Source: a virus | Strand: one strand, 5' to 3' | IMG/VR virus record: IMGVR_UViG_3300045988_112440 | Length of the DNA stretch: 64,000 nucleotides | Shown here: positions 1 to 64,000 of the stretch, in pieces | Layout: the number at the start of each line of letters is the position of its first letter | Numbering within the stretch: position 1 is the first letter of the stretch | Position numbers and translations under genes: made by a program | The notes under the pieces: generated by a model | Told to the model about the DNA's origin: nothing | The model's database searches: none | Seen by the model: the letters and a program-made list of their open reading frames with translations, nothing else

Positions 1-541
1 CAAGTTTACCAAGTTTGTCCTCATCCAGAGTTCCTTGCTCCTTGGCAAGATCAAGAATCTCTGCCTGAATGTCTTTTGCTTGGTCAAAGTCCTCGGTGTC
101 CCAACCAGACTTGTCGCCAAGTTCTTCATAAGCACTGACCAAATCCTTTAAAGAGGAAGTGGTGCTCTGCGCAGCATCGGCGGCTTCCTTAGATTTCGTG
201 GCCGCAGTGTCAATACGCTGAGAATATTCAACAAATTTCTTTGTTATCCACGACAATGCAAAACCAATGCCAGCGCTTAATGCGGCATTAAGTAAAATAG
301 CTCGTGCCCGAAGCAACAACATACTGAGTGACAACTTGTTTGTTGCACCCTCGGCTCCCTCTGCTTGAACTTTACTTTGGATTAAAGCTGTGGTAAGATT
401 ACTAAGAGAAGGCCTTGCTCCGTTTGCCGCTTCTTTACACTGATTGTAAACTGCAACTAAACGCAAAAATTTCTTGATTATTGTGTCCCAAATGCTAGAT
501 GTCGTATCTGTTCCATTAGTAGAAAAGAAAGTTAATACCAA
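1..541 (-). CDS. membrane-anchored coiled-coil protein, possibly a second tape-measure segment (N-terminal part; ORF runs off window start)
   Basis: Frame open on - strand from TTG 539-541 to base 1; absent from ORF track because no stop lies in the window. Hydrophobic LLLRARAILLNAALSAGIGFALSWI is followed by an Ala/Lys/Glu/Asp-rich helix. RBS weak, so start uncertain. Confidence 0.45.
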   Translation of the reverse strand, partial: MVLTFFSTNGTDTTSSIWDTIIKKFLRLVAVYNQCKEAANGARPSLSNLTTALIQSKVQAEGAEGATNKLSLSMLLLRARAILLNAALSAGIGFALSWITKKFVEYSQRIDTAATKSKEAADAAQSTTSSLKDLVSAYEELGDKSGWDTEDFDQAKDIQAEILDLAKEQGTLDEDKLGKL

Positions 542-564
542 TCTACTTTTATGAGGAGAAAGTT

Positions 565-966
565 ATGAAAAAGATAGGATACTGTCATTGGTGTAACAAA
601 TATGCCGATTTAAATTATGGCTTTTGCCCGTTTTGCTCAAGTCAACTGATATCAATCAGTGCATGGAATAAAATGACCAACAAAGAAAGAGAAGATTGGT
701 TAAATAGAAATCCTAGACACAACCCTCCTAAAAAAATGTGGGGTGTTAATCTTGACTCCGCAGAAAAGGAAAACAAGCAAGCCCGTGCTCAACTTGAAGA
801 GGAAGCTCGTCTCGCTCAGTACAAGCCCACTTGTCCAGTGTGTCATTGCCCTGACTTAGAGAAAATCTCCGGCTTTGACAAGACTGTGGATATAGCTGTT
901 TGGGGCGTATGGTCGAGAAAGGCACATAAGCAGTTTAAATGCAAAGCGTGTGGATATGAATTCTAA
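565..966 (+). CDS. zinc-ribbon protein (CxxC pairs at both ends)
   Basis: 133-aa ORF with AGGAGA RBS; CHWC..CPFC at N-terminus and CPVC..CKAC at C-terminus; opposite strand to surrounding late genes (moron-like). Confidence 0.7.
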   Translation: MKKIGYCHWCNKYADLNYGFCPFCSSQLISISAWNKMTNKEREDWLNRNPRHNPPKKMWGVNLDSAEKENKQARAQLEEEARLAQYKPTCPVCHCPDLEKISGFDKTVDIAVWGVWSRKAHKQFKCKACGYEF

Positions 967-1058
967 CATTCTCCGTCAAATGTGAACTCCTGTTCATTTA
1001 CTTCTTTGTCTTTTTATGGTAGACTTAAATAAAGACTATAAGAAAGGAGGAGGTCACA

Positions 1059-1265
1059 ATGACTAGAGAAGAGTTTAATAAGATTCTTCAAGACGAGATC
1101 GAGAAGAATCGGAATAATTTTGCCAACGCTCTGTCGGCAAGAGAAGACAAGAAGATGACAGTTGAGCAAATGGTTGCCGCTGCGTACAATATGGCAGTCA
1201 CAGACGCAACCGCATCTCTTGTTGCTACTCTCGAAAAAATTGGTGTACTCAAGTACGAAGATTGA
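1059..1265 (+). CDS. hypothetical small protein
   Basis: 68-aa ORF preceded by GGAGGAGG RBS. Confidence 0.6.
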   Translation: MTREEFNKILQDEIEKNRNNFANALSAREDKKMTVEQMVAAAYNMAVTDATASLVATLEKIGVLKYED

Positions 1266-1401
1266 GTTGTGAAGTGATTTTTTGAGGCAGTCCTTTAACA
1301 ACTTCCTCAGCTAATACTTGAGTGTTACCAATAGGTTCTCGCTGCCCCTTGATATAGTCAAGAAAGGCAGTGAGTTCTTTTGTTTCAATTTCAATTTTCA
1401 T
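1249..1401 (-). CDS. hypothetical small protein (50 aa, internal Met of the 71-aa track ORF)
   Basis: ATG 1399-1401 has a GAGGT RBS about 10 nt upstream; MKIEIETKELTAFLDY... Confidence 0.3.
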   Translation of the reverse strand: MKIEIETKELTAFLDYIKGQREPIGNTQVLAEEVVKGLPQKITSQLNLRT

Positions 1402-1433
1402 ATACGAATTTACCTCGATTAAAAAATGCAAAG

Positions 1434-1517
1434 TTGGTTGATGTAGCAATATGGGGCTGGGCAAGCAGAAAGCCCGGCAAACAGTTCAAGTGTAAGAACT
1501 GTGGATACGAGTGGTAA
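1434..1517 (+). pseudogene. relic of the C-terminus of a second zinc-ribbon gene
   Basis: Translates LVDVAIWGWASRKPGKQFKCKNCGYEW*, matching TVDIAVWGVWSRKAHKQFKCKACGYEF* at the end of 565-966. No start codon and no N-terminal half. Confidence 0.5.
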
Positions 1518-1549
1518 AAGAAAAGCCCTGCCACACAAAGTAGCAGGGT
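1512..1549 (-). terminator. rho-independent terminator after 1568-2188
   Basis: Hairpin GCCCTGC/GCAGGGT (1525-1549), followed on the - strand by TTTTCTTTT. Confidence 0.6.
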
Positions 1550-1567
1550 AGTTGGTCGTATTTAGAT

Positions 1568-2188
1568 TTAGCGAAAAACGTATTTTGCCATTGCGGAATT
1601 TCTATCGCAATACAAAAACTCAAAACTCTTAACGCGACTCATTGGGATACAGAGGACAGAACCGGTATTTGCATTCTTTGCGGCATCATCCATATCCTTA
1701 CCAGACTTTGATTTTGCAGAGCAATGATATGTTAATGTAATATACTCATCATCTGCTGTTTCTAGTTTTCCTAAAATATGAGACCCATCATCCATGTTTA
1801 GCATCATCAAATTACCATGAGAATCGATATGCCTAGTCCAAATATTGTCACTCGGCTCAACTCCAAGAATGTTGACCATTATTTTTCGAGCCCAAACAGA
1901 GTTCTTGACTTTGTAAAATGCGGAAGCGGCAAGCAGCCCTAAAAGAACGTATGCCAGTACGATAGGAAAATCAACTACAACAAAAGGAAGGATTCTATCT
2001 AAGTAATCAACCGTATACTTTAATACAAAACCAACTGCGATACTTAAAATAAGATATCCCTGATATTCAATTTTCTTTAAAGACAGCTTCATATAAAACC
2101 AGACACAGATTGCGCCTGGAACAAATACATTAAACAGCGTATCAATGCTGTTGATTAGTTTTACTATTTCCGTCATCAGCGCCTCCAT
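1568..2188 (-). CDS. integral membrane protein (3 predicted TM helices plus soluble C-terminal domain)
   Basis: 206-aa ORF; hydrophobic N-terminal about 95 aa; own terminator. Candidate superinfection-exclusion or abortive-infection moron (speculative). Confidence 0.65.
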   Translation of the reverse strand: MEALMTEIVKLINSIDTLFNVFVPGAICVWFYMKLSLKKIEYQGYLILSIAVGFVLKYTVDYLDRILPFVVVDFPIVLAYVLLGLLAASAFYKVKNSVWARKIMVNILGVEPSDNIWTRHIDSHGNLMMLNMDDGSHILGKLETADDEYITLTYHCSAKSKSGKDMDDAAKNANTGSVLCIPMSRVKSFEFLYCDRNSAMAKYVFR

Positions 2189-2348
2189 CTTTGCTTTTCA
2201 ATCTATTATCACTATAATCTCTGAAATAAGCATTCAGCTGATTCTCTGTGGTTTCGTCCTTGCCGCCATGATACGTGTAGTCCGTAATAGAACGACCGCC
2301 AAAATTAGAAATTTCCATATTCGGCACATACTTTTTATTATTCTCCAT
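2142..2348 (-). CDS. hypothetical small acidic protein
   Basis: 68-aa ORF with AAGGAG RBS; overlaps the start of 1568-2188. Confidence 0.5.
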   Translation of the reverse strand: MENNKKYVPNMEISNFGGRSITDYTYHGGKDETTENQLNAYFRDYSDNRLKSKDGGADDGNSKTNQQH

Positions 2349-2400
2349 GATTCAACACTCCTTTTGTAAGAGTGTATCACAGACTGTCGCAAAAAGCAAC

Positions 2401-2443
2401 GCAAATTAAAACGCCCGGCCTCCCAGCAGTAGGGAAGTCGGGC
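2401..2443 (-). terminator. rho-independent terminator after 2464-2796
   Basis: 12-bp GC-rich hairpin 2413-2443, then GTTTTAATTT on the - strand. Confidence 0.6.
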
Positions 2444-2463
2444 TTGTTCATTATGATGATACC

Positions 2464-2796
2464 TTATTTTAGAAGTTCAGCGATCTCTTCAGCAGTCATG
2501 CCGCTGGCCAGTGCGTTGGCAACAATGTCTTCTGCCTTTTTGCGATTCAGCTCTGCTGCAATCTTTTCATCGGCATCAGCCTTTTTCTTTTCGAGCTTTA
2601 CAATCTCTTTGTTGATTTTTTTCAGCTCTGCTTCTTTTGCTTTTCTTTCAGCATTCAGCGCGGCAATATTCGTGCCGAGTGCTGCGATTTCTTCAGCGAT
2701 AGATTCTGCGGCAGTATTCTTTTCAGCAATCTGTGCCGCATAATCGATACCGTCAAGAACTTTTACTTTGTTCTTGCTTCCTTTAGGTCTAGCCAT
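2464..2796 (-). CDS. small protein with basic AT-hook-like N-terminus (ARPKGSKNK) and coiled coil
   Basis: Start moved to ATG 2794-2796 behind a GGAGGTG RBS; 110 aa. Confidence 0.6.
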   Translation of the reverse strand: MARPKGSKNKVKVLDGIDYAAQIAEKNTAAESIAEEIAALGTNIAALNAERKAKEAELKKINKEIVKLEKKKADADEKIAAELNRKKAEDIVANALASGMTAEEIAELLK

Positions 2797-3046
2797 AATA
2801 AAACACCTCCGTATATTTTGGATACGCAATTGTACTTTTATTATAGCCAGAATATCGTATGTAGTCAACGAATATTTTGTTTTCTCCTATTTGTATCGCG
2901 CCAGAGAATAGCGCGTCTCCTCGTTTCCACCTACTTCTTTAAGTCGTCTGATTACGTCTGAGGTGGACTTCTGAACTTTCGTCCAGAACTGACTATCTTT
3001 CCAGTGGTTGCTCACTGACCCTTTTTAGTCGATGAACCTTCCACCC

Positions 3047-3061
3047 TCCTACATTATATAA
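3047..3061. repeat. 15-mer TCCTACATTATATAA, copy 1
   Basis: Identical 15-mer recurs 152 nt away inside a 425-nt non-coding stretch downstream of the tape-measure gene. Confidence 0.7.
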
Positions 3062-3198
3062 TAGGGGAATGGATCGGCTGCTGACCGCCCATTATAAACG
3101 CTACTTAGCACTCGATTGTTGCCATATTTTGACAATACGATAAAAACGAGCTTTTATCTCAGCATATAGCATCCATATCCTTATTTCTATCTTTCGAT

Positions 3199-3213
3199 TC
3201 CTACATTATATAA
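3199..3213. repeat. 15-mer TCCTACATTATATAA, copy 2
   Basis: See copy 1. On the - strand it reads TTATATAATGTAGGA, which shares TATAATGTAG with the 20-nt element at 61716. Confidence 0.7.
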
Positions 3214-3293
3214 ATATAGGTGATATGGCTCTTAGGGTTTCCCAGCACTCTAGGGGCTATTTTATTTTTACATGGTGCCGCATCCTATATTTT

Positions 3294-6200
3294 TTATACG
3301 CAACAAACATAAGAGGGCATATTAACTTTACCCGCACCATTTTTGAGCTTTCCGCTCATCTGCATTACGGACAGCACACCGGAGATGGCGGCTGTCAAAG
3401 TGGGTAATGCACCAGCAAATTTTACAGCGTTATCTGCACCGTCAACAAAAACCGTTGCAAGATCTACGAAAAACTTCGGGATATCTGACTTCATCAAGTC
3501 CGTACTAAACTTCTGGAATGCAGAATCAAGCTGATTAAGCTTTGCCTGCAAGGAATCCATGTACGTCTGGTTCTCACGCATTGCGCTGCCGCTAGAATTA
3601 AGCGCTTGCTTCATAGCATCTTCAGCAACGCTAAAATTATTCAGCAGGGCAGATGTACTCTGACCTCCTCTCTTACCAGAGATCAGCTCAGTAATATTTG
3701 CCTGTGTTGTGTCAGACAGATTTTTCCAAACCTCAGAAAGTTCCTTCATAATCTGATATGTTGATTTGAAGGTATTATTATCCTTCATAATATCAACACC
3801 AGCAAGTTGCTTCAACTCAGATCGAAGTTCGGATACAGAATCTGCCATCCCATCTGTTGCGATACCGGCATTTTCAGCATCTGTTTTTGAAGCACGAAGG
3901 TACATACTCAAAGTTTTTAGGTAAGTGCCACTCGTATCGGCGTCCTGAAGTACACCATTCACAGCAGCCGCCAAACTAAGCGTCTCCTGATATGTATTTC
4001 CGGCGGCAGACATCGCAGCTGAACTTTTCTGCATGATAATTCCAAGGTCGTTCATACTGACTGGTTCGGTATTAGCGATTTGGTTCATGCAGTCCAGAAG
4101 ACGCTCTGCATCATCAGCAACCAACCCAAAACCTTGCATTGCAGAAATCAGGTAAGAAGAAGCAGTTGTTGCATTATCTATTTGGTCTCCAACGTTAGCC
4201 ATAAGAGCAGACACACGAGCAAGCTCTTCTGAATCTTTATCAGTGTATCCAAGGCGTTTCCAATCGGCTGTGCTACTCACAAGATCAGAGATATTCGCAC
4301 CAAGTTCACGAGCGTTTGTTGCAGTTCTATCGAGATATTCATTCATCTCGTCGCCAGTCATTTTACTGACTTTTTTAAGCTCTGTTACAGCCGTGTCCAG
4401 TTCCAGAACATTATCATAAACCTCTCGCAGACCTTGTTTGACCATTGCAACGCCAGCCATAGCGATGGCGGTCTGGAAGTGCTCCTTAAACAAACGAGAC
4501 AGTTTTTGACCAAGCGTTTCAGTTTCGAGACCAGCTTGGTGGCAAGCATTTTGGAATTTGCTGACTTTCATTTGAGCTTCTTCAAAAGAATAACTGTTAT
4601 TCTTAATCGCATCGAAAAGCTCGTTATATTCTGCTTCAAACTTTGAGCCTTCAAATCCATGAAGTGTTTCTTTATACTGATATAGAGTACGCATAAGATT
4701 TTCTATCTTATCTGTATCAGTATTTGCTGTCTTTGTCTGACGGCTTTGCCCCAAAGCATCGTCAATATGTTTTCTCACCTGAACAAGTAAATCGTCAACT
4801 TGACTAAGTGTTGCTTTAAACTCTGTTGGACCTTTATTTTCATCCAACTGTTTCATAGCAGCATCTAGCTCTGCCAATACTTGTTGCCCAGTTTTGCCAT
4901 CATCCAACACGCCTGTGTTAAATTGCCCTAAAGCAACACTATTTTTTCTTGTGAATTCCGTACTACTTAATCTATTTTGAATAGTGTTATAGGCAGCTTG
5001 CTTTGAACGGACTTGACCGTGCTTCTGTTCGGCTTCTTTCTGCAAATCCTCTTCTGATTTCAAAGCTTGCTCAATTTGAATTTTTACCTTTAGCCACTCG
5101 TCAACAATATCACTTACTCGTTGTTTGTACGTAGCAGATTGAGTGTTCATTCCCTTTAAAGAATTAAGTTGGCTTTCAAGACTACCATCAAGAGAATTCG
5201 TCTTACTATCGCCAATAAGAACACTGTCAAAACTGTGGTTTCCGGCCTGCTCTAATTCTAATTCTTTTTTACGGATTTCAGTTAATGTTCTTCTCGCAGT
5301 GGATTCAAGGTCTTTGTATCCATCCGTGTAAACAGACATGGACGCTTTTGCACTAATAAAAGCATCATCTAAGTCTTTTACGCCTTTCTTGTATGCATCT
5401 GAACTATGGTCTGAATCCAACTTTTTAGACGCATCAATAATACCGTCAATGGAATCTCTCAATTCTTGCGAAGCAGTGTCGCTGTCCTTAATGGATTCCT
5501 TCCATTTCAGCGCCTGTTCCGTCATGCTCTTGACATGATTTTCAGCTTTCTTCTGAGCTTCATCAAAAGTACTCATCTGGCGAGTGGCGTCAGCCCATGT
5601 ATCAGCGACAACCTTTAATTGATTAACATAATCTTGCGTTCCGGTTTCAAGCGTGTTAAGAATATCAATCTGCTTTTGAACATCCGCAAGAGAAGATTTT
5701 ACATCAGAAGCTCCAGAAAAATTCTTATATTTATTATTGGCGTCAGCAAGATTATTTAAGTACGTATTAGTTTGATCGCTTTGTGATTTTTTTAAAGCCT
5801 TTAACGCTCCATCATTCGCGGCATTCTTTAACCCTTGAAGCCGAGCCTCAAGCCTAGAAATACTATTAGTTGTTGCTCGTTCAATTTCGGAAATTTTGCT
5901 AAACTCTTCCGTCGGAAGAATGTTTACAAGTTCTGTACGCAGCCGACCAGCTTCATTTCTAACAGCTTGAAGTTGACGTAAAACCTCTTCTAACTCTGGC
6001 TGATTCTTACCAGACGATTCAAGTTTGAGAGCATCCTTATAAAGAGAACCTTTTTCTTGAACCCTTCGGTAAAAAGCATCTAGTTTTTGTTTCGCTTCAT
6101 TAGTGTTTAAGTTTACTTTGACTTCGGCTTTCGCATTTTTCGCGCCAGACTGTGCTTTATCAACAGCCTTTTTTACAGCAGCATCAATATTAGATTCATC

Positions 6201-6461
6201 TATTTTCAAAGTGAGTTTTGGAGACTCTACCTTTTTAATGATTCGCTTCAATGCGGCATTAACATTGCCGATGGTTGCGCCTTCGTTTACACCAAAAGCA
6301 ATCTCCACAGGAGCCTTTTTAAAACTGTTTTGAACTCCTTTAAATTGATTTTTTAACTCCTCGGTAGTAGTATCAAGAACGACCTTGACCTTTATGGCCG
6401 TTACAGAGGAAGTATCAGCACTACTTGCGTTGTTTGTATTATCCGCCATACCGTTGGTCAC
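3294..6461 (-). CDS. tail tape measure protein (TP901-type core region near C-terminus)
   Basis: 1055 aa. Long coiled-coil N-terminal part, then ...ELGANISDLVSSTADWKRLGY...SSYLISAMQGFGL...MNQIANTEPVSMNDLGIIMQKSSAAMSAAGNTYQETLSLAAAVNGVLQDADTSGTYLKTL, typical of the TMP core; hydrophobic C-terminus. Confidence 0.85.
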   Translation of the reverse strand: MTNGMADNTNNASSADTSSVTAIKVKVVLDTTTEELKNQFKGVQNSFKKAPVEIAFGVNEGATIGNVNAALKRIIKKVESPKLTLKIDESNIDAAVKKAVDKAQSGAKNAKAEVKVNLNTNEAKQKLDAFYRRVQEKGSLYKDALKLESSGKNQPELEEVLRQLQAVRNEAGRLRTELVNILPTEEFSKISEIERATTNSISRLEARLQGLKNAANDGALKALKKSQSDQTNTYLNNLADANNKYKNFSGASDVKSSLADVQKQIDILNTLETGTQDYVNQLKVVADTWADATRQMSTFDEAQKKAENHVKSMTEQALKWKESIKDSDTASQELRDSIDGIIDASKKLDSDHSSDAYKKGVKDLDDAFISAKASMSVYTDGYKDLESTARRTLTEIRKKELELEQAGNHSFDSVLIGDSKTNSLDGSLESQLNSLKGMNTQSATYKQRVSDIVDEWLKVKIQIEQALKSEEDLQKEAEQKHGQVRSKQAAYNTIQNRLSSTEFTRKNSVALGQFNTGVLDDGKTGQQVLAELDAAMKQLDENKGPTEFKATLSQVDDLLVQVRKHIDDALGQSRQTKTANTDTDKIENLMRTLYQYKETLHGFEGSKFEAEYNELFDAIKNNSYSFEEAQMKVSKFQNACHQAGLETETLGQKLSRLFKEHFQTAIAMAGVAMVKQGLREVYDNVLELDTAVTELKKVSKMTGDEMNEYLDRTATNARELGANISDLVSSTADWKRLGYTDKDSEELARVSALMANVGDQIDNATTASSYLISAMQGFGLVADDAERLLDCMNQIANTEPVSMNDLGIIMQKSSAAMSAAGNTYQETLSLAAAVNGVLQDADTSGTYLKTLSMYLRASKTDAENAGIATDGMADSVSELRSELKQLAGVDIMKDNNTFKSTYQIMKELSEVWKNLSDTTQANITELISGKRGGQSTSALLNNFSVAEDAMKQALNSSGSAMRENQTYMDSLQAKLNQLDSAFQKFSTDLMKSDIPKFFVDLATVFVDGADNAVKFAGALPTLTAAISGVLSVMQMSGKLKNGAGKVNMPSYVCCV

Positions 6462-6489
6462 CTCTCTTTTCCATTTTCAACATTCCTTT

Positions 6490-6538
6490 CAAAACAAAAA
6501 AGAGAAGCGGCCAGCTCCTTAAAGCCGGCCCTCCTCTC
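6490..6538 (-). terminator. rho-independent terminator between 6580-7137 and the tape-measure gene
   Basis: GC-rich imperfect hairpin 6501-6537, followed on the - strand by TTTTTTGTTTT. Confidence 0.5.
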
Positions 6539-6579
6539 ATTGAATTTTATTCCAAATAAATCCTCATAAAAGATGGCTT

Positions 6580-7137
6580 TTACAATCCATGTAAAGCCGT
6601 CTTAACAATCATTGCCGCCTCGACTTGCGCAGGAGCAATAAACGGACGTGCAGGGCGATATTCTTTCTGCCCGCCAGACCGAAGATAATAACTCAGATCC
6701 ATCCAAAGACCATTTTCAATCCAGTTCGCAAACATAGTTCCACCAACAGCCGCGTTCTCACGCTCATCAAATAGAATATTTGCTCCACCATATTCGTTCC
6801 AAACAATCGGTGAGTCACCAAAATGATATTCTCTGTACAGTAAAGTATCTGCTACACGTTGAGAATCGAGCTTTTTCCCACCAAGAAAATAAGACGGTTG
6901 CGGTTTTGCAATATCTTTTACAATCATCGTAACAGTATTCCCATCACGAGTCACACTACTTACAATATTACTTGCATCTTCGATTCCAGCAGAGCGAGCG
7001 GACTGTGATTTAATATTTCTCCTTGCACTTGTCTGTAAAACGGATTCAATTTGCGGAGCTACGTCCTGCATAATCTGCTCCACACCATCTGCTACATCAC
7101 TCAATAGATCATCGAAGTTTGTGTATGACTGTTTCAT
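6580..7137 (-). CDS. structural protein, possibly HK97 gp10-like tail/neck component
   Basis: 185 aa; C-terminal RPARPFIAPAQ resembles the gp10-family motif as I recall it; lies next to the TMP gene. Confidence 0.4.
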   Translation of the reverse strand: MKQSYTNFDDLLSDVADGVEQIMQDVAPQIESVLQTSARRNIKSQSARSAGIEDASNIVSSVTRDGNTVTMIVKDIAKPQPSYFLGGKKLDSQRVADTLLYREYHFGDSPIVWNEYGGANILFDERENAAVGGTMFANWIENGLWMDLSYYLRSGGQKEYRPARPFIAPAQVEAAMIVKTALHGL

Positions 7138-7147
7138 TCACTCCACC

Positions 7148-8137
7148 TCAAATCTCAAACCGATCCTTTGCGGACTGAATCTTGGTCGTATCCTTCTTGA
7201 TGTAATACTTGTTGGTCACATCCGTACCAGCATGGTTAAGCAGGGAAGATACGTCTTCCAGACTCATACCGGCATTCTTCAACAGAGTAGCACCACTGTG
7301 CCGGAAATCATGCGGATGCAGCGTTGGCTCATCAATCATCTCGCCAATCTTCTTACACCAGTCACCGGCAGTGCTTGAGGTAATCGGCATCCATGCACCA
7401 TTGATTTTCGTACCAACGAACACATAGCCACCATCCTCAATATCATGCTCAGTGCGATACTCTTTCAGTTCTTTCAAAAGCTCAGAAACTTCCTTACTAA
7501 ACATCAAATCTACGATTTTACCTTCTTTTTCCAGAACGTCATGCACCATGCGGTTCTCATAGTCGATAGACTTCCAAAGCGTATTCCGCACAGCATTGAC
7601 ACGAGCCATCGTTGATAGCGAGAACAGTGCATACAGACGCAGCGTCATCGCATTATCCTTCATGTGAACGGTGGTCGCAGATTCAACCAGAGCGTTCAGC
7701 TTCTCTCGCATCAACTTAACCTCATCAGGCGTAAGGTATGTCTGCTTCACAACAGCCACATCCTTGGTCGGTCGGTCAATGAACTCCATCGGATTTTCTT
7801 TGATGATTTTCTTCTTGCGAAGATACCGGTACAGCGCAGAAATCGTACTCATACGTCGCTTCATACGAGCAGAGTTATTTCCATGCTTCTTACAATAGAA
7901 CAGAAATTCCTCAATATCCTCTTCCTCAAGTTCCGTCACAGGAGCATTACCCTGATTGTCCAGAACATAAATCATCCACTGCTTGAAATCCGATTCATAA
8001 TTGTAAACAGTAGACGGGCTGAGATCACGGATGCCCATATCAGTCTCATATCTATCCCAGTATTTCAAAGACACTGGGTTTACGTTTTTGAACTTCTCAG
8101 CATCCCATAACTTCAGCGGTTTACTTCTTGTAGCCAT
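7148..8137 (-). CDS. tyrosine recombinase (XerC/D or phage-integrase type, catalytic residues present)
   Basis: 329 aa; SAM-like N-terminal domain; ARVNAV (Arg I), HPHDFRHSGAT (HxxR), LLNHAGTDVTNKYY (His..Tyr). Confidence 0.85.
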   Translation of the reverse strand: MATRSKPLKLWDAEKFKNVNPVSLKYWDRYETDMGIRDLSPSTVYNYESDFKQWMIYVLDNQGNAPVTELEEEDIEEFLFYCKKHGNNSARMKRRMSTISALYRYLRKKKIIKENPMEFIDRPTKDVAVVKQTYLTPDEVKLMREKLNALVESATTVHMKDNAMTLRLYALFSLSTMARVNAVRNTLWKSIDYENRMVHDVLEKEGKIVDLMFSKEVSELLKELKEYRTEHDIEDGGYVFVGTKINGAWMPITSSTAGDWCKKIGEMIDEPTLHPHDFRHSGATLLKNAGMSLEDVSSLLNHAGTDVTNKYYIKKDTTKIQSAKDRFEI

Positions 8138-8171
8138 ATTAAAATTCCCTCCAACCCACCTCTAAAAGTGT

Positions 8172-8681
8172 TTATTCCTTTTTATCTTTTGCCAGCACAG
8201 CAGAGATCTCCTGCTTATTGTCCAGCAGGGCAGAAGTCACTTCAGAAAACTTCTCAACATCAAAGTCATTCAAGTTGCCCTTCACATCATTCAAATAGTT
8301 CTCCATAAAGTCAACGAAATCAGAAATAGGGTCAGGCTTCTCAATAATCTCGTTGAGCTTGCCACAGAGACCAAGAACAAGCCATTCCTTATGAGAACGG
8401 TCAATCTGCTCGTGGACAGCCTTCTCCAGAGAATCGTACTGATCCCAGAATGCAGAAGTATCACAACCAGCCTTGTTAATCTTGAAGTTAAAAGACTCGT
8501 AAGCAATACGCGGCCACTCACTCTGCGGCTCACTACGATAATCATAATCCGCAAAATACTTTAGAACGGTTAGCCGAAACATCACATCAAGCAGTGCGGG
8601 CTGATAATCACCGTCAATAGTACATGCCTTAACTACTTCATCAAGAAACTCATTTCGCTCCTGAAAATTTAAAACCTTCAT
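8172..8681 (-). CDS. acidic hypothetical protein (possible tail assembly chaperone)
   Basis: 169-aa acidic ORF located between the tail tube and TMP genes. Confidence 0.5.
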   Translation of the reverse strand: MKVLNFQERNEFLDEVVKACTIDGDYQPALLDVMFRLTVLKYFADYDYRSEPQSEWPRIAYESFNFKINKAGCDTSAFWDQYDSLEKAVHEQIDRSHKEWLVLGLCGKLNEIIEKPDPISDFVDFMENYLNDVKGNLNDFDVEKFSEVTSALLDNKQEISAVLAKDKKE

Positions 8682-8682
8682 T

Positions 8683-9156
8683 TTATCTCCCTTTCGTCTG
8701 TGCTTGCTTTAATTTCTTTCGCTCTTTTCGAGCTTTTTTTAGGTCGTCGTAATCGACCCAACCTCCATCAATTTTGGAGTATGTGATCCAGCGGTAATCT
8801 ACATCAGGATACTTGAACCAGAACATCTTGCGCTTCATCAGCGCAACACTATCAGCGAATCCTTTCGTATCAATCACTTGTTTGCTGCCATCTCGATATG
8901 TAATTTCATAGTCCGCCACATAATCAATCTTCCGAACCGCTACGTCCTTTCCGTCCTTATCGACCCGGCGGAACGCTTCCTGCAGAAGGAAGGGGACTTG
9001 CTTACGACACTCTACAATTTCGCCGCTTGCCAGCCTTGGCAATACAATATCTCGATAAAACAACATTTCTGCCTTACTATCATAAACTACGCCGTCATAT
9101 GTTCTATCTGCTGGATTCTTACTGACATTAAACTTTGTCCTGTTCTTTTTCTCCAT
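8683..9156 (-). CDS. DUF1064-like PD-(D/E)xK nuclease-fold protein
   Basis: 157 aa; YDSKAEMLFYRD...IDYVADYEITYRDGSKQVIDTKG pattern plus a basic tail; GGTGG RBS. Confidence 0.5.
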   Translation of the reverse strand: MEKKNRTKFNVSKNPADRTYDGVVYDSKAEMLFYRDIVLPRLASGEIVECRKQVPFLLQEAFRRVDKDGKDVAVRKIDYVADYEITYRDGSKQVIDTKGFADSVALMKRKMFWFKYPDVDYRWITYSKIDGGWVDYDDLKKARKERKKLKQAQTKGR

Positions 9157-9184
9157 AAAACCACCACGAAAAACAAAGGGGCGG

Positions 9185-9568
9185 TTATGCCCGCCCCTTA
9201 CGATTTGATGTTCTCTTAACTACCGGCTTCACGGGCGTCTCATCCTTTACATCACTAGATGACTCATTCTCAGCCTTTGCAGGCTTATCCATGATCTCAT
9301 GGAAAACATCACGAACAGCTGGGATAAAAGTCTCTACCTCGGCTTTCGTAACATTCTTGTACTTGCGCATCAAAAGAGTAGTCAGATCTGCTTTTGCCGT
9401 CTCTTTTGAAATAATTCCCTGACGATACTGGTTTACGGCAGTCCACACAAGAAAGTGCGGCTCAGTGTCGCAAATCATTCGCCAAGGATTAAGACGCGCA
9501 TCCTGCTCGCAATGCGGGCAAACCGGATATTCTTTTCCGCAAGTACGGCACCAATTCAGATTTGCCAT
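9185..9568 (-). CDS. zinc-finger protein (CRTC..CPHC)
   Basis: 127 aa; start overlaps the stop of the upstream gene (TAATG). Confidence 0.6.
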   Translation of the reverse strand: MANLNWCRTCGKEYPVCPHCEQDARLNPWRMICDTEPHFLVWTAVNQYRQGIISKETAKADLTTLLMRKYKNVTKAEVETFIPAVRDVFHEIMDKPAKAENESSSDVKDETPVKPVVKRTSNRKGRA

Positions 9569-10368
9569 TAGGCAGCAGCAGTCTCAATACGGAACAGGCG
9601 CTTGTCTTCAGAGCAGTATTCCTGAGTAGCGCTAATCTTGACCGGATGAGCCAGCTCATTAGTGAAAGTCATATCGATAGCATTATCCATCTTGGCATTC
9701 GGGAAGATGATACGCATCAGCTTCTTATTTGCCTTATCGCAGGGATTGTAGCAGAATGCCTCAATCACGAACTCGCCCTCGGTAGAGAACTTATCGGCGC
9801 TATCATTGATAGCAATACCCTCCTCGCTCTCGTACTTATACTTCACAACAAAGCGGTCGCCAGCCTTCAGATCTGCACCAGTGGGCAGAGTGACCTCAGT
9901 ACCAGTAACAGAGAACTGAGACTCTGCGGTCTCACCCAGCTCAAAGGTCTTCAGTGCATTACCCTGACCATCGACCAGATCGATGTACTTAAAGGGGGCA
10001 TTTGCAACAGCAGTCTTGGGGGTATGGGTCAGAGTCAGCTTCTTGCCGTCAGCAGAAGTCAGGTACTCAACAGTGGTAAAGACCTGCTTTGCCTCAGAGG
10101 AAGCAACCTCCTTCTTGGAGCCCATCTGCTCTGCCAGAGCACCCAGATGCATCAGAGCATTAGACCAATCTGCCTCTGCAGTCTTACTCTTATCGAATGC
10201 CATGATGTTAACGCCCTGTGCATCCTGAGCGTAAACAGTCTCGCCGCCCAGAGTCAGCTTGAAATCCTTAACCTGATTCATGGTCCACAGACGCTTGCCG
10301 TTCAGATCATACTCGTGAATGCGATGAACGCGGTCAATAACGACCTCATTAAAATTAAAATCGCTCAT
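9568..10368 (-). CDS. putative major tail (tube) protein
   Basis: 266 aa; GC-richer, strongly biased codons; strong RBS; preceded by a terminator as for the capsid gene; position upstream of the chaperone/TMP region. Confidence 0.55.
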   Translation of the reverse strand: MSDFNFNEVVIDRVHRIHEYDLNGKRLWTMNQVKDFKLTLGGETVYAQDAQGVNIMAFDKSKTAEADWSNALMHLGALAEQMGSKKEVASSEAKQVFTTVEYLTSADGKKLTLTHTPKTAVANAPFKYIDLVDGQGNALKTFELGETAESQFSVTGTEVTLPTGADLKAGDRFVVKYKYESEEGIAINDSADKFSTEGEFVIEAFCYNPCDKANKKLMRIIFPNAKMDNAIDMTFTNELAHPVKISATQEYCSEDKRLFRIETAAA

Positions 10369-10395
10369 AATATTCTTCCTTTCAATTTATTTGGA

Positions 10396-10430
10396 TAAAA
10401 ATAAAAGAGCAAGGTCAATCAACCTTGCTC
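10396..10430 (-). terminator. rho-independent terminator overlapping the stop of 10415-11161
   Basis: 9-bp hairpin GAGCAAGGT/ACCTTGCTC, then TTTTATTTTT on the - strand. Confidence 0.6.
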
Positions 10431-11161
10431 GTCCAATCCAGTTGTGCTTTTGGAATCTTTCCAAATTCCACGGTGCCAGCGTAAACGCCATGCATCGTAT
10501 TGTCGTAACTTTTTATTTGCTGAATCTTTCTTACATGATTCATGAATACACTCATAGGGTAATCCATAGCCTTGAAGTAATCCGCTTTAAAGCCAGACGA
10601 ACACGCCATCGAGAGCACAAGCTCCGCAAGGTGTGGTTCATAACGCTTAATTTTTTGATACTCCAAGTTATCTCTGGCTTCCTCTATCATTGCAATTCTT
10701 GTCGGTTCGTCGGCAGCAAACTCGGAATGCTTTTCAATTCCATTCGCAGCACATAGGTACTGAGAAATCGTTTCATACACCACATGGTCAATACGAGTGT
10801 CCGTAAGCCTGTTGTGTAATACGATTTCACCACTTATGTTATCTTTCGCCATCATAAACCCAGAAGTGTCCATATCGCCAAGCAAAATAGACATATCTTG
10901 ATCTTTATTGCCTATAAAAAGTTGCCGGAACATTTCAAAGTCCGAAATCTTCTGCCAATCAATTCCAACAGAGTCAAGCTGTGCCTTGTAATCGCTCGAT
11001 GTAGAACAGAATAAATAAACTAACTGAAAATACTTTTGCTCACCATAATCGATGATGTCACCGACAGAAGGCATGTGAATCGTAATTTTGTCGTTGATTT
11101 TAAAGTCTCTTCCGCGCATCAAGCTTGGCTCGTACATTTCCCGAAGTTCCATCAGCCACAC
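10415..11161 (-). CDS. hypothetical morphogenesis protein
   Basis: 248-aa ORF in the head-tail joining region; overlaps its neighbours. Confidence 0.6.
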   Translation of the reverse strand: MWLMELREMYEPSLMRGRDFKINDKITIHMPSVGDIIDYGEQKYFQLVYLFCSTSSDYKAQLDSVGIDWQKISDFEMFRQLFIGNKDQDMSILLGDMDTSGFMMAKDNISGEIVLHNRLTDTRIDHVVYETISQYLCAANGIEKHSEFAADEPTRIAMIEEARDNLEYQKIKRYEPHLAELVLSMACSSGFKADYFKAMDYPMSVFMNHVRKIQQIKSYDNTMHGVYAGTVEFGKIPKAQLDWTSKVD

Positions 11162-11631
11162 CCCACAAGGTCATCCAGATCCTGCGTCTTGAACGTCATA
11201 ATTCGCACACGATGGTGTAAATCCATATTGTCCTCGATATTGGATGTGATTTTAAGCTGTTTGATTCCAAAAATTGTACTGCCGTGTAGTTCTTTTTCCA
11301 CAAGACCACTCAGATAGTCAACTCGTGTTGCACCACCATGGCCCTTCATTTTCATCAGCGCCTGGTTCACAATAACCCATACAGTAAGTGTGAAGTTTTC
11401 ATACCAGTCGTTGACGTTGCTTCGGTCAGTCATATTTACCTTAAAACAAATATAGCTGTGCGCTGCCTCAATCGTGTCAGGAATATGGAAGTATGGGAAG
11501 ATGTATGTATAAATCGCCTCGTCAGGCTCTTCAATGTCATCATTGCCCATCGCTTCAACAAGCCCATCAGTATTAACCAGCTTCAAGGCCAATTTGTTTT
11601 TATAATCAGTAATCAATTCACTCGTTGTCAC
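11152..11631 (-). CDS. hypothetical head-tail joining protein
   Basis: 159-aa ORF, translationally coupled on both sides. Confidence 0.6.
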   Translation of the reverse strand: MTTSELITDYKNKLALKLVNTDGLVEAMGNDDIEEPDEAIYTYIFPYFHIPDTIEAAHSYICFKVNMTDRSNVNDWYENFTLTVWVIVNQALMKMKGHGGATRVDYLSGLVEKELHGSTIFGIKQLKITSNIEDNMDLHHRVRIMTFKTQDLDDLVGCG

Positions 11632-12653
11632 AGCAAACTCACCACCTTACATTCAATGGATGCATTTGCTGTACCATCTGCATTCGTCAAAGAAATCCTA
11701 ACAGTTGCGCCGTCCATAATACTATTATTCAAAATACGAATTTTAAAAGTACCATCGTCGGCAGTCTGCGTTTCTACAAATTCCTTGAATTCCTCAAGGC
11801 AAACGAACTTCCACTTAGCAATTTCAGTAATTTCCTCGCCAGCAACACTTGTGAACATAGGAGAGAATTTTTTCCAAGAACCACCAATACGAACCTCTGG
11901 TTTTCCTACATACTTTATAGTAGCTGTCACACGAGAATCTATTTCTGATTCGTCGATTTTGTTTGGCTCAAAATAATCACAAATCATCTTCTCAGCATTA
12001 TCCGTCTTACTGTTATACTGATCCTGCCGGATGTTCAACACAAGGAACCCCTGTGTCCTACCATGCAGTTCGTAACGCTCTGTACTCTGGTCAACAGAAG
12101 TCGTAACATACGTTTTCGGCTCGCCATTGATAATTTCCAACATAAAGCGCTTATCAAGGTCAATCAGTGCGGTCTCGTCATCAAAAGGCATCTGTACTTT
12201 ATATTCACGTTGACTCAATGAAGTCATGATAATCTCCTTATTATTTGCGTAATAAGGCTTACTCAGTGTTGCCCAACGAGAGACTATCTCACCAGTAATC
12301 GGATTTTGCCATTGGATTTGACGGTTACACAGCTCCATTTTTCCACGAAGAAAAATTTCATCGTTTGGTTCAATCTCAGTTACCAGCTATTTACAATTGT
12401 AGCAGTCAACAATGTCGCCAAGATTCAAAGAATCACCAGGATAAGCCCAGATTTTCTTTTCCTTAGCAATACTATTACTGCGACTAACAACCAGCTTCTG
12501 AGGTAAACCATTCACAAGAGCATTATCCTCGTAATCAACGCTATCTTTAAAATGTGCAGCAAAATCTCGCTTTGCAAAAGCAATTTTGACATCCTTTTTG
12601 TTAGACATTTTTGCGGCACCACCAACAGCTCGTGCCCTTGTATAAAAGTCCAT
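11628..12653 (-). CDS. structural protein with one in-frame TAG (12387-12389); C-terminal Ig-like segment
   Basis: The 88-aa ORF (12387-12653) and the 236-aa ORF (11628-12338) share one frame. A single TAG plus 16 open codons separates them: ...DIVDCYNCK-TAG-LVTEIEPNDEIFLRGKMELCNRQ... No convincing RBS before the internal ATG. Confidence 0.6.
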
Positions 12654-12665
12654 CGGTACACCTCC

Positions 12666-13166
12666 TTACTCAGAGTAGGAAGCGTATGTATCATAGTCGA
12701 TGGTCTTACGCTTACGGGTCGAGCGGTCTTTTGCCATATAGTTGTCTAACATCGTCATATTCTCCTCGTGAATGTCTTTCACAAGAGCACGAATACTCGT
12801 GCGCTCATTAGCAGGGGAGAATACTTGTAAACTCGTAGGAAGGTCCTGTGCGCTAAATGCTTTCAACTTCCCAAACTCACGCTTAAAATGTTGCTCCAAC
12901 ATCAAATGCGCTAACATATCAATCTCATCGAATGTGAGATCTGAATTAAACTCTTCTAGTTCTGAATCGTAATCATCGAAACTAAAATCCTCTTCCGGTT
13001 CAATGTTTCTGGTAATCACAGAAAGTGACTCCATCAAATAACTTTTTGCACGGTCATGTACAAGATCTCGCACTTCATTCTCGCTCAGGTCAAAATACTG
13101 AAAGAAATTACTATCAGTTTCGACCAGCTCGTAGAACTTGTCGTATATTTCCGAAAATGCGGTCAC
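12666..13166 (-). CDS. acidic hypothetical head/neck protein
   Basis: 166-aa ORF in the morphogenesis operon. Confidence 0.6.
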   Translation of the reverse strand: MTAFSEIYDKFYELVETDSNFFQYFDLSENEVRDLVHDRAKSYLMESLSVITRNIEPEEDFSFDDYDSELEEFNSDLTFDEIDMLAHLMLEQHFKREFGKLKAFSAQDLPTSLQVFSPANERTSIRALVKDIHEENMTMLDNYMAKDRSTRKRKTIDYDTYASYSE

Positions 13167-13181
13167 ATTATCCCTCCAATC

Positions 13182-13883
13182 TTACTCGGCGGGAACAACC
13201 TCCGCCTTTTCTGCCTCTGCCTTCTTACGGCCACGCTTGACAGTAGTCTTTTCTACAGAATTATCCGGTGCAACAGTCTGTGCGCCTGCCATCATAGCCT
13301 GCATCTGTGCCATCATAGCCTGCATCTGCTTCTGCATTTCAGCCATCTGATTCTTTGCAGTTTCAAGTTCGGCCTGAACATTATCAGCAGACTTGGTCGC
13401 AGGTACGACAGACAGCTCACTGTTACGCTTTCCAGCACGGAGCTCCTTATAACGCTCGTCAATCAGGCGCTTGACCTTGGTAGACAGATCTTCACCGGCA
13501 TTGGTCATACGATAAAAGCGACCACGAATACGCTCAAACTGAGCACCATCCTTAATGTCAATCATACGCTGAAGATTCTCGACAGTGGGATTCAGAATCG
13601 CATTGTCGATATCTTCAATGAATAGAACATCGTCGCCCTTAATGCCAATAGCCTTAAAGATTTCATTCTGCTCTTCAGGGCGAAAACGCAGAACACCATT
13701 CTTGAACGCAGAACAAGTGCTATTCATATACATAATCTCCTCCGGCGGAATAGGAATCACACAAGGATCTTCCACACTACCGGGCTCGAAAGTATAACCC
13801 TTACCGTTCAGTGACGAAATGGTAACCACGTTATCGTCGCAGTTCAGAACGTCAATAAACTTCTTTTCCATCACGGAACTCAT
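13182..13883 (-). CDS. hypothetical protein with Met/Gln/Ala-rich repeat and basic tail
   Basis: 233 aa, immediately downstream of the capsid gene; QMAEMQKQMQAMMAQMQAMMAGAQ. Confidence 0.6.
   Translation of the reverse strand: MSSVMEKKFIDVLNCDDNVVTISSLNGKGYTFEPGSVEDPCVIPIPPEEIMYMNSTCSAFKNGVLRFRPEEQNEIFKAIGIKGDDVLFIEDIDNAILNPTVENLQRMIDIKDGAQFERIRGRFYRMTNAGEDLSTKVKRLIDERYKELRAGKRNSELSVVPATKSADNVQAELETAKNQMAEMQKQMQAMMAQMQAMMAGAQTVAPDNSVEKTTVKRGRKKAEAEKAEVVPAE
13288..13329. repeat. 21-nt tandem duplication (20/21 identical)
   Basis: GCCATCATAGCCTGCATCTGT followed by GCCATCATAGCCTGCATCTGC; encodes the MQAMMAQ/MQAMMAG repeat on the - strand. Confidence 0.8.
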
Positions 13884-13899
13884 AATTTGTCTCCTTTTC

Positions 13900-13930
13900 T
13901 ATAAAAGCGGAGACCGCAAAATCCCCGCTC
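13900..13930 (-). terminator. terminator after the capsid gene
   Basis: 8-bp hairpin AGCGGGGA/TCTCCGCT on the - strand, followed by TTTAT. Confidence 0.45.
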
Positions 13931-13950
13931 AAATTTGCCTTTGGTAAAAA

Positions 13951-14946
13951 TTACTGCAGAACAATCTTAGCAACGCGCTCGATATGATCAATGCTATAGC
14001 CGAAGGTAAAGTCCTTGACCATCAGATGGATCTTTTCGTTGTTATTGTCGTGATCCTCGTAAGTATGAGTCTCACCCTTCATGTCAAGGCGACCAATCTT
14101 GCCTGCGATGCCATAGATACGCTTATCCGGGATCAGCAGGGAACCATCACCCAGCTTCTTAGCAGAGCTAATACCAGTGATAGCAACACCATCATAAGTC
14201 TTAACCAGACCATAACGGTTGAACTCGTCCTTAGCTGCGTCAGACAGATACTCAGCGTAACCGGTCATACGACGCATCTTGGCACAATACTTCATCAGGC
14301 TGACAGTGAAGGGATTACCACCATCGGCGTACTCATTCAGATACAGAGCCAGAGCGTCCATGTCCTGCATAGTGGGCTCCTTGCCCTGTGCATCGATCTT
14401 CTGCTCACCACCAGTGATAGCGTCATCAACCATGCTGAAAATGTCATAGAACATCTGGTTCTTCAGAGCCTCAGTCATAAAGGTGGTCAGAGTTGCCACA
14501 CTCTTCCAAGCATTACGTCTTACTTCCACAAAGCTAAGATCAGCCTCAATCTGCTTATTACGCCAGACGGGTTTAATGGTCTCGTAGTGCAGGTAAGACT
14601 TCGGCACATTGCCACCCTTAGCTGCATCATAAGCCTTCAGAGTATTCTTAACAGTACGACCTGCCTCGTAGTCATCAAACTCACCAACATTACCACGTTC
14701 AAACATGGAGTCCAGAAGCTCGTCAGGTGCACCATACAGCTCATCAGTCACGGTGCGGTTAACAAACTGAGCAATCTCCTTATTGGGATCGCCCTTGTCA
14801 ATCAGCTCCTCAACATGAGCGCCAACAACCTCTGCAATTTCCTTGTCCTCGGCATCCATAGCGCGATTGTACTGAGTCTTCTCAGCAACTTCATAAACAC
14901 GACCAGGCTGCTTCATCAGCTCGGCCACTTCAATATTCAGTGCCAT
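13951..14946 (-). CDS. major capsid protein
   Basis: 331 aa; strongly biased GC-rich codons; strong RBS; flanked by terminators; lies downstream of the portal and scaffold genes. Confidence 0.7.
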   Translation of the reverse strand: MALNIEVAELMKQPGRVYEVAEKTQYNRAMDAEDKEIAEVVGAHVEELIDKGDPNKEIAQFVNRTVTDELYGAPDELLDSMFERGNVGEFDDYEAGRTVKNTLKAYDAAKGGNVPKSYLHYETIKPVWRNKQIEADLSFVEVRRNAWKSVATLTTFMTEALKNQMFYDIFSMVDDAITGGEQKIDAQGKEPTMQDMDALALYLNEYADGGNPFTVSLMKYCAKMRRMTGYAEYLSDAAKDEFNRYGLVKTYDGVAITGISSAKKLGDGSLLIPDKRIYGIAGKIGRLDMKGETHTYEDHDNNNEKIHLMVKDFTFGYSIDHIERVAKIVLQ

Positions 14947-14968
14947 AATTCATTTCCTTTCTCTTCGC

Positions 14969-15004
14969 GCAAAATAAAAGAGCTACCGTCCAAAGACGAT
15001 AGCC
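14969..15004 (-). terminator. terminator/attenuator upstream of the capsid gene
   Basis: Hairpin AGCTACCGTC/GACGATAGC with one mismatch, then TCTTTTATTTTG on the - strand. Confidence 0.5.
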
Positions 15005-15042
15005 TTAAATTTCACGTATCATATTCAAGATTTTTCTCTCAA

Positions 15043-15519
15043 TCAAGCAACAGTCTTTGCCTCGGGCAGCACACTGATCATAATCAGCTTGTGGCCGTTG
15101 TCGTCCATCACACCAGCAAACTCAAAACGAGAAGTACCAGTAGTAGCAACCTGCCACTTACCGTCAATATTGACCTCCAGCAGCTTGCCGATATTGGTAT
15201 CCTGTGCATCGCCATCCTTGTACTGGTCAGTGCCGTACAGCTCGCCAGCATACAGAGGAACACGCTTCACCAGCACACCTGCCTTAATCTCGGTTGCCAT
15301 CTTATCATAGTCATCAAAATTAGTCTGGCTTGCATAGATGCCCTCCGGGATAAACTCATGGGCAACCATCTCGATACCCTCAGCGGTAGCTGCGTCAGGG
15401 AACTTAACCTGACCAGCCTTGTGGTCAACCTGGACACCCATGCCGGTGACCATATCGACCTTTGCGGCATAGTTAGCGGGAATATTCTTCGCGCCGTTTA
15501 CCATCAGTTCACGAATCAT
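15043..15519 (-). CDS. capsid accessory/decoration-like protein
   Basis: 158-aa ORF between the scaffold and capsid genes, with the same codon bias. Confidence 0.5.
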   Translation of the reverse strand: MIRELMVNGAKNIPANYAAKVDMVTGMGVQVDHKAGQVKFPDAATAEGIEMVAHEFIPEGIYASQTNFDDYDKMATEIKAGVLVKRVPLYAGELYGTDQYKDGDAQDTNIGKLLEVNIDGKWQVATTGTSRFEFAGVMDDNGHKLIMISVLPEAKTVA

Positions 15520-15546
15520 AATATTTTTCCTTTCTCTTAAATGTTA

Positions 15547-17121
15547 TTACTTACCCAAATATTCCCGCCATGCATCACGCTTGTTAGCGTTAGTGGTGTT
15601 ATACTTGGTTTCATTCAAATTCAGCTTGATGCTCTCAGACTTATGTACCTCAGAGGTCTCAATCTTCTTTTCAGCAGGCGCCTTCTTGGCAGCTTCAACG
15701 CAACGCTCGGCAATCACATTCTTGATGCCGGTCTCGTCCAGATTCTCAATCAAACTTGCGTAATTGCCACCCTCGGAAACTTCAGCTTCAGTAATCATCT
15801 TGCTGGAGAGTGCGTACTGACGCAGATCCTCCTTCTTCTGTGCAAGCTCTGCAGCCGCTTTTTCTGCCTCTGCCTTCTCTGCCTGATCCTTATATGGAGC
15901 CAGAGAAGCAACCTCTTCCTTTGCACTCTGCAGCTCAGTGTTCAGACTTGCAATAGTGTTATTCAACTCCGCAATCTTGGTGTTAACATCAGAAATAGAA
16001 ACAGTCAGAGTAATACGCTGCGGCTCGCCAAGAGAAACCTCGTTGCCCTCAACGGTGTAAGAGAACATAATGTAATCCAAATCGTTCATACAACGACCGA
16101 ATTTCTTACACCAGATAGTGTGATCTTCGGGGAACACTTCGGCTAGATACATATCTGAATTAAACTTCACAACAGCTTCATTCAGCTTCTCGTACAGGTC
16201 ATGACCGGTCAAACTGGAAGTCTCAGTGGTAGACTCCGGCTCTGGCTCACCAGCAGGTTCAGTGCCGGTTTCAGGCTCAGTCGGGGGAGGGGTTTCACCG
16301 CCTTCCTCGGAAGTCTGAACATCAGGCTCTGCCGGAGTGGTGGGCTCGGTGGTAGACTCAGTAGCGATCTGCTCTGCCTGCTCAGTCTCGGTTGGATTCT
16401 CGACCTGCGCGGTCTGAGTCTCCTTATCCTTATTCAGTTCCAATTTTTTTGCCTCCTTTTCATTAGATTCTGTATTTGAAATCTCTTTTGTATCCTCGAT
16501 ATAGGCATTCGCTAATTCAAGGCCAAAATCGGTTTCAGCGACTTCAAGCAGCTTAGAGCACTTGTATGCCGGTTCAACATTTGCACCAAGCAAACAATGT
16601 GCAGTAAACACACCATCGTCAATAATTTTTGCCATGCGTCCACCCACGATACCCTTATGAGCTTTCAGCACATCAATTTCCCAACTGGTATTTAACGTGC
16701 CACTCTCAATACGGCGCAAAATCGTTGCACAAGCTTTTGGATATCGCTTCCAGATCTTACAAGAGGCAACAATAAAGTCGGTATCGTCAATTTTCTCGAT
16801 ACCGACTGACTGAAAACTACCGAATGCATCAGTGTCAAATTCAGCAGTTTTGTATTCATTGCCATCATCGTCTTTTCTGGTGACGACTTTCATATTGTGA
16901 CCGGAAAAATCCAGTTCACCCTTTGGAGCTACAACCAACTTACCAACAAGCGGGTTGCCAACCAGTGTACTCATCCAACTTTCAATGGTGTCACGGTTTA
17001 AAGCAACCTGATTCCCATTTACTGAGAAATCACAGATGACAAACTTGGCAAGATAGTGGTCTGGATGCTCCGTAATCTCAGAGCAACAGATGTTTCTACT
17101 ATAGAAATACTCCTTACTCAT
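15547..17121 (-). CDS. putative prohead protease/scaffold fusion
   Basis: 524 aa. Globular N-terminal about 200 aa, then an acidic Pro/Thr/Glu-rich linker (ETPPPTEPETGTEPAGEPEPE), then a C-terminal coiled coil typical of scaffolds. Confidence 0.5.
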   Translation of the reverse strand: MSKEYFYSRNICCSEITEHPDHYLAKFVICDFSVNGNQVALNRDTIESWMSTLVGNPLVGKLVVAPKGELDFSGHNMKVVTRKDDDGNEYKTAEFDTDAFGSFQSVGIEKIDDTDFIVASCKIWKRYPKACATILRRIESGTLNTSWEIDVLKAHKGIVGGRMAKIIDDGVFTAHCLLGANVEPAYKCSKLLEVAETDFGLELANAYIEDTKEISNTESNEKEAKKLELNKDKETQTAQVENPTETEQAEQIATESTTEPTTPAEPDVQTSEEGGETPPPTEPETGTEPAGEPEPESTTETSSLTGHDLYEKLNEAVVKFNSDMYLAEVFPEDHTIWCKKFGRCMNDLDYIMFSYTVEGNEVSLGEPQRITLTVSISDVNTKIAELNNTIASLNTELQSAKEEVASLAPYKDQAEKAEAEKAAAELAQKKEDLRQYALSSKMITEAEVSEGGNYASLIENLDETGIKNVIAERCVEAAKKAPAEKKIETSEVHKSESIKLNLNETKYNTTNANKRDAWREYLGK

Positions 17122-17132
17122 CGTTCATCACC

Positions 17133-18785
17133 TCACTTACTATCTTCATTTCTCTGCTGGTCATAAATTTGTTTTTCAGTTTCCTCGCCCTTTGGACGGC
17201 CTGTCTTTTTATCACTGTCACCATCACCGCCGGAACTACCGGTCGATGTATAAGAGGTCTGGCGAGCCACAAACACATCGTCATAACCTTCCTCGGTTTC
17301 AGCCTGCCGCTTACGTAGTTCGTCCTCAGCATGAAGTCCCATATATTCGTAAGCAGTCTTGTAAGAACAGTTCAAAGTGGTGAACAGGAACTGAGCAATC
17401 GCCTTCTTCATCTCCATACCCATCATTTCAGTAGTAGAGACCTTCACATCAGGGCAGTACATCGGGTCTACACCTGCATCTTCAAGGCGAATACGATACC
17501 ATCGTTTTAATACATCTTCAATCTGTTCTGCAATCTTACCGATATTTTTCATCAGCTGGTCAAGAGACACCTTTGCAGTTGAAACAGTCTGCTGACCATC
17601 AGTATTCAAGAAACTAATACCCAAAGCAGCCATTTCTCGATTGCGATACTGTTTGACAGTCTCGATATTTGTCATCTCAACTTTTGGCTCAACATACTTG
17701 ATATCCTTTACATAAGGAGCGGTAGTCACAAGCACGGTATTTTGCTTCCATGCACGCAGCAGGTTATCGTGCGCCGTCACTTGTTCAGAGAAGCCCTTTT
17801 TATCTTTGTTTGGCCCCATCAACTCAGGGTCAAGCTGTTGCCAGATGATTTTCTTTGCCTTAGCCTTAGCATTTACACGGTCTGAAGTATCAAAGGTCTC
17901 AAGCATCAATGCCGGACGTAAGGCGCGAAACAGGGGAGAGACACCATATTTTTGTCCCATATTGCCAATACGAATCACGCCACAATGGTCAACATCCAAT
18001 TTTGCGTATGTATCACCATTCTTAAATGCCTGATACACCTCATCTGGATAGTTGTTCTGAATCTCAGTCTCCTGATTTTCAAAGAACAGTGCTTTATTCT
18101 TCTTATCCTTCAGCATAGATTTGCTCAAAGCAGATTTCAGTTTAGACATGTTAATAAGCACAACAGGCTGTCCATTTGATAAGTAATCACTTATCTCAGC
18201 AATACCAAGAGGGTAATAGTCTACAATGTAGTTCTCATCCTTCTGACGCAGATATGTAATATAAGTGCCCTCTGCGTAAGTCATCGGAATGGCGGCACGT
18301 AGCAGACTTCGCACATTGATTTGTGCGTTGAAGTCATCAATCACTTCACGGGCGTAATTTACCTGTTTTGTCTTATTACGCTGTTCAGGGAACTGAGCGA
18401 AACTGCATTTGAACTCAGTATTAACATTCGCCTCAATCGCATCATAAGTAATGCCAATCAGGTCATCCTTGTTGATGTAATTACGGATGATTCCATTGAC
18501 CGTCTGCACATTCGTCAGACTTGACTGTAGCCCTTGTGCAAGCTCATCAATTCGGTCAACGGTCAGTGTCTCAGAGGAGGCTGAAATTTTCAGATATGTA
18601 CTATACTGCTTATTTTCAGGGTCATAAGACGCAACTGCATTTCGGATGACGTTATTCATCCTCTCTTCTGAAAGTTCATTCAAAGAGGTAATAACTACAG
18701 TACCGTCGTCTGTCTGTGAAGCAGTCACGACATCAAAATCTCCTTTATATTCTTTAGGAATAACTTCCTTTTTCTTTCTTGCCAC
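17133..18785 (-). CDS. portal protein
   Basis: 550 aa, directly downstream of the terminase large subunit; size and acidic/basic C-terminal tail fit a portal. Confidence 0.7.
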   Translation of the reverse strand: MARKKKEVIPKEYKGDFDVVTASQTDDGTVVITSLNELSEERMNNVIRNAVASYDPENKQYSTYLKISASSETLTVDRIDELAQGLQSSLTNVQTVNGIIRNYINKDDLIGITYDAIEANVNTEFKCSFAQFPEQRNKTKQVNYAREVIDDFNAQINVRSLLRAAIPMTYAEGTYITYLRQKDENYIVDYYPLGIAEISDYLSNGQPVVLINMSKLKSALSKSMLKDKKNKALFFENQETEIQNNYPDEVYQAFKNGDTYAKLDVDHCGVIRIGNMGQKYGVSPLFRALRPALMLETFDTSDRVNAKAKAKKIIWQQLDPELMGPNKDKKGFSEQVTAHDNLLRAWKQNTVLVTTAPYVKDIKYVEPKVEMTNIETVKQYRNREMAALGISFLNTDGQQTVSTAKVSLDQLMKNIGKIAEQIEDVLKRWYRIRLEDAGVDPMYCPDVKVSTTEMMGMEMKKAIAQFLFTTLNCSYKTAYEYMGLHAEDELRKRQAETEEGYDDVFVARQTSYTSTGSSGGDGDSDKKTGRPKGEETEKQIYDQQRNEDSK

Positions 18786-18802
18786 ATTTTCACCTCCTCT
18801 GC

Positions 18803-20653
18803 TTAGAAGTCAATGTTAGAAATACAAATCGGCGGAGCAGTCATTGTCTCCACCGCAGACTGGCGCACTTTATCCTTACGACGTAATTCGTATAGACGAT
18901 GAGCAAGTAAAATTGCAACATAGAACCTATCATCGTGAATTTTGTTGGCAACATCGGGTGCCAAAGCATATGTTACGGTCGTATTTTCAGAGTTTGTCGT
19001 TTTCTGAATACTTGTGATCTCGTTCTTCATCAAGTCGATGTTAACCCACGCAGTCTGTTCCTCTAAGGAAAGTTCATGCGTCTTCAAAATTTCTTGACCA
19101 GTTGATTTATCCACACCGTCTACTACCTGAACATAATCTCCGCCGTTGTATTCAAGAGGGAAATGAATGACACCAAGATTCATCAGCTCAATAAATTCCT
19201 CAACCATTGCAGTGCGGAATTTACGAGGACTAATTAGACGTAGCTTATCAACAGCATCTGGGTAACGGGTATCATATCCTTCATATAATTCATGATTTGC
19301 GTCGATAAAACCACGATGTTCTGCACCTGTTTTATCAGTCCAATTGTTAAGTAAACCGTCCGCATATGTGGAAGTACCACCGCCACCAGCGCCTTGGTCA
19401 ATCATCAATCTATCAATGTACTCATAATCAGGATTTTGACCATTGTAATGTAGAATCAACTCATGTAACTGCTCAAGCTGACGATTAGAATCGAGCTTGA
19501 ATTTTTTCTCGTTCGCAAGATCAACCATGTTCACGCAATTTATAATGTCGCCACACATGCCGTTTTCTGGATCGTTATAAATGCGCATAACGCCAACAAT
19601 AGAGTTATCCATTGTGCGGGCAGGATCAAACGCAAGAATATACTGATAGTTCCTATCCCAATAAAGCTGTGGGATATACTTTCGCTCATTGCGACGAACC
19701 GTACCCCATTTGATAATCTGGTTTACGCCACCATCACGGCTTGGTCGATTATAATACTCACGCAATGCCTTCATTTTATTTGACTTTAGAGCTGCATCTA
19801 CCTTGTCTTGTGTCAATAGTGCTTTGTATGGCTTACCCTTCATATAAACTTTGATTGCAACGTCACAAATCATATCACAAACAAAATAATCTCGATCTCC
19901 TGCAATCATGCGCTTTGCAAATTGCTTGTAGTATTTATAAAAAAGCTTGTCCATCGTGTCCTGACTTGAAGCATAAACTAGCTGAGTAGGAACCTGACGA
20001 GGCTGCATTTCAGGATTATAGTCACTGTCAGTGTCAGTGACGAAATCCGTATTCTGTGTTGCAAAAGCTTCACAGACAACAATCAGTTCGTCGGAGCAGA
20101 ATGCCGCCTCATCAAAGAAAATAAGACTAGCTCGCTTGCCACGCACACCATCTGGGTTGGAGTTCAAAGTGTTAATAGAACTACCGTTATAAAACTCAAC
20201 AACATACCCGGCGGGATTATGACTAAAACCACTTTTGTTGGTTGCAGACTTTTTCGTTTCTTTCTCTGCAATATCTTGCAGACTACGGATAGACGCAGCC
20301 GTCTTACCAACACGAGTAACAATTTCCTCGATCTTATTAAATGTCTCTTTTGCCTGATCACCTACATTACTTACAATGTAAATAGACTGGTTCTCATATA
20401 ATATTGCCTTTAGGATAATGAAAACAGAACCTACAAAAGACTTGCCAAAGTTTCGACTACACGCCTAAAGAACATGACTTGCATTCCAGCTTTGTTCCAG
20501 CATATATGCCTGAGCGTCAAATAATTGGATACCCAATAAATCTCTAGCCGCAATAACAGGATTGCGCCGATAGAATGCAATCGTTGCCGCATCACACTCA
20601 TAAATCTTACGTTTTGCGGCTGTAATAATAGGCGCTCTTTGTTTCATCCTCAT
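18803..20653 (-). CDS. terL: terminase large subunit with one in-frame TAG (20465-20467)
   Basis: N-terminal ORF ends ...QSWNASHVL-TAG. The same frame continues ACSRNFGKSF (Walker A) for 100 open codons into the 454-aa ORF (LIFFDEAAF Walker B, nuclease half). No independent start for the downstream part. Confidence 0.8.
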
Positions 20654-21777
20654 ACGGCATCACCATCCGTATCTTTTACACTTGCGTCAACACCGGCATC
20701 TTCCAACAGCTCCTTGAGCCGCTGATTCTCAATCAAAGACAGCCTGTATTTTTCTTTCGCGTCATCACTTTCTTTCTGAAACTTATCAATCAGTTCTCTT
20801 TGTATATCGAAAATTTCCTGCTGGTCATTTTCGTCAAAGAAAGCGTTTTCCTTGATTGCCTTAGAGCTCATATCTGCCGCCCATTGAGTGCCAGGAGACC
20901 GTAACTGATCGTAGAAGTTTGCTTCTGCGCCAGCAATATCCTTTTCACGCATATCCTTCATTAAGAATGTAAGCGTATTACGTCCTGCATCCTTGTTGGA
21001 ACGGTTCTTGACAGAAATCTCATTTTCCTTTGCAATCTTGTCGTTATTAGAAACTAGCTTAACCTTAATGTCATTCAGACTTTTGATTGCCTCAGCCGAG
21101 TTCATCGGGTTTAAGCGGGCAATCTGCAAGTCGATTTGTCGAATCTGATTATTATTGTTCACGACTTGAACAATCTGAGATAGCTTGAATGGGTCGTCCT
21201 CAATACCATCCTCAAAATACTTAATGAGTTCGCTAAATAGATATCGGCGGTCGCTTTCGTTATAACCATCAAATGGATCGTATCCAATAACAGAAATACA
21301 ATCATCCTTGGCTTGAATCTCTGCTTTCGACCACTTTTGTTCCTTCTCTTCCTGTAGATCAAGAGCATTCTTGTTCAGTTCTCCATTTACAAGAGTATTA
21401 GAGAAGGTTTGAAATTGATACTGTCTGCCGTTTAAAACAAGGCGGTTATACGCGCCGGGACGACAAGTTCCAGAATTTGCAACAACCGAATCATAAAGAC
21501 TGTTATAAAACGGAACATCCAAAATGTGGCAAAGCAACATACAAGCCGTTCTATCACTACCAAATCGTCTTGAGAAATCATCAAACATTTCATTTACACA
21601 TTCCTTGCAAACAGGAACGTAATTGTCGTTTGCTTTCCAAAAGCCATATGTATTTTTATAGAAGTGACCAACTGCCACATCATATTCTTTACCACAACGC
21701 AGGCATTTGAATGTCTTCTTGTTCTCGGTTCCTTCAAGAATAACGCCATCCTCAACAACCTTTTTCTTTCTAGGCAA
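20650..21777 (-). CDS. putative terminase small subunit/DNA-packaging protein with N-terminal zinc ribbon
   Basis: Start moved to TTG 21775-21777, 7 nt after a GGAGG RBS; CLRC..CKEC; overlaps the terL start. Confidence 0.45.
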   Translation of the reverse strand: MPRKKKVVEDGVILEGTENKKTFKCLRCGKEYDVAVGHFYKNTYGFWKANDNYVPVCKECVNEMFDDFSRRFGSDRTACMLLCHILDVPFYNSLYDSVVANSGTCRPGAYNRLVLNGRQYQFQTFSNTLVNGELNKNALDLQEEKEQKWSKAEIQAKDDCISVIGYDPFDGYNESDRRYLFSELIKYFEDGIEDDPFKLSQIVQVVNNNNQIRQIDLQIARLNPMNSAEAIKSLNDIKVKLVSNNDKIAKENEISVKNRSNKDAGRNTLTFLMKDMREKDIAGAEANFYDQLRSPGTQWAADMSSKAIKENAFFDENDQQEIFDIQRELIDKFQKESDDAKEKYRLSLIENQRLKELLEDAGVDASVKDTDGDAV

Positions 21778-22166
21778 ACAAACACCTCCATTCAAAATCA
21801 AAATAAAAGCCGTAGAACGTGCGCACATCCTACGGCAAACAAAAGATCCACCCTCATGAGCACCAATAATCTGGGAGGCCGGGTGGATTTAATTCTATAA
21901 AAGACCTGCTATGATACGCATCGTTGAGAGGCTGAACAGGTTCTGTTCAAAATTCGACCTCAGCATTTTGACACCGTAGTGAGCTAAGGTCTTTATCATC
22001 TATTTGGGCTTACGCCCTGCCGACGAATCGGCTGAATTTTGTATTTACGGCCAGCTTTACGCCGACCGTGCCACCTGAAATACACAGGCAGGACTGTTCA
22101 TAAAAGGACCTACCGCCAGAGGGAGTAGAAAACTGGCGATAGGCTTGCGAAAGGGGAGATGTTGGG

Positions 22167-22239
22167 TGCAGGTGCGGGAGTCAGACCCGCCCAAGGCACA
22201 GCTTATGAGGCTGGCTAGTACATCGGCACTATCACCTGC
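22167..22239 (-). other. degenerate tRNA-like element (anticodon-loop CUCAUAA, CAU)
   Basis: 6-7 bp acceptor-like stem GCAGGTG/CACCTGC and a GCGGG/CCCGC arm. T loop is TCTGACT, D loop lacks GG, and spacing is non-canonical. Confidence 0.25.
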
Positions 22240-22345
22240 GACATATGATGCCTAAGTGTCATCTACTACCAAATCGTGTGCACATCACAGGTTTGCCATA
22301 GATCGACTTCGGACTTGCCTCCAACCGCGAATTGGAAGCCATTTT

Positions 22346-22422
22346 TGGCACGCCCAGAGAGACTTCAACTCCCAAGAGGCAGATTTAGAGTCTGCTGTTT
22401 TAAGCAATTAAACTATAGGCGC
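22346..22422 (-). tRNA. suppressor tRNA, anticodon CUA (reads UAG)
   Basis: Hand-folded cloverleaf: acceptor GCGCCUA/UGGGCGU, D stem GUUU/AAAC, anticodon stem GCAGA/UCUGC, loop CU-CUA-AA, 5-nt variable loop, T stem GGGAG/CUCUC, G73, encoded CCA. Confidence 0.85.
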
Positions 22423-22451
22423 ATAAAACCTACCTTTTAGCCGGTGGTAGG
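22423..22451 (-). terminator. hairpin plus U-tract abutting the 5' end of the suppressor tRNA
   Basis: On the - strand: CCTACC-N11-GGTAGG, then TTTTAT, immediately before tRNA position 1. Confidence 0.4.
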
Positions 22452-22486
22452 GAACCGGTATAATATAGGCCCTCCGGGAGAAGGAC

Positions 22487-22578
22487 TGGCGCGGTCTCAG
22501 AGATTCGAACTCTGGCATCGGGTTTACCGACCTAACGGTGTTCAGGACCGTTCTCTTCAACCACTTGAGTAAGACCGC
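22487..22578 (-). tRNA. tRNA-Ser(UGA), type II with long variable arm; unusual C at position 33
   Basis: Acceptor GCGGUCU/AGACCGC, 3-bp D stem, anticodon stem ACGGU/ACCGU, loop CCUGAAC, variable arm with UCGG/CCGA stem, T arm CAGAG-UUCGAAU-CUCUG, G73, CCA encoded. Confidence 0.75.
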
Positions 22579-22773
22579 ACAATAAAACAAGCACTTATCA
22601 AACCATCCGAGCTAGTTGAATTGTTCTCGTGTCGATAAAACGCTTGTTTTAGACTTTTAAAGCTTCGCATTAACGTAGCGAAACACGATTGGCTTGGCAT
22701 TTTGCTTCTCAAAGCTACTCTGCGTCTGACTTTACAGCTTATACACGGTTGCAACCAATGACCGCTTTTGCCA

Positions 22774-22844
22774 TGCCACCTACAGGAATCGAACCCGTAT
22801 GTGAAAAATACAAATTTCCCATTCTACCATTAAATTAAGGCGGC
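22774..22844 (-). tRNA. tRNA-Thr(UGU)
   Basis: Acceptor GCCGCCU/AGGUGGC, D arm AUUU-AAUGGUA-GAAU, anticodon stem GGAAA/UUUUC, loop UU-UGU-AU, T arm ACGGG-UUCGAUU-CCUGU, A73, no encoded CCA. Confidence 0.85.
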
Positions 22845-22966
22845 ACGATAAGCTGGAGCAATCACCCCAGCCCATAGAAAAGGAGACAACAAATGATGTC
22901 CCAAGCAGACCTTGCGGTCGTACTTCTTTTTTAATTACCCACTTAAATTGGTAGGGTTTCACCGTT

Positions 22967-23971
22967 TTAATTCAAACGCACAATATGCGTTTTACTCTCG
23001 ATCAACTTTCCATCCCTGTCCTGATAGACAATAATGAAGCCTTCTCGCTGAGAAGTGGTCAACTTGCCCTCTGCATACTGCATCTTAGAAGACTCACAGC
23101 AACAACCCTGCTCATATACAACAGCTCCGTCACCAATATCGTAATGACCGCACTTGTGAGTGTGAGCGAGAACCACTGCATTGATGTCCTTAAATCCGTT
23201 ATCGCGGAAGTATCTGAATGCCTTCTCAGCAGTCTTCAGTAACCCAGATGAGTAAGTCAGCGGATGCACAAAGACGGTATCACCAATCTGACTAAAATAA
23301 GTATCGTTATAAACAATCTCGATACCAGTACCATTGAACACCTCAATCAAAGGGTCATAATGGACCTTTGTATGAAGTTCCTTGTTATAATGGTTGAAAC
23401 CATCAACAAAAATAAGCTCCAAAGATGTCTTCGGCATCAGTTCAAGTAGGTCGGTGTCCAGATTCTTAGCAAGGTAATTCTGAAAACGCAAGTCATGATT
23501 GCCATAATTGATAACAACCTTCTTGGGCTGAAGCATTTCAATCAGATCAATCATATACTGACGAGCAATCAGGATTTCCTCCATTGGACTTTTACGATAT
23601 ACTTTTAGGAAGCGAGAAATGGAGCTGCAGTCTACCAAATCTCCGTTTACCTGAAGGATATCAATCTTTCCAGCATACTCACTAAAAGTCTCGATGGGCT
23701 TCTGGAATGGAATATGTAGGTCGGAAATAGACAGAATGCCGGTTCCTACATCTCTATTAGATAAGGACTCCTGATACTGCATACCCGCACGGAATGCTTT
23801 AAAACGCTTGCGATATGTGCACTCACCAAAATTCTTACCCAACTCATCATTGAGCACCTTGGATGCGCCATCCCAAGTCAACTCTCTAGCCAGAACAGCA
23901 TTCCCGATTCTTACAAAGAAGTCATCGCTCGTTTCTTCTGGCCGTTTATTATAGCAACCCATTGGCATCAA
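22967..23971 (-). CDS. calcineurin-like metallophosphoesterase
   Basis: 334 aa; ISDLHIPF, VNGDLVD, NYGNHD and VLAHTHKCGH motifs after an N-terminal domain of about 70 aa. Confidence 0.8.
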   Translation of the reverse strand: MMPMGCYNKRPEETSDDFFVRIGNAVLARELTWDGASKVLNDELGKNFGECTYRKRFKAFRAGMQYQESLSNRDVGTGILSISDLHIPFQKPIETFSEYAGKIDILQVNGDLVDCSSISRFLKVYRKSPMEEILIARQYMIDLIEMLQPKKVVINYGNHDLRFQNYLAKNLDTDLLELMPKTSLELIFVDGFNHYNKELHTKVHYDPLIEVFNGTGIEIVYNDTYFSQIGDTVFVHPLTYSSGLLKTAEKAFRYFRDNGFKDINAVVLAHTHKCGHYDIGDGAVVYEQGCCCESSKMQYAEGKLTTSQREGFIIVYQDRDGKLIESKTHIVRLN

Positions 23972-24156
23972 GCTGGGTCGCCCAGCAGCTCATCAGAAGT
24001 GGAAATATTGATGGTGACACCCTCAATACCATCCCACTTTGCCAGAGCTTCCGTCAGATTGAAGACGTTCTCGCCATCCTTGGTGATCTCGGTGATAGTG
24101 CCCTCTGCAGTATCAATAATAGCGTTCTTAAAAACAACACTCTTCTTAGCAACCAT
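23968..24156 (-). CDS. small hypothetical protein (possibly YonK-like)
   Basis: 62 aa, AAGGGAG RBS. The family guess comes from memory of small SPbeta-type proteins only. Confidence 0.55.
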   Translation of the reverse strand: MVAKKSVVFKNAIIDTAEGTITEITKDGENVFNLTEALAKWDGIEGVTINISTSDELLGDPA

Positions 24157-24197
24157 AATTCTATTCTCCCTTATATTTTATTTCAAAATTGAAATAT

Positions 24198-24917
24198 TTA
24201 ACGATTAAACTGAATCATATCAGCCCACGTACTGATCCAGCCACGATGGTTGGTATGCAACTCACAAATTGCAGTTCGGTCATGTCCCCTAAAGTGTTCA
24301 AGATATGGGAGGAAACCACTATTCTGTGGATTCTTATACAAATCGCACTGACCAGTATGTCCGATTACGACAAGCTTGCACGAATCCTTCAGCCTAGTAA
24401 TGACCTTTAAAAGATCACTAAGATAGAAATTCTGCGTTTCATCGAGCAAAATTACCTTTTTATCAAAGGTGATGCCGCGCATATATGTGTGAGTTGCACA
24501 CTGAATATACGCACCATATTTCTGACTTTCAGGATTGTCATCAACAATCATCGCAACATTTGGATTAACGCCAATAGTCTCAAGTGCCTGATAAAGTGGT
24601 TCCATATACGGAGCACTCTTCTGTTCCTGCGTGCCGGGAAGATAGCCTTGCTTCTCTTCCTGTGTAGGAGAAACAATATATGCGATACCATTATATAGTC
24701 CATACTGAACTAACAAATTCGCCACACCGACAGCAATCGTAGTTTTACCAGTACCAGCACGGGCGTTACAGAACACAACATCAATATCGGGATTCCAGAT
24801 TGCGTCCCTAAAGATTTTCTGTTCCGGATCGAGCGTCATTCCATAAAAAGTAGGATATTCATCCAGATTCTGCGGGACATCCTTCTTCTTACGCATTTCA
24901 GTCTTATCAGAAGCCAT
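24198..24917 (-). CDS. phoH: PhoH-like ATPase
   Basis: 239 aa; Walker A ARAGTGKTT; LLDETQN Walker B; typical PhoH length and order. Confidence 0.85.
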   Translation of the reverse strand: MASDKTEMRKKKDVPQNLDEYPTFYGMTLDPEQKIFRDAIWNPDIDVVFCNARAGTGKTTIAVGVANLLVQYGLYNGIAYIVSPTQEEKQGYLPGTQEQKSAPYMEPLYQALETIGVNPNVAMIVDDNPESQKYGAYIQCATHTYMRGITFDKKVILLDETQNFYLSDLLKVITRLKDSCKLVVIGHTGQCDLYKNPQNSGFLPYLEHFRGHDRTAICELHTNHRGWISTWADMIQFNR

Positions 24918-24933
24918 ATATTATAACTCTCCC

Positions 24934-25557
24934 TTAATTGAATTCATCCACATCATCGCAAATCTTATCTACAATGCCAAAGTTGACCTGCTCATTAGCG
25001 TCCAGATACCAATCCTTCGCTTTATTCTTGGTCATAGTCTTCTTATCAATGGTAGAGTGAGCCATAATATACTCACGCATCTTTGCAACCTGCTTCTCGT
25101 AGTAGTCCATAGCCATCTTAGACTGCTCAAAAGTACCCTGCGTACCGCCAGAGCCACTATGAATCAATGCAGTAGAATGAGGCAGAGCAAAGCGCTTCTG
25201 ACCAGACAGCAGCATCACAAGAACAGCGCTCATTGCAATACCTGCGTTGATCGTCCAAACAGGAGTCTTACTCAGCGCAACAACATCAATAAAGCTAAAC
25301 ATCGCATCCAACTCGCCACCATAGCTGTAAATAAACAGCTTAATAGGTTTGCGCTGCTCAATAGGAGTATTCTTGTCGATACGGTTGTATTGAAGAATCT
25401 TTCGCTCAATTTCAATCAGAGACTGGTCAATCTCAAAATCAATAAAAAAGATGCGATCCTTCTCGTCAACGTAGAAGTTCATCATCTCAGGAGAGGGGAG
25501 ACCACCACCATTCATCAGGTTTGTAATCTCCTCGGGCAGCTGAATTTCAAAATCCAA
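24934..25557 (-). CDS. clpP: ClpP-family serine protease
   Basis: 207 aa; GIAMSAV (Ser), ALIHSGSGG (His) and a downstream Asp in ClpP-like spacing. Confidence 0.75.
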   Translation of the reverse strand: MDFEIQLPEEITNLMNGGGLPSPEMMNFYVDEKDRIFFIDFEIDQSLIEIERKILQYNRIDKNTPIEQRKPIKLFIYSYGGELDAMFSFIDVVALSKTPVWTINAGIAMSAVLVMLLSGQKRFALPHSTALIHSGSGGTQGTFEQSKMAMDYYEKQVAKMREYIMAHSTIDKKTMTKNKAKDWYLDANEQVNFGIVDKICDDVDEFN

Positions 25558-25582
25558 AGTCTGTACCTCGTTCTTTCATAAA

Positions 25583-25762
25583 TTAGTCTCGAATGCCGCG
25601 TTTGGCACGCTCAACAATTTCACGAGCTTCAATATTAAACGGAATCAGCTCCAGATAACGAACAGATTCCTCAATAAATCGCTTGTGTCGAGTTTTTGCA
25701 ATGAAAACCTTCGGATAAACCTTACGAATTTCCTTTGCTTCTGCTTTGGTAATCTCAATCAT
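25583..25762 (-). CDS. hypothetical small basic protein (59 aa, below track cutoff)
   Basis: ATG 25760-25762 with an AAGGGTG RBS; MIEITKAEAKEIRKVYPK... Confidence 0.45.
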   Translation of the reverse strand: MIEITKAEAKEIRKVYPKVFIAKTRHKRFIEESVRYLELIPFNIEAREIVERAKRGIRD

Positions 25763-25780
25763 TTAGGTAAAACACCCTTT

Positions 25781-25834
25781 CAAAATAAAATAGGTAGGAA
25801 GAAAACAAGCGTTCTCGCTCGCTCTCTCCCTACC
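25781..25834 (-). terminator. rho-independent terminator after 25915-26670
   Basis: On the - strand: GGTAGGGA...TTCCTACC stem with an inner AGCG-AGAA-CGCT, then TATTTTATTTTG. Confidence 0.55.
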
Positions 25835-25914
25835 ATAACTTTCCGCACTATGTTTTGCTCTATATATGTAAAATTATAACGTATCTACGTTAAAATACTA
25901 CACTTTTTCGCATT

Positions 25915-26670
25915 TCATAAATCAAACATTTTTCTATTTTGTGCGGTTTTCTCAATATTTACGTTTTTAGCGCACTTACGACAGTATTTTTGTCTGCGTC
26001 CGGTGCGAGCAACCATCTTTCCGCAACAATCACACTTGATGTACTCTTTCCCACAATACTGACTCCACAGAATACCAGCATTCTCAAAATCGTCCACAAA
26101 AATCTCATGAGGAGAATCCGGCTCTGCAATCAAAATATGGATGTTCAAGTTGTCAATCTTTTTCAAGCTGGCAAACCCAATAAAGCCAAGATTATGTAAC
26201 TCACAGATCATCTCGTTCTGTTTTTTCTCATTTGCAGATACGTTTGCCATCCTGAAAATATCAGCCGTATCTTCCGTAATCCAGTAGTTGCATTTTTCAT
26301 TAACGGCAATATGGTATTTTGCCAGACACAGCATTGTGAACATCAGGCGTTGCATCTGCTTGCTTTCAAGTGCTTGAATCTTCTCTACCTCAGCCTTTGT
26401 AATGCACACACCATCAAGTTCCACCATAGGACGACCCTTTGCAGAAGCAATTGCTTTATCAATCAGCTCTCTATCTAGAACCTTGTTATACCCTTCAAAA
26501 TGACGCAGCATATACTCGTTAAGCTTTTCTCTTACGTCATCCTTTGAGTATCCCTTATAGAAATAATACTTCGCAATATAATGCAAAACATGCCCCGCTT
26601 TCTTCCAAGGCACATCCTTCTCTAGCCATTCTTCAGCGTAAAGAACTTCATTCAATACAATCATCCGCAT
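25915..26670 (-). CDS. hypothetical protein with C-terminal zinc ribbon (possible RNAP accessory/regulator)
   Basis: 251 aa; CDCCGK..CRKC; overlaps the RNAP-like gene end by 23 nt. Confidence 0.6.
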   Translation of the reverse strand: MRMIVLNEVLYAEEWLEKDVPWKKAGHVLHYIAKYYFYKGYSKDDVREKLNEYMLRHFEGYNKVLDRELIDKAIASAKGRPMVELDGVCITKAEVEKIQALESKQMQRLMFTMLCLAKYHIAVNEKCNYWITEDTADIFRMANVSANEKKQNEMICELHNLGFIGFASLKKIDNLNIHILIAEPDSPHEIFVDDFENAGILWSQYCGKEYIKCDCCGKMVARTGRRQKYCRKCAKNVNIEKTAQNRKMFDL

Positions 26671-29431
26671 CCTCCTTGCTATTCATGTCAACCAACACAT
26701 CCTTGAAACGCTTGCCGTCATATTCAATATCGCCATTCTCATCCTGCACAAGAGAATGCACCATACCATTATGGCGTTCCAATAAACGTTTAATCAAAGT
26801 ATCATGGAACAACTCCCAGACGATTGCAATACTGGACGCATTCTTTTTACAAAGATCAAGCAGAATGTCGCAAAGCACATCGTCATTAGAACACTTATCG
26901 TGAAGATTGCGGAACATACTTTCCTGATACAGCGCAATTCGCTCCTTGCGGTCTGCGCCGGTTTCCTTATTATTATTTCCGTTACCAGAATGGATTGCGT
27001 TGCCACGAGCAAATCTCAAATAGTCCTTAAAGATAGAGCGGATGCCATAGTATTGAGAATTAGTGTATTCAACGCCATACTTGAGCGAATCATAATCAAA
27101 CTTGCGCTTTATCTTGAGTTCTTCCTCAAAATCCTCCAATTCATCCTCAACGGTCCAGCATAGGCGGTTCATAGTACAAGAGTTGATTCCGACCGGCATC
27201 CGATAAATGTAATACTGGATAACCATTTCATCCACGTCGTCCTTGACGGTCTTTTGCATAATCTCATCCAGACCGGCAAACCCATCCCACTTGATGCGCT
27301 TGCGAGCTGCGGCCACATACTGCTTATAATCACGCATCTGAGCAGGGTAGATGTAGCTCATAAAGTACGGCTTACGCCATGCGCAAATACTACTCCAAAA
27401 CTTCTTATCCTCGATAGTATCAGGATTATCATCGTCTTTAGCAGCACAAGCTTTGTTGTCATACCAATACTGCGGCATAGGTACGCAAGAAATTCCCTTT
27501 ATGCGATCAATTGTATCTTGTTGATATTTCTGGCCAGAAATAATACGATATGTAAGCTCTTTATATTCTCTACTTTCTGGCTCAAATTTACTCTGTACAT
27601 CAAACATTGTGGTGATACGATTGGTTACCTTGCCGATATCGTCACCAAATCCATTGATGTTAGATTCAATGAAATCCTGCTCGGTTGGAACTTTCTTTTC
27701 ACCTTTTTTCTGAGCGCAAAGAATTACAGTCTCGTTTCTCCATTTATCAAGGAGAATTCTATTGTCTGTACTGAAAATAAGATCGCCATCCCAATCCATT
27801 CCATCTAGTGCAGCACACGTATTATCAAACGCACTTACGATAGCCACCGTTTTAATGTAGCGATACCAATTCTTGCATTCATCACTCGAATTTAAATCTA
27901 AACACCGAATGTTTGCCATTTGACTCATCGGTGCTCTAAAGCAGGCTACCCGCTTAACATCGCGGTCGTTCCAGAATCGGCTGTAAACCTCTCCAGCTTT
28001 TAACAGTCCAGTAACTTCCATTCCAAAGATAGATTGACAAAGCGCATAAGGGTCTCCACTTGCCACTTGGAAATTCCCTCGTACTTTCACAACACCCGTT
28101 TTTGCTTGCGAAATTCGCTTTTTAATAAAGTACCGAATCCGATTCTGCACATAAGGGTCGTTAATCATTTCCGGCTCAATCATAAGAGCCTTAATATAGT
28201 CGTTTTCCAGACTGTTTATGTAATTCGGGTCATCACGCATTCCACTACCACGCAAATACAGCAACGCATCACGCCAGTCACCGCCCATGACGCCCTTGAT
28301 CTCATCCAAAGTTGGCTTCACGAGCTCATGTATCTCTTCGTTCGTAAGCTGATAGCTTTGAATAAACTGATAATTCAAGTTACGCTCTTCATCAAGCTCC
28401 AACTCACAAGTCTTTGTTACAGAGAAATGGTAGTGATTTTCCTGGCAATTCTCAAAGTAGTCCTCGCAACTATGATAACTATCCCACAACTTGAGCATCG
28501 ACCCTGTGAGAATCACCTGTACGCGATTAACATCCTTGTAGTTCCCCCAAATATCGCGTACCATGTTCTGTTTCGCTACCTTCTTAGCAAACTCGCGAAA
28601 AGGGAAAGGGAATAACATGCCTTTACAAAATGCGTTGCGTACACAAAAGCCAGATGCGGTGGATGGTAGCTTCAAATCCTCACTCCATTGCTGTGCGAGA
28701 TCGTAACTGATGAGTCCAAAACCGTCGCTTGCACAAAGCTCACAGTCCTGCTCAGGATTCTCCACCATTGTAGGTTCACCAGACACTCCGTCATCCAGAA
28801 CGATTACATGGTCTTTAAAATGCGTGAAACAATCATCTACAACAAGCACACCGTCAGGGTCAGTAACAGGAATAGATGCGGAGCAGGCGAGAGCCCTGTA
28901 GGCTTCTAGCTTTGCCGGAATGAACTCCATTCCTTTGTTACGGCCATTATCGATTCGCTTGCGGATCTCATCAATAAGACAGTCACTTACAAACACAATC
29001 GTGCTGTTCTTAACACCACCGGTAGTCCCAACCAAGCGGCGATATGTGATTCCATTGATTTTAAACCCCTTTGGAGAGCAAGCCCGGCGGTAATCATTCT
29101 TCTTATCTACTACCAGGCACATATAATCCGGCTTGAATTGAACTGCGTCCAGCTCAGTATACAGCCTCCGAATCTCCCGTCGGTTCTCTAAACAAGATGG
29201 CTCATTCCGCAACATTTTAATTCTACGCTTGATGCTCCGTGCCTTAGCCTCTGCGTCCGTAACACCATTCAACTCATCAATCCATCGTAGAACAGTGCTA
29301 TCAGCAAGCGAGATGATTTCGTGATTTCGTCTGGCTTCATCCAATGGTAGAGTTAAATCCCATTTTGTTTCAACTAGACGCTTCGTATGGATCTTAAAAA
29401 CAAACTTTTGGCAAGTTTGCTGCTTTGCCAT
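26648..29431 (-). CDS. single-subunit double-psi-beta-barrel RNA polymerase-like protein (YonO / cellular-RdRP-like)
   Basis: 927 aa; ...VACFRAPMSQMANIRCL..., then about 45-50 residues on, AALDGMDWDGDLIFS (DxDGD metal-binding loop). Confidence 0.6.
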   Translation of the reverse strand: MAKQQTCQKFVFKIHTKRLVETKWDLTLPLDEARRNHEIISLADSTVLRWIDELNGVTDAEAKARSIKRRIKMLRNEPSCLENRREIRRLYTELDAVQFKPDYMCLVVDKKNDYRRACSPKGFKINGITYRRLVGTTGGVKNSTIVFVSDCLIDEIRKRIDNGRNKGMEFIPAKLEAYRALACSASIPVTDPDGVLVVDDCFTHFKDHVIVLDDGVSGEPTMVENPEQDCELCASDGFGLISYDLAQQWSEDLKLPSTASGFCVRNAFCKGMLFPFPFREFAKKVAKQNMVRDIWGNYKDVNRVQVILTGSMLKLWDSYHSCEDYFENCQENHYHFSVTKTCELELDEERNLNYQFIQSYQLTNEEIHELVKPTLDEIKGVMGGDWRDALLYLRGSGMRDDPNYINSLENDYIKALMIEPEMINDPYVQNRIRYFIKKRISQAKTGVVKVRGNFQVASGDPYALCQSIFGMEVTGLLKAGEVYSRFWNDRDVKRVACFRAPMSQMANIRCLDLNSSDECKNWYRYIKTVAIVSAFDNTCAALDGMDWDGDLIFSTDNRILLDKWRNETVILCAQKKGEKKVPTEQDFIESNINGFGDDIGKVTNRITTMFDVQSKFEPESREYKELTYRIISGQKYQQDTIDRIKGISCVPMPQYWYDNKACAAKDDDNPDTIEDKKFWSSICAWRKPYFMSYIYPAQMRDYKQYVAAARKRIKWDGFAGLDEIMQKTVKDDVDEMVIQYYIYRMPVGINSCTMNRLCWTVEDELEDFEEELKIKRKFDYDSLKYGVEYTNSQYYGIRSIFKDYLRFARGNAIHSGNGNNNKETGADRKERIALYQESMFRNLHDKCSNDDVLCDILLDLCKKNASSIAIVWELFHDTLIKRLLERHNGMVHSLVQDENGDIEYDGKRFKDVLVDMNSKEDADDCIE

Positions 29432-29462
29432 TCGGCAGTCACCTCCATGTTCTTTTTGAACG

Positions 29463-29482
29463 TATCCTGTATTTTATAGCTA
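29463..29482 (+). promoter_or_regulatory. 20-nt conserved element copy 1 (TATCCTGTATTTTATAGCTA)
   Basis: One of 7 copies; sits about 15 nt upstream (gene sense) of the RBS of the RNAP-like gene. Confidence 0.6.
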
Positions 29483-29507
29483 CAAAGAAAAATATAAAAT
29501 TAGGCTT

Positions 29508-29684
29508 TTACAGATAGCAACTCTCGCCATCTTCCATAGCCTTTAGCCAAAGTCGTTCACGCTCCTGATAGAGCTCATCCAGCATATCATCAGCAGCTTC
29601 GTACTCGTTGCGTGTCAGGCTATTGCTATTCATGTCACGCACAAGCTGCATGATTTCCGCATCAACATCCTCGTAAGTACGCAT
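29508..29684 (-). CDS. hypothetical small acidic protein (58 aa, below track cutoff)
   Basis: ATG 29682-29684, 1 codon after the upstream TGA; MRTYEDVDAEIMQLVRDM... Confidence 0.45.
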   Translation of the reverse strand: MRTYEDVDAEIMQLVRDMNSNSLTRNEYEAADDMLDELYQERERLWLKAMEDGESCYL

Positions 29685-29687
29685 TAC

Positions 29688-30083
29688 TCACCCCTCAACT
29701 TCCATTGTAACCATACTGATTTTACGATATGGGCACAAGACTTGCATACACCGGTCAATATCATCAAATACGACATTTTTTCTTCGACCACGTTCTGTCT
29801 TTTCGTGTTCGAAATATTGACAAATATCGTATAGACGAATTTCAATCGCTTCTACCACACCATTGAACTTGTGGTGGTTTATGATTATGGAATAAACATA
29901 ATCAGAACAAGTAATCCTGTCTATTTCTAACGAATCAAAATCTTTACAGATATCTTTGATAATATATTCCAAAGCTATCACACCGGCTCTATCTGGTGCT
30001 ACAATATCGCAGTCGTGTTCAATTGCGTGTTTACAAGCATCATATGAACGTCCATACCCACGAGGTAAAAGAACTTTCTCCAT
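29688..30083 (-). CDS. hypothetical protein
   Basis: 131-aa ORF coupled to its neighbours. Confidence 0.6.
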   Translation of the reverse strand: MEKVLLPRGYGRSYDACKHAIEHDCDIVAPDRAGVIALEYIIKDICKDFDSLEIDRITCSDYVYSIIINHHKFNGVVEAIEIRLYDICQYFEHEKTERGRRKNVVFDDIDRCMQVLCPYRKISMVTMEVEG

Positions 30084-30412
30084 TACTTGGCCTCCTCATC
30101 CATAATAGCTCCGCAGTAAGGGCAAAACATTACTTTTCTATCATTTCTCCAATAGTTCTCATCAACTTCAATGCATTCACATCCACATTCAGAACAAGCA
30201 CTATTACCATAATCGTCAATCCAATGAGCGTGAACTACAGGACGAAACTCACGATGCTGAACCTCATCTTGAATCATATTTTTGACTACGCCGAGCGTAA
30301 CAAAATTCGTAAGAAATCTCTCTGATTTACCATTCGCACGAGGCGGAACTGCTTTCAACGCAGCGTCAATACTGTCTAAAATTTTTGTTGCATTTACAAA
30401 CTTATCCATCAC
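30083..30412 (-). CDS. zinc-ribbon protein, paralogue of 30687-31004
   Basis: Shares EFRxVVHAHWI...C..C...FCPxCGAxMDEExK with its paralogue. Confidence 0.65.
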   Translation of the reverse strand: MMDKFVNATKILDSIDAALKAVPPRANGKSERFLTNFVTLGVVKNMIQDEVQHREFRPVVHAHWIDDYGNSACSECGCECIEVDENYWRNDRKVMFCPYCGAIMDEEAK

Positions 30413-30690
30413 TTAACCTCCTCAACAACCCGGCGGATTGTCTCATCAATCTGTTCAAGCTGCGTCAGCAAAACATCCACGGTATCAGCATCACTTTCGG
30501 AAATATTTAAATCCTTAATCTTATGTAAAGCCCATTCAAGGTTCGGGTAATAGCCGACCGTAACCTCCTTTACGCCGGTGCCCATCTCACCAGTCTTTGG
30601 ATTCTTGCCAGCAGGTCGCTGCTCAACGATTACGAGATTCCTCTCATCACAGTTCTTTATAATGTACTTTCCAATCTGAATACGCATCAC
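30409..30690 (-). CDS. hypothetical protein
   Basis: 93-aa ORF, 4-nt overlaps on both sides. Confidence 0.6.
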   Translation of the reverse strand: MMRIQIGKYIIKNCDERNLVIVEQRPAGKNPKTGEMGTGVKEVTVGYYPNLEWALHKIKDLNISESDADTVDVLLTQLEQIDETIRRVVEEVK

Positions 30691-31004
30691 TTAACCTCCT
30701 CGTCCATGACAGCTCCACAGTCAGGACAAAACTTTGATTCATCAATGTTTTTGCTAGAATGACAAGCCGAGCATTCGACAAAGAAACTTTCTCCAAAATC
30801 TTCAAAATGCTCAATCCAATGAGCATGGACTACTTGACGGAACTCGCCGCCTGCGGCCATCTCTTCTTGCATGTATTGAATTGCCCCTTCTAAAGTCATC
30901 TTACACACGGTTTTCTGAAAAGCAGAAACAGAACTATTATCGATCAATGGCTTTGTATCTTCCAATGTCTGAATCAAGTGTGTCGCGTTAATAAACTTCT
31001 CCAT
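30687..31004 (-). CDS. zinc-ribbon protein, paralogue of 30083-30412
   Basis: 105 aa; same C-terminal motif set. Confidence 0.65.
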   Translation of the reverse strand: MEKFINATHLIQTLEDTKPLIDNSSVSAFQKTVCKMTLEGAIQYMQEEMAAGGEFRQVVHAHWIEHFEDFGESFFVECSACHSSKNIDESKFCPDCGAVMDEEVK

Positions 31005-31060
31005 CGAATTTCTCTCCCTTTTATGTAAATGTATCTAAGAATACCTAAAGCTCTTATTTT

Positions 31061-31333
31061 TTATTCTTTTTTGCGGCCAGCCTTAAATGCGGCCACATCA
31101 TTCATGAAATCATTGATATCTAGGTACTTGTCAGCCTTCTGCACAGTCTTTGGCTTGAACTCTCGACACTTGCATCGCACCTCATCACAAGTGGTGAAAC
31201 ACGGGATCTCATACTGGCATTTTGTGCAGACATATTTCTTGTGAAACTCCGGAAAGCGTCCAGATGTTTGGTAGAACTCATAAGTTACCTTTAAATCAAT
31301 CCAATAGGGGTTATCAAAATTCATTGTACTCAA
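31061..31333 (-). CDS. Cys-rich hypothetical protein
   Basis: 90-aa ORF; CTKC..C..C..C pattern. Confidence 0.55.
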   Translation of the reverse strand: MSTMNFDNPYWIDLKVTYEFYQTSGRFPEFHKKYVCTKCQYEIPCFTTCDEVRCKCREFKPKTVQKADKYLDINDFMNDVAAFKAGRKKE

Positions 31334-31342
31334 CCTTCTTCC

Positions 31343-32512
31343 TTATCTTTTATAAGAACCATACCATTTAAATCCAGCACGAGGGATTCCAGAATTTGCA
31401 GGAATACGAATCATTCCATCTATAAAGAGCTGAAGAACCTCATCACTCAACTGCCTGTGCACAAAACGAAATGGTGGTTGAGAAATATCATTGTAATATT
31501 CTGGATTTTCCTCCAATACCGCTCTACCTCTTCTGACTGCAGAAAGTGTTGGGATATTCTCACACATCGCATCATTCATCTCGTGAAAGCATTGCTGTTG
31601 CAATTTATATTCTGTCCGTGCAGCAGATCGCTTCAACGAGTTTGGCTCAATCGTAATATGGTACATCGGTCGTGCTAGGTCATATGTAAAAATTTCCTTG
31701 AACCTATTATCTAATTCTTCATAGAACTCATGAAGCCGTCCAGTCAGAAATACGTCTTGTTCACTCTGGCACACTCGACCAGATGACGTATAGAACTCAT
31801 GAAGTACATTCGTATACATCTTCATATAAATGGCCTTTTGGTCTTCAGAAGGAATATGGTACTCTTCTGGATTATGGTTTATAAACACAGCTGGACAGTC
31901 TTCAAAAAATAGTTCCTTGTTTTTCGCCATAGATCTAAGCGCAGACTCAATGTACCCAACCATTGTAGATTTAGTACATTGTTGAAATGTCTCAGCATCC
32001 GCTGCTAAATTCTCTCTAAACTCATCCATTTGATCACGAGCAATACTTTCTAATGGTGTACCAACTATTTCAGCCCAGAAGGTATCATCGCCATGTAAAT
32101 CTTCTGGATATTGATAAAAATTTTTGTTAGTCATTCCACATGCTCGTAATATTGCAGCTGGTGTCCAAAAGAACTCCATCCAACTACTGCCGTCACATTC
32201 TTTAAGTAAGTGGTAAGCAATCTGGTTCTGCAAACGCAAAGAGAATTTCCCTTTATTTCTTGTCGGCAGAGGAGGAAGCACCTCATTGTCTGGACGAATC
32301 TTTACAATAATAAAGCGCTTTCCTTCCTTTTTAAATTCAACAAAACGATTCAAATCTTCAAGGAAATGTTTTTTACTATTCCCACCCAACGGTTTTCCGT
32401 TTTTATTAAGGATGTTGAGATAAGTAGATAGCTCCAAGAAGTTTGAGAACTTTTGTCCATCACTTAATTTGTTTACCATATCCTGCGTAACATTATAATT
32501 ATTTTGCTCCAT
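31343..32512 (-). CDS. hypothetical protein, first gene of the leftward operon
   Basis: 389 aa, GGAGG RBS, preceded by a structured leader of about 260 nt. Confidence 0.65.
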   Translation of the reverse strand: MEQNNYNVTQDMVNKLSDGQKFSNFLELSTYLNILNKNGKPLGGNSKKHFLEDLNRFVEFKKEGKRFIIVKIRPDNEVLPPLPTRNKGKFSLRLQNQIAYHLLKECDGSSWMEFFWTPAAILRACGMTNKNFYQYPEDLHGDDTFWAEIVGTPLESIARDQMDEFRENLAADAETFQQCTKSTMVGYIESALRSMAKNKELFFEDCPAVFINHNPEEYHIPSEDQKAIYMKMYTNVLHEFYTSSGRVCQSEQDVFLTGRLHEFYEELDNRFKEIFTYDLARPMYHITIEPNSLKRSAARTEYKLQQQCFHEMNDAMCENIPTLSAVRRGRAVLEENPEYYNDISQPPFRFVHRQLSDEVLQLFIDGMIRIPANSGIPRAGFKWYGSYKR

Positions 32513-32534
32513 ATTGCCTCCAGTTCTAATTTAG

Positions 32535-32740
32535 TTGTACTGACGAGTCTGTATTATATATATGTATGAAGATACATAGTCGTCAGTACAAGTACAACTA
32601 TCACAAAATATCTAATAATGGTTTACTCGACTTGAAGCTATGACGCGTAAGCGGCATAGATTCAATTTGAGTAAACCTACGAGCGTCCGCAGACGCGAGA
32701 TCCCTCTCCACCGTCGTAACGGTCCCTGTCCGGGAGGACT
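32535..32740. other. highly structured untranslated region (several stable hairpins with tetraloops)
   Basis: 12-bp stem TTGTACTGACGA/TCGTCAGTACAA (32535-32591). Nested hairpin GGTTTACTC..CTATG..CGC-GTAA-GCG..CATAG..GAGTAAACC (32620-32677). GCGTC-CGCA-GACGC (32683-32696). ACCGT-CGTA-ACGGT (32710-32723). Confidence 0.4.
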
Positions 32741-32773
32741 ACTATAAACATCCTCTTGCTATCTTCTTTACAG

Positions 32774-32793
32774 TATCCTGTATTGTATAGCTA
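32774..32793 (+). promoter_or_regulatory. 20-nt conserved element copy 2 (TATCCTGTATTGTATAGCTA)
   Basis: In the divergent control region; inverted relative to copy 3, which lies 38 nt away. Confidence 0.6.
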
Positions 32794-32831
32794 TCTACAC
32801 TCATTATACCATGAGATTGCCAAAAGTTCAA

Positions 32832-32851
32832 TAGCTACATAATACAGGATG
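32832..32851 (-). promoter_or_regulatory. 20-nt conserved element copy 3 (reverse complement CATCCTGTATTATGTAGCTA)
   Basis: Inverted partner of copy 2. Confidence 0.6.
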
Positions 32852-33782
32852 CGAGTATTTCTAGTGCCTATTATAATAAGGTATATTTTGGAGAGTATTG
32901 TTCTCTATAAATGACATTTAGATACTTTGTGTGTTCTGTGTAAGCTGCCAGAGGCTACAATTATGCTTATTAAATGTGTCTGGAGTCTCTAAGGGTGCTG
33001 CTCAGATGCCAGATCAGTCTATTTATGGCGATAGGGGAGTATGGATGAGCATAAATAGGTACTTTATACTCCGAAGAATGGTCATTTTCGGTACATTTTG
33101 GGTACACATCGGGAAAACCTGCATGAATCCTAGCTTTTTCGGATTTTATTGAGCTAAAAAGGAACAAAATAAGTGGTAAAAAGATACAAATAAAAAGAAA
33201 AACTAGCCAAAATATAACGAAAATACGTTAAATTCTAGCTAGTTACCGAATGAGCTACCGATTGAAAAATAGCGATTTTAAGCCATTTTTATGTATTTTG
33301 AGTGGAAAAATGAGTGATTTGTGAGTATGTGCAGGAGAGGGTATAGGGGTGTATTTTAGGATGATTTTGTCAGGGAAATGTACCCGGGTAGGAACAGGTT
33401 AAATAGTTAGATTGAGTTGATAGGATAGATAGAGGTTGTTGTGATTGAAAGAGAATGGTATTTTTGTGGAAATTGTTGTGCAGAATGTATAGAGAGCAAG
33501 AGAAGATGAAATTCATAATTGGTAATTATGAACAAGAAAGATGTACTGGGATCTCAGCCTGCTGCCTGGAATGTCTCAAAAATGAAAAGTATCCCCCATG
33601 GGGAAAAGCCGCTTTTGTGCAAAAAGCGGTATTTGCTTTAATTGAATAAAGTGCCTGTTTTGGCACTTTCCAGGCCGGGAATTATTCCTACTTTTCCGGT
33701 ATGTTTATAGCATTGATTTTTGCCAGGAATTGAATTTGCAAATTAGTTGCATTTTCGTCGTGTTCGATATCAAAATGATATC

Positions 33783-33826
33783 AAATGTTGCGTGTGCAAC
33801 ATTTTGTAAAGTATTTTTACTTTACA
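33783..33826. repeat. two adjacent perfect 9-bp hairpins
   Basis: AAATGTTGC-gtgt-GCAACATTT and TGTAAAGTA-tttt-TACTTTACA, back to back in AT-rich DNA. Confidence 0.7.
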
Positions 33827-33870
33827 TCAATTATGCTATTCTCTATATCTTGTATTCAATTCACAAAAAA

Positions 33871-33963
33871 CCACAATATCTAGTATCTATCTATATTGTT
33901 CAATATCGCACTATCCACAATATCTAGTATTCAACCATTCGTTCAAACCACAATATATAGTAT
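33871..33963 (+). repeat. three direct 16-nt iterons CCACAATAT(C/A)TAGTAT
   Basis: Copies at 33871, 33915 and 33948, so spacing is 44 and 33 bp (multiples of 11). Palindrome ATATTGTTCAATAT lies between copies 1 and 2. Confidence 0.7.
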
Positions 33964-34975
33964 TGCCGGGTACTGTTGTACCTATTAGAGTTTTGCCTGC
34001 CTAGGCGCACGCACGCGCGTGAACACGTTTCCGCGTGTTTCTTAAAATTCTTTAACTATTCGATCACAGCCTTGCCAAAATATAATTTTTAACGATATAT
34101 CGCTATTTTATAAAATCCTGGAATTCTTGCGTGTTTTGTCCATGCGTTTGCAACAAAAGTATATGTTCAACCATGGTAGAACGTGGTAAAGTATAGCCAC
34201 CGGAAGGCCGGAAGGCTTGAAGGGACGCACGGTCGGAAGGTGCGGAAAAGTTCCCCGATAAATCGTTTAAAAGCAAGCGGTCGTTCCCCGAACGGAAGGA
34301 GATGCAAAAGCAAATAGTACGGAACGGCGCTCATGCAAAATACCACGCCTAACAGGCGGGAGAGAGGATAGAACGGTTTTAGACGTGCACACAAAATAGC
34401 CCTTCAATCAATCGAACGGCTAAACAAATGGCACGGCGGGCAAGGCGGTCGGAATCCGTACTTGTTCAAATGGTTCACCTTGCAAAACAGGCCGGAACCG
34501 ATTCCAGATTGACAAAATGCGCTGGAAGGATAAAAACAATATAACCGTTTTGAAAGAATCCAAAACGCAAGTTTTGGCAACGTTTCAAACGCAAGCTATC
34601 AGTTTGTTACTTTTAGGCGGTACAATGCAATCTTGTATGATTGAGAAAACAGAATATTTTTGCAAAGATATGCAATTAGACGGCGCTGGACCTCAAAAGT
34701 TTGGCGCTTTTTGTTTGGACTTCAAAAGTTTGGACTTGTCGCAGATAATAGCAAAAATAGACAGTTTTCCGTGACAATTGAATAATAGCAAGCATGGTTG
34801 AAGGGCTGTTTTTGGCAGACAGAGGGTAAACCATGCTTTACAGTATACATATTTGCCCATCGTGGGCGAACCATAGGCTACAGGCAGAACCTGGAATTTT
34901 GTCTGTAGCACTTGGCTTGCTCATAATAGCAAGAAGTCCATACACACATTATAACACATAAAGGAGAAAAATACT

Positions 34976-35785
34976 ATGTCTACTACTACCATTCTGTCCG
35001 CTATCAACTTCAACGCTACCGCAGCCGCAGAGAAGAACCGCACCACCGGTGCAGCCGTTGCCCTTTTCAAGAAGGGCGGCAAGGAAGTCAACACCTCTGA
35101 GAAGGCCCTGGGCAGAGACTGCCTGAAGGGTATCACAGCAGAGCAGTACGAGACCTATTGCAAGGCCGTCCGTGCTGTCTATCTGGATGCTGATTTGCTG
35201 GCACGCTATGCCGCAGACGCGGACTCTGTTCAGAAGATTAAGACCTTCTACTTCAACGATCTGGCAAACCTTACCACCGCTATCATGGGCGATACCTTCA
35301 AAGTCAATGATGTCTTTGCAACCTTCACTGTTGAGCAGTTCATTGAGCAGAGCGTGGGCAAGGTGCGTGCATTCACCGCTACCACAGCAGGCCACGGCTA
35401 CGACACGGAAGCAGAATCTCAGACTAAGTTTGTCAAGTGGGTCGAAGCATGGTTTAGCGCCAACGCAAGCGGTGTTGCTATGCTCTCTATGGCAGAGCGT
35501 GACCGCCGTGCAAGTGTCCGCAAGCTGTCCTCTAAGGTTGTGCGCCTTACTAAGAGTGTCGAGAATGCAGAAGAAGTACTGTCCAGTGCTAAGAAGGAGC
35601 TGGACTCTCTCAAGAACAAGAAGGACACCAACGCAAAAACTCTGGAAAAGAAGATGAAGGCTGTTCAGGGCATGGAAAAGGATCTGGCAGACGTTAAGAA
35701 GAGCCTGGAATCTGCTCAGACTAAACTGGCAGACCTTCAGAGCAAGGACTTCACCAACGACTTCAGCGCAGAAGAAACCCTGTAA
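34976..35785 (+). CDS. hypothetical protein, first rightward gene; C-terminal Lys/Glu coiled coil
   Basis: 269 aa, AAGGAGA RBS; GC-richer, strongly biased codons like the capsid gene, suggesting high expression. Confidence 0.7.
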   Translation: MSTTTILSAINFNATAAAEKNRTTGAAVALFKKGGKEVNTSEKALGRDCLKGITAEQYETYCKAVRAVYLDADLLARYAADADSVQKIKTFYFNDLANLTTAIMGDTFKVNDVFATFTVEQFIEQSVGKVRAFTATTAGHGYDTEAESQTKFVKWVEAWFSANASGVAMLSMAERDRRASVRKLSSKVVRLTKSVENAEEVLSSAKKELDSLKNKKDTNAKTLEKKMKAVQGMEKDLADVKKSLESAQTKLADLQSKDFTNDFSAEETL

Positions 35786-35828
35786 TTAAACCACGCAACC
35801 ATCGTGAACACGCAAGAGCTCTACATAA

Positions 35829-35872
35829 ATGCTAGGCGATTAGTGGTACTAGGGAAGACGTAACCACTACCA
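35829..35872 (+). promoter_or_regulatory. 44-nt conserved intergenic hairpin element, copy 1
   Basis: ATGCTAGGCGATTAGTGGTACTAGGGAAGACGTAACCACTACCA; stem TAGTGGT/ACCACTA; 37/44 identical to copy 2, with compensatory changes. Confidence 0.6.
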
Positions 35873-35916
35873 ACACGGCAGTAATGCCGTCACTATCAAT
35901 CGAAAGAAGGGATACT

Positions 35917-36495
35917 ATGCAAAAGTTTCTGTGTAAGAACCATGCAGACCGTCAGATTAAGTTTGACGGTCATTCTGTGCCGTCTGGTGCATACTATGGT
36001 CAAACCGCAGAGGGATTGCGTTTTATCGCAATCGTCAGAGTGAATCAGATCGGTATGGTTTGGCGTTCTGGTAAAGGTTTGGTTCCGTGGGAGAAGTCTT
36101 ATAATCAGACTGTCGTTGACTTCATTAGAAGTGAACCTATCGGCGTAAATCCTGAGACTGTGCATTTTGATATGGCAGTGAAATCAGAACGCAAGAAGGC
36201 TGGACGTTATGCAGCACGTTTTGCTGGCACTGGGTCTGCTAGTGCAAATCGCAAGAGCAAGAAGGCAGCGAAACACACTAAGGCTTTCCGTACTCGCAAT
36301 GACTCCTTTACAGAAGAGTACAATAATGCCTCTAGCCTGATTTATGGGAAGACTGTCGAGATGAACGGACGACCTCAAAAGGTCTATGGTAAGATTGCAG
36401 AGTACATGGACGGCAGCGGGGTTGGAAAAATCCGTGGTGATATGCGTCCTCTTGAGCCTGTTTTTCCTGTACCTTCTGGCAGAAAGGCAAGGTGA
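35917..36495 (+). CDS. hypothetical protein with basic C-terminal half
   Basis: Start moved to ATG 35917 (AAGGGA RBS); 192 aa. Confidence 0.6.
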   Translation: MQKFLCKNHADRQIKFDGHSVPSGAYYGQTAEGLRFIAIVRVNQIGMVWRSGKGLVPWEKSYNQTVVDFIRSEPIGVNPETVHFDMAVKSERKKAGRYAARFAGTGSASANRKSKKAAKHTKAFRTRNDSFTEEYNNASSLIYGKTVEMNGRPQKVYGKIAEYMDGSGVGKIRGDMRPLEPVFPVPSGRKAR

Positions 36496-36498
36496 ATC

Positions 36499-36801
36499 AT
36501 GTCAGCAACTGTTTTGAGTGGTCAGAACTTGCGCAAGAGTGAAAAATTTGCTATAATTGCATCAAAAGGTGGTGCGACTATGGCAAGTAAGTACGACAAC
36601 ATGAGCAAAGAAGAGCTTGTTGCCGCTATGAAAGCGCGAAATAAATCTTATAAGTGGCAAAAGGCTTGTGTTCTTACTCCGGCAGAGGGTGAAAAGTTGG
36701 AAACTGAAATTCTTCCTCTTTATGGATGTATAAACGTGTCTCAGCTTGTTAAAAAAATTGTCAATGGTGAATTGATTGTTTCCTCGTCAGAATCCAACTA
36801 A
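36499..36801 (+). CDS. hypothetical protein
   Basis: 100-aa ORF; alternative start at 36580 behind an AAGGTGG RBS. Confidence 0.55.
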   Translation: MSATVLSGQNLRKSEKFAIIASKGGATMASKYDNMSKEELVAAMKARNKSYKWQKACVLTPAEGEKLETEILPLYGCINVSQLVKKIVNGELIVSSSESN

Positions 36802-36823
36802 TAAACCCCATAACCCTGGCAAC

Positions 36824-36858
36824 AACGTCTTGTGAATTTATCGCAAGGCGTTTTCTTT
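36824..36858 (+). terminator. rho-independent terminator
   Basis: 9-bp stem AACGTCTTG/CAAGGCGTT, then TTTTCTTT. Confidence 0.6.
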
Positions 36859-36929
36859 ATGCCTTGTTTTGTATAATTATGCAAATAATTTGCAGAATAT
36901 GTAAAATGAAAACAAAAAAGGAGAACACA

Positions 36930-37106
36930 ATGAAAGAATACGCAATCTTTGTTGCCTGTGAAGAGGATAAGGACCCCAATTTTGGTGGCCGTTACGTCCT
37001 CTACACGGAAGAGGAAGTGAATACCCTGGGTGGTCTGGACGCTGTTCTTGCCAAATTGAAGGCAGAAGGCGAGATCATCACCGGTATTCAGACTGGTGAA
37101 CAGTGA
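36930..37106 (+). CDS. hypothetical small protein
   Basis: Start moved to ATG 36930 behind an AAGGAGAA RBS; 58 aa. Confidence 0.55.
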   Translation: MKEYAIFVACEEDKDPNFGGRYVLYTEEEVNTLGGLDAVLAKLKAEGEIITGIQTGEQ

Positions 37107-37149
37107 AATCAAACACGTCAGAAAATCACATAAAAGAGGACTTTTAACA

Positions 37150-37407
37150 ATGAAAAACGATATCAATTTCGTTTCTATGATTCATCTGGCAGATACAGAT
37201 GGAAATCGGTTTGTAGCAATCTATAAGCCGATGTCAGAAGAAGAGCGTCAAGCGTTGCTTGAACGTTATTGGCAAGAGAATCGTTGGGGCACACGATTTG
37301 GAGCCCCTGATATTCTCGATGTGTTTCCGCTTGATGACTCATGTTTTCCGAATCAGTGGTTTGAAAACATGAGTGAATGCGAAAGAAACTCAAAATGCAG
37401 CTACTGA
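37150..37407 (+). CDS. hypothetical protein
   Basis: Start moved to ATG 37150 (AGAGGA RBS); 85 aa. Confidence 0.55.
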   Translation: MKNDINFVSMIHLADTDGNRFVAIYKPMSEEERQALLERYWQENRWGTRFGAPDILDVFPLDDSCFPNQWFENMSECERNSKCSY

Positions 37408-37538
37408 ATGAAAAATGCCGTGAAGTTAGTGGGCACGGGGAAGAAAGATCCCACTACCAGCCCAATAGGGTACGCAATAGCGTTGTAAAAAATGAATTTG
37501 CAAAGCCTGGTTTATCCTGGCAGAAAGGAAGTCTTGTT

Positions 37539-37661
37539 ATGAAATCGCTTCTCATGTTCTTTGGCTATTCTGCTTATCATGCAGAGTGCGTTGCACCTAT
37601 GATGTGGGCCTTTGTGATTTGTGCCATCGCTATTGGCGTGGCAGAGTGGAAAGGGTGGTGA
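37539..37661 (+). CDS. small hydrophobic peptide (40 aa)
   Basis: Internal Met of the track ORF 37377-37661, behind an AAGGAAG RBS; one TM helix. Confidence 0.35.
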   Translation: MKSLLMFFGYSAYHAECVAPMMWAFVICAIAIGVAEWKGW

Positions 37662-37665
37662 ACTA

Positions 37666-37875
37666 ATGTTTCGTAATGTAAAGAGCTTACGATTCATTGG
37701 AACGGATGACTTTCACCGTGAAGTATTTATCGATAAGTTCGGCACAGTATGGAAATACACAGAACCCGGTGAAATGCCGCAAGAACGGCATGACAAACTT
37801 TACACTTCATCCAGCAACAGCATGGATGGAGAACCAGAAGAACCGATGGCAGATGACCTCGATTACAAGATCTAA
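37666..37875 (+). CDS. hypothetical small protein
   Basis: Start moved to ATG 37666 (AGGGTGGTG RBS); 69 aa. Confidence 0.55.
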   Translation: MFRNVKSLRFIGTDDFHREVFIDKFGTVWKYTEPGEMPQERHDKLYTSSSNSMDGEPEEPMADDLDYKI

Positions 37876-37888
37876 AAGGAGAACTGTA

Positions 37889-38185
37889 ATGAACAGAGAA
37901 GATATTGATATCCTGGAAGTGGGCAATGCTTACACGGCACTGTTTTACAAGAAGAATCACTATCAGCCATACATTGTGGCGTGGCATTTTGACCCGGATT
38001 CCTACACATGGGATCAGGGTCATTATTTTTGTGACCTGAAATCCGCAAAGAAATTCTTTGCAGAGCAGGAGCGCAATAATGCAAATTGCAAGTATTGCGA
38101 AAAGCTTGATTGCCCTCACAGGGATTGCGTCAGACGATTACCCTATGAAAATGGTGGAATCCTTGCTTGTGAGAATCTTTGGTAA
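37889..38185 (+). CDS. hypothetical Cys-containing protein
   Basis: Start moved to ATG 37889 (AAGGAGAA RBS); 98 aa. Confidence 0.6.
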   Translation: MNREDIDILEVGNAYTALFYKKNHYQPYIVAWHFDPDSYTWDQGHYFCDLKSAKKFFAEQERNNANCKYCEKLDCPHRDCVRRLPYENGGILACENLW

Positions 38186-38191
38186 AGGAGA

Positions 38192-38383
38192 ATGAAAAGC
38201 ATGAAAAAGTATGTCATGTACGAATCGCTTGGAATGTGGTATATCACCACGGCAGAAAATCACAATCGTTATATTACGGATGCAAACAAAATCATCAAGT
38301 TGAGCCGTGACTTTGAGGAAGCGAAGGCCATTGTTGATTACAATTGGCACGGCTTTGATGATGTTGAGATCATTCAGAAATAA
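38192..38383 (+). CDS. hypothetical small protein
   Basis: 63 aa, AAGGAGA RBS. Confidence 0.55.
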   Translation: MKSMKKYVMYESLGMWYITTAENHNRYITDANKIIKLSRDFEEAKAIVDYNWHGFDDVEIIQK

Positions 38384-38409
38384 AAGATATGTTTTAAGGA
38401 GGGTTTGAT

Positions 38410-38667
38410 ATGACCGCAAGAGAATATTGCAAGAGCCATCCTGTAACTGCTTATGATAGCAGCTATGGCCGTTGTGGTGGTTTTCAGATTCATGGCGACG
38501 TTCAGTATGGCATTGATGATTATATCTATGCTCAGTCTGGCGTACTCATTGAAGATGAAAAGTATCACAGTTACCATCACTTGAAGATTATCTATGCACC
38601 GTCTGGCAGAGCATACGTCAAGTGTTTCGGTAAACGAATCTATCTTGATGAGTGCATGAGAGTGTAA
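38410..38667 (+). CDS. hypothetical small protein
   Basis: 85 aa, AAGGAGGG RBS. Confidence 0.6.
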   Translation: MTAREYCKSHPVTAYDSSYGRCGGFQIHGDVQYGIDDYIYAQSGVLIEDEKYHSYHHLKIIYAPSGRAYVKCFGKRIYLDECMRV

Positions 38668-38680
38668 AGGAGAACGCAAG

Positions 38681-38821
38681 ATGAAAAAGGGTCAGTGGTT
38701 TATGAACGATGAAACAGGTGTTATCACTAATATTCATCGTGAAGCTGTCGAGTGGTATCGGCAGGGTGCAAACATTTCCATCTGGATCAACGGCGTTATT
38801 GTTTGCCGTTGGGGTCATTGA
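38681..38821 (+). CDS. hypothetical small protein (46 aa, below track cutoff)
   Basis: ATG 38681 behind AAAGGAGAACGCAAG; the same RBS cassette precedes the next gene. Confidence 0.45.
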   Translation: MKKGQWFMNDETGVITNIHREAVEWYRQGANISIWINGVIVCRWGH

Positions 38822-38841
38822 TAAGAAAGGAGAACGCAAGA

Positions 38842-39171
38842 ATGCGTGCTACTGTTGAGGTTTACGAGAATAATGCAGGCGGTATCTTTGTTGCCGTCTT
38901 TGGTAAAAATGGCTTGAAAAAGCTGTTTGTTGTTACTCCTGATAATAATGAAACAAGAATGACGAGGGCATTCTATCAGGAAGCATTGTACGGATTCTCT
39001 GGTGTGGATGACTATAACGCAGCAGATTTTTCTGGTCTGTCTATGGATGATGCTTATATGGATATCTGCAGTGGCAACCTGATTGCAGAATTTTACGACA
39101 ATTGTGTTGTGAATCTGTATCCGGCAGACATGGGATCTGCTGGTATGAAATTATTTGGTTTGAAAGACTGA
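38842..39171 (+). CDS. hypothetical protein
   Basis: Start moved to ATG 38842 behind AAAGGAGAACGCAAGA; 109 aa. Confidence 0.6.
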   Translation: MRATVEVYENNAGGIFVAVFGKNGLKKLFVVTPDNNETRMTRAFYQEALYGFSGVDDYNAADFSGLSMDDAYMDICSGNLIAEFYDNCVVNLYPADMGSAGMKLFGLKD

Positions 39172-39187
39172 AAAGGAGATACATAAA

Positions 39188-39547
39188 ATGAAACTTACTC
39201 AGAATAAGCTGTCCGTCATCCTGGCTACTGTTGTGGCTGGTGTTTCCATTCTGGCAAACTGTATGACTGCAAACGCAGCAGAGCCTATGAAAACTCGCCT
39301 GAATAATCGTTATGTCCTGGCCGGTAGCGTGGATGAAATCGAAGTATTCCGCAACGGAATTAAGACCATCCATGTTATTGATGAGAACGGCGAGGAATGG
39401 CTGTATTCTTATGCAAGCATGGAAGAAACCCCGGCAGATGGTCAGAATGTGACCATGATTATGAACAGCAATGGAACAGAAACCATCTACGATGATACCA
39501 TCGAGGATGTTCTGTGGACACGGCCTGATGAAGTGGATGTTGATTGA
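39188..39547 (+). CDS. secreted protein (N-terminal signal peptide)
   Basis: 119 aa; MKLTQNKLSVILATVVAGVSILANCMTANA-AEP. Confidence 0.6.
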   Translation: MKLTQNKLSVILATVVAGVSILANCMTANAAEPMKTRLNNRYVLAGSVDEIEVFRNGIKTIHVIDENGEEWLYSYASMEETPADGQNVTMIMNSNGTETIYDDTIEDVLWTRPDEVDVD

Positions 39548-39624
39548 TATTCACAGAATGGTCACGAAAATAAAACGTATTAACGCATTAAAATGTGACG
39601 TTAATAAAATCTACATTTTAGTGC

Positions 39625-39653
39625 TTGACAAAATCGGCAGTATCCTGTATTCT
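39625..39653 (+). promoter_or_regulatory. sigma-70/sigma-A-type promoter TTGACA-17-TATTCT
   Basis: -35 at 39625-39630 and -10 at 39648-39653; the -10 and spacer overlap copy 4 of the 20-nt element. Confidence 0.55.
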
Positions 39654-39660
39654 ATAGCTA
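39641..39660 (+). promoter_or_regulatory. 20-nt conserved element copy 4 (TATCCTGTATTCTATAGCTA)
   Basis: Inverted relative to copy 5, which lies 39 nt downstream. Confidence 0.6.
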
Positions 39661-39699
39661 GAAAGGGCAGTCCGTCATAGGGCTTTTATTTTTACCATA

Positions 39700-39719
39700 T
39701 AGATATATAACACAGGATA
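39700..39719 (-). promoter_or_regulatory. 20-nt conserved element copy 5 (reverse complement TATCCTGTGTTATATATCTA)
   Basis: Ends about 10 nt before the RBS of 39742-40290. Confidence 0.6.
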
Positions 39720-39741
39720 CGCAAGAAAAGGAGATTTGACT

Positions 39742-40290
39742 ATGGCTATGTACAAAACTAAGAAGGATGCAGCTTACGCATGGGTTCATGAGTTTAATGC
39801 GATTCCTCAGAGCGTTATTGAAAAGCTCGCCAAGGTCGATTTGGAAGAGGATGGCGAAGGTATTACTGAAATCACGCCGCCGTCTTGTTGTGATCGTGTC
39901 TATATCTTTAGCGGTGACCACTATGGCGAAGATGGTGAGATTCAGAGCTACAACGAAGATGACAACACTTACAAAATTTGTCTCGATGGCACTGGCGAGG
40001 AAGTTGATGTTAGAGAAGATGATTTTGAAGTCGAGCGTGACGGCTTCCTTCCGATGTGGGGAACGATGTGGCAGTTTAATGACCCGTGTGATAACTGGTG
40101 GCTCGAAAATCATCTTCAGGAAATGGCAGATTGCGGATTCCGCATCTACGAGCAAGAAGATTACGGTTACATTTTTGGCATTGATGGTTGTGGCTACGAT
40201 TTTTACGAGGCTCATTGGATTCCGCTTTATGAAAAGCGTGGGTTCCATTGGGACGATGAGACTGTAAAGGAGATGGAAGAAAATGCGTAA
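39742..40290 (+). CDS. acidic hypothetical protein (LPMWGTMWQF motif)
   Basis: Start moved to ATG 39742 (AAGGAGA RBS); 182 aa. Confidence 0.6.
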   Translation: MAMYKTKKDAAYAWVHEFNAIPQSVIEKLAKVDLEEDGEGITEITPPSCCDRVYIFSGDHYGEDGEIQSYNEDDNTYKICLDGTGEEVDVREDDFEVERDGFLPMWGTMWQFNDPCDNWWLENHLQEMADCGFRIYEQEDYGYIFGIDGCGYDFYEAHWIPLYEKRGFHWDDETVKEMEENA

Positions 40291-40519
40291 GTACACTCAG
40301 AAAGAATTGAAGAATATGGTTACTCTTGGAATGGCAGAGGATGTTACACGTGCAAACGACGAAGATTATGAAAGAATCATCAAAAAAGAAGGGTTTCTTT
40401 CTCAAGTTGGATATTCTTCCGGTGTTTATGGTTGTAACGGAATGTTGTTAAGAGGTCATGAAACCGGTGTTTATTATGCTGTGACTTCAAGAACGTCTGC
40501 AATTTATCTTTTTGGTTAA
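40283..40519 (+). CDS. hypothetical protein
   Basis: 78 aa, AAGGAGA RBS, overlaps the upstream gene. Confidence 0.6.
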   Translation: MRKYTQKELKNMVTLGMAEDVTRANDEDYERIIKKEGFLSQVGYSSGVYGCNGMLLRGHETGVYYAVTSRTSAIYLFG

Positions 40520-40522
40520 GAG

Positions 40523-40771
40523 GTGAATATTTTGATTATTGATAGCATTCTTGATCGCCGGGATGGCAGACACTACAGCGCACATGACTTTTATCTTGAA
40601 GTTAGAAAGTATGAACGCCTGGGTGTTGGAACTCACGGTGAAGATATTTCGTTAGCGATGGATTACGGTGATAACCGTGATGTGCAGCGTGTCCTGTGTC
40701 AATACATTGACCGTAATGAATACAATCCATCTATTAAGGATTATATAAGAAGTCAGGAGTGGGTGTCATAA
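40523..40771 (+). CDS. hypothetical protein
   Basis: 82-aa ORF from a GTG start; TTG at 40532 behind GAGGTG is an alternative start. Confidence 0.5.
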   Translation: MNILIIDSILDRRDGRHYSAHDFYLEVRKYERLGVGTHGEDISLAMDYGDNRDVQRVLCQYIDRNEYNPSIKDYIRSQEWVS

Positions 40772-41085
40772 TGCCTTATAAATCTGAAAAAATAAAACTT
40801 TCAGAACAACAAGATAGAAGAGTAAAGATTACATCTGTAATGAAAGAAGAAATCCGAAAAAAATATTCTACTGGATTATTTAGCTTAATGGATTTGGCGA
40901 AAGAATATAACGTGAGTAAGAAATCTATTTTGCTTATAGTTAATCCAGAATCCAAAAAGAAAAACGATGATCACATCAAGAGTCACTGGAAAGATTATAA
41001 ACCGTCATTAGAAGAACGAAACAAAATCATGAAAGAACATAGGCATTATAAGCAGGAGCTATATTTGAAAGGAAAATTAAAATAA
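40771..41085 (+). CDS. small basic protein with helix-turn-helix-like segment
   Basis: Start ATG 40771; LMDLAKEYNVSKKSILLIV; markedly AT-richer than its neighbours. Confidence 0.5.
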   Translation: MPYKSEKIKLSEQQDRRVKITSVMKEEIRKKYSTGLFSLMDLAKEYNVSKKSILLIVNPESKKKNDDHIKSHWKDYKPSLEERNKIMKEHRHYKQELYLKGKLK

Positions 41086-41094
41086 TACGTTATT

Positions 41095-41138
41095 ATGCTA
41101 GATGATTGGCGGTACTAGGGCAGACATAACCGCTACCA
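41095..41138 (+). promoter_or_regulatory. 44-nt conserved intergenic hairpin element, copy 2
   Basis: ATGCTAGATGATTGGCGGTACTAGGGCAGACATAACCGCTACCA; stem TGGCGGT/ACCGCTA. Confidence 0.6.
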
Positions 41139-41177
41139 GAATGCGAAAACACAAAAATATTAAAAGGAGTGTTAAGT

Positions 41178-41558
41178 ATGGCTTATATCGGTAAAAAGGA
41201 CTTTCAGATGCTTGGAAAGATGTGGACGCAGATGCGAGATCACAATGGATATGTACCTGAAAGTATGTTTCTTGAGTTTTCTGATGTGATGCACAGAGTT
41301 TCGATAAATAACGATAAGGTTACTGAAAGAACTGTTAAAAAGATATATGAAGCTAGAGAGAAGGATAAGAATTATGGTCGCCGTCAGCAGAGATTTGTAA
41401 AGGCTTATCGGTGGGCATACGATTGTAAAGCAAAAGAGGCAGTGGAGATGTATAAGAAATATAGAGAAGAATCTCCTGAGAAGATTAACGAAGTTATTGA
41501 TTATTACGACAAGTGCCAGGAACAGTGTCGTCTTAAAAACGAAGAGAGTGACATCTAA
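41178..41558 (+). CDS. hypothetical protein
   Basis: Start ATG 41178 (AAGGAG RBS); 126 aa. Confidence 0.6.
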   Translation: MAYIGKKDFQMLGKMWTQMRDHNGYVPESMFLEFSDVMHRVSINNDKVTERTVKKIYEAREKDKNYGRRQQRFVKAYRWAYDCKAKEAVEMYKKYREESPEKINEVIDYYDKCQEQCRLKNEESDI

Positions 41559-41572
41559 AAGGAGCGATTGAT

Positions 41573-41788
41573 ATGGAAACAATGTACGACCGCATTAAGC
41601 GAATGGATAAACATGAACTTGCTGAGTTTATCTATATTGTTTATCAAGTTGGTGTTAAAGATGGTGAACAGAATCTTTGTGATTCTCCTATGGGATTTTT
41701 TGGTTGCTGTTACTTCCTTAATGATAATGCAAAAGTATGGATGCCGAATGATAAGTCCAAAGATCTTTGTGATGCTTGGAATATCTAA
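41573..41788 (+). CDS. hypothetical small protein
   Basis: 71 aa, AAGGAG RBS. Confidence 0.55.
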   Translation: METMYDRIKRMDKHELAEFIYIVYQVGVKDGEQNLCDSPMGFFGCCYFLNDNAKVWMPNDKSKDLCDAWNI

Positions 41789-41809
41789 TATTAAAAGGAG
41801 TGTTTGTTT

Positions 41810-42004
41810 ATGAAATATCGCGTAACCGTTACTCGCACTGGATTTGTTTATGTTGATGCTAAAAACAAAGAAGCGGCAGAAAAATATGCAGAGGAAACCG
41901 CATGGGATAATGACGTATGGTGGGATGACGGTTGGGATGCAACGGATTGTCAGGAAGATGAAAACAATGATTGCGTTGATGACGAAGATTATATCATTGT
42001 CTAA
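41810..42004 (+). CDS. small acidic protein, DpnD/PcfM-like (paralogue family A)
   Basis: MKYRVTVTRTGFVYVDAKNKEAAEKYAEE... pattern; paralogues at 44170 and 47351. Confidence 0.5.
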   Translation: MKYRVTVTRTGFVYVDAKNKEAAEKYAEETAWDNDVWWDDGWDATDCQEDENNDCVDDEDYIIV

Positions 42005-42031
42005 AATCATGCTTTTATAGGAGATGAAAAT

Positions 42032-42334
42032 ATGAAAACTGTATATGTTATTGCCGTAAAGCATTTATTCTACTACAAAGGAAACACTCTTAATCGTTGG
42101 GAGTATGTTCAATTTGATGAGTATGGGTACACATTTTTTACTGAATCCGTTGATGGTGCGCGGCACTTTTATTCTGTTGATGAGGCTCAAAAATGGTTTG
42201 ATAAAATCGGCCATGAACTTATCTTTTACGGAAAACGTAAAGGTCAGTATGATTTAGAGTCTCTTTGTATTAAGAGCGTTGTTTTCCGAGACCCTATTGT
42301 AAATTTTGTAAGAGATTTGGATTTCAAAAACTGA
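42032..42334 (+). CDS. hypothetical protein
   Basis: 100 aa, AGGAGA RBS. Confidence 0.6.
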   Translation: MKTVYVIAVKHLFYYKGNTLNRWEYVQFDEYGYTFFTESVDGARHFYSVDEAQKWFDKIGHELIFYGKRKGQYDLESLCIKSVVFRDPIVNFVRDLDFKN

Positions 42335-42371
42335 TAAAACAGATATTTTACAATGATTGACGAGGGGAAAT

Positions 42372-42554
42372 ATGAAAGTACAAAGAGATAATCCTATCGA
42401 AGAAGGAATAGATGATTTCTTTGAAGAAAAACAAAGACTCGAAAATGAAATTCGAGATTATGAACAGAAATATTTAGATCAATATTATGATCAATTATAT
42501 GAACAAGAACTTTCCGAACGCTTGGAGTTTTATCGTGAGTTTTATGAAGATTGA
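42372..42554 (+). CDS. hypothetical small acidic protein
   Basis: Start ATG 42372 (GAGGGG RBS); 60 aa. Confidence 0.5.
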   Translation: MKVQRDNPIEEGIDDFFEEKQRLENEIRDYEQKYLDQYYDQLYEQELSERLEFYREFYED

Positions 42555-42565
42555 TGGAGGAGATT

Positions 42566-42799
42566 ATGGTTTCTTATTACGAACTTGATTTTGATGATAA
42601 TTATGGAATGGTTATTAAAGGAACCGAATGCCCGACTATTTATGAAGCAGAGGAGTTTGTGAGAAAAGATTTAATGGGTAGACATATTACTGGTGTGTTT
42701 CCAATTGACGAGAATGAGGCAAGATGTTTTTATGATTTTTCCAATGAGGAAAAATGGCCTGTTTTTGAAAAACCACATAAAACCGATTCGCGATTATAA
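42566..42799 (+). CDS. hypothetical small protein
   Basis: Start ATG 42566 behind a GGAGGAG RBS; the track start 42551 is an alternative. Confidence 0.5.
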   Translation: MVSYYELDFDDNYGMVIKGTECPTIYEAEEFVRKDLMGRHITGVFPIDENEARCFYDFSNEEKWPVFEKPHKTDSRL

Positions 42800-42842
42800 G
42801 AACCAAAACAATAAAGCATTTTACGAAGATTGAGGTGAGAAA

Positions 42843-43076
42843 ATGACTGAAAAAGATAAGCGTATTTTGAAATACGCAATTGATAACTTGGTTGCAAGAG
42901 AGAATAGTTTGTGTGAAGGATTTTGTAAAAATAATCCTACGCATAGAGCAGAACGTGAGCGTGACCGGGATTTGATTATCTTTGGTATTCGTGATGTTTT
43001 GTGTGAAGTTGAGCGTCTTGAAGAACAAGAGAAAGAGATGCTGGAGAAAGTCAAACATGAAGTGGTTCAGTTTTGA
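42843..43076 (+). CDS. hypothetical small protein
   Basis: 77 aa, GAGGTGAG RBS. Confidence 0.55.
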   Translation: MTEKDKRILKYAIDNLVARENSLCEGFCKNNPTHRAERERDRDLIIFGIRDVLCEVERLEEQEKEMLEKVKHEVVQF

Positions 43077-43090
43077 TTGGGGTGATAAAA

Positions 43091-43432
43091 ATGAGTAGTT
43101 ACAAACCGGAAGAAGTCTGGACTGCATTTGATGTTTTATCAAGCAGAATTGCCGATTCTGATGAAATCGGGCAGAAGCGTTTAAGACAAATCAAGATCAC
43201 TCTTACAGAATACTTTGAAATGATTAGGCATCTAAAGAAAACTCCTTTATGGGATATTTTTGAGTATGAAAAGAAGCTAGAACAGCCGCTTGACCTTTTG
43301 GTTTATGAAAATAATCATCTCAAAGAAGAAATCAATAAACTTCATAAAAAGCTTGGTATTAAAGAAAAATATAAAACAAATCCATACGATTATATGTTCC
43401 AAGATGAAGCTGGATTTAGAGACAAGGAGTGA
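43091..43432 (+). CDS. hypothetical protein
   Basis: Start ATG 43091 (GGGGTGA RBS); 113 aa. Confidence 0.55.
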   Translation: MSSYKPEEVWTAFDVLSSRIADSDEIGQKRLRQIKITLTEYFEMIRHLKKTPLWDIFEYEKKLEQPLDLLVYENNHLKEEINKLHKKLGIKEKYKTNPYDYMFQDEAGFRDKE

Positions 43433-43436
43433 TTCT

Positions 43437-43622
43437 ATGACCAACACTGAAAAGAATATTGTTCTCGCAGCTCTTTCTTCTTACCGGCGTAAGCTGATGG
43501 ATCAGAGTGTTTCGTTCCTTAGAGCAGGGAATCATGAGGATGCAAAACAATCAACGATGGAAGCAGCCAACGTGAATGCGCTGGTGATTAAGTTCACAAG
43601 AGAAAAGGAGCTTGCAATATGA
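43437..43622 (+). CDS. hypothetical small protein
   Basis: Internal Met of track ORF 43290-43622, behind an AAGGAG RBS; 61 aa. Confidence 0.5.
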   Translation: MTNTEKNIVLAALSSYRRKLMDQSVSFLRAGNHEDAKQSTMEAANVNALVIKFTREKELAI

Positions 43623-43939
43623 ATAGCGAAAATAAGATTGTTGTGACCAGCTGGAATGGGAAGTCTTGGGAGATGACACCTGAACAGATTGAGGCGGCAT
43701 ACCGCTACAAAGAGCATCAGTATCGTATTGAAGATGCAGAGAATCAGCTTGATGGCAATGCTGATTGGATTGAGGAAGAATACGGTTATTCTCACGATGA
43801 GATTATGGACTTTGCTGACGAGTTAGCAGAACGATTCGAGGACAAATTTGATTGTAATGTATCAGAAAATGATGATTGGGTAGCACGTATCATAGAGATG
43901 TTTGACGTCGCAGGTAGAAAGGAGAGCAACGATGACTGA
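43619..43939 (+). CDS. acidic hypothetical protein
   Basis: 106 aa, AAGGAG RBS, ATGA overlap. Confidence 0.6.
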   Translation: MNSENKIVVTSWNGKSWEMTPEQIEAAYRYKEHQYRIEDAENQLDGNADWIEEEYGYSHDEIMDFADELAERFEDKFDCNVSENDDWVARIIEMFDVAGRKESNDD

Positions 43940-44168
43940 TCCTTGCCGTTATTGTGTAGCACCGGATCGTTATCCTGGTTGCCACGACCATTGCGAAAAG
44001 TTAAAAGCCCATCGTGAAAGTGATGAGTATAAAAAGCTGTGCGAATATAAGAATACATACCTAAAAAGCCATTCGACAGCAAGTTCTTCCCAGATTAACA
44101 AAGCGATGCGGTACTTCAAATGTAAAGGTTATAGCCTTTATGGATTCAAGAATGTTGGGAGTGTGTAA
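43932..44168 (+). CDS. Cys/His-rich small protein
   Basis: Start ATG 43932 (AAGGAGAG RBS); CRYC..CHDHC. Confidence 0.55.
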   Translation: MTDPCRYCVAPDRYPGCHDHCEKLKAHRESDEYKKLCEYKNTYLKSHSTASSSQINKAMRYFKCKGYSLYGFKNVGSV

Positions 44169-44169
44169 A

Positions 44170-44349
44170 ATGAACGGCTATTACGTTACTATTGAAACAA
44201 GCGTTACTTACACAACGTTTGTTGAAGCAGACAACAAAGATGACGCTTGTGAGATTGCAAAAGATAGATTTATTGCCGGAGAAATTGAACCTGACAATCC
44301 GAATTCGACAGATATCGATTGTGTTACGGTAAAGAATGCGGAGGAGTGA
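44170..44349 (+). CDS. small acidic protein, DpnD/PcfM-like (paralogue family A)
   Basis: MNGYYVTIETSVTYTTFVEADNKDDACEIAKDRF...; 59 aa. Confidence 0.5.
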   Translation: MNGYYVTIETSVTYTTFVEADNKDDACEIAKDRFIAGEIEPDNPNSTDIDCVTVKNAEE

Positions 44350-44353
44350 TAAA

Positions 44354-44866
44354 ATGAGAGAATTTGAAGGTTTTATTTTTCCTAACGGAAGAATTGTAGC
44401 GATTCCTGAAGAGGAATATATGGCAGCTATCGAAGCAGGAAAAGAAATTCTTGTTTTTTGTGGTGGATGGGCTGGTGGATACGCTAGAGCGTTTGGTGCA
44501 GATAAGGAACAGGATATTTATGAGCCTGATAAAACTTGTTACATGGTCTATTCGTATGATGTCATGGATAAGACCTTTACGCCAGAAGATATGAAGCGGT
44601 TCGCTAAAGTGATTGTCACAGATGGTATCCGTGTGTACATGAAAACAGGTGAATCGGCCAGTGATTATTATTCTGGAACCTTCTGTGACTGTGGTACGAA
44701 AGACAGGCTCGAAGAACATTACCCTGACACTTGTAGCAACGATATTGAACAATACGATTTCAGTGATTGTCAGACGGTTGATTTTGATATGACGGTTCGT
44801 ATGCTTGGTGCAGATGATAAAGATTACGAAGGTATGGTAAAGATGCTCAAGGAGATTTTGAGGTGA
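44354..44866 (+). CDS. hypothetical protein
   Basis: Start ATG 44354 (GGAGGAG RBS); 170 aa. Confidence 0.6.
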   Translation: MREFEGFIFPNGRIVAIPEEEYMAAIEAGKEILVFCGGWAGGYARAFGADKEQDIYEPDKTCYMVYSYDVMDKTFTPEDMKRFAKVIVTDGIRVYMKTGESASDYYSGTFCDCGTKDRLEEHYPDTCSNDIEQYDFSDCQTVDFDMTVRMLGADDKDYEGMVKMLKEILR

Positions 44867-44870
44867 CAAA

Positions 44871-45077
44871 ATGATAAAACGTGACTTTGAAAAGTATGGA
44901 GTCAAGTTTCACTTAAATGATTTCGGTCGTAATGAATTTGATGCTCGTTACACACTACTTTATTTTAATGAGGCTATGGGATGCTGGGACGAGTGTTGTC
45001 ACGTGTCCACTAAAAAAGAAGCAATTGACGCAGTTGACTATATGAAAAGATGGAAGATAAACGCATTCAGAGAATAA
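44871..45077 (+). CDS. hypothetical small protein
   Basis: 68 aa, GAGGTGA RBS. Confidence 0.55.
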   Translation: MIKRDFEKYGVKFHLNDFGRNEFDARYTLLYFNEAMGCWDECCHVSTKKEAIDAVDYMKRWKINAFRE

Positions 45078-45093
45078 CAAGAGGAGTGATAAA

Positions 45094-45315
45094 ATGTGGG
45101 ATTTAATTGAAAATGAATATTCTAAAAAATATGGAATTGGGTGCGCAACCTTTTTTCGTGACAAACAATTAAAAACAGCAATGGTTATGTATAAATATAA
45201 TGGCCGTAGCGTTATGTTTTGCTATTCCGAGTACGATAATAAGATTCTATCTGATGGTGATAAAGACGAAATTGAGATGACAATCAAAAAGAAACTCAAC
45301 TTTTGGAAGGATTAA
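45094..45315 (+). CDS. MWDL-family small protein, tandem copy 1
   Basis: MWDLIENEYSKKYGIGCA...VMYKY...; GAGGAG RBS. Confidence 0.6.
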   Translation: MWDLIENEYSKKYGIGCATFFRDKQLKTAMVMYKYNGRSVMFCYSEYDNKILSDGDKDEIEMTIKKKLNFWKD

Positions 45316-45317
45316 CT

Positions 45318-45554
45318 ATGTGGGATTTAATGGGTAACAATTATTCAGAAGTATACGGTATTGGATATGCTTTACTGAATGGAATTTCAGCTGGGTTTTA
45401 TGTGAGTGTCATGTACAAGGACCTTGGAGATGAAATTCACTTCTATTATCTTGATAATGCTCCTTACGGAGAACTTGATGATAATACCAAAAATAAAATT
45501 GAGGATATTATCCGTGATGACCTCAATAAGCGTCATATTTTTGGGGAGGACTGA
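45318..45554 (+). CDS. MWDL-family small protein, tandem copy 2
   Basis: MWDLMGNNYSEVYGIGYA...VMYKD... Confidence 0.6.
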   Translation: MWDLMGNNYSEVYGIGYALLNGISAGFYVSVMYKDLGDEIHFYYLDNAPYGELDDNTKNKIEDIIRDDLNKRHIFGED

Positions 45555-45556
45555 TT

Positions 45557-45820
45557 ATGTGGGATTTAATAATAAATAATTACCACGAAGAAGATGGAAC
45601 AGGTTGCGCCTTGATGTTCAACACAAGTGATAGGTGTTATCTTGATGTTATGTACAAGTGTAGGCCGTTACACAATTCAATTCGTGTTTTTTATTCTCTT
45701 AATATTTCAGAGAATGAAAAAGAGAATATCGAAGAAGCACTTGTAAAAGAACTGAGAAACAATGGAGTTTTAAGGAGCGATGATTATGTGGGACCTGAGG
45801 GAAGTTCACGCTTGTTTTGA
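45557..45820 (+). CDS. MWDL-family small protein, tandem copy 3
   Basis: MWDLIINNYHEEDGTGCA...VMYKC...; its 3' end overlaps copy 4 by about 35 nt. Confidence 0.6.
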   Translation: MWDLIINNYHEEDGTGCALMFNTSDRCYLDVMYKCRPLHNSIRVFYSLNISENEKENIEEALVKELRNNGVLRSDDYVGPEGSSRLF

Positions 45821-46034
45821 TGGTGAAGGTTGGATTTGGAATGAATCTTTCCATCACAAGAATGTGTTCGTAGGTGAGAATGAAGATCCGAAAGAAATCT
45901 TCTGGCAGGAATGTCAGATGTTCTTCCTTCAGGATTATCTAAGCAAGTGTGAAATCGTGGATAATGGTGATATTCTTGAACTTCAGTTGAAGGATTCCGG
46001 TGAGCCGGTTCTTGCTATGATGATTGCAGAGTAA
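45786..46034 (+). CDS. MWDL-start small protein, divergent copy 4
   Basis: MWDLREVHACFDGEGW...; AAGGAG RBS. Only the N-terminal MWDL is clearly shared. Confidence 0.5.
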   Translation: MWDLREVHACFDGEGWIWNESFHHKNVFVGENEDPKEIFWQECQMFFLQDYLSKCEIVDNGDILELQLKDSGEPVLAMMIAE

Positions 46035-46046
46035 AGGAGAATGAGT

Positions 46047-46223
46047 TATGCAGCAATACGAAATTGTATTTTACCGCAATGATATTCTCGATGAATTGAT
46101 TCCGTTTAAGAAAATGCATAAGGAATTTAATTCATATCAGGAAGCAAGAGTGTGGGCGCAAAATGAATTGTGTGACTTGCCTACGGCAGTCGCAATGAAT
46201 GTGTTTATGGACATTTGAGGTGA
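46047..46223 (+). CDS. hypothetical small protein (58 aa, below track cutoff)
   Basis: ATG 46047 behind an AAGGAGAA RBS; MQQYEIVFYRNDILDE... Confidence 0.45.
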
Positions 46224-46227
46224 CAAT

Positions 46228-46473
46228 ATGGACGCCTTACATACGATTATAAAAGAGCTGAGGGCAGGTAAGGTTTATGGTAAAACCTATGAGGGGCGAA
46301 TCGAACCGTATTTCTGGTTTGTTATGTATAAAGATGGCAACTTTATCCGTTGGAGACATTTTGGTGAAAGTTCAAACCGTTGCAATTTGAAAGACCTCAA
46401 ATGGATAATAAAGGTCATCTTCAAGACAACGCCAGAGAAGTTTATTGAAGAGTACGAATGTAAATACTGGTGA
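46228..46473 (+). CDS. hypothetical small protein
   Basis: 81 aa, GAGGTGA RBS. Confidence 0.55.
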   Translation: MDALHTIIKELRAGKVYGKTYEGRIEPYFWFVMYKDGNFIRWRHFGESSNRCNLKDLKWIIKVIFKTTPEKFIEEYECKYW

Positions 46474-46492
46474 TAAAAGGGAGATTTTAGAT

Positions 46493-47347
46493 ATGAAATA
46501 TCTGTATTGCTACGATAATGAAATCATAAAATGGACTTACGGCGATAACCTGTATTGCTTGCATATTCAGCACGACGACGTTGCAGACAATAACCCTCGT
46601 TGGTGGGATGACCACGATTCCGTGATGGCTTGTTTCCATCCTCGTTACCGTCTTGGTGATAAGGTCGATGCAAGCACACCGGAAGAGTTTTGGAACAATC
46701 TTGTTTACGAGATGTGCGAGCCAGAAGAAATTCTGGATGCACTTTTTAACATGAAACTGGAAGAATCCTGTGTGGTTATTGACAACGATAACAGTAGTAT
46801 TGAAGAAACTCGTTATGCGATTTGTTGTCGTGAAGATCAAGCCAATCCTTGGTATACCAATTTGAAATACAATGAAATTGCGACGTATGCTCGTGGTGAT
46901 TTTTCTATTCGTGATTGTCAGATTCTTCTTGATAAACACATTGTATGGCTTCCACTCTGGTTACATGACCACTCTGGCCTGTCTATGGATTATGATACAC
47001 GATTCAGAGGTTCGTGGGACGATAGTAATGTTGGTTGGATTGTTACAAAAGTTCCTAGCGGTTCTGATGTTTACAAAACAGAAGCAGAACGAATCATGCG
47101 TGATGAGGTAAAGACTTATAGCGATTATCTTTCCGGTGAGAATTACGGCTATACGCTTTATCAAGAAGATCACGGAGAATGGAAGGAGATTGACAGAGCA
47201 TTTGGATTTATCGGTTCTGATGTGCTTGAAAACGGTATCACATACAGTGCTGGTTGTGGTCTTGAAAAGGCATTAAAGGAAGATCGGTGTCATATCGGTG
47301 AAGCAGAGAAAGTTGTTACTGTTACTTACAATTTTGATAAGGTATAA
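46493..47347 (+). CDS. conserved-looking hypothetical protein (LWLHDHSGLSM, SNVGWIV, GENYGYTLY motifs)
   Basis: Start ATG 46493 (AAGGGAG RBS); 284 aa. The motif set resembles a widespread phage family whose name I cannot recall. Confidence 0.6.
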   Translation: MKYLYCYDNEIIKWTYGDNLYCLHIQHDDVADNNPRWWDDHDSVMACFHPRYRLGDKVDASTPEEFWNNLVYEMCEPEEILDALFNMKLEESCVVIDNDNSSIEETRYAICCREDQANPWYTNLKYNEIATYARGDFSIRDCQILLDKHIVWLPLWLHDHSGLSMDYDTRFRGSWDDSNVGWIVTKVPSGSDVYKTEAERIMRDEVKTYSDYLSGENYGYTLYQEDHGEWKEIDRAFGFIGSDVLENGITYSAGCGLEKALKEDRCHIGEAEKVVTVTYNFDKV

Positions 47348-47350
47348 ATT

Positions 47351-47512
47351 ATGAAGTACTTTGTTACAGTATCTTGTCCTGGTTATGTGATTGTTGATGC
47401 AGAGGATGAAAGAGAAGCAATGGAAATGGCCGAAGTTGTTGATCTAAAAGAGATAAATTGAGACACAGATGATATTCGTGCTGGAGATTGCTTGGTTCAA
47501 AAACAATTTTGA
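47351..47512 (+). CDS. DpnD/PcfM-like paralogue interrupted by in-frame TGA (47459-47461)
   Basis: MKYFVTVSCPGYVIVDAEDEREAMEMAEVVDLKEIN-TGA-DTDDIRAGDCLVQKQF. Either readthrough or a pseudogene. Confidence 0.35.
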
Positions 47513-47525
47513 TGAGGTGTGAATT

Positions 47526-47744
47526 ATGACATACATTAGAGAGATTGATGGAAAATGGTATGCTTTTGCAGCAAATCCTGATAACGGTCAGGTCTATTCT
47601 ATTGGAAGAGATAATCCGAAAGATGGACAGTGGTTTGCAGGTTTAACTGATAGTGGAATCAAGTACGTTGCTTCTCCTTGTCCTTCTCGTAAGGCAGCAT
47701 ATATGAGAGCGATGAGAAACGGATCTTATGGCGGAGTTCTGTAA
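47526..47744 (+). CDS. hypothetical small protein
   Basis: 72 aa, GAGGTG RBS. Confidence 0.55.
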   Translation: MTYIREIDGKWYAFAANPDNGQVYSIGRDNPKDGQWFAGLTDSGIKYVASPCPSRKAAYMRAMRNGSYGGVL

Positions 47745-47771
47745 AAGTTGAATTTTATTGGAGACAACAAA

Positions 47772-47936
47772 ATGAAATATATTATTGAAGATTGGTTGAC
47801 GGAAGAAATAATTAAAGTTTTTTCAAGTGAAGAAGAAAGAAATGAATGGATTGAGGACAATTGTACATGGTTTAGTGATGGATGCTTTATCACGGACACA
47901 GAAACAAAAATTTCAATTTATGAATCAAAACAATAG
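47772..47936 (+). CDS. hypothetical small acidic protein; the only gene here ending in TAG
   Basis: Start ATG 47772 (TGGAGA RBS); 54 aa; stop TAG 47934-47936. Confidence 0.45.
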   Translation: MKYIIEDWLTEEIIKVFSSEEERNEWIEDNCTWFSDGCFITDTETKISIYESKQ

Positions 47937-47972
47937 ATCGGATATTTTAAGCGATTAAAAGGAGAAAATTTC

Positions 47973-48251
47973 ATGAGTAAATTTAAAAATTTTCAGATTG
48001 GAGTAAAAGAAATTAGCAAAACATGGAATAGCGAAAATGTATTTTTTACGCAAATGCGTGACGGATATAGTGCTTCGTATAGACCAAAATATCCAGAATA
48101 TTGTAATGACGACATGATAATTCAGACATTAGAAGGGACAGGAGCAGTAAACCGTGGAGATTATGAATTGATAATTTTTGATGATGGAAAATTTACAAGC
48201 AAATATTTTAATGATACAGAAGAAATAAAAACGTATTTTGAAAACAGATAA
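47973..48251 (+). CDS. hypothetical protein
   Basis: 92 aa, AAGGAGAA RBS. Confidence 0.6.
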   Translation: MSKFKNFQIGVKEISKTWNSENVFFTQMRDGYSASYRPKYPEYCNDDMIIQTLEGTGAVNRGDYELIIFDDGKFTSKYFNDTEEIKTYFENR

Positions 48252-48277
48252 AAGAACGGTTTTAGGAGGAAAATAAA

Positions 48278-48481
48278 ATGGATAATAATATGATGGAAAG
48301 AATCAAGTATCTGAAGCGTGAGCTTTTTATGGATGGATTTGATACAATTGAAAACTTTGTTGGTTATAAACTGAACGAAGATGAGGATGATGATGTTATT
48401 GAACGACGAGTGGATATTGCAATCGATTCGATGTCGGAAGATGAGTTGAATATTTGGTTTGAAAAATATGATATTATTTGA
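48278..48481 (+). CDS. hypothetical small acidic protein
   Basis: 67 aa, AGGAGGA RBS. Confidence 0.55.
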   Translation: MDNNMMERIKYLKRELFMDGFDTIENFVGYKLNEDEDDDVIERRVDIAIDSMSEDELNIWFEKYDII

Positions 48482-48519
48482 ATCTTCGGACGAAAATATC
48501 TTTTATGAGGTGCGAATGT

Positions 48520-48690
48520 ATGAAAATGAATATTGACATTGATATTGAACGTGTTGGAAAGGGTTTATTTAACGTCTATATCAGTGATAATGGAAATTCT
48601 GGTGCGGAATACAAAAATGTAAATTGTGATCAGATTGGTGAGTATGTAGCAGATTTGATTGATTGTTTGGAAGAAAGCTATGAGGCGTAA
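48520..48690 (+). CDS. hypothetical small protein
   Basis: Start ATG 48520 (GAGGTG RBS); 56 aa. Confidence 0.5.
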   Translation: MKMNIDIDIERVGKGLFNVYISDNGNSGAEYKNVNCDQIGEYVADLIDCLEESYEA

Positions 48691-48693
48691 AGT

Positions 48694-49029
48694 ATGAGCT
48701 ATAACGGTGGGCCTTGTTGGTCATGTATTGAGAAGTCTTGTAAAAACTGTCCATGTGCTGTCGCAGAGTCTTTTGATAGTACATATCTTACTGCACAATG
48801 GATGTTAAAACTAAGAGAAAATAAAGATGATTGCGACAAATTTGTTGAACGTCTTTGGAAGGAGAACACGGATTTTGCATGGGTTGAAAACGAACGTGGA
48901 GAATTAGTTCTTGATCAGAAGTGGAGAGGCTTTCCCGTTGGCAATTTTACACAGGATGAATGGTTTCATTGGGTAGATGAGTTCCATAGTAAAGGCGTTG
49001 GCTGGGTTTACGAGAATGTGAGTGTGTAA
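48694..49029 (+). CDS. hypothetical Cys-containing protein
   Basis: 111-aa ORF; CWSC..CKNCPC. Confidence 0.55.
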   Translation: MSYNGGPCWSCIEKSCKNCPCAVAESFDSTYLTAQWMLKLRENKDDCDKFVERLWKENTDFAWVENERGELVLDQKWRGFPVGNFTQDEWFHWVDEFHSKGVGWVYENVSV

Positions 49030-49049
49030 AATTTAAGAGGAAAAATATC

Positions 49050-49607
49050 ATGAAAACTTACACAAAAGACGAACTTTATAATCTCCTGAAGAACGGCGCT
49101 ATTCTTGATGAATTGCTTGATATGAGTGATGGGCAAGAGTGTACGATATTTAAAGCGGATTGCTTTCCTGAAGAGGACTGTTATAACAGCGTTATTTATA
49201 TTCCTGATCTCGATATGAATGGTGTTGCCTATGACCATAAAATGACTTTGCAAGAACTTGCAGACGCATATACGAACTTTTACACTGCACAGGATATTAT
49301 TGATATCTGTGAAGGTGATGAAAAGAAGGCAAAACGAGTGTTTTACAATTGTGATTGGCAGCATCCATCCACTGAATTTACAGAGATGGAAGCATTTGAC
49401 GAAGAAGATGATTGCGATGCTCAATATTATTATGCTGAAACTCGTTGGTGTATCGATGACGTTATTGATGCAGCGAAAAGAAAAGGCATTGTATTAAATC
49501 CGCAACAAGCTGAACAGTGGTGGCAGAAGAACGAAAAGTGGTTTAAGGATACTCTTACTGAATATGGTAACGAGATCCTTTTCAATGTGGATTTTAGTGA
49601 GGTATAA
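49050..49607 (+). CDS. acidic hypothetical protein
   Basis: 185 aa, AGAGGAAA RBS. Confidence 0.6.
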   Translation: MKTYTKDELYNLLKNGAILDELLDMSDGQECTIFKADCFPEEDCYNSVIYIPDLDMNGVAYDHKMTLQELADAYTNFYTAQDIIDICEGDEKKAKRVFYNCDWQHPSTEFTEMEAFDEEDDCDAQYYYAETRWCIDDVIDAAKRKGIVLNPQQAEQWWQKNEKWFKDTLTEYGNEILFNVDFSEV

Positions 49608-49622
49608 AAGGAGAGTTTTATT

Positions 49623-49808
49623 ATGAAATATGACACTCAAGCGATGGCCGAGGTCCTTTGTAAAACAGCAGGCGTTGAATATAGCTCTGATTTGGAAAAT
49701 TTGCTGTACCATTTAGATGTTCAAGCACAAAATCCTTACAATGCAGATTTTCGGCGTACAGGTTTGGCTATCATTGCAAAAGTGTGTGAGGAGTTGAAAA
49801 AACGATAA
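49623..49808 (+). CDS. hypothetical small protein
   Basis: 61 aa, AAGGAGAG RBS. Confidence 0.55.
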   Translation: MKYDTQAMAEVLCKTAGVEYSSDLENLLYHLDVQAQNPYNADFRRTGLAIIAKVCEELKKR

Positions 49809-50002
49809 TGTATTACCATCTTGAATACTCTGTCAGACACTTTATGTACGGCGATACATATAGAGGGCATGAAGTCTATCCCACAAAAGAGCTGCGTGAT
49901 GCAGAACTTGACTGGATGAAAACGTGTTACAGCAAGCCGACAGAGCTTGTCTATGCAACGTATGAAACCGAAACACTTAATGAAGATAAGATAATAATAT
50001 AA
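49808..50002 (+). CDS. hypothetical small protein
   Basis: 64 aa, TAATG coupling. Confidence 0.5.
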   Translation: MYYHLEYSVRHFMYGDTYRGHEVYPTKELRDAELDWMKTCYSKPTELVYATYETETLNEDKIII

Positions 50003-50026
50003 TGAGGAATTAAGGGAGTGAGAGTT

Positions 50027-50212
50027 ATGATTATCCAAAATTGCGGATGGGATCATTCAGTGGATGAAGTTAAGGAAGCTCTTGATACACTTTCATATTG
50101 GTTAAGAGAAGGTGTGAGAGTTGGGATTTTTAATAAAGAAACCAACAAATATGAGTTACTAAAACCTTTTGATTCAGAAAAAACTTTTATTTTGGAGGAC
50201 ATTAACTTATGA
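50027..50212 (+). CDS. hypothetical small protein
   Basis: Start ATG 50027 behind an AAGGGAG RBS (the track GTG at 50018 is less likely). Confidence 0.5.
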   Translation: MIIQNCGWDHSVDEVKEALDTLSYWLREGVRVGIFNKETNKYELLKPFDSEKTFILEDINL

Positions 50213-50520
50213 CGGCACGTGAGATTGCAGAAAATTTCGTCAGTACAATGAACCCGTCAGGTTGGGACGGTGTTGGGAAGAAACCTGATGATTTTAATGA
50301 TAAGCAGCAGGTTACATATTATGTGGGTAAATATCCCGATATCGATGTTGATATCCATTACGAATATGACGACAACAAATGGTGGCACGTTTGCGAAGCA
50401 TACGACAAAGAACTTAATGAAAGACTTTGTGGTGGTGCATGGGGCGATACCGTGAACAATATTGATGATATGATTAGAACTATTAAATGTCTTTTCGATA
50501 TGTTAGGCATTAAACTTTAA
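50209..50520 (+). CDS. hypothetical protein
   Basis: 103 aa, GGAGGA RBS, ATGA overlap. Confidence 0.6.
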   Translation: MTAREIAENFVSTMNPSGWDGVGKKPDDFNDKQQVTYYVGKYPDIDVDIHYEYDDNKWWHVCEAYDKELNERLCGGAWGDTVNNIDDMIRTIKCLFDMLGIKL

Positions 50521-50539
50521 TAAAATCGAGGTTTTAAAA

Positions 50540-50785
50540 ATGTGGACTTTTAATAGGATTTATCTTCGGGAAAGTTGTATTTTGCTTATTGAGGAGGACG
50601 GAGAAAAGAGTGCAATCACAACAAGTGCATATGACTTAATAAGAGTGTACAATAACGGCGAGAGTGAATGTCCTTGTGATAACGCAAAGGTTATTTATTG
50701 CTCGATTTTTAATGTAAAAATGAAATGTAAAACGTTCAAAGAACTTATGGATATGCTTGAGAAAATTGTAGCTGATTGTTGTTGA
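50540..50785 (+). CDS. hypothetical small protein
   Basis: 81 aa, GAGGT RBS. Confidence 0.55.
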   Translation: MWTFNRIYLRESCILLIEEDGEKSAITTSAYDLIRVYNNGESECPCDNAKVIYCSIFNVKMKCKTFKELMDMLEKIVADCC

Positions 50786-50795
50786 GGTTTTAGAT

Positions 50796-51029
50796 ATGAA
50801 AAATAAAGCAGTGGTTGTTGTTTATGACGATACGATGTGTAATGGTCCTTACCGTGTAGAGTACAAAACAATTGAAGATGCGGTAGAGGCTGTTAATAAT
50901 GATTTTGAAAGTCTGATGAAAGAACTGCGAGATGAAGGCTATGAACCTGAATGGATTCGTGATGGCTACCATATGCTTGAGGTTTATGTTCCGAATACGT
51001 CTATTAACGCATGGTGGGATTTTAAGTAA
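50796..51029 (+). CDS. hypothetical small protein
   Basis: 77 aa, GAGGT RBS. Confidence 0.55.
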   Translation: MKNKAVVVVYDDTMCNGPYRVEYKTIEDAVEAVNNDFESLMKELRDEGYEPEWIRDGYHMLEVYVPNTSINAWWDFK

Positions 51030-51041
51030 GGAGAATTAAAA

Positions 51042-51248
51042 GTGGATATCAATGATATTAAGATGTTTGAGCAGATGATGGTTGATAGCGCATTTATTGA
51101 TGCCGTTGATTTTGATTCAAAGGTTGCTGCCCCGGCAGTGGAAGTACGCAAGATGAAAATGAAGGGTGTGTGCTCCTTCAATGAATACATTAACTACTTA
51201 CAGACAATTACAGGCAATGCAAAGTTGTTCTGGAAGTATCAGTTTTGA
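51042..51248 (+). CDS. hypothetical small protein
   Basis: 68 aa, GTG start 7 nt after an AAGGAGA RBS. Confidence 0.5.
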   Translation: MDINDIKMFEQMMVDSAFIDAVDFDSKVAAPAVEVRKMKMKGVCSFNEYINYLQTITGNAKLFWKYQF

Positions 51249-51258
51249 GGTGACGATT

Positions 51259-51522
51259 ATGAGTGAATTTGAAAATCATGTTTTCGATGTTTGGAATCGT
51301 TTTGTAAGAAATATGCCTTGTTGTCCAGAAGATGGTTGTGATCGTTGGTGTGATGGTGAGAATATTCTATGCAAAACATATGAAGATGCACAGAAGGTCG
51401 CTGATTATATTGATGAAAAGGCTGGACGAGCAATATCTGCTACCGGTTTTTATGATCCAGAAGAAGATAAGAGAATGGGATATGTAGATAAGTATACTGG
51501 ATGGTATTATGTCACAATCTGA
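51259..51522 (+). CDS. hypothetical Cys-rich protein
   Basis: Start ATG 51259 (GAGGTGA RBS); 87 aa. Confidence 0.55.
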   Translation: MSEFENHVFDVWNRFVRNMPCCPEDGCDRWCDGENILCKTYEDAQKVADYIDEKAGRAISATGFYDPEEDKRMGYVDKYTGWYYVTI

Positions 51523-51568
51523 TAAAACAGTTCTTCTAAAAAAATGAAATACAAAGGAGTAAAACAAA

Positions 51569-52888
51569 ATGATTACCAATAATCCTATGACCGTAATAAC
51601 CTCAAAGTCCTTTGGTGCACTGAATGTGGATGTGTACCAGAATGACAAGCACCAGTATTACATGACCCGTGAACAGATTGGTGCTGCGCTAGAGTACAAT
51701 AATCCTAATAAGGCAATTCAAAACATCCATGTTAAGAATACGGATCGTCTTGACCCTCTTTCAACATTCCTCAAACTGAGGAAAGTTGAAGGCGGAATCA
51801 CGAAAGAGCGTGAAATTATTTGTTACAGTTTGCGTGGCGTTATGGAGATCTGTCGTCTGTCCCGTCAGCCGAAGGCTGATGCGTTTATGGATTTCTGCTG
51901 GGACATTATGGAATCTTTGATGCGTGGCGATACCGTTTTAGCTACTCCTAAGATGGATGCTGCACTGAGCAAAGAATTCATTGACGTAAGACTTCATGCT
52001 CTGTTTGATAGTATGAAGAATCTTCAGAGTGAACTTGATTCCACTCGCAAAGATCTCAGTGAACAGATTGAGGAAGCTCGCGCCACCAGCAATGAAGCAC
52101 TGAATGTGATTAGCAGCGTATCTCAGTGTGTCCATCAGATTAAGGACAAGCAGATGGATGATGCGATTCGTTCTACCAGAAACTTTACTCCTCGTAAGGA
52201 TGTAACGAGTGACTGGCGTAAGAAGATGTATGAACGCATCAATGTGATTGCGGCAATCAATGAGATGAAGGTTCAGGATGTGTTCCGTGATGTTTACGAA
52301 TACATGAATCGTGTTTATACCTTTGTCATCGAGGAAGAGCGTAAAAAGTATTGTGTAAAAACTGGTCGTACTGGTCACATTCCTACGATTGATGTGGTTG
52401 AAGCAAGTACGATGTACAAGTCTATCTTTGGTGCTCTGGTTGAGGATCTGTATACCGAAGCGGTCAGCAAGAAGAAGGAAGAAGTTACTGAACGGAAAGC
52501 TTTGCCTGAAGCAAAAACTATTGAAGCAGCTCCTGAAGTGGCTGTCTGTGATGCTCCTGTGATTGAGGTGGAAGTTAATGAAGTTGAGTCTGAGCCGGTT
52601 GCGAAAGAAAAGCCCAAGAAGCAGAGCGAAACGGCGAAGATTCTTATTCCGATTCTGTTACCTTTGGCAGAAAAGCTTAATGATAAGCCGCAATACAAGC
52701 ACACTTACACTCTGATTTACGAGCGGATTGGCTATAAGAAAATGAATAATTTATTTATTGCTTATGAAAAAGCTCACGGTAAAGCACCAAATCCGAAGAC
52801 TAAGGTGTTTATTGAAAATGAAAAGAACCTGGCACTGTTTAAGAAAACTGTAAAGCAGTTGATGAAGGAGCAATTTGAAAAGAATTGA
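51569..52888 (+). CDS. antirepressor-like protein (Bro-N/ORF6N-type N-terminal domain)
   Basis: 439 aa. N-terminus FGALNVDVYQNDKHQYYMTREQIGAALEYNNPNKAIQNIHVKN resembles the Bro-N/KilA-N-type DNA-binding module. Confidence 0.55.
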   Translation: MITNNPMTVITSKSFGALNVDVYQNDKHQYYMTREQIGAALEYNNPNKAIQNIHVKNTDRLDPLSTFLKLRKVEGGITKEREIICYSLRGVMEICRLSRQPKADAFMDFCWDIMESLMRGDTVLATPKMDAALSKEFIDVRLHALFDSMKNLQSELDSTRKDLSEQIEEARATSNEALNVISSVSQCVHQIKDKQMDDAIRSTRNFTPRKDVTSDWRKKMYERINVIAAINEMKVQDVFRDVYEYMNRVYTFVIEEERKKYCVKTGRTGHIPTIDVVEASTMYKSIFGALVEDLYTEAVSKKKEEVTERKALPEAKTIEAAPEVAVCDAPVIEVEVNEVESEPVAKEKPKKQSETAKILIPILLPLAEKLNDKPQYKHTYTLIYERIGYKKMNNLFIAYEKAHGKAPNPKTKVFIENEKNLALFKKTVKQLMKEQFEKN

Positions 52889-52898
52889 GGTACATATT

Positions 52899-53150
52899 AT
52901 GAAGGTTTATGTTCTGCACGAGTGTGTTGATTATAGCGATTTCTACGCAGAAGATTCTGTAATCACGGTTACAACGGATAAGCTCAAGGCGCTTGATAAA
53001 ATGGTTCATTTCTTTAATGACTGTAAAGATAGCAATCAGCCGGTAAGCGATGACGAGACGTGGTGCGTTGCTACTGAAGCATCCGTTGTTAGTGGGGATT
53101 CTGGAAATTATTATCGCCATCACTGGAAAATTGATGAGTTTGAGGTATAA
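52899..53150 (+). CDS. hypothetical small protein
   Basis: Start ATG 52899 (GAGGT RBS); 83 aa. Confidence 0.55.
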   Translation: MKVYVLHECVDYSDFYAEDSVITVTTDKLKALDKMVHFFNDCKDSNQPVSDDETWCVATEASVVSGDSGNYYRHHWKIDEFEV

Positions 53151-53154
53151 GAAA

Positions 53155-53379
53155 ATGATGAAATATGGAAACATAACGTGTAAACGATGTGGGGCTACGT
53201 GGTATGGGCCAAAGTGTGGAAAGCTTTATTGTGATAATTGCAGAAGGATTGTGGATAGAGAAAAAGATATTAGATGTAAAAATAAAAAGAAACACAAACC
53301 GACATTTGTTGAAATTACAAGAATGGCAGATGCAGAGGGACTGTCCTATGGCAAGTATTGTTTAAAATATGGAATCTAA
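53155..53379 (+). CDS. zinc-ribbon small basic protein
   Basis: Start ATG 53155; CKRC..CDNC; 74 aa. Confidence 0.55.
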   Translation: MMKYGNITCKRCGATWYGPKCGKLYCDNCRRIVDREKDIRCKNKKKHKPTFVEITRMADAEGLSYGKYCLKYGI

Positions 53380-53392
53380 AGGAGACGCAAAT

Positions 53393-54238
53393 ATGAACGC
53401 AGTATCTGAAAAGAACGAAAATAACGCAGTTGAGTTTAATCCGCCAAAGGTTGATCCTGCTCCCAAAGTGAAACATAACCAGGCGAAGAACTATAGTATC
53501 AAACGCAAGGAAGCTTGTAATGGAACGGTGCAGCCTATTAAAGATGTAGAGGATATTAAACGAATTTCGGAATATTTTTGGAATCGTGGGATGTACCGTG
53601 ATTGGTGTTTGTTTAATGTTGGTGTATGTACTGGTTTTCGTGCAAGCGATTTGCTTCGTTTTAAGGTTTCAGATGTTACAACGCAGAGGGTAAATGGAAA
53701 GTTGCAAGTAAATGCAAATGCAAAAATACGAATGAAGGAAAAGAAGACTGGAAAATACCGTATTGTTTTTCTTCCAGAATCTGCTTTGGAAGTGATTTCT
53801 ACTTATATCAATAAAGTTAAGCTCCATTATGACGATTGGCTTTTCCCGTCATGTAAAGGCAGCTCTCGCAATTCACTGAGGAGCACAGGTGGGACATCAA
53901 TTAGTAAAAAGACTGGAATTATGTATACACACGAGGCAAATCCAAAGGTATCCGGGGAGCCGCTTGATGTGGATAGTTTTGGACGAATTATGAAAAAGGT
54001 TCAAAAGGATATGGCTCTTCCATATAATCTTGGAACACATAGTTGCCGTAAGACATTCGGCTATCAGTTTATGGTACAGCACCGTGATGATGTTATGGCT
54101 CTGGCCTGGCTTCAGCACGCTTTGAATCATAGTAGTCAGGCAATCACTCTTCATTATATTGGTCTTGATTCAGAAGTGGATGAGAGATATTACTCTGGAA
54201 TCAATTATGGTGTGAATACTCATAGTGAAAACTCTTGA
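53393..54238 (+). CDS. tyrosine recombinase (catalytic residues present)
   Basis: Start ATG 53393 (AAGGAGA RBS). TGFRASDL (Arg), HSCRKTF (HxxR), LNHSSQAITLHY (His..Tyr). Confidence 0.8.
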   Translation: MNAVSEKNENNAVEFNPPKVDPAPKVKHNQAKNYSIKRKEACNGTVQPIKDVEDIKRISEYFWNRGMYRDWCLFNVGVCTGFRASDLLRFKVSDVTTQRVNGKLQVNANAKIRMKEKKTGKYRIVFLPESALEVISTYINKVKLHYDDWLFPSCKGSSRNSLRSTGGTSISKKTGIMYTHEANPKVSGEPLDVDSFGRIMKKVQKDMALPYNLGTHSCRKTFGYQFMVQHRDDVMALAWLQHALNHSSQAITLHYIGLDSEVDERYYSGINYGVNTHSENS

Positions 54239-54246
54239 GGTGTGTT

Positions 54247-54927
54247 ATGGCTGATACTTATATTAAAATCTGGGATACTTATGAGAGCTACTTTGAACCA
54301 CTTAGTGCTGCTGAGGTGGGGCGTCTGGTATTGGCGATGATGAAATATAAATCGTCTGGAACGGAGCCTGAACTCAACGGAAATGAGCGGTATGTGTGGC
54401 CTGCTATTAAGAGAGATTTAATTAAAGATGCCGAATACATCGAAGGTAAGCGCATTTCTGGAAAAGCTGGAGGTGAAAGCAAGCGTAAGCAAAACAAAGC
54501 AAATGCAAGCAAAACAAAGCTAGAAAAAGAAAAAGAGAAAGAAAAAGATAAGATATCGTCTTCGTCTAGTGATAAGACGACAACGACGAAATCTATCGAG
54601 GATGTCTTTCGAGATGATATTGGGAAGCTTGGTGCTACTGGTCAAAAGGCTTTAGCAAAATATGTTGAGCGCATGGGTGACGAACTTGTGCTTGCTGTGA
54701 TTGGTAAGTGTTCTGATCTCGGCGGTAGCACATGGGCTTATGTGCGAAAAGCTCTGGACGAAGCAGAATCTCTTGGTTGTAAAACTGCTGATGATTATCG
54801 CCGGGCTTGTCCGATAGGGAATGGTCGTAATCTTAGAGTGAGTAGGGATACTCAATGCGGAACCGATTGGCTAAAAAACGCAACCTTGGATAAAAATCTT
54901 CGCAGAATGAAAATGATAAAAGAGTGA
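54247..54927 (+). CDS. DnaD-like replication/replisome-organiser protein
   Basis: Start ATG 54247. The N-terminal domain (WDTYESYFEPLSAAEVGRLVLAMMKY) and the C-terminal WAYVRKALDEAESLGCKTADDY resemble DnaD-domain phage replication proteins; a low-complexity linker lies between them. Confidence 0.55.
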   Translation: MADTYIKIWDTYESYFEPLSAAEVGRLVLAMMKYKSSGTEPELNGNERYVWPAIKRDLIKDAEYIEGKRISGKAGGESKRKQNKANASKTKLEKEKEKEKDKISSSSSDKTTTTKSIEDVFRDDIGKLGATGQKALAKYVERMGDELVLAVIGKCSDLGGSTWAYVRKALDEAESLGCKTADDYRRACPIGNGRNLRVSRDTQCGTDWLKNATLDKNLRRMKMIKE

Positions 54928-54943
54928 TTTTAGGAGCGTGATT

Positions 54944-55132
54944 ATGATGAATGAAGATATCGTTTTGCGAGGTGATGAAGCAAAGCAATTTGTGTATAAT
55001 CTGCATCATCCTAATGTTGCTAAAATAGTGAAAGAGAATAGACGACGTGATAAGGCACTTGACGAAGTGAACTATCAAAAAACAGAGGATGGTTTTACGT
55101 TTGACGTTGATAAAAGTAAATTGGAGGTTTGA
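54944..55132 (+). CDS. small protein, paralogue of 56144-56344
   Basis: ...AKQFVYNLHHPNVA...KSKLEV versus ...LKQLLYDIRHPSME...DIRLEV. Confidence 0.55.
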   Translation: MMNEDIVLRGDEAKQFVYNLHHPNVAKIVKENRRRDKALDEVNYQKTEDGFTFDVDKSKLEV

Positions 55133-55135
55133 ATT

Positions 55136-55537
55136 ATGGGACTGTTACTTGGTTTGGGTCTGCTTGGCGCAGCGTTTGGTATTGACACAGTAAAGCAAGC
55201 GCCGTTTGATAGAGCGCATCGCCGTCTCGAAAACGAATGGGGCACTTGTACATCAGAGGAGAATAAGCGGTGTAACGCTCTTGAATACGCAGTCAAGAAT
55301 GGTTTGTGTTTCGAGGATGAGAGGGAACCGGTTATTACATGGCAGAAGCTGAGAGATCTTCAGTGGAAGTATCAGTTAGCTGGTATTTCATGGCCGAGAG
55401 AATCTGCAATTCGAGATGTGTGTCGTTTGGCAGCTCGTGACCGTGGATTTGAGTACAAGGGATATCTTCGTAATACATTGACATTTGGCTACATCACTGA
55501 TCCGAAAAACATTTGCAAGCTTGGCATCGTAGATTAA
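55136..55537 (+). CDS. membrane-anchored hypothetical protein
   Basis: 133 aa; N-terminal MGLLLGLGLLGAAFG hydrophobic segment. Confidence 0.6.
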   Translation: MGLLLGLGLLGAAFGIDTVKQAPFDRAHRRLENEWGTCTSEENKRCNALEYAVKNGLCFEDEREPVITWQKLRDLQWKYQLAGISWPRESAIRDVCRLAARDRGFEYKGYLRNTLTFGYITDPKNICKLGIVD

Positions 55538-55551
55538 AAGGAGATTTGAAA

Positions 55552-55857
55552 ATGAATAACACTCGTAGAAAAGCTATCAAGCAGACCATTAACCGTTTTG
55601 ATTTTATCCGTGAGAAACTGGATGAGCTTGTGTCAGAGGTCGAATGTGTAAAATCAGATGTCGAGAGCATTCAGTGGGAAGAAGAAGAGTATCGTGATAA
55701 CATGCCGGAGAATCTGCAGGGGAGTGAGCGGTATGATAAAGCAGATAATGCTTGCACGAATCTGTCTGATGCTGTGGATGCTCTGGATGATATGATTGAT
55801 GCTCTGGATTTTAATTTTGGTGATGTGACTACCTATCTGGAGGAAGCGATGGAATGA
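55552..55857 (+). CDS. acidic hypothetical protein
   Basis: Start ATG 55552 (AAGGAGA RBS); 101 aa. Confidence 0.6.
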   Translation: MNNTRRKAIKQTINRFDFIREKLDELVSEVECVKSDVESIQWEEEEYRDNMPENLQGSERYDKADNACTNLSDAVDALDDMIDALDFNFGDVTTYLEEAME

Positions 55858-56042
55858 TTAACGCAACAAACCCATTGAGGAGAAATGCATGGGCTGTGTT
55901 CTTGTACAGAGGCAGACAAGTCTATTCGTATCTTTTGCGTAATAGCAATCTTGGGGACAAGGAACGCATGGTAGAACTGCTGGCACGAAGGTACATGACA
56001 GCGCCTGAAAACATTGTTGTAGACATTGAATTTAGAGATTGA
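55854..56042 (+). CDS. hypothetical small protein
   Basis: 62 aa, ATGA overlap. Confidence 0.5.
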   Translation: MINATNPLRRNAWAVFLYRGRQVYSYLLRNSNLGDKERMVELLARRYMTAPENIVVDIEFRD

Positions 56043-56143
56043 GGTGATAAAGAATGACCGCGTTTATAATGTTTGTTTTGAATGTGGCACTGATAATAAC
56101 GGTGAATAGTAATCCGTTTGTGTTTTGATTGAGAGGTGTGGAT

Positions 56144-56344
56144 ATGAGTATGTTGCAAGAAGAGTATAATTTGACGGATGAAGGACTTAAACAGTTGCTT
56201 TATGATATTCGACATCCGAGCATGGAAGCTGCTATACGTCGTGAAAAGATGTACAAAACATATTTATCGAATGTAGATGTTGAGTATGATGGTGAATCAG
56301 AAGTGGTTGATTTTAAAGACTTAGATATTCGACTGGAGGTGTAA
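56144..56344 (+). CDS. small protein, paralogue of 54944-55132
   Basis: Start ATG 56144 (GAGAGGTG RBS); 66 aa. Confidence 0.55.
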   Translation: MSMLQEEYNLTDEGLKQLLYDIRHPSMEAAIRREKMYKTYLSNVDVEYDGESEVVDFKDLDIRLEV

Positions 56345-56346
56345 CT

Positions 56347-56604
56347 ATGAATATTCTGAGTTTTAATGGAAATGAAAATCCAAAAGGGAGAGATGGTGAT
56401 GTCGTTGTCAAGTTAAGTTATCAGGAACTGTTTAAGTTAAATAATATTTTGTATCACGCTCAAAAAGGCGGTGAGATAAAGGACGTAGTGGACTTTAATA
56501 TTCGAAGGAATTTTTACATGGCGCTTAATTTGGTTCAACATGGTAGTCTGGATTCTATTTCGCTAGAAATCATGTTAAAACTTTATGAAAACAATAAAAC
56601 CTAA
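56347..56604 (+). CDS. hypothetical small protein
   Basis: 85 aa, GGAGGTG RBS. Confidence 0.55.
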   Translation: MNILSFNGNENPKGRDGDVVVKLSYQELFKLNNILYHAQKGGEIKDVVDFNIRRNFYMALNLVQHGSLDSISLEIMLKLYENNKT

Positions 56605-56621
56605 ATTCTGTGGAGTAAAAC

Positions 56622-56885
56622 ATGAAATATACAAAGCGTGAAATCATTAGCGCATATCGAATTCTCACGAAGAATATTCAGCAGAATGATCTCGGCTGGC
56701 GTGGGAAGATGATTTTGAGTGATGTACTTGATGACTATTTCAGTCGTATTGAGGGTGAAAAAGTTGTCGTTGATCCGAAGTATGGAAGTTTTCGTTGTCC
56801 AAAATGCAATACCGTAATTACAAGTGAGTATGACCATTATTGTAGAGATTGTGGTCAGAAGTTTGATTGGAGAGAAATAAGATGA
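56622..56885 (+). CDS. zinc-ribbon protein
   Basis: 87 aa; CPKC..CRDC. Confidence 0.55.
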   Translation: MKYTKREIISAYRILTKNIQQNDLGWRGKMILSDVLDDYFSRIEGEKVVVDPKYGSFRCPKCNTVITSEYDHYCRDCGQKFDWREIR

Positions 56886-57103
56886 AGATTGATTTGACTC
56901 TTAATGAAGCACGAGTGATTCAAGACGCACTTGATGTGACAAGCTTGTGCCGGTCTGGATGCTATATGGGTTATAAGAGCGGAGACAAGGATCTGTGTTT
57001 TAGGCTTGACAAAGATGGTGATTGGCGTTGCAAGCTAATGCGTGAAATTGATTCTATCAATGGCAAGCTTGAAGATGCAATGGATGGAGAGGGCAATGAT
57101 TGA
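56882..57103 (+). CDS. hypothetical Cys-containing small protein
   Basis: Start ATG 56882; 73 aa. Confidence 0.5.
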   Translation: MKIDLTLNEARVIQDALDVTSLCRSGCYMGYKSGDKDLCFRLDKDGDWRCKLMREIDSINGKLEDAMDGEGND

Positions 57104-57326
57104 AAGAAATAACGAGAAAATCAATACATTGCGCAAAGGTATTAAGCGGTTAACAAACGAGCTTGATGAACAATGGAAAGAGTTAGAACACTTTTCTGGA
57201 GATTTGTATGAAATAAAACTTGCTGAATACATGACAAAATTAGAGACCATCAAAACTCTTGGCGGATTTTATTTTCGTTATGATAACGGAAAGCATACAG
57301 TTTCCATTATGGGGTTTGATGGCTAA
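57096..57326 (+). CDS. hypothetical small protein
   Basis: Start ATG 57096; 76 aa. Confidence 0.5.
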   Translation: MIERNNEKINTLRKGIKRLTNELDEQWKELEHFSGDLYEIKLAEYMTKLETIKTLGGFYFRYDNGKHTVSIMGFDG

Positions 57327-57458
57327 TGATGTAAAGTATGCAAGAATTGATAAAATCCGGGTTCTTGTGGATATTTAACAAAAGGATGTGTAGACCGATG
57401 ATATAACTATTGATGACGTAGGATTATTAGTAAAATTTTGGAAAATAAAATTGTTGGA

Positions 57459-57487
57459 TTGAAAATTACATTCATGTGGTGTATGAT
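57459..57487 (+). promoter_or_regulatory. sigma-70/sigma-A-type promoter TTGAAA-17-TATGAT
   Basis: -35 at 57459-57464, 17-nt spacer ending GTG, -10 at 57482-57487. Sits in the 215-nt gap before the small membrane peptide and Lar-like genes. Confidence 0.5.
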
Positions 57488-57541
57488 TTAAGCAACCTCA
57501 GCACAAGATGTTTAAGCTAAAAGAAATGTGAGGTTAATATA

Positions 57542-57697
57542 ATGTGGATTATGATAATATCGTTTATTGCATTTTACTTTGTACTGCTTGTTCCTTTTGG
57601 GATTTTTGTAATGGGACTACTGAAAGTGGCGTCTATTGCTGATGATCAGAGTGAGCGGCTGGAAATGGAACAGGGAAGGGATGGTCAAAATGTATGA
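57542..57697 (+). CDS. small membrane peptide (51 aa, below track cutoff)
   Basis: MWIMIISFIAFYFVLLVPFGIFVMGLL...; its GAGGT RBS can pair with AACCTCA at 57494-57500. Confidence 0.45.
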   Translation: MWIMIISFIAFYFVLLVPFGIFVMGLLKVASIADDQSERLEMEQGRDGQNV

Positions 57698-57884
57698 TTT
57701 GAAATCGTGCCCATGTTGTGGTGGTCCAGCAACGCTTTTTAAATTGAGAGCGCAAGTCATATGTGATTATTGTGGACTGAGAACAAAAGCGTATTATGAT
57801 AATCTTGTTAATTGTGGAATGCCAGATAATAATATGCTTTTGGATGCAGTAAATGCTTGGAATAAACGAGTTGATAAAAGTTAA
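57690..57884 (+). CDS. Lar-family restriction-alleviation-like zinc-ribbon protein
   Basis: Start ATG 57690. LKSCPCCGG...CDYCG...AVNAWNKR matches my recollection of the Lar family pattern. Confidence 0.55.
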   Translation: MYDLKSCPCCGGPATLFKLRAQVICDYCGLRTKAYYDNLVNCGMPDNNMLLDAVNAWNKRVDKS

Positions 57885-57902
57885 GATTTAGGAGGAATGA
57901 AT

Positions 57903-58067
57903 ATGAACAGATATGATCTTTCCGCTTATGCGATTGCAGTGTCAAACTTTTTGAAAGATAATGCTTCTGCTGGCAATGAACGATTTCCAATTACGGTCAA
58001 TGAATGGGAACTCGCAGCGCAACTGGATAAGCTGGCAAAAGAACTGCGTGTCCCAGATAAAAACTGA
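57903..58067 (+). CDS. hypothetical small protein (54 aa, below track cutoff)
   Basis: ATG 57903, 7 nt after a GGAGG RBS. Confidence 0.45.
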   Translation: MNRYDLSAYAIAVSNFLKDNASAGNERFPITVNEWELAAQLDKLAKELRVPDKN

Positions 58068-58086
58068 GTTTTAATGGAGATACATT

Positions 58087-58284
58087 ATGAAAAAGTTCGT
58101 TGTTCTTTTTGAAGGTTGGAATGATAAGCACGACCGTGAATGTATGTGCTATGTTGTTGATGCAGATGATGGCTTTGAAAGTATTTTGAGCGTTGAAGAA
58201 CGGGCGGAAAAGATGGCTCGAAGCAAACATCCTAATCTGAAAAATTTTAAGACGCTTTACATCAAAGAACTGCTTAACAGATAA
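58087..58284 (+). CDS. hypothetical small protein
   Basis: 65 aa, TGGAGA RBS. Confidence 0.55.
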   Translation: MKKFVVLFEGWNDKHDRECMCYVVDADDGFESILSVEERAEKMARSKHPNLKNFKTLYIKELLNR

Positions 58285-58310
58285 GAACTAAGATTTAGGA
58301 GGAAATAGTT

Positions 58311-59087
58311 ATGCCGAGAAGGAAAACAGTAGAAGCACTGCAATTAACGCCGAAAGAAATAGCTCGTAAGTCGCCTACTTTTATGGAGCTTCCTGAGATG
58401 GTAAGCCGTGCTGGTGAGCCTACATACTATTATGATGTGGGAGATGCTGTAGAGATTGGTCATCTTAGCGGATGCAAGATTGATGAAGTCTGCGACGGTG
58501 GTTTATATTACGGTGTTTCTTACGATGATGGATATAGGTACGAAACGTGGTTTAACATTCGTAAAGCAGGTATTGAGAAGAAATCTCAACTGACAGAGAA
58601 TGATGACATTAAGATTTCCTACTCAAATGTGACCATCGAATCCTTGCTCCACAGGTATTACTTCTTTGGCATCAACTGCAATCCGAGTTATCAACGTGGA
58701 TCTGTGTGGACAGATGATGACCGTAAACTGCTTCTTGAAACAATTTTTATGGGTGGTGAAATTGGTCGATTCGTTTTAAAAAATATTGATATGGACGAAT
58801 GGAATGAAAATCAGAATTACCTTTATGAAATCATTGATGGAAAGCAGAGGCTTCTGACGCTGACTGCATTCTACGAAGATCGTTTCCGTTACAAAGGATA
58901 TCTGTATAGTGAACTCTCTAAAAAGGACAAGAGAACATTTGATGAGGCCGTTGTTGCTATTGCAGATTTGCGGAATCTTTCTAAGAAAGATATGTTGCGT
59001 GTATTCTTGTTACTGAATCGTGGCGGCAAGGTTGTTACCAACGACGTACTTAATCATGCAAAAGAGTTACTAGATGAAATGGAGTGA
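58311..59087 (+). CDS. DUF262/ParB-like nuclease-domain protein
   Basis: 258 aa; NPSYQRGSVWTDDDRKLLLETIFMGGEIGRFVL and IIDGKQRLLTL motifs (the N-terminal domain type seen in GmrSD). Confidence 0.65.
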   Translation: MPRRKTVEALQLTPKEIARKSPTFMELPEMVSRAGEPTYYYDVGDAVEIGHLSGCKIDEVCDGGLYYGVSYDDGYRYETWFNIRKAGIEKKSQLTENDDIKISYSNVTIESLLHRYYFFGINCNPSYQRGSVWTDDDRKLLLETIFMGGEIGRFVLKNIDMDEWNENQNYLYEIIDGKQRLLTLTAFYEDRFRYKGYLYSELSKKDKRTFDEAVVAIADLRNLSKKDMLRVFLLLNRGGKVVTNDVLNHAKELLDEME

Positions 59088-59091
59088 GTAA

Positions 59092-59427
59092 ATGATTTAT
59101 ACCGTAACAATGATTGACTCGTTTAAGAACGAGCAGAATGCGAAATTCAGTTCGCCAGTGTCAAATACCAAAGGAATCTATTGGATGCCGGATGATAGTT
59201 GGATCGCTGGATTCTTTACAGATTTGGCAGAGGCTATTCGAGTTGTTAAAGAAAACGTGACTGACATCTTTGAACATTGTTACAACTACGCAGTCGTTGA
59301 AGGATACGAGGAAGGTCTGTATCCAAGACCAGAATTGACGAGGTGGTTTAAATATGATGCTGAGAGTGACACAGCATTCGAGATTGAACCGCCGTTGCAT
59401 AATAAGGTGGCCGGATATGCGTTTTGA
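59092..59427 (+). CDS. hypothetical protein
   Basis: 111 aa, GGAGTGAG RBS. Confidence 0.6.
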   Translation: MIYTVTMIDSFKNEQNAKFSSPVSNTKGIYWMPDDSWIAGFFTDLAEAIRVVKENVTDIFEHCYNYAVVEGYEEGLYPRPELTRWFKYDAESDTAFEIEPPLHNKVAGYAF

Positions 59428-59444
59428 AGAAGGAGAATAAGACT

Positions 59445-59600
59445 ATGAGTAGTGTACTTATTGATCGGAACGCAGCTAAGAAGGTAGAATCCATCTTCGA
59501 GCATCCTGATAAGGTCTATTCGGTGTATTTGAAAGCTGGCGGAGATGTCGTTTGGCTGCAAGGTGAAATTGAGTTGTATGAATTTTTGCGTAGCTTGTAA
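59445..59600 (+). CDS. hypothetical small protein (51 aa, below track cutoff)
   Basis: ATG 59445 behind an AAGGAGAA RBS. Confidence 0.45.
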   Translation: MSSVLIDRNAAKKVESIFEHPDKVYSVYLKAGGDVVWLQGEIELYEFLRSL

Positions 59601-59626
59601 AACTAAGTTTTAATATAGGTGATTTT

Positions 59627-60379
59627 ATGACAAGAAATGAATTGCTTGGAGCATTATGCTTTCCAGAATATAATTTTCTTCGGGAGAATGAGCATCTTGG
59701 CAAGCATATGATGTTCGTAACGGTCGGTGGCAGTCATGCTTATGGAACAAATGTTGAGGGTTCAGATCTCGACATCCGAGGGGTGGCATTAAATTCAAGA
59801 GAAGACCTTCTTGGTCTTGGTGAGTTTGAACATTATGTGGATACTCAAACTGATACTACAATCTACAGCTTTAATAAGGCTGTGAAGCTAATGTGCAGTG
59901 GAAATCCTAATATGCTGGAGCAGCTAGGGAACGCCGATGAACTCGTTATTAGCTATAATCCAATGACAAAGTTACTTATGGATAATAAAAAGCTGTTCCT
60001 GTCGAGGCGTGTAATCTATTCGTTTGGCGGTTTTGCAGGTAAGCTGATTCAGAAGGCTGATACGCTGGACAAAGATCCAATTTATCATGGCTCAAAGAAA
60101 ATGCACAAGACGGTAATGAATGTAGTTCGTGTATACCTGATGCTCTTTGACATCTTAGAAAAAGGTGAAATTAAAACCTATCGAGACAACGATCATAACT
60201 TCCTGACGCAGCTTCGCAACGGTGAATATGATTACAAAGAGATTCGTCAGCAACTGATTCCGGCCTATGAAAGCAGATTGTCAGTGGACAAGAGTGAGAC
60301 TTACCTGCCGGACAATGTTGATTGGAAGCGGGTCAACGAGCTTGTGATGACTGTAAATGAGGAGTCTTTAAAGATTTGA
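59627..60379 (+). CDS. Pol-beta-superfamily nucleotidyltransferase (RlaP/PF10127-like)
   Basis: 250 aa; VTVGGSHAYGTNVEGSDLDIRGV N-terminal nucleotidyltransferase motif. Confidence 0.6.
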   Translation: MTRNELLGALCFPEYNFLRENEHLGKHMMFVTVGGSHAYGTNVEGSDLDIRGVALNSREDLLGLGEFEHYVDTQTDTTIYSFNKAVKLMCSGNPNMLEQLGNADELVISYNPMTKLLMDNKKLFLSRRVIYSFGGFAGKLIQKADTLDKDPIYHGSKKMHKTVMNVVRVYLMLFDILEKGEIKTYRDNDHNFLTQLRNGEYDYKEIRQQLIPAYESRLSVDKSETYLPDNVDWKRVNELVMTVNEESLKI

Positions 60380-60406
60380 TAAAACCAATATTTTAGGAGT
60401 GATATT

Positions 60407-60586
60407 ATGAAAACTTTTGATGTTTTAAAAGTTGGACAGACTATTGTAGCCGAAGACGGGGACACAATGAAAGTTATTGATTATGATTTTTATGGGACAG
60501 GGCAGAATATCATGTGCTTTATGTCGGATCGTTGTGTATATCCATCAACTGAGTTTAATGCAGGCGATTGGGAGATTGAAAGTTGA
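60407..60586 (+). CDS. hypothetical small protein (59 aa, below track cutoff)
   Basis: ATG 60407 behind a TAGGAGTG RBS. Confidence 0.45.
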   Translation: MKTFDVLKVGQTIVAEDGDTMKVIDYDFYGTGQNIMCFMSDRCVYPSTEFNAGDWEIES

Positions 60587-60613
60587 AAGGAGGTTTTATT
60601 TATCACTAATAAG

Positions 60614-61228
60614 TTGTTAACAAATCGTGAGCAAAGCGTTGCTATTGTGTGTATAATGTGCCTGCTGGCAGGGAATTTAGTAATAAAAGCGTTACCGAAT
60701 ACTGAAGTTGGAGGCACATATACATATTATAATGATCAATCGGTTCATAATGTTACACAGGCAACAAAAGAAGATGAGAACGATGAACCTACAATTTTTG
60801 TAAAGAAAATCGTTGAAACGAAGGTGGTGAACTTTAGCCAGGGTAAACATGAACTCACTGATGATGAGCGTGCTCTTGCAGAGCAGATTGTTGCTTGTGA
60901 AGCAGGTGCTGACAGTTTGGAAGGCCAGATGGCCGTTGCTCAATGTCTTTATGATTCCGCTGTACTTGATGATTTAACCATCCAGCAGGTCTTTAAGAAG
61001 TATGGTTATAGTTCCTTATATAATAGGAAGGTTACAGCAGAGAATGAGCTGGCTGTCTCTATGGTGTTTGATTATGGTGCTAAAATTTCAGACAAACCTA
61101 TCCAATGGTTTGTAACCCCGACTGCAGCTCCCGGCAGTTGGCACGAGCGTGGAGCAACCTTTGCTGGACAATTTGGCGCACATAGGTTCTATTATGATTC
61201 GAAGTTGGTTGTGGATGATGCTGAGTGA
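60614..61228 (+). CDS. SleB/cell-wall-hydrolase-like protein with N-terminal membrane anchor
   Basis: 204 aa. LAEQIVACEAGADSLEGQMAVAQCLYD resembles the Hydrolase_2 (SleB) signature. The TTG start lies 20 nt after the GGAGG RBS, so the start is uncertain. Confidence 0.55.
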   Translation: MLTNREQSVAIVCIMCLLAGNLVIKALPNTEVGGTYTYYNDQSVHNVTQATKEDENDEPTIFVKKIVETKVVNFSQGKHELTDDERALAEQIVACEAGADSLEGQMAVAQCLYDSAVLDDLTIQQVFKKYGYSSLYNRKVTAENELAVSMVFDYGAKISDKPIQWFVTPTAAPGSWHERGATFAGQFGAHRFYYDSKLVVDDAE

Positions 61229-61281
61229 ATGGCGTCATCTAAAATTTTGATAAATAATACAACAAAAAGATGTGTAATATA

Positions 61282-61309
61282 TTGACTAAAACAAAAGGCT
61301 GTGTATAAT
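61282..61309 (+). promoter_or_regulatory. sigma-70/sigma-A-type promoter TTGACT-16-TATAAT (TG directly upstream of -10)
   Basis: -35 at 61282-61287 and -10 at 61304-61309. Confidence 0.55.
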
Positions 61310-61353
61310 ATATCTTGAAAGTTGTTTGTGTGAGCGGAAGGCGGTTATTCTTG

Positions 61354-61680
61354 ATGAGCGATAGAAAGGTTTTGAAAGTTATACGGGTTGATGATTTTTT
61401 AAAGTACATAAGAAAAAAGCGAGTGTGGGTCTGCTTTGTTTGTAATGGTGTGGATATTCACATGATCTGCAAAAAGATTGACGACATTGGCGTAGAGACG
61501 GGTGGGATTGTTAATGGCGTGGGGTTCTTCGGAAATGAGAGTCACATCGAGTTGCGACAAAAATGCCATGAAGTAAGGAGAATTGAACTTAGGTCTGGCT
61601 GTGCAGAGAAAGCGTATGAGATGATCTTCGATAATACTAGTGTGTTCGTATCAGAGAATCCTGAGTTGTACGGGCACTAA
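61354..61680 (+). CDS. hypothetical protein
   Basis: Start ATG 61354 preferred over the track TTG at 61315; 108 aa. Confidence 0.5.
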   Translation: MSDRKVLKVIRVDDFLKYIRKKRVWVCFVCNGVDIHMICKKIDDIGVETGGIVNGVGFFGNESHIELRQKCHEVRRIELRSGCAEKAYEMIFDNTSVFVSENPELYGH

Positions 61681-61699
61681 AAATATTTTCAAAAACCTC

Positions 61700-61728
61700 T
61701 TGACTTCTGTGATTGTATCCTGTATAAT
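61700..61728 (+). promoter_or_regulatory. sigma-70/sigma-A-type promoter TTGACT-17-TATAAT
   Basis: -35 at 61700-61705 and -10 at 61723-61728; overlaps copy 6 of the 20-nt element. Confidence 0.6.
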
Positions 61729-61735
61729 GTAGCTA
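61716..61735 (+). promoter_or_regulatory. 20-nt conserved element copy 6 (TATCCTGTATAATGTAGCTA)
   Basis: Overlaps the -10 of the promoter for the MazF-like/recombinase-like gene pair. Confidence 0.6.
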
Positions 61736-61771
61736 TGGAACGGAGCTACATCATTGTAGAGGAGAATGACT

Positions 61772-62191
61772 ATGGATAACAATATTGACCCAAAGGTCGG
61801 AGAGGTTTGGTTGGTTGATCTATCCAATGCGACAGGTCATCAGCAGCGCGGCATTCGACCGTTCGTTGTGACAAGTAACAACAAGCGTAACTTCTTCAGC
61901 CCAACAATCAAAGGGAATCCGTTATCTTCAAGAATATATAAGCGTTCTCCGGTTCATGTTCTACTCTCAAAGGAAGACTGCGAGTTCCTAGAGGTTGATA
62001 GTATCGTTCTCTGCGAAGAGACTGATACACTTAACAAAGGACAGTTCATCAAGAAACTTGGTGTCTTGTCGGAGCGTCAGATGAATATGATTGCAATGGC
62101 AAGATGCAAAGATGAACCATTTTTGCTCGCAGCATTTCTGAGCGGTGTACAACATACTATGGAATTTCAGAATTTTGCCGCATTTGCTTGA
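61772..62191 (+). CDS. MazF/PemK-family toxin-like endoribonuclease
   Basis: Start ATG 61772. KVGEVWLVDLSNATGHQQRGIRPFVVTSNN...PLSS...VDSIVLCEETDTLNKGQFIKKLGVLSERQM fits the PemK fold pattern. No obvious MazE-like partner lies directly upstream. Confidence 0.65.
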   Translation: MDNNIDPKVGEVWLVDLSNATGHQQRGIRPFVVTSNNKRNFFSPTIKGNPLSSRIYKRSPVHVLLSKEDCEFLEVDSIVLCEETDTLNKGQFIKKLGVLSERQMNMIAMARCKDEPFLLAAFLSGVQHTMEFQNFAAFA

Positions 62192-62242
62192 TTTGTTCTC
62201 AGGTTTAATGGTACACTACATAATAAGAAGGAGTGTGCCACT

Positions 62243-63169
62243 ATGCTTACTGAAGAAAAAATCAAATCTTTTGCCGAAAAGTATTCTGATAGAAGCGGTG
62301 AGTTTGTTATATCGACGCTTAACCATGTTATGGATTACGAGGCCGAGCGTGGATATGAGTTGTTTGACTTCACAAAAGATGATTTTGTAAGGATGTTTGC
62401 TAAATACAATTGGGTGAACTCAAGTCGGTCGTTCAGAAATGTAAAGTCGATAATTACAGGGTACATCAAAAGTGATGATCGAGCGAGTATGTATGACTTA
62501 GCTGAATTCTCGGAGAGCGATGTGAGTTCAGACAATATGTACGAGGACAAGTATTTTGCATCAGTTGATGAGTTTGTTGATTTCTTGGACAAGTATGAAG
62601 AACCATATCAGATTCGTATGAACGTGATTGCCGTACTGTACTGGATTGGACTTACTTCTGAAGAGGTTTCTAATCTGACAATCAACAATGTTGATTTTGA
62701 ATCATGTACTGTTCTGAATAGGACCGGTGTTGACGCAAGACTGATGAATATCATTAAGCAGTGTTATGAAATGAAACAATACGATGCTCCAAATATGGGA
62801 GGATACAGAACGTTTTATGTCATAAATGGTGATTACATCCTTCGCAAAACAGAGGATAGAACTGGTGCAGACAGTGATTCAAGAATGTCTACAAACACAA
62901 TTCATAGTTATTTCACGCGCTTGAATGATATTCTCGAAAGAAGATATCATTCAAAGGCTTTAGACCGAAGACATCTGACTAGAAACGGCGAGTATGTCAA
63001 GGTTTATAACTACTGTAAAACTCATCCAGAATTTAATCTTGCAGAACTTAGTTTCGGAAATGGTAAAGATCCTCTTGCGGACATTATCGGAAGAAAGTGC
63101 AGCAAGGTTGCCTACATTAGTTTCCGGCAAGGATACAAGGGCTGGATCGAATACTTCCACAAAAATTAA
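62243..63169 (+). CDS. degenerate tyrosine-recombinase-like protein (Arg I lost); candidate DNA-binding regulator
   Basis: 308 aa; recombinase-like layout, but box I reads WIGLTSEEVSNL (Thr in place of Arg); HLTRN retained; AAGGAG RBS. Confidence 0.5.
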   Translation: MLTEEKIKSFAEKYSDRSGEFVISTLNHVMDYEAERGYELFDFTKDDFVRMFAKYNWVNSSRSFRNVKSIITGYIKSDDRASMYDLAEFSESDVSSDNMYEDKYFASVDEFVDFLDKYEEPYQIRMNVIAVLYWIGLTSEEVSNLTINNVDFESCTVLNRTGVDARLMNIIKQCYEMKQYDAPNMGGYRTFYVINGDYILRKTEDRTGADSDSRMSTNTIHSYFTRLNDILERRYHSKALDRRHLTRNGEYVKVYNYCKTHPEFNLAELSFGNGKDPLADIIGRKCSKVAYISFRQGYKGWIEYFHKN

Positions 63170-63173
63170 AAAC

Positions 63174-63197
63174 AGGGGGCTTCGGCCCCTTGATTTT
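63174..63197 (+). terminator. rho-independent terminator
   Basis: AGGGGGC-TTCG-GCCCCTT hairpin followed by GATTTT. Confidence 0.7.
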
Positions 63198-63204
63198 AAC
63201 ATTG

Positions 63205-63224
63205 TAACTATATAACACAGGATA
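63205..63224 (-). promoter_or_regulatory. 20-nt conserved element copy 7 (reverse complement TATCCTGTGTTATATAGTTA)
   Basis: Ends about 10 nt before the RBS of the Pnkp-like gene. Confidence 0.6.
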
Positions 63225-63246
63225 CTTATTAGAAAGGGAAATGTAG

Positions 63247-64000
63247 ATGAGAACGCTTTTGCTGTTCCGTGGAGCACCAGGTTGTGGGAAGTCCACCTAT
63301 ATTAAAGAGCATAATCTTGAACAGTACGTATTGAGTGCTGATACACTTCGCCTTATGTGCCAGAGCGCACAGGAAACACCTGCCGGGCAGATGGAGATTT
63401 CTCCGCAGAATGATGATGTTGTATGGGAGATGCTTTTCAAACTGCTTGAGGTGCGTATGAGTCATGGCGAGTTTACCGTGATTGATGCAACGAATTCCAA
63501 GACGGTCGAAATGAATCGTTATAAGAATCTGGCAAAACAGTATCGTTATCGGATGTATGTTATTGACATGACTGACCTTCCGATTGAGGAATGCAAACGA
63601 AGAAACGCTCAGAGAGAATGGCTGAAGCGAGTTCCTGAAGCGGCCATTGATAAGATGTACGCTCGGTTTGCTACTCAAAAAGTTCCTTCTGGCGTGACAG
63701 TTCTTCCTTCTACTACAGATGTGATGTCCGATTTGAATTACTGTCCGAATGACTTCAACCAGTGGAAGAAGATCCATGTCATCGGTGATGTTCATGGCTG
63801 TTATACTTGTTTAAGTGAATACCTTGGCGAGATGAAGGACGACGAACTTTATATTTTCGTTGGTGATTATCTCAATCGTGGCATCGAAAACGTTGAGGTA
63901 TTCAAGTTCTTGTGTGATGTTGTAAATAACAACCGCAAGAATGTGATCCTTTTGGAAGGGAATCACGAGCGTTGGCTGAACAAGTGGGGGCATGATGAAC
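63247..64000 (+). CDS. pnkp: polynucleotide kinase-phosphatase (Pnkp-like), 5' part; runs off window end
   Basis: Not in the ORF track (no stop in window). MRTLLLFRGAPGCGKST P-loop kinase domain, then HVIGDVHG, VGDYLNRG and EGNHE calcineurin-type phosphatase motifs. Confidence 0.7.
   Translation, partial: MRTLLLFRGAPGCGKSTYIKEHNLEQYVLSADTLRLMCQSAQETPAGQMEISPQNDDVVWEMLFKLLEVRMSHGEFTVIDATNSKTVEMNRYKNLAKQYRYRMYVIDMTDLPIEECKRRNAQREWLKRVPEAAIDKMYARFATQKVPSGVTVLPSTTDVMSDLNYCPNDFNQWKKIHVIGDVHGCYTCLSEYLGEMKDDELYIFVGDYLNRGIENVEVFKFLCDVVNNNRKNVILLEGNHERWLNKWGHDE

Follow-up and report, generated by a model that had tools for sequence, protein, structure and literature searches.

The polymerase gene and its surroundings

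The stretch of viral DNA analyzed here (IMG/VR record IMGVR_UViG_3300045988_112440; 64,000 nucleotides, hereafter the window) carries on its minus strand, at positions 26648..29431, an ATG-started open reading frame (ORF) of 927 amino acids (aa), which ORF analysis, Pfam, BLASTP, a structural model, and Foldseek assign to a YonO-like single-chain two-barrel RNA polymerase (RNAP). The gene sits in a leftward (minus-strand) block beginning near 32.5 kb. The best sigma-70-like match (TTGAAC-17-TATAAT with a TG; 32803..32831, minus strand) lies upstream of the first gene of this block and, as a consensus match only (10/12), is a possible host-RNAP promoter for expression of the polymerase. The coordinates agree with the preliminary description of this DNA, which had placed the gene early in the leftward operon, upstream of the tRNAs (22346-22845) and the morphogenesis genes: terminase (18803-20653), a 550-aa ORF in the portal position (17133-18785), a yonD-like gene (15547-17121), and tape measure (3294-6461).

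A partner gene (25915..26664, minus strand; 249 aa from the second ATG, as read from the junction sequence) overlaps the polymerase gene by 17 nt, with its Shine-Dalgarno sequence (AAGGAGG) inside the latter. Beyond it, a 152-nt gap contains a 19-bp hairpin with a T-run (25793..25834, minus strand), detected by a scan and assessed by a folding test (-32.3 kcal/mol; z = -6.25; none of 200 shuffles folded equally well). Hairpins followed by A/T-rich runs were recognized by eye at the equivalent position in relatives L006 to L009. The hairpin resembles a terminator and marks off the polymerase unit from the genes beyond it.

The first gene past the gap is a small conserved ORF (25583..25762, minus strand; 59 aa, MIEITK...). 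Its counterparts are ORFs of 53 to 83 aa in relatives L004 and L006 to L008, and a homologous N terminus reads on in L009. The genes that follow are, in order, ClpP, PhoH, yonK, yonJ, tRNAs, yonG, terminase, portal, and yonD, and the module continues to the tape measure gene. The yonK homologue (23968..24156, minus strand; 62 aa) matched Pfam PF09642 YonK (E value of 1.8e-9; 38.1 bits against a cutoff of 25), and the yonJ-like metallophosphoesterase gene (22967..23971, minus strand) was recognized by Pfam Metallophos and by a BLASTP match to SPbeta YonJ (E value of 7e-6); the YonJ_N Pfam domain was found on the yonJ orthologues of L004, L006, and L007. BLASTP matches that follow the SPbeta gene order (YonJ, YonD, YomU, and YomI), together with the YonK Pfam match, make the window colinear with SPbeta. 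In relatives at 48 to 89% identity (L004 and L006 to L009), YonK, YonJ_N, YonG_N, and YonD_N Pfam matches also lie downstream of the polymerase gene, which is co-oriented with and upstream of the yonK-type late module, and this order is kept in all of them.

Three tRNA genes (22346..22845, minus strand; ARAGORN and Rfam tRNA) correspond to Thr-UGU, Ser-UGA, and a suppressor type with a CUA anticodon; at the Rfam gathering threshold, the whole window yielded tRNAs and no other RNA family. Besides encoding the CUA-anticodon suppressor tRNA, the phage lacks TAG stops and carries a TAG in frame inside its terminase gene, and it appears to read TAG as sense.

Catalytic residues, family membership, and predicted fold

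Two peptides singled out in the preliminary description, VACFRAPMSQMANIRCL and AALDGMDWDGDLIFS, match the ORF listing exactly and begin at aa 495 and 540 of the polymerase, respectively. Translation checks placed the codons of R499-A-P501 at 27929-27937 and those of D546-W-D-G-D550 at 27782-27796. The distance from R499 to D546 is 47 residues, within the 45 to 50 originally described for an RxP strand followed by a DxDGD loop, and the equivalent distance in QDE-1 (R962 to D1007) is 45 residues (PMC2919709). The pattern D.DGD occurs once in the 927 aa. RxP and DxDGD were invariant in alignments of 54 close and 60 distant homologues, and the residues opposite them in YonO, QDE-1, and RDR2 are catalytic; the two elements are therefore no chance motif.

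Membership in a known family was recognized at several levels of sequence comparison. The polymerase passed the curated gathering threshold of Pfam PF05183 "RdRP" (55.1 bits against a cutoff of 23.8; E value of 7.5e-15), with aa 117 to 613 matching profile positions 60 to 510 of 582. BLASTP against SPbeta YonO gave 26% identity (E value of 2e-26) over aa 121 to 611 of the polymerase, placing KGML on KGLL, RAP on RSP, and DWDGD on the catalytic DNDGD. Matches obtained by tblastn with the polymerase comprised 42 phage records, some of them SPbeta-like and annotated "yonO: DNA-directed RNA polymerase," with 26 Bacillus SPbeta-like phage records at E values of 1e-20 to 5e-24. The homologue family comprises 1,691 clusters at 50% identity (E values up to 1e-3), and one 90% cluster alone holds more than 1,000 member sequences. 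On these comparisons, we assign the protein to the YonO-like clade as a member rather than as a merely similar sequence; as YonO and QDE-1 two-barrel polymerases are already known, the enzyme class is not new.

Two-barrel RNAPs share eight invariant active-site residues, namely, an Asp and two basic residues in barrel 1 and R-x-P plus D-x-D-x-D in barrel 2 (PMC2919709). All eight are present here with QDE-1-like spacing. A profile built from the 60 diverse homologues reached RDR2 (1.7e-4) and QDE-1 (9e-4) by sequence, and it aligned D236, R265, K270, R499, P501, D546, D548, and D550 on QDE-1 D709, R738, K743, R962, P964, D1007, D1009, and D1011, respectively; D236, R265, and K270 of barrel 1 also aligned on the SDG...R...KG motif of RDR2. 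Only this diverse profile found the two proteins; that from the 54 close homologues had no PDB sequence matches. Among the 60 homologues, down to 22% identity, seven of the eight residues were invariant and R265 was at least 90% conserved. In relatives, the codons of the catalytic loop are targeted by intron-like insertions, and splicing restores DxDGD. Insertion into catalytic-loop codons is a pattern typical of essential, conserved sites. A phmmer search with the lone protein against PDB sequences returned only PDZ-domain matches (E values of >0.02, via "FDNT-AALDG--GD"), which were judged to be chance. NCBIfam and PADLOC had no models for the polymerase or the partner protein, so a reading as a defense system is unsupported.

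The AlphaFold model of the polymerase (pLDDT of 86.7; pTM of 0.80) has strand clusters at aa 220 to 308 and 493 to 554, which correspond to a first (beta-like) double-psi barrel with D236, R265, and K270 (28508..28774, minus strand; D236 to K270 at 28622-28726 by checked translation) and a second (beta'-like) double-psi barrel with R499-A-P501 and D546-W-D-G-D550 (27770..27955, minus strand), the barrel topology being read from the DSSP string and Foldseek matches rather than from residue-by-residue coordinates. The first barrel was delimited from model strands and the profile alignment, the second from translation and alignments. In the model, RAP ends the beta strand 493-497, and the DWDGD loop lies amid strands, just ahead of strand 550-554, a placement expected for the second double-psi barrel. 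In a Foldseek search against the PDB, the 21 best matches were all QDE-1 or RDR2 (probability of 1.00; E values of 4e-16 to 6e-12), with TM scores of 0.39 to 0.49 across about 900 columns; they were followed by the P23-45-type phage RNAP gp64 (E value of 4.6e-5) and then by weak beta' matches. Matches in the BFVD library were models of phage proteins labeled "RNA-dependent RNA polymerase" and, at 5.6e-5, P23-45 A7XX94.

The model, with its DWDGD loop among strands and its matches to RDR2 and QDE-1, bears out the original placement of DxDGD within a catalytic double-psi barrel, and PF05183, the YonO match, and Foldseek all agree with the proposed YonO/RdRP-like single-subunit RNAP. Of the three comparisons suggested at that stage, QDE-1 (with RDR2) was recovered by Foldseek and YonO by BLASTP, but the gp66 protein of crAss-like phages was not among the matches of the polymerase model.

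A probable late-gene polymerase and its candidate partner protein

Taken together, the protein is very probably a competent YonO-like DNA-dependent RNAP that is expressed by host RNAP along with its partner and then transcribes the SPbeta-like late module. Homology, fold, conservation of every catalytic residue, synteny, and partner linkage are observed; a DNA template, late-gene specificity, the promoter location, and the function of the partner are inferred. The clade is the bacterial and phage branch of a family to which QDE-1 and RDR, the RNAi polymerases of eukaryotes, also belong. The active site would be formed by the two double-psi beta-barrels (aa ~220 to 308 and ~493 to 554), with D546, D548, and D550 holding the catalytic Mg2+ ions together with D236. 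The NTP being added and the 3' end of the RNA would be contacted by R265, K270, and R499, in keeping with QDE-1 and cellular RNAPs. YonO is a strict DNA-dependent RNAP that synthesizes RNA independently of a primer, and its aspartate triad is essential to catalysis (PMC5467207). Against this reading, the match to YonO, at no more than 26% identity, spans the catalytic half, and the C-terminal third aligns only weakly; moreover, QDE-1 works on RNA as well as on DNA templates (PMC9508822).

The polymerase gene and the 249-aa partner gene, whose translation is coupled to it, are probably expressed by host RNAP in a leftward early/middle unit, and the polymerase would then probably transcribe the late module from a start in or after the hairpin gap (25.76 to 25.91 kb). 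The late operon of SPbeta, which depends on YonO, is transcribed from a site upstream of yonK (B. subtilis 168 position 2225998), and the promoter of YonO itself has yet to be defined (PMC5467207). ClpP and PhoH stand between the gap and yonK here, with a PhoH-yonK spacing of just 41 nt, and a start site immediately ahead of yonK, the arrangement in SPbeta, is thus precluded. The gap following the partner gene is a candidate region for the late promoter; a search there for a conserved late-promoter motif in eight loci found only the hairpin and A/T run to be shared. A sigma-70-like match near yonK (24186-24158) was rejected as a yonK promoter, as it ends 2 nt ahead of the yonK ATG.

The preliminary description had suggested that the enzyme drives late transcription. 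RNAP homology and fold uphold the enzymatic part, and the late role, which is drawn from synteny with SPbeta, is the most likely one by analogy to YonO. A DNA-dependent RNAP that instead serves early or middle genes, or only a limited regulon (the tRNA cluster or a noncoding RNA, for example), is improbable, even though P23-45 has a two-barrel RNAP, gp64, that was matched by Foldseek and transcribes early and middle genes, not late ones (PMC10770324); timing is accordingly no constant of the family. A 30-kb rightward block of small genes (33 to 64 kb) has no assigned polymerase, and no late promoter was found in this DNA; both points speak for such a role. Nevertheless, the relationship to YonO (E value of 2e-26) is far closer than that to gp64 (structure only; E value of 4.6e-5), the polymerase gene is on the same strand as and directly upstream of the late module, and yonK, yonJ, yonG, terminase, and yonD keep their order with respect to it from SPbeta to all relatives examined.

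We consider it more improbable still that the protein, instead of transcribing DNA, is an RNA-dependent RNA polymerase that copies transcripts of the phage or its host and so yields dsRNA or antisense RNA with a regulatory or counterdefense role. The only family-library match with a stated function does carry the name RdRP, the nearest solved structures are RNAi RdRPs, and homologues are labeled "RNA-dependent RNA polymerase" in GenBank and nr; this label, however, was carried over from eukaryotic members. We know of no role for dsRNA in any dsDNA tailed phage, and the gene occupies the equivalent place in an SPbeta-like late module. YonO, the only characterized prokaryotic member, has a strong preference for DNA templates, and late transcription in SPbeta requires it (PMC5467207). 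That the protein is a degenerate or repurposed homologue, such as a structural or nucleic acid-binding protein without polymerase activity, could be proposed for any highly divergent homologue and has nothing specific in its favor; it is scarcely credible given that all eight catalytic residues are kept, invariant or nearly so across hundreds of clusters, and that splicing restores DxDGD in the interrupted relatives.

Returning to the probable late-gene RNAP, its gene is linked to that of the 249-aa protein beyond this phage. The partner gene is directly downstream of the polymerase gene in all seven fetched loci and adjoins it in all 10 phage records aligning along the partner; it is also present in Bacillus subtilis phage BUCT082, and in relative P0227 the partner is fused to the polymerase. 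The protein (model pLDDT of 83.6) consists of a helical N-terminal part, a probable winged-helix domain, and a C-terminal Zn ribbon (CxxCG...KYCxxCA). This ribbon matched the YonO C terminus by hhalign (probability of 77%; E value of 2e-5), and the polymerase itself has no C-terminal CxxC...CxxC, the homologous ribbon being on the separate downstream protein; the C-terminal ribbon is SPbeta YonO's own feature (aa ~797 to 820) rather than a published family-defining trait. Foldseek with the partner model gave only weak matches to winged-helix DNA binders (E values of ≥0.04), so that a DNA-binding role is a hypothesis. The protein may be a polymerase partner or specificity subunit.

More speculatively, and with some doubt on our part, most YonO-like systems could be two-polypeptide RNAPs in which the partner acts as a built-in, sigma-like module for DNA binding or promoter specificity, SPbeta YonO being a reduced form that keeps of it only the Zn ribbon, as a fusion, and the polymerase topping a cascade in this phage. 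A two-polypeptide RNAP would address the question raised in 2017 of whether YonO recognizes promoters alone or via a factor, and the cascade here would run from polymerase to suppressor tRNA to translation of TAG-containing late genes, e.g., terminase.

Comparison with known polymerases

To our knowledge, YonO-like enzymes are the simplest relatives of cellular RNAPs, YonO being the one member examined by biochemistry. The family is abundant among gut clostridial phages of ~100 kb, and its genes are unannotated or called "RNA-dependent RNA polymerase" in databases and phage papers; by analogy to YonO, late-gene DNA-dependent RNAP would be the better annotation. The conserved partner is a candidate for the missing promoter recognition factor, and the polymerase gene may serve to mark a gut virome lineage that is SPbeta-like but distant.

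The crAss-like phi14:2 gp66 virion RNAP (6VR4) and multisubunit beta/beta' have in common with the polymerase the two-barrel core and the DxDGD metal loop (PMC2919709, PMC10770324). However, gp66 is a virion-packaged giant that Foldseek did not return, and beta and beta' form multisubunit assemblies, with beta' chains appearing only at E values of >0.2. Thermus phage P23-45 gp64 (PDB 8F72; PMC10770324) is likewise a phage single-chain, two-barrel, nonvirion RNAP with a structural match (E value of 4.6e-5), but it is much more distant, with no similarity at the sequence level; it is smaller (~600 aa) and serves early and middle genes with GC-rich promoters. Neurospora QDE-1 (2J7N, 7Y7P-T) and plant RDR2 (7EU1, 7W82, 7ROZ) are the best structural matches and belong to the same Pfam family, and they share the eight active-site residues, with identical barrel 1 spacing (D-29-R-5-K) and near-identical barrel 2 spacing. 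Their identity to the polymerase is 12 to 14%, and the TM scores of only 0.39 to 0.49 indicate that the domains outside the barrels differ; these enzymes function in RNA silencing on RNA (and ssDNA) templates, outside any phage context.

The closest counterpart is YonO of the Bacillus subtilis prophage SPbeta, which Forrest et al. (2017; PMC5467207) characterized as a DNA-dependent RNAP consisting of a single peptide. Overall similarity is low, the C-terminal third is barely alignable, and the Zn ribbon fused to YonO is here carried by the overlapping 249-aa protein with ~200 extra residues. In SPbeta, yonO is separated from yonK by the HU-like yonN and a gap of 1.7 kb, whereas the partner gene, the small ORF, ClpP, and PhoH separate the polymerase gene from yonK in this phage, whose host is a gut clostridial lineage rather than Bacillus. 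Despite these differences, the two polymerases are 26% identical over the catalytic half (E value of 2e-26), share the eight catalytic residues, and are of comparable size (927 aa here and 839 aa in YonO), neither having trigger-loop-like homology to cellular RNAP. Both come from large siphovirus-type phages of Bacillota, and both genes directly precede, in the same orientation, a yonK-yonJ-yonG-terminase-portal-yonD late module.

Polymerase sequence, structure, and catalytic loop

The polymerase gene runs from an ATG start across 26648..29431 on the minus strand (927 aa), with a GGAGGTG ribosome-binding site just 5' of the start codon. An RxP strand followed by a DxDGD loop had been proposed for this product in the preliminary description, and both quoted peptides, VACFRAPMSQMANIRCL and AALDGMDWDGDLIFS, were present as stated, beginning at residues 495 and 540, respectively. 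By translation, the codons for R499-A-P501 occupy 27929-27937 (-) and those for D546-W-D-G-D550 occupy 27782-27796 (-). The D.DGD pattern occurs once in the protein, and R499 and D546 are 47 residues apart.

The sole Pfam-A match was PF05183 "RdRP" (aa 117 to 613; score, 55.1 bits, with a gathering threshold of 23.8; E = 7.5e-15). Three PHROGs families without annotation were also matched, one spanning aa 1 to 548 and another aa 570 to 922. Using tblastn, 42 of 50,697 phage records were matched, the closest being those of Clostridium phage c-st (39%) and of six phages of Enterocloster bolteae (38 to 41%), among them PMBT24, whose homologue carries the annotation "RNA-dependent RNA polymerase." Next came Bacillus phage BUCT082 (31%), and approximately 26 SPbeta-like Bacillus phages showed 25 to 26% identity over aa 121 to 611 (E = 1e-20 to 5e-24), several of these matches being annotated "yonO: DNA-directed RNA polymerase." A pairwise BLASTP comparison with SPbeta YonO (E = 2e-26) paired CKGMLFPF with VKGLLVPF, CFRAP with ILRSP, and MDWDGD with FDNDGD. 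YonO is a processive, strictly DNA-dependent RNA polymerase (RNAP), and its aspartate triad is essential (Forrest et al., PMC5467207). When 1.84 billion representatives were scanned exhaustively with HMMER, 1,691 clusters were identified at E ≤1e-3 (464 at E ≤1e-30), and a word-indexed search returned >4,400 homologues, many of which bear the PF05183 tag. The nearest cluster (91% identity) contains 1,174 member sequences. Relatives with names came from Faecalibacterium prausnitzii (87%, partial), Oscillospiraceae, Anaerocolumna xylanovorans DSM 12503, Tyzzerella, Ruminococcus, and Acutalibacteraceae; the phage probably infects a gut clostridial bacterium.

The expected similarity to double-psi beta-barrel polymerases was borne out by an AlphaFold2 model built from 54 homologues, which was confident (mean pLDDT, 86.7; pTM, 0.80). 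The best 21 Foldseek matches in the PDB were all cellular-type RNA-dependent RNA polymerases (RdRPs), namely, RDR2 of Arabidopsis and maize and QDE-1 of Neurospora and Thielavia (probability, 1.00; E = 4e-16 to 6e-12; TM, 0.39 to 0.49 across approximately 800 to 940 columns). These were followed by the phage gp64 RNAP (8F72; E = 4.6e-5) and then by bacterial beta' chains with nonsignificant E values. Matches in BFVD included models of phage proteins named "RNA-dependent RNA polymerase" (E = 9e-42 and 9e-30), as well as A7XX94 of P23-45. In the model, strand 493-497 ends in RAP, and DWDGD forms a loop (pLDDT of ~77, with flanks of >90) entering strand 550-554.

Eight residues are invariant in all two-barrel RNAPs, corresponding in QDE-1 to D709, R738, K743, R962, P964, D1007, D1009, and D1011 (Ruprich-Robert and Thuriaux, PMC2919709; the published numbering is the chain index plus 380). 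A profile from close homologues of the polymerase did not reach the PDB sequences; a profile from 60 diverse homologues, which takes in YonO at 22% identity, matched maize RDR2 (E = 1.7e-4), QDE-1 (E = 9e-4), and Arabidopsis RDR2 (E = 1.4e-3). In the profile alignment, D236, R265, K270, R499, P501, D546, D548, and D550 fell exactly on the eight QDE-1 residues, and the D-29-R-5-K spacing of barrel 1 is the same in the two enzymes. Seven of the eight are invariant among the 60 homologues; the eighth, R265, shows conservation of at least 90%.

The codons of the catalytic loop are a hot spot for intervening sequences, on the evidence of a split gene in c-st and of family representatives that end or start at the loop. 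The c-st gene is interrupted by approximately 340 nt between the DMD and GD codons (position given as 7662-7958); the last base of the 5' exon is T and that of the insert is G, and the insert scored below threshold against the Rfam group I intron model (Intron_gpI; 25.4 bits; E = 1.8e-4). Among the 150 best representatives, at least 14 stop at "...NGxD" or no more than five residues beyond it, and 2 start at "FDGD" or bear FDGD after a short unrelated leader (interrupted representatives include P0180, P0189, P0191, P0151, and P0262). Three further loci (L016, L017, and L020) carry 0.3 to 1.3 kb of extra DNA within the polymerase gene.

The overlapping partner gene

The partner, a 249-aa protein (25915..26664, -), likely starts at the second ATG (26664), 6 nt past an AAGGAGG within the final codons of the polymerase gene, giving an overlap of 17 nt; homologues in relatives begin at the same MIVLNE. 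In all seven loci examined, the gene immediately downstream of the polymerase is a partner homologue (partner identity, 25% to 71%), and such a homologue adjoins the polymerase in all 10 phage records aligning along the partner, including B. subtilis phage BUCT082. In an eleventh record, phage D-1873, the match is confined to the Zn ribbon. Fusion of the partner to the polymerase C terminus is seen in P0227, a metagenomic protein of 1,173 aa, and the depositors of the c-st sequence labeled its homologue "YonO homolog (C-ter only)." The partner ribbon, CxxCG...KYCxxCA, aligns with the C-terminal ribbon of YonO (BLASTP E = 0.001; hhalign probability, 77%, and E = 2e-5). The partner family, phrog_30716, has no functional annotation. 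Foldseek matches to the partner model (pLDDT, 83.6) were weak and were all winged-helix DNA binders (such as Fur, MarR, Rep, and ORC; E ≥0.04); the protein probably carries a winged-helix domain. The partner is probably a polymerase subunit or specificity factor; a direct action in promoter recognition is a tentative proposal, to which we give somewhat less than an even chance.

Late module and proposed transcription

GC skew and ORF orientation delimit two blocks, one leftward (~32.5 kb to 1.5 kb) and one rightward (from ~35 kb). Gene order confirmed that the polymerase gene heads the leftward operon and lies upstream of both the tRNAs and the morphogenesis genes. On the minus strand it is followed by the overlapping gene (249 or 251 aa), a 152-nt gap holding a 19-bp hairpin with a T-run (-32.3 kcal/mol; z = -6.25), a 59-aa ORF, a ClpP-like protease (24934-25557, -), a PhoH-like ATPase (24198-24917, -), a YonK homologue (PF09642; E = 1.8e-9), a YonJ-like metallophosphoesterase, three tRNAs, and a gene at the YonG position. 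Beyond these lie the terminase, an ORF of 550 aa that occupies the portal position, and a YonD-like gene, with a tyrosine recombinase and then the tape measure farther on. The recombinase (integrase-like; 7148-8137, -) sits in the late structural block between the tail genes and the tape measure, a place equivalent to that of yomM in SPbeta; a second such gene is at 53369-54238 (+).

When SPbeta late proteins were compared with all ORFs in the window by BLASTP, YonO, YonJ, YonD, YomU, and YomI were matched with their order kept. Five relatives (four with polymerase identities of 89%, 59%, 49%, and 48%, plus L006, reached via a 68% identical partner homologue) share the order RdRP, overlapping ~250-aa gene, gap, small ORF, YonK/YonJ, (HU-like), YonG, terminase, portal, and YonD. 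The SPbeta parallel covers the whole module and not the polymerase placement alone. The ClpP-like and PhoH-like genes are also found between the gap and yonK in close relatives (L004 and L006) and are not at that place in distant relatives (L007 to L009) or, unlike in this phage, in SPbeta.

Two small paralogues upstream of the polymerase (30083-30412, -, and 30687-31004, -; 109 and 105 aa) share an "...FR(P/Q)VVHAHWI..." motif and a Zn-ribbon-like C-terminal end, CxxC...CPxCGAxMDEE. In c-st, a RAGATH-18 RNA (Rfam RF03064; 64.3 bits; 11965-12025, +) lies downstream of the YonO-like locus, just upstream of a histone-like gene.

A YonO-type DNA-dependent RNAP is the best-supported reading of the polymerase; its template choice, timing, and promoter are what we infer, since a search for a shared promoter motif in the post-partner gap across eight loci found none and the YonO promoter is unpublished. 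The polymerase would be supplied by a host RNAP transcript, with 32831-32803 (-) as the best sigma-70-like site, and would then transcribe the late module. An early/late boundary at the partner 3' end fits the hairpin with a T-run there, which recurs at the same position in L006 to L009, and the late promoter would probably lie in, or just past, this gap.

Late genes are likely recoded, with TAG (amber) read as sense, because TAG is the stop codon of none of the window's 69 ORFs (36 TAA and 33 TGA), the three tRNAs include one with a CUA anticodon (22346-22422, -), and in-frame TAG codons occur in two late ORFs. A single frame of 617 codons (18803-20653, -) encodes the terminase large subunit and contains one TAG, at 20465-20467, just before the Walker A motif, and no start codon occurs from there to the Walker B motif; the second ORF (11628-12665, -) likewise has one TAG. 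The polymerase and partner genes contain none. The suppressor tRNA itself belongs to the module predicted to be transcribed by the polymerase.

Relation to known systems

This polymerase family, known since 2003 to 2010, was characterized in 2017, and close homologues are already labeled RdRP in nr and GenBank. YonO transcribes the SPbeta late operon, initiating upstream of yonK (PMC5467207). The genome paper on PMBT24 makes no mention of the polymerase gene. The fused C-terminal Zn ribbon is the only YonO trait lacking in the polymerase, and here the ribbon is supplied in trans. The two-gene architecture of polymerase and partner is possibly informative.

Follow-up and report, generated by a model that had tools for sequence, protein, structure and literature searches.

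A short DNA element recurs seven times in the 64,000-nt stretch of viral DNA analysed here (the window), which raises the question of what reads it. The original prediction left two readings, operator sites of a phage repressor or the promoter of the phage RNA polymerase. A pattern search of the 64-kb window recovered three exact copies of the 20-nt element (29463+, 32774+ and 39641+) and four copies with one mismatch (32832-, 39700-, 61716+ and 63205-), in agreement with the seven copies and coordinates first reported, and no further copy was found at up to 3 mismatches. Only 0.03 copies were expected per shuffled window, and none of 100 shuffles reached seven. All seven copies lay in non-coding DNA, whose share of the window a simple gene call puts at 12.3% (chance ~4e-7), so their strictly intergenic placement held as well. 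The repeat was thus real, but its length had to be corrected, since a G precedes all seven 20-nt copies and the unit is therefore 21 nt. Read on the opposite strand, the element is TAGCTA-yaN-AAy-ACAGGATAC, with the consensus form TAGCTA-N3-AA-N-ACAGGATAC. Its 21-bp logo is asymmetric and sharp-edged, with two conserved blocks and a variable stretch between them, and inspection of sequence and logo detected no internal dyad. The copies, hereafter boxes, are dispersed across at least 34 kb of the window, among the following features (box strands refer to the opposite-strand reading):

26648..29431, minus strand: predicted YonO-type RNA polymerase gene, 927 aa
29462..29482, minus strand: box 1, TAGCTATAAAATACAGGATAC; 14 nt separate its end from the GGAGG RBS of the YonO-like RNA polymerase gene
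32773..32793, minus strand: box 2, TAGCTATACAATACAGGATAC; points to the left operon
32803..32831, minus strand: host sigma-A-type promoter P_L, TTGAAC-17-(TGg)TATAAT, 10/12 plus TG; between boxes 2 and 3
32832..32852, plus strand: box 3, TAGCTACATAATACAGGATGC; abuts the P_L -35 and points to the right arm
39625..39653, plus strand: host-type promoter, TTGACA-17-TATTCT, 10/12
39640..39660, minus strand: box 4, TAGCTATAGAATACAGGATAC; points against the genes and covers the -10 of the 39625-39653 promoter
39700..39720, plus strand: box 5, TAGATATATAACACAGGATAC; followed after ~7 nt by the RBS of the 39742 gene
61700..61728, plus strand: host-type promoter of the MazF-like/SroF-like operon, TTGACT-17-TATAAT, 11/12
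61715..61735, minus strand: box 6, TAGCTACATTATACAGGATAC; points against the genes and includes the TATAAT of the repressor-operon promoter
61766..62191, plus strand: PemK/MazF-like toxin gene (PF02452, 1.7e-19), first listed gene of the repressor operon
62243..63169, plus strand: SroF/MrpR(YopR)-family integrase-fold gene, proposed repressor, 308 aa
63174..63190, plus strand: terminator-like hairpin, AGGGGGCTTCGGCCCCT plus T-rich tail, 3' of the repressor gene
63205..63225, plus strand: box 7, TAACTATATAACACAGGATAC; 39 nt past the repressor stop, just after the terminator hairpin
63247..64000, plus strand: Pnkp-like gene (P-loop kinase plus metallophosphatase), 3' of box 7; runs off the window

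Five of the seven boxes point to the adjacent gene, whereas those at 39640 and 61715 point against the genes. Boxes 2 and 3 stand in the divergent region with their TAGCTA ends facing and their starts 59 nt apart, box 2 lying some 3-23 nt past the inferred P_L start, and boxes 4 and 5, 60 nt apart, form a second pair with facing TAGCTA ends. Box 7 lies 21 nt before the ATG (63247) of the Pnkp-like gene. The positions relative to genes, the facing pairs and the promoter overlaps at 39641 and 61716 were thus re-found as first described. Altogether, boxes overlap or bracket three host-type promoters that are close to consensus. Several gene-directed copies are preceded by a terminator, followed by an RBS and have no good host-type -35/-10 close by, which we counted against an operator function, and the -10-like hexamer inside gene-directed copies often ends in C (TATAAC). 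The boxes precede genes of early or DNA-metabolism type and not structural genes.

More than 80 related phage contigs of ~130 kb from the human gut have kept the element in the same places. Box 1 occurred at the same offset before the polymerase gene in 80 of 80 RNA polymerase loci, and the repressor operon was flanked by a box on each side in all 80 loci examined, with box 6 preceding the start of the repressor gene by ~530 nt (80/80 loci) and box 7 after the repressor stop codon (80/80 repressor loci). About 17 or more site classes were found among the relatives, 62 members belonging to the class of box 4 and 12 to that of the box at 61715. In at least 11 classes the element is directed at the following gene and stops 3-25 nt short of its RBS; in one, L176, it points against the neighbouring genes, as do the boxes at 39640 and 61715. 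The host-type promoters were conserved too: the P_L hexamers were at or near full conservation in 66 distinct relative sequences (the -35 being TTGAAC in the window and TTGAAT in the relatives' consensus), the TTGACA of the 39625-39653 promoter was invariant in 46 distinct relatives, and the 61700..61728 promoter was invariant in the relatives. Close box pairs always started 59-61 nt apart in 110 distinct sequences from three settings with unrelated spacers, a constancy that was counted in favour of an operator; SroF, the repressor of phage phi3T, is reported to be monomeric, yet this spacing is fixed, which was likewise counted against an operator function. In divergent relatives, whose SroF-like protein is 24-38% identical, the synteny was kept, including the MazF-like/repressor gene order, and other sequence stood at the box positions, namely TATACTAACAATCAT in L294 and TAAGCACACAAACAC in L296, while in L293 the box between the terminator and the Pnkp gene was replaced. 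Within the close phage family, box, repressor and polymerase were conserved jointly; because both proteins are conserved with the box there, the co-variation of each with the box is not separable in that family.

The protein encoded at 62243-63169 was then compared with known repressors. A family profile that includes it matched YopR/MrpR of SPbeta (hhalign, 97.8%, E 8.5e-13, 263 columns). Of 32 family members, 20 matched Pfam MrpR_N_CB; the protein of the window scored 21 bits, under the 27-bit cut-off. The seven best PDB matches of its structural model (pLDDT 90) were all SroF/YopR/MrpR (Foldseek, E 2e-8 to 6e-7), led by DNA-bound phi3T SroF (9rd5; E 2.3e-8, TM 0.54), and Cre and lambda Int appeared among the matches at 1e-3 or worse. 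In a weak alignment, the box-I catalytic arginine is replaced, GLTSEE standing opposite GLRISE of Tn1549 Int, and the same motif aligned, again weakly, to GLAHSE of YopR. Judged by profile and predicted fold, the protein is homologous to MrpR/YopR/SroF, the master repressor of SPβ and phi3T. The similarity to MrpR/SroF is remote, with 13-19% identity and an E value of 0.3 in single-sequence BLASTP against YopR, and this remoteness was counted against assigning the boxes to it.

The second protein to be considered as the reader of the box is the polymerase. The product of 26648-29431 matched Pfam PF05183 (7.5e-15), was 26% identical to SPbeta YonO and contains DGMDWDGD; by these sequence criteria it is a YonO-type single-subunit two-barrel RNA polymerase. 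A T7-type identity was ruled out by the PF05183 match and the identity with SPbeta YonO. The box could be a ~21-bp promoter of this polymerase, with the start near its 3' end as in T7-type promoters. Supportively, most copies and at least 11 site classes of the relatives point to the next gene a short distance before its RBS, several follow a terminator without a good host-type promoter (63205 and the L090 and L109 classes), and the length and sharp edges of the element resemble those of phage-polymerase promoters. No promoter sequence has yet been defined for YonO in the literature searched (PMC5467207). In distant relatives, too, the polymerase gene is preceded by a repeated element, different from ours and running in the direction of the gene, and L202, L205 and L206 bear a further copy of theirs downstream of that gene. 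Nevertheless, every copy of a polymerase promoter would be expected to run in the direction of its genes, and the boxes do not: the conserved boxes at 39640 and 61715 are antisense to all neighbours and lie exactly over host-type -10 elements, and a strong host-type promoter is nested inside the divergent pair. Neither does any copy lie ahead of the late operon, where a YonO promoter would be expected. At up to 4 mismatches, no copies were found in the intergenic gaps of the late arm (1-29400) or, in nine relatives listed individually, over 10 kb past the polymerase gene, no late-arm site class occurred among all loci, and the polymerase-side copy lies only upstream of the polymerase gene. The early or DNA-metabolism character of the genes behind the boxes also argues against such a promoter.

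The reference phages point the same way. SPbeta YonO initiates at a single site upstream of yonK and transcribes late genes alone (PMC5467207), whereas the promoters bearing the SPbeta element SPBRE are MrpR targets, with MrpR ChAP-seq peaks on SPBRE at ten promoter regions, including those of yonP (polymerase operon) and yopM (its own operon) (PMC10516654). We found no SPBRE in the yonN-yonK gap of SPbeta, and the SPBRE copies extracted from this phage read toward the gene, most of them abutting the RBS. Furthermore, YonO of SPbeta and phi3T are 97.9% identical, whereas the box before yonP is SPBRE in the one and Phi3TRE-like in the other; the element thus differs between phages with near-identical YonO and, in these reference phages, appears to follow the repressor type, not the polymerase. 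A promoter of the phage polymerase is therefore unlikely. Between the two readings first offered, this one is disfavoured, whereas homology, layout and the comparison with SPbeta and phi3T favour the repressor operator, and we propose that the polymerase gene is a target of repression and not the source of the reader of the box.

Three other explanations were weighed. The boxes might be bound by another protein, either a MazE-like antitoxin/MazF complex of the same operon or an unrecognised small regulator, given that a PemK/MazF-like gene and an unassigned 121-aa ORF lie in or beside the box-flanked operon, that toxin-antitoxin pairs autoregulate via their own promoter and that most small ORFs of the window lack an assignment. 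Toxin-antitoxin operators, however, are limited to their own promoter and usually palindromic, unlike asymmetric boxes spread over at least 34 kb; none of the ten small early ORFs, the 121-aa ORF included, carries a Pfam DNA-binding domain; and a member of an experimentally proven box-binding family (SroF/MrpR) is encoded between two boxes. Another binder is thus quite improbable. Still less probable are recombination sites of the recombinase-like protein, which might, for example, invert the 1.5-kb segment between 61715 and 63205. The tyrosine-recombinase fold and the inverted copies flanking the operon in 80/80 loci would suit this, but the box lacks a two-arm dyad around a 6-8-bp crossover region, the segment has one orientation in all 80 loci, the close pairs have a mere 38-39-bp spacer and most copies are unpaired. 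The box-I catalytic arginine, moreover, appears to be replaced as in MrpR, which is not a recombinase (PMC10516654). Finally, the element could work at the RNA level, in the 5' leader, for example by being cut by MazF or by controlling translation, since most copies would fall in a transcribed leader just before the RBS, UACA is present and a MazF-like endoribonuclease is encoded nearby. We give this hardly any credence: two conserved copies would reach the mRNA solely as the complement, the box at 32832 lies upstream of P_L, abutting its -35, and conservation over 21 nt in DNA-operator-like blocks is unlike a short cleavage motif.

The element is therefore read here, with a probability of roughly 0.75, as the operator box of the integrase-fold SroF/MrpR(YopR)-type master repressor encoded at 62243-63169, and most likely corresponds to the SPBRE of SPbeta and the Phi3TRE of phi3T. 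The sequence facts, their conservation, the protein homology and the layout match with SPbeta and phi3T were seen directly; from these, and by analogy, we infer binding and repression by the 62243-63169 protein. Each box would be clamped by one repressor monomer via its core-binding and catalytic-like domains. The boxes over -10 elements (39640 and 61715) and those flanking the P_L -35 and start site (32773 and 32832) would stop initiation by the host RNA polymerase, whereas the boxes a few bases before the first-gene RBS (polymerase, 39742 and Pnkp-like genes) may block elongation or weak local initiation, a roadblock role being assumed for the gene-directed copies between terminator and RBS. 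Late genes would stay off indirectly through silencing of the YonO-like polymerase gene, and the box over the repressor operon's own promoter would provide negative autoregulation. If true, the boxes keep the prophage of a large SPβ-like gut phage silent, as in the Bacillus phage SPβ.

Among known systems, the promoters of T7, T3 and SP6 resemble the boxes in being one ~20-bp conserved block before gene units, often right after a terminator. They are, however, all co-directional with their genes and serve a T7-type polymerase, whereas the window has the unrelated YonO type, two conserved antisense copies and coincident host-type promoters. With lambda CI/Cro the window shares a divergent control region, repressor sites over early promoters and repressor autoregulation. 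The lambda operators, though, are short palindromes clustered at two loci and bound by helix-turn-helix dimers, whereas the sites here are long, asymmetric and spread widely, and their candidate binder has an integrase fold.

The likeness to SPbeta extends to the integrase-fold repressor MrpR (YopR, SroF-SPbeta), homologous to the window protein; to SPBRE, which is asymmetric, ~21 bp long (CAAATACAAAWAATATGTATA as extracted) and present in about ten intergenic copies; to boxes in front of both the yonP-yonO polymerase operon and the operon of the repressor itself; and to a genome plan in which one arm holds the late genes together with the YonO gene and the other the early and lysogeny genes. 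In contrast, the SPBRE and window box sequences are unrelated, the repressors are just ~14-18% identical, the operon is [ORF]-MazF-like-repressor instead of sroA-F, window boxes also occur in inverted pairs and antisense over -10 elements, and a gut bacterium of Clostridia type, rather than Bacillus, is the host. In phi3T, one ORF separates sroF from a downstream Sar gene under LexA control, whereas the next gene in the window is Pnkp-like. No Sar-type antirepressor candidate was identified and no arbitrium genes (aimR-aimP-aimX) were recognised in these 64 kb of a ~130-kb genome, the 389-aa protein and ten small ORFs giving no Pfam match, nor did the window hold a convincing LexA box, its one LexA-like box being at chance frequency; these absences were also counted against an operator function. 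The Phi3TRE box differs from ours in being 26 bp long and A-tract rich. As a monomer, phi3T SroF binds this asymmetric box, which occurs in numerous copies scattered through the genome, and reads 24 bp of it (bioRxiv 10.1101/2025.11.27.690993); its two domains lie in successive grooves, a mode of reading that fits a window box with two conserved blocks and a variable middle.

A degenerate search of the window for the 20-nt repeat recovered the seven copies of the original prediction, three of them exact and four with one mismatch, against a mean of 0.03 in shuffled sequence; no further copy appeared with up to three mismatches. A G precedes all seven, so the unit is a 21-mer rather than a 20-mer, here called the box, which on the opposite strand reads TAGCTA-yaN-AAy-ACAGGATAC. 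The copies had been described as exclusively intergenic, and by a simple gene call all seven indeed fell in the non-coding 12.3% of the window (chance ~4e-7). Their claimed regulatory positions, before the RNAP-like and Pnkp-like genes, in two facing pairs and on a -10 hexamer, were all borne out by the arrangement listed below.

Boxes, associated promoters and neighboring genes in the window
29462, box ending 14 nt ahead of the GGAGG of the 927-aa RNAP-like gene (26648-29431)
32773 and 32832, facing pair of boxes in the divergent region, TAGCTA ends facing, starts 59 nt apart
32803-32831, leftward, near-consensus host-type promoter P_L, TTGAAC-17-TGgTATAAT, exactly between boxes 32773 and 32832
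39640 and 39700, second facing pair, same arrangement, 60 nt apart
39625-39653, near-consensus host-type promoter TTGACA-17-TATTCT, its -10 inside box 39640
61715, box containing the -10 of the near-consensus host-type promoter TTGACT-17-TATAAT at 61700-61728
61766-62191, PemK/MazF-like gene
62243-63169, gene of the 308-aa repressor-like protein
63205, box 21 nt ahead of the ATG of the Pnkp-like gene, after a GC hairpin with a T-rich tail
63247 onward, gene of a kinase-phosphatase of the Pnkp kind

GC skew and the ORF map placed genes on the minus strand up to ~32.5 kb and on the plus strand from ~32.9 kb. The three host-type promoters were invariant in relatives, with the P_L hexamers at or near full conservation. 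Several boxes follow a terminator and precede an RBS; TATAAC is a frequent form of the -10-like hexamer inside them, and inspection of these sites found no decent host-type promoter nearby. Between box 32773 and the first gene of the left operon, which encodes a 389-aa protein, the 260-nt leader holds a 23-nt inverted repeat (32532-32594; 87% complementary, 17-nt loop), which may be a leader hairpin or attenuator.

The polymerase, that is, the 927-aa protein, picked out 241 stretches in IMG/VR, 80 of which (83-100% identity; mostly contigs of ~70-140 kb, the longest ~141 kb) were compared. All 80 carried the box at the same offset ahead of the polymerase gene, and the divergent pair was also present in nine individually listed relatives. 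Similarly, in all 80 loci fetched with the alignment of the repressor-like protein (84-99% identity), one box lay ~530 nt before its start and another 39 nt after its stop. The entire spacer upstream of the polymerase gene was conserved at the divergence sampled, so phylogenetic footprinting cannot discriminate there; open frames 5′ of start codons confounded a test that used stop-free frames to judge whether copies in relatives are intergenic, and its outcome was left out. In a logo of 217 distinct contexts, information content jumped at position 1 and dropped after position 21, with two near-invariant blocks, TAGCTA and AA-ACAGGATAC, separated by a variable stretch; position 21, which was not part of the search pattern, was C in 97% of contexts. 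The 567 matches in 2.7 Mb of loci fell into 21 context classes, two or three of which resemble chance similarity. Classes absent from the window lie before a ligase-like gene, a cytosine methylase, a P-loop ATPase and several small genes, and none of them before a structural gene. With up to four mismatches, no box was found in the late-arm intergenic gaps of the window or within 10 kb downstream of the polymerase gene in the nine listed relatives. Close box pairs occurred in three settings with unrelated spacers, their starts always 59, 60 or 61 nt apart (110 distinct sequences), and a few tandem pairs were 69 nt apart.

More distant Clostridia relatives (polymerase 45-57% identical; Anaerocolumna, Tyzzerella, Ruminococcus and other MAGs; loci L200-L211) were without this box. 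Each had its own ~24-nt repeated element before the polymerase gene, always co-directional, for instance TCAATACAAATATACTATTTACA in L202, GTCAAGCTAAAAATATTATTTACA in L206 and CTCATTGTACCAACATTCTATTAC in L207, and L202, L205 and L206 carried a copy downstream of that gene as well. Many of these elements finish in ATTTACA ~8 nt ahead of the RBS, and that of L202 has AATACAAATA in common with SPBRE, the repressor box of Bacillus phage SPβ.

In SPβ, ChAP-seq located the master repressor MrpR (YopR, SroF) on the repeated element SPBRE at ten promoter regions, including yonP, at the head of the yonP-yonO polymerase operon, and yopM, at the head of the repressor's own operon (PMC10516654). SroF of phage phi3T is a monomer that encircles a 26-bp asymmetric box, of which 24 bp are read; its boxes are scattered genome-wide, and the LexA-controlled antirepressor Sar removes it (preprint 2025, 10.1101/2025.11.27.690993). 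SPBRE copies extracted from the SPβ record were ~21 bp, asymmetric, always directed to the downstream gene and mostly ending at the RBS. The box showed no sequence likeness to SPBRE or to the phi3T box, Phi3TRE, beyond AT-richness.

The 308-aa protein gave only a sub-threshold Pfam match, to the MrpR N-terminal domain, and BLASTP against SPβ YopR returned an E value of 0.3. With a shallow alignment hhalign was uninformative and the first AF2 model reached a pLDDT of 64; both were mended by a diverse alignment of 32 sequences from a full HMMER search of 1.84 billion representatives. This alignment matched YopR over both domains (hhalign, 97.8% probability, E 8.5e-13), MrpR_N_CB was matched by 20 of its 32 sequences, and the AlphaFold model built from it had a pLDDT of 89.9. 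The seven best PDB matches of the model were DNA-bound phi3T SroF, the SroF-Sar complex, YopR and MrpR (E 2e-8 to 6e-7), which true recombinases trailed by at least three orders of magnitude. When the protein was aligned, weakly, with the integrase of Tn1549, the box-I catalytic arginine appeared to be replaced (GLTSEE against GLRISE), as it is in YopR. Searches of PDB sequences with the protein (phmmer and hmmsearch) gave sub-threshold matches only; cultured phages gave no match by tblastn with the protein or by megablast with the region, and a profile search of genome contigs with the repressor alignment gave none. Some contigs bearing repressor homologues are as long as 784 kb, in keeping with a prophage state.

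The order of a 110-121-aa ORF, a PemK-MazF-like toxin gene and the SroF-like gene was kept even at 24-29% repressor identity.

Loci with the order ORF, MazF-like gene, SroF-like gene
Window, 61315-63169
L294, 9060-11008
L296, 277-2209
L297, 5096-6972

Relatives with a 24-38% identical SroF-like protein retained this order and the terminator behind it, with other sequences at the box positions, repeated within their own genome in two of three cases. Replication genes of SPβ type (YorF, AAA_24, YorH, DnaB) come after this gene order. At the far-left end, where genes turn to the plus strand, a LexA-box-like dyad, GAACTCCTGTTC (984-995, plus strand), precedes by ~60 nt a 68-aa all-helical ORF (1059-1265). 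With one such match expected by chance, the dyad points only weakly to a Sar-type antirepressor under SOS control.

Taken together, the box is probably the operator of the SroF/MrpR-family repressor encoded at 62243-63169 (probability roughly 0.75), as judged from sequence and from analogy to the Bacillus phages. A homologous family is proven to bind such boxes in such places, three near-consensus host-type promoters coincide with boxes, and the repressor operon is always bracketed by them; in addition, the divergent SroF-like relatives keep the gene order with other sequences at the box positions. The repeat being purely the promoter of the phage polymerase is improbable. Most copies do point toward a gene and abut its RBS, but this habit does not discriminate, because SPBRE, a proven repressor box, behaves likewise. 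The terminator-to-RBS copies with TATAAC and no decent host-type promoter would also suit a polymerase promoter, as would the co-directional elements of the Clostridia relatives, in three loci present downstream of the polymerase gene too. However, boxes 39640 and 61715 are directed against every neighboring gene, which makes no sense for a promoter. Moreover, YonO, the SPβ polymerase, is 97.9% identical between SPβ and phi3T over 625 residues, whereas the element abutting the yonP RBS is SPBRE in SPβ and a Phi3TRE-like sequence in phi3T; the repeat upstream of the polymerase thus follows the repressor in the Bacillus system, again in favor of an operator.

It is also unlikely that the box is, or also serves as, the promoter of the YonO-type two-barrel single-subunit RNA polymerase. 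In that case gene-directed terminator-to-RBS copies would be promoters and antisense copies repressor-only or shared sites; if true, it would give the first promoter consensus for that polymerase class. Four other readings were rejected. Recombination sites do not agree with a box without dyad, an apparently replaced catalytic arginine and a flanked segment in a single orientation in 80 loci, nor does a toxin-antitoxin operator agree with dispersed, asymmetric sites. An RNA-level signal is at odds with two copies whose transcripts would carry just the complementary sequence and with one copy located 5′ of a promoter; copies neither clustered nor palindromic speak against iterons or parS.

Judged by its sequence, the 927-aa protein is a YonO-type two-barrel single-subunit RNA polymerase rather than a T7-type one, because it matches Pfam PF05183 (7.5e-15), carries DGMDWDGD and by tblastn is 26% identical to SPβ YonO and 38-41% to proteins of Clostridium phage c-st and Enterocloster phages. 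YonO itself transcribes the late operon only, starting at a single site (position 2225998 of strain 168) that lies upstream of yonK; its promoter sequence is undefined (PMC5467207), and literature searches turned up no later definition. No SPBRE occurs in the yonN-yonK gap of the SPβ record, where YonO is reported to start. Within this 1.7-kb gap, at 19410-19475 and 20720-20829 of L081, the fetched SPβ locus, a DUF3800-VIII RNA scored above threshold (47.5 bits) and a skipping-rope RNA below it.

The promoter of the window's polymerase is unlikely to be the box, and the conserved region 25763-25914 (minus strand) is a better place to look, which narrows the search for a YonO-type promoter. This gap between the 251-aa gene following the polymerase gene and the next gene contains a perfect 16-bp palindrome, TAACGTAGATACGTTA, overlapping TATAAT, followed by TTTACA, ~45 nt, a GGTAGG...CCTACC hairpin with a T-run and the next RBS. 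The gap lacks a box, and 77 of 80 relatives conserve it. A role in late-operon control is possible: the region could combine a promoter with a terminator behind it, a layout like that of lambda PR'-tR', or could be what the YonO-like polymerase really targets. It is placed much like the YonO start in SPβ. A search of the late-arm gaps for a second shared motif as polymerase-promoter candidate yielded T-runs only.

Several further features were observed in the window. Three tRNA genes (22349-22422, 22490-22578 and 22774-22844) lie within 21829-22844 on the minus strand; beyond them, between the early-left and the packaging/structural genes, a stretch of 520 nt without ORFs and with a higher GC content (21829-22348) may encode a structured RNA, and Rfam searches of the whole window and of this segment found the three tRNAs only. 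Two paralogous small minus-strand genes (30083-30412 and 30687-31004; both phrog_22543, DNA repeat D12), between the divergent region and the polymerase gene, flank a 93-aa protein matching a PHROG annotated "replication initiation protein." Three tandem paralogous small ORFs at 45094-45820 (repeat families D1 and D8) each have a ATGTGGGATTTAAT start and a similar RBS region. A second repeated pattern, TGATAAAA-N6-7-(A)TTTTAGGAGG, occurs on the plus strand at gene junctions of the right arm (42332, 46471, 48246, 54914, 57872, 58055, 58279 and 60377), with stop codon(s), an A/T-rich spacer and an RBS in this order, and looks like a conserved intercistronic junction rather than a promoter.

If the box is an operator, each copy would be clamped by one repressor monomer, and boxes on a -10 or flanking a promoter would stop initiation by the host polymerase. 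Those right before an RBS would be roadblocks to transcription arriving from upstream, such as read-through past the repressor operon's terminator toward the Pnkp-like gene. With the polymerase gene repressed, the late arm would stay silent, and the box on the repressor operon's own promoter would provide autoregulation. The 59- to 61-nt pair distance may be the room required for sandwiching a promoter, much as TTGATT-17-TATAAT at SPβ yonX lies between two direct SPBREs spaced by 64 nt; alternatively, it may come from contact between the bound proteins.

Integrase-fold SroF/MrpR repression is known only from Bacillus SPβ-like arbitrium phages, and the window seems to hold a new lineage of this system, from an abundant and widespread group of ~130-kb human-gut phages with no member among cultured phage records. 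Its box sequence is new, and it has a conserved compact MazF-like-plus-repressor operon and fixed-distance inverted box pairs. The outcome is a defined consensus for the proposed operator, together with a named candidate for the protein that binds it and three promoters as candidate targets, each open to direct testing. The genome plan is that of SPβ, with late genes and the polymerase gene on one arm, a divergent region, and then early/lysogeny genes including the repressor. In Bacillus arbitrium phages the switch works via the MazEF system of the host, whereas here a MazF-like gene lies in the phage's own repressor operon.

What the first reader, a model, noticed from the sequence alone, without database searches (positions are those of the whole stretch)
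35829..41138. 44-nt intergenic hairpin present twice with compensatory stem substitutions
35829-35872 and 41095-41138 are 37/44 identical: ATGCTAG..GATT.G.GGTACTAGGG.AGAC.TAACC.CTACCA. The 7-bp stem is TAGTGGT/ACCACTA in one copy and TGGCGGT/ACCGCTA in the other. A T-A pair becomes C-G (a double change), and an A-T pair becomes G-T. A G-T pair is tolerated only as a G-U pair in + sense RNA, so the covariation points to a transcribed structured RNA. Both copies sit right after a stop codon and 45-50 nt before the next start, with no U-tract. The conserved 16-nt loop contains CTAGGG(A/C)AGAC.
Basis: seen in the sequence. Interest (0 to 1): 0.65.

Follow-up and report, generated by a model that had tools for sequence, protein, structure and literature searches.

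The report
Repeated RNA pseudoknot between phage genes
The reported "hairpin" is real, but it is a small RNA pseudoknot that occurs three times between early genes of an uncultured gut phage and is conserved in over a hundred related phage contigs; it matches no known RNA family and its function is unknown.

Summary
Positions 35829-35872 and 41095-41138 are 37/44 identical, where about 4e-6 such pairs are expected by chance. The 7-bp stem differs by one double change and one G·U.

The interpretation needs two corrections. First, the element is not a plain hairpin. Nucleotides 4-8 pair with the first five "loop" nucleotides (20-24), which makes an H-type pseudoknot. Second, the window holds a third, diverged copy at 37415-37459.

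Across 43 distinct variants (206 instances, 132 loci), 7 of 12 pairs show changes on both sides and 93% of cells are paired. Wobbles are G·U in the + sense only, so this is + sense RNA.

Always conserved are the loop-3 motif GGNAGA and a CCA tail. A small hairpin, often with a GNRA tetraloop, usually follows. The copies sit in a fixed order in intercistronic gaps in the first ~6 kb of the early operon of an SPβ-like, YonO-polymerase-encoding phage of gut Clostridia. They commonly start 7 nt after a stop codon.

There is no Rfam match. Function is not established. I favour an mRNA punctuation role (processing, stability or insulation) over nut/put-like antitermination or a translational operator.

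The parts
35829..35872 (+). Pseudoknot copy 1 (slot 1). S1 is 35832-35835(36) with 35848(49)-35852. L1 is 35837-35840. S2 is 35841-35847 with 35863-35869. L3 (GGAAGACGTA) is 35853-35862. The CCA tail is 35870-35872.
   Evidence: 68.6 bits, E 5e-15; pair counts.
35875..35890 (+). Hairpin directly after copy 1: ACGGCA-GUAA-UGCCGU, a GNRA tetraloop with no U-tract.
   Evidence: Relatives have GAAA, GCAA or AAAAC loops on the same stem.
37415..37459 (+). Pseudoknot copy 3 (slot 2), diverged: ATGCCGTGAAGTTAGTGGGCACGGGGAAGAAAGATCCCACTACCA. S1 is 37418-37422 with 37434-37438. S2 is 37427-37433 with 37450-37456. L3 is 37439-37449. CCA is 37457-37459.
Evidence: There are 45 exact-pattern relatives in IMG/VR.
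37461..37483 (+). Two small hairpins after copy 3: CCC-AAUA-GGG and ACGC-AAUA-GCGU.
   Evidence: conserved in relatives.
41095..41138 (+). Pseudoknot copy 2 (slot 3). S1 is 41098-41101 with 41115-41118. S2 is 41107-41113 with 41129-41135, with a G·U at 41108/41134. CCA is 41136-41138.
   Evidence: 63.2 bits.
34976..35785 (+). Gene A (269 aa, coiled-coil C-terminus, no family match), upstream of copy 1. The order gene A - pseudoknot - gene B is kept in relatives where gene A is only 22-24% identical.
35917..36495 (+). Gene B (192 aa, basic central region, no family or fold match), immediately downstream of copy 1.
36824..36867 (+). Intrinsic terminator(s) about 1 kb downstream of copy 1. They are conserved in relatives, with compensatory variants.
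37150..37407 (+). ORF whose TGA stop lies 7 nt before copy 3.
37539..37661 (+). 40-aa ORF with a Shine-Dalgarno sequence, downstream of copy 3. It is conserved in 42 loci.
40771..41085 (+). ORF whose TAA stop lies 9 nt before copy 2.
41178..41558 (+). 126-aa ORF with a strong Shine-Dalgarno sequence, 39 nt after copy 2.

Best explanation
WHAT IT IS (well supported). It is a 44-46-nt cis-acting RNA element in the + sense early polycistronic mRNA of an SPβ-like gut phage, and it folds as an H-type pseudoknot.
- Stem 1 is nt 4-8 paired with nt 20-24 (4-5 bp).
- Loop 1 is 4 nt.
- Stem 2 is nt 13-19 paired with nt 35-41 (7 bp; 5 bp in one distant relative).
- No nucleotide separates the two stems, so they can stack.
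- Loop 3 is 10-12 nt and carries an invariant GGNAGA.
- The 3' tail is an invariant CCA, usually followed at once by a 4-6-bp hairpin, often with a GNRA tetraloop.

HOW IT MOST LIKELY WORKS (inferred). It punctuates the early mRNA. It fills the spacer between the end of one unit (a stop codon or a terminator) and the ribosome-binding region of the next cistron. It stays folded next to terminating ribosomes. A host or phage factor probably recognises it through the invariant loop-3 and CCA nucleotides. The result would be defined and protected mRNA ends, or insulation of the downstream ribosome-binding site, giving the neighbouring early cistrons their own stability and expression. This is the job that RNase III sites do in the early mRNAs of T7 and SP82.
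For: Structure:
- On 43 distinct variants, 93.4% of cells are paired, against 26-52% when partners are slid.
- 7 of 12 pairs change on both sides.
- The covariation score is 0.504, against at most 0.113 for slid partners, and 0 of 500 shuffles reach it.
- An eighth pair (4-24) changes from C-G to U-A in GenBank MT835676.1.
- The wobbles are G·U in the + sense.

Conservation exceeds that of the flanks. Between type A and type D phages the element keeps 34/44 nt, and 6 of the 10 changes are compensatory. Gene A is only 22-24% identical and gene B 42-44% identical.

Placement:
- All copies are co-directional with the genes and lie in the few large intercistronic gaps.
- In 129 non-redundant contexts, 71 copies start 7-10 nt after the upstream stop codon (mode 7 nt, n=52).
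- The next Shine-Dalgarno sequence plus start codon lies 21-79 nt after the CCA.
- A hairpin follows the CCA in 100 of 129 contexts.
- In L121 two copies flank a single 64-aa gene, and in L065 two copies flank gene A. This is gene-by-gene punctuation.
- In slot 3 the same element joins different upstream and downstream genes.
- In MT835676.1 one copy sits 13 nt after an intrinsic terminator, so it cannot act on that terminator. The gene A/gene B junction there holds a different stable hairpin instead.
Against: - There are no transcript-end data, so cleavage or protection is not shown.
- The copies are confined to the first ~6 kb of a gene array longer than 25 kb. A general stabiliser should be spread more widely, whereas promoter-proximal clustering suits an elongation-control signal.
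- Conserved intrinsic terminators lie 0.55-1.1 kb downstream of slots 1 and 2. That layout also fits antitermination.
- The stems are too short for a classical RNase III substrate.
- Invariant single-stranded nucleotides indicate a specific partner, and that partner is unidentified. Flanking proteins have no family, PDB or fold match.
- Most sequences come from one IMG/VR study, so the number of independent evolutionary events is small, roughly 8-10 lineages.
Confidence: 0.35

Rival explanations
1. Processive antitermination signal, like lambda nut or HK022 put. The nascent pseudoknot, alone or with a phage early protein such as basic gene B, modifies host RNA polymerase so that it reads through the downstream early terminators.
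For: - The copies occur only in the promoter-proximal ~6 kb of the early region.
- In the window there is about one copy per candidate transcription unit.
- Slots 1 and 2 are followed by conserved strong intrinsic terminators at 0.55-1.1 kb.
- The copies are paralogous and differ by compensatory changes, as putL and putR do (own knowledge).
- The order gene A - pseudoknot - gene B recalls cro-nutR and nutL-N, and gene B has an Arg/Lys-rich centre.
Against: - L121 has two copies 286 nt apart in one unit.
- In MT835676.1 a copy lies 13 nt downstream of the terminator rather than upstream of it.
- No strong + strand terminator follows slot 3 for about 20 kb.
- The copies lie 0.5-1.4 kb from the candidate promoters.
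- No boxA-like conserved flank was found.
- No N-, Q- or NusG-like protein was detected.
Confidence: 0.2
2. Translational operator. A phage RNA-binding regulator binds the pseudoknot and spreads to, or blocks, the nearby ribosome-binding site of selected early genes, as gp32 does on the T4 gene 32 pseudoknot or RegA does on many early mRNAs.
For: - It is an H-type pseudoknot upstream of cistrons and is followed by A/U-rich sequence leading to the Shine-Dalgarno sequence.
- Invariant loop nucleotides suggest protein recognition.
- The same element precedes different genes.
Against: - The distance to the start codon varies from 21 to 79 nt, and an intervening hairpin is usually present.
- The spacing is tight to the upstream stop codon rather than to the downstream ribosome-binding site.
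- No candidate binding protein was identified.
Confidence: 0.15
3. Small ligand-sensing riboswitch aptamer of the H-type pseudoknot kind (preQ1-I, guanidine-III or SAM-II-like).
For: Its size and architecture are close to guanidine-III as I recall that RNA: 4-5 bp, then 7 bp, then a 10-nt purine-rich loop 3. Conserved nucleotides are concentrated in the loops and the junction.
Against: - No Rfam model matches, even at E<=10 on an 86-nt search.
- There is no expression platform: the Shine-Dalgarno sequence is not sequestered and there is no terminator.
- There are three or four copies per operon, before unrelated unknown genes.
Confidence: 0.05
4. DNA-level element: a promoter or hairpin promoter for the phage's YonO-like RNA polymerase, a repressor operator, or a recombination hotspot at module boundaries.
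For: - The phage encodes its own single-subunit polymerase, whose promoters are unknown.
- The element sits at mosaic junctions in slot 3.
Against: - Two interleaved helices covary, and the wobbles are allowed only on the + strand.
- The orientation is strictly co-directional with the genes.
- By analogy with SPβ, the YonO-type polymerase transcribes the late genes, which lie on the opposite strand.
- A different motif in the window, GTATCCTGTAT..TATAGCTA, behaves like the operator: it occurs in both orientations and at promoters.
Confidence: 0.03

Closest known systems
RNase III processing sites in the early mRNAs of coliphage T7 and Bacillus phage SP82 (own knowledge)
   Same: Several paralogous, conserved, structured elements sit in the intercistronic gaps of a phage early operon, in the sense orientation. 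They are not terminators.
   Different: Those sites are irregular hairpins of about 20 bp or more of double-stranded RNA. This element is an H-type pseudoknot with stems of 4-5 bp and 7 bp. Cleavage has not been shown here.
HK022 putL/putR and lambda nutL/nutR antitermination sites (own knowledge)
   Same: They are paralogous RNA elements in early transcripts that differ by compensatory changes. This element is about 65-75 nt if the following hairpin is counted. It lies upstream of early terminators in slots 1 and 2, and a GNRA-type hairpin is often adjacent.
   Different: put is two stem-loops and nut is boxA plus boxB; neither is a pseudoknot. No boxA was found here. There are up to four copies, and two can share one transcription unit. 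One copy lies just after a terminator.
Phage T4/T2 gene 32 mRNA pseudoknot, the gp32 autoregulatory operator (PMC535899, PMC3014915)
   Same: It is an H-type pseudoknot in a phage mRNA leader, upstream of an A/U-rich tract and a ribosome-binding site.
   Different: That pseudoknot is a single copy tied to one gene, whose own product binds it. Here there are 3-4 copies before unrelated genes, and the sequence is unrelated.
Pseudoknotted tRNA-like acceptor arms of plant-virus RNAs such as TYMV (own knowledge)
   Same: Two stacked pseudoknot helices (10-12 bp in total) have a 3' strand that runs directly into a conserved CCA.
   Different: Those structures are 3'-terminal and include T- and anticodon-arm mimics. 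Here the CCA is internal in the DNA and is followed by a hairpin. ARAGORN does not call the element tRNA-like.
Small pseudoknot riboswitches (preQ1-I, guanidine-III)
   Same: They have a similar size and similar H-type topology, with a purine-rich loop 3.
   Different: No covariance-model match was found. There is no expression platform, and the genomic context is different.

Membership tests
Any Rfam 15 family | Score at or above the family's gathering threshold | tested here: not met
   Only three tRNAs reach the threshold in the window. Nothing overlaps any copy at E<=10 in 35600-41400. On 35815-35900 the best hit is Tombus_3_IV at 14 bits against a gathering score of 33.
lambda-type nut site | Conserved single-stranded boxA next to a boxB hairpin (5-bp stem, GNRA-like loop) | tested here: not met
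   The flanks upstream and downstream differ between slots and between relatives, and no boxA-like block is present. A GNRA hairpin follows the CCA in only 54 of 129 contexts and is absent in 29.
lambda-type nut site | Lies between an early promoter and the terminator it overrides | tested here: inconclusive
   This is true for slots 1 and 2 in the window and its close relatives. It does not hold for the MT835676.1 copy, which lies 13 nt after the terminator, nor for the doubled copies in L121.
HK022 put RNA | Two adjacent stem-loops without a pseudoknot, immediately downstream of PL/PR | tested here: not met
   The architecture is an H-type pseudoknot plus a hairpin. The copies lie 0.5-1.4 kb from the candidate promoters.
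HK022 put RNA | Acts in cis on RNA polymerase to suppress termination | not testable with these tools
   This needs in vitro transcription.
RNase III processing site (T7 R sites, SP82) | About 20 bp or more of largely double-stranded stem | tested here: not met
   The stems are 7 bp and 4-5 bp, and the following hairpin is 4-6 bp.
RNase III processing site (T7 R sites, SP82) | Several copies in the intercistronic spacers of the early operon | tested here: met
   There are 3 copies in the window and 4 in L121, all in intercistronic gaps.
T4 gene 32-type operator | H-type pseudoknot upstream of the gene whose product binds it | tested here: inconclusive
   The H-type pseudoknot is met. The downstream genes differ between copies, and none is recognisable as an SSB or an RNA-binding protein.
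Pseudoknot riboswitches (preQ1-I, guanidine-III, SAM-II) | Aptamer consensus plus an expression platform that sequesters the Shine-Dalgarno sequence or forms a terminator | tested here: not met
   There are no covariance-model hits. The Shine-Dalgarno sequence lies 14-65 nt downstream and is free, and no U-tract is present.
tRNA-like structure | Acceptor-arm mimic ending in CCA | tested here: inconclusive
   The CCA is conserved (C42 and C43 at 90% or more, A44 invariant). It is kept even where the two outer pairs of stem 2 are lost, and the stacked helices total 10-12 bp. However, it is internal rather than 3'-terminal, and ARAGORN does not detect it.
Self-cleaving ribozymes (pistol, twister, hammerhead, HDV-like) | Family consensus and topology | tested here: not met
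   There are no Rfam hits. The topology a-b-a'-b' with no nucleotide between b and a' does not fit the HDV-like or pistol layouts (own knowledge of those folds).
SPBRE/MrpR-type repressor operator of SPβ phages | Short double-stranded DNA motif in promoter regions | tested here: not met
   The element is strand-specific and covaries as RNA. A different motif in the window fits the operator description better.

The most novel reading that the evidence does not exclude
The pseudoknot is a mimic of a tRNA acceptor arm. Two stacked helices of 10-12 bp have a 3' strand that runs straight into an invariant CCA. Under this reading, the phage uses the host tRNA-maturation machinery to cut and cap its early polycistronic mRNA. 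RNase P would cut on the 5' side, and exonucleases would trim back to the CCA, which the CCA-adding enzyme would then maintain. Each upstream cistron would end in a tRNA-like "telomere", and each downstream cistron would begin with a protective tetraloop hairpin. This would be a bacterial-virus counterpart of mitochondrial tRNA punctuation.
Probability: 0.07. Interest if true: 0.85.

Novelty: new variant of a known kind. Interest (0 to 1): 0.55.

Why it matters
Repeated structured signals in phage early transcripts (nut, put, RNase III sites) have been the entry points to major mechanisms of transcription elongation control and mRNA processing. All of those examples come from a few model phages.

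This element is a compact pseudoknot with strong covariation. It has invariant loop and CCA nucleotides, and its position next to stop codons is precise. It is found in a clade of roughly 130-kb SPβ-like phages of human-gut Clostridia, which also carry a YonO-type RNA polymerase and amber recoding.

It gives a defined 45-nt handle for asking how early gene expression is organised in these uncultured phages. If it turns out to be a nuclease-resistant or polymerase-modifying module, it could also serve as a portable RNA part.

It may already be among the unnamed candidates in large IMG/VR structured-RNA catalogues (PMC10690425). I could not check this.

Tried and rejected
1. Known RNA families. 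Rfam found nothing at the gathering threshold, nor at E<=10 on 5.8 kb and on 86 nt.
2. Mini-ORF. ATG CTA GGY GAY TAR (MLGD*) lies inside the 5' part, but ACG and ATA variants, the slot-2 sequence (ATG CCG TGA) and the lack of a Shine-Dalgarno sequence argue against it.
3. Stop-codon readthrough or frameshift stimulator. The 7-10-nt spacing is suggestive. However, in-frame readthrough in slot 3 meets a stop after 5 codons, there is no slippery site, and slots 1 and C lie about 40 nt from the stop.
4. A third helix, nt 1-3 with nt 31-33. It is only partly supported and is sterically incompatible with the pseudoknot, so I dropped it.
5. Extension G7G8 with C42C43. It is consistent but shows only one-sided changes and two mismatches, so I did not claim it.
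6. Promoter for host sigma-70-type polymerase at or just upstream of the element. No -10/-35 fit was found.
7. Partner protein. Genes A and B and ten neighbouring ORFs have no Pfam, PHROG or PDB match. The AlphaFold model of gene B is poor (pLDDT 61), and Foldseek gives nothing better than E 0.7.
8. Cultured relatives. There is no copy in Enterocloster phage PMBT24. blastn against GenBank phages finds only the uncultured contig MT835676.1.
9. Host or prophage. The 19-nt core has no exact match in 185,579 representative genomes.
10. Supplementary tables of Fremin et al. 2023 are not held, so I could not look for the motif there.

Full report
OBSERVATION

The two 44-mers are at the stated coordinates and share 37/44 positions. 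From the window's base composition, about 4e-6 such pairs are expected by chance in 64 kb on both strands.

Small corrections apply.
- The loop is 15 nt.
- Copy 1 begins 43 nt after its upstream TAA stop, and copy 2 begins 9 nt after its upstream TAA stop.
- The next start codons are 44 and 39 nt downstream.
- Neither sequence folds better than its dinucleotide shuffles (z = -0.6 and -0.07). Any claim of structure therefore has to rest on comparison between sequences.

WHAT THE WINDOW IS

The window is a phage.
- The minus-strand half carries a tape-measure protein (3294-6461), a terminase, three tRNAs and a 927-aa protein (26648-29431).
- That 927-aa protein matches Pfam RdRP (E 7.5e-15). By tblastn it is 26% identical to SPβ YonO and 38-40% identical to homologues in Clostridium phage c-st and in Enterocloster phages.
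- YonO is the single-subunit, multisubunit-like RNA polymerase that transcribes the SPβ late operon (PMC5467207).
- The plus-strand half, from about 34.9 kb, is a tight array of small genes with strong Shine-Dalgarno sequences. I take this to be the early region read by the host polymerase. That is an inference from the SPβ analogy.
- Related contigs are 70-140 kb and come from human-gut samples.

RELATIVES AND THE REAL FOLD

About 95 of these carry the whole element.

Their stems add new compensated states. TAAGGGT/ACCCTTA changes two pairs on both sides. Wobble intermediates such as TAGTGGT/ACCGCTA also occur.

A covariance model built from these sequences found a weak third copy in the window at 37415-37459 (8.2 bits). 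It also found 28-40-bit variants in relatives.

Reading these variants showed that the 5' half of the "conserved loop" is not single-stranded. Nucleotides 20-24 are complementary to nucleotides 4-8 of the 5' flank, and this complementarity is kept in the same register while the sequence changes:
- CUAG/CUAG in the two reported copies
- CCUG/CAGG in the type D variants
- CCGUG/CACGG in the window's third copy
- CCGUG/CAUGG, CUGUG/CACGG and CCGUG/UACGG as G·U intermediates
- UCGG/CCGA in GenBank MT835676.1

On 43 distinct variants (206 instances in 132 loci) the two-helix model gives these figures:
- 93.4% of cells are paired, against 26-52% when the 3' partners are slid by 1-3 columns.
- 7 of 12 pairs have changes on both sides.
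- The covariation score is 0.504 against at most 0.113 for slid partners, and 0 of 500 column shuffles reach it.

Stem-2 pair 16-38 occurs as C-G, U-A, G-C and A-U. The departures from Watson-Crick pairing are almost all G·U in the + sense, and one is C·A. The structure is therefore an H-type pseudoknot in + sense RNA.

The layout is as follows:
- stem 1, 4-5 bp
- loop 1, 4 nt
- stem 2, 7 bp
- no nucleotide between the stems
- loop 3, 10-12 nt with an invariant GGNAGA
- an invariant CCA tail

The CCA is retained even in MT835676.1, where the two outer pairs of stem 2 are lost.

One caveat applies. Most sequences come from one study and are closely related, so the number of independent substitution events is perhaps eight to ten.

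COPIES AND PLACEMENT

With the improved model and filters off, the window has exactly three copies: 35829, 37415 and 41095.

Relatives keep the same order and orientation:
- slot 1 (type A or D), between gene A and gene B
- slot 2, about 1.2-1.6 kb further on
- slot 3, a further 3.6-4.2 kb on

A more distant 133-kb contig (L121, gene B 49% identical) has four copies, two of which flank a 64-aa gene. In L065 two copies flank gene A.

In 129 non-redundant contexts:
- The element starts 7-10 nt after the stop codon of the upstream ORF in 71 cases, with a sharp mode of 7 nt (n=52).
- The next Shine-Dalgarno sequence plus start codon is 21-79 nt after the CCA.
- A small hairpin follows the CCA within 0-3 nt in 100 cases. 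Its loops are GAAA (43), AAUA (22), AAAA(C) (17), GCAA (7) and GUAA (4).

Between type A and type D phages the element keeps 34/44 nt, with 6 of the 10 changes compensatory. Gene A has fallen to 22-24% identity and gene B to 42-44% identity.

In slot 3 the same element joins different upstream and downstream genes.

The element is absent from Enterocloster phage PMBT24. It is absent from all other GenBank phages at blastn sensitivity, apart from the uncultured faecal contig MT835676.1. Its 19-nt core is absent from representative bacterial genomes.

WHAT IT IS NOT

- It is not any Rfam family.
- It is not a terminator, because there is no U-tract.
- It is not a riboswitch in any usual sense, because it has no expression platform.
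- It is not a frameshift or readthrough signal, because there is no slippery site and an in-frame stop follows 5 codons later in slot 3.
- It is not a coding mini-ORF.
- It is not a DNA operator. A different motif in the window, GTATCCTGTAT..TATAGCTA, occurs in both orientations, overlaps a TTGACA-17-TATTCT promoter and lies next to a weakly MrpR-like gene. That motif looks like the counterpart of the SPβ SPBRE operator.

MECHANISM

Nothing here measures function, so this part is inference.

Two readings fit best.

(a) Punctuation of the early polycistronic mRNA. In this reading the element is a compact fold that resists nucleases and helicases. It sits immediately after the end of one unit and ahead of the next ribosome-binding region. 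A factor recognises it through GGNAGA and CCA, and it defines or protects mRNA ends or insulates the downstream ribosome-binding site. This is functionally like the RNase III sites of the T7 and SP82 early mRNAs.

(b) A nut/put-like elongation-control signal.

Evidence favouring (a):
- The tight spacing to stop codons: stem 1 begins about 10 nt after the stop, just outside the footprint of a terminating ribosome (own knowledge of ribosome footprints).
- Copies that bracket single genes.
- Independence from the identity of the flanking genes.
- The copy in MT835676.1 that lies 13 nt downstream of the conserved terminator.
- The replacement of the slot-1 element by an unrelated stable hairpin in that phage.

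Evidence favouring (b):
- The confinement of all copies to the promoter-proximal ~6 kb.
- The conserved strong terminators 0.55-1.1 kb after slots 1 and 2.

I put (a) at 0.35 and (b) at 0.2. A translational operator gets 0.15, a riboswitch 0.05 and a DNA-level role 0.03. The remainder is for something not listed.

The most novel reading not excluded is a tRNA-acceptor-like pseudoknot: 10-12 stacked base pairs running into CCA, serving RNase P and the CCA-maintenance machinery as an mRNA punctuation mark. I give it 0.07.

NOVELTY AND VERDICT

The finding is real and better than described. It is a new, well-supported pseudoknot RNA family, so far restricted to a clade of uncultured SPβ-like gut phages.

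It belongs to the known general kind of repeated structured signals in phage early transcripts, but its architecture differs from nut, put and RNase III sites. It may already sit unnamed in the IMG/VR catalogue of 10,006 candidate structured RNAs (PMC10690425); I could not check this.

Interest is moderate at 0.55. The structure is solid and the placement is intriguing, but the function is unknown and no cultured system is available.

Noticed in passing
window 18803-20659 (-) and 22346-22422 (-): The terminase large-subunit frame has an in-frame TAG just before its Walker A motif (…NASHVL*ACSRNFGKSFVG…), and the phage encodes a suppressor tRNA with anticodon CUA. This points to amber recoding of a late gene. 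TAG is also rare as the stop of ORFs upstream of the pseudoknots (3 of 126). Other frames with an internal TAG are 11628-12665 (-) and 7148-8236 (-).
   Followed up: partly
window 26648-29431 (-): A 927-aa YonO-like single-subunit RNA polymerase (Pfam RdRP E 7.5e-15; 26% identical to SPβ YonO, about 39% to Clostridium phage c-st and Enterocloster phage homologues). It lies upstream of the late structural genes, as in SPβ.
   Followed up: partly
window 29451-29482, 32762-32793, 39629-39660, 61704-61735 (+); inverted copies at 39685-39720 and 63190-63225: The motif GTATCCTGTAT(T)nTATAGCTA occurs in both orientations. It overlaps a TTGACA-17-TATTCT promoter-like site at 39625-39653 and flanks small terminator-like hairpins. 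The ORF at 62243-63169 has a weak MrpR N-terminal domain hit (E 5e-4). This is probably the counterpart of the SPβ SPBRE/MrpR repressor-operator system.
   Followed up: partly
window 32513-34975: An ORF-poor stretch of about 2.4 kb lies between the divergent late and early gene blocks. It has + strand terminator-like hairpins at 33608-33630 and 34682-34708. The same gap exists in relative L121 (7061-9040). It may encode non-coding RNA(s) or hold control regions.
   Followed up: no
window ~34744, ~34783, ~34922: Three direct copies of ATAATAGCAA lie within 180 bp upstream of gene A. They could be repeated -10-like elements or a binding-site array.
   Followed up: no
window 42321-42353, 48235-48272, 51509-51541, 54911-54947, 57869-57898, 58276-58305, 60366-60410: A recurrent TGATAAAA-N8-10-(T)TTTAGGAGG block lies immediately before several + strand genes. 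These may be extended -10-type (middle?) promoters with very short leaders.
   Followed up: no
window 59627-60379, 58311-59087, 53393-54238 (+): An RlaP-family (RNA-repair-associated, Pol-beta-type) nucleotidyltransferase, a protein with a GmrSD N-terminal domain, and a tyrosine-recombinase-family protein lie in the early/middle region.
   Followed up: no
window 45094-45820 (+): Three tandem paralogous small genes (about 73-87 aa, all starting MWDLI/M…) share similar ribosome-binding regions.
   Followed up: no
L159 (GenBank MT835676.1) 6877-6987: In this distant syntenic relative the gene A/gene B junction carries a different structure, CCCCUAC…ACGCC-UUGACGU-GGCGU…GUAGGGG, instead of the pseudoknot.
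   Followed up: no
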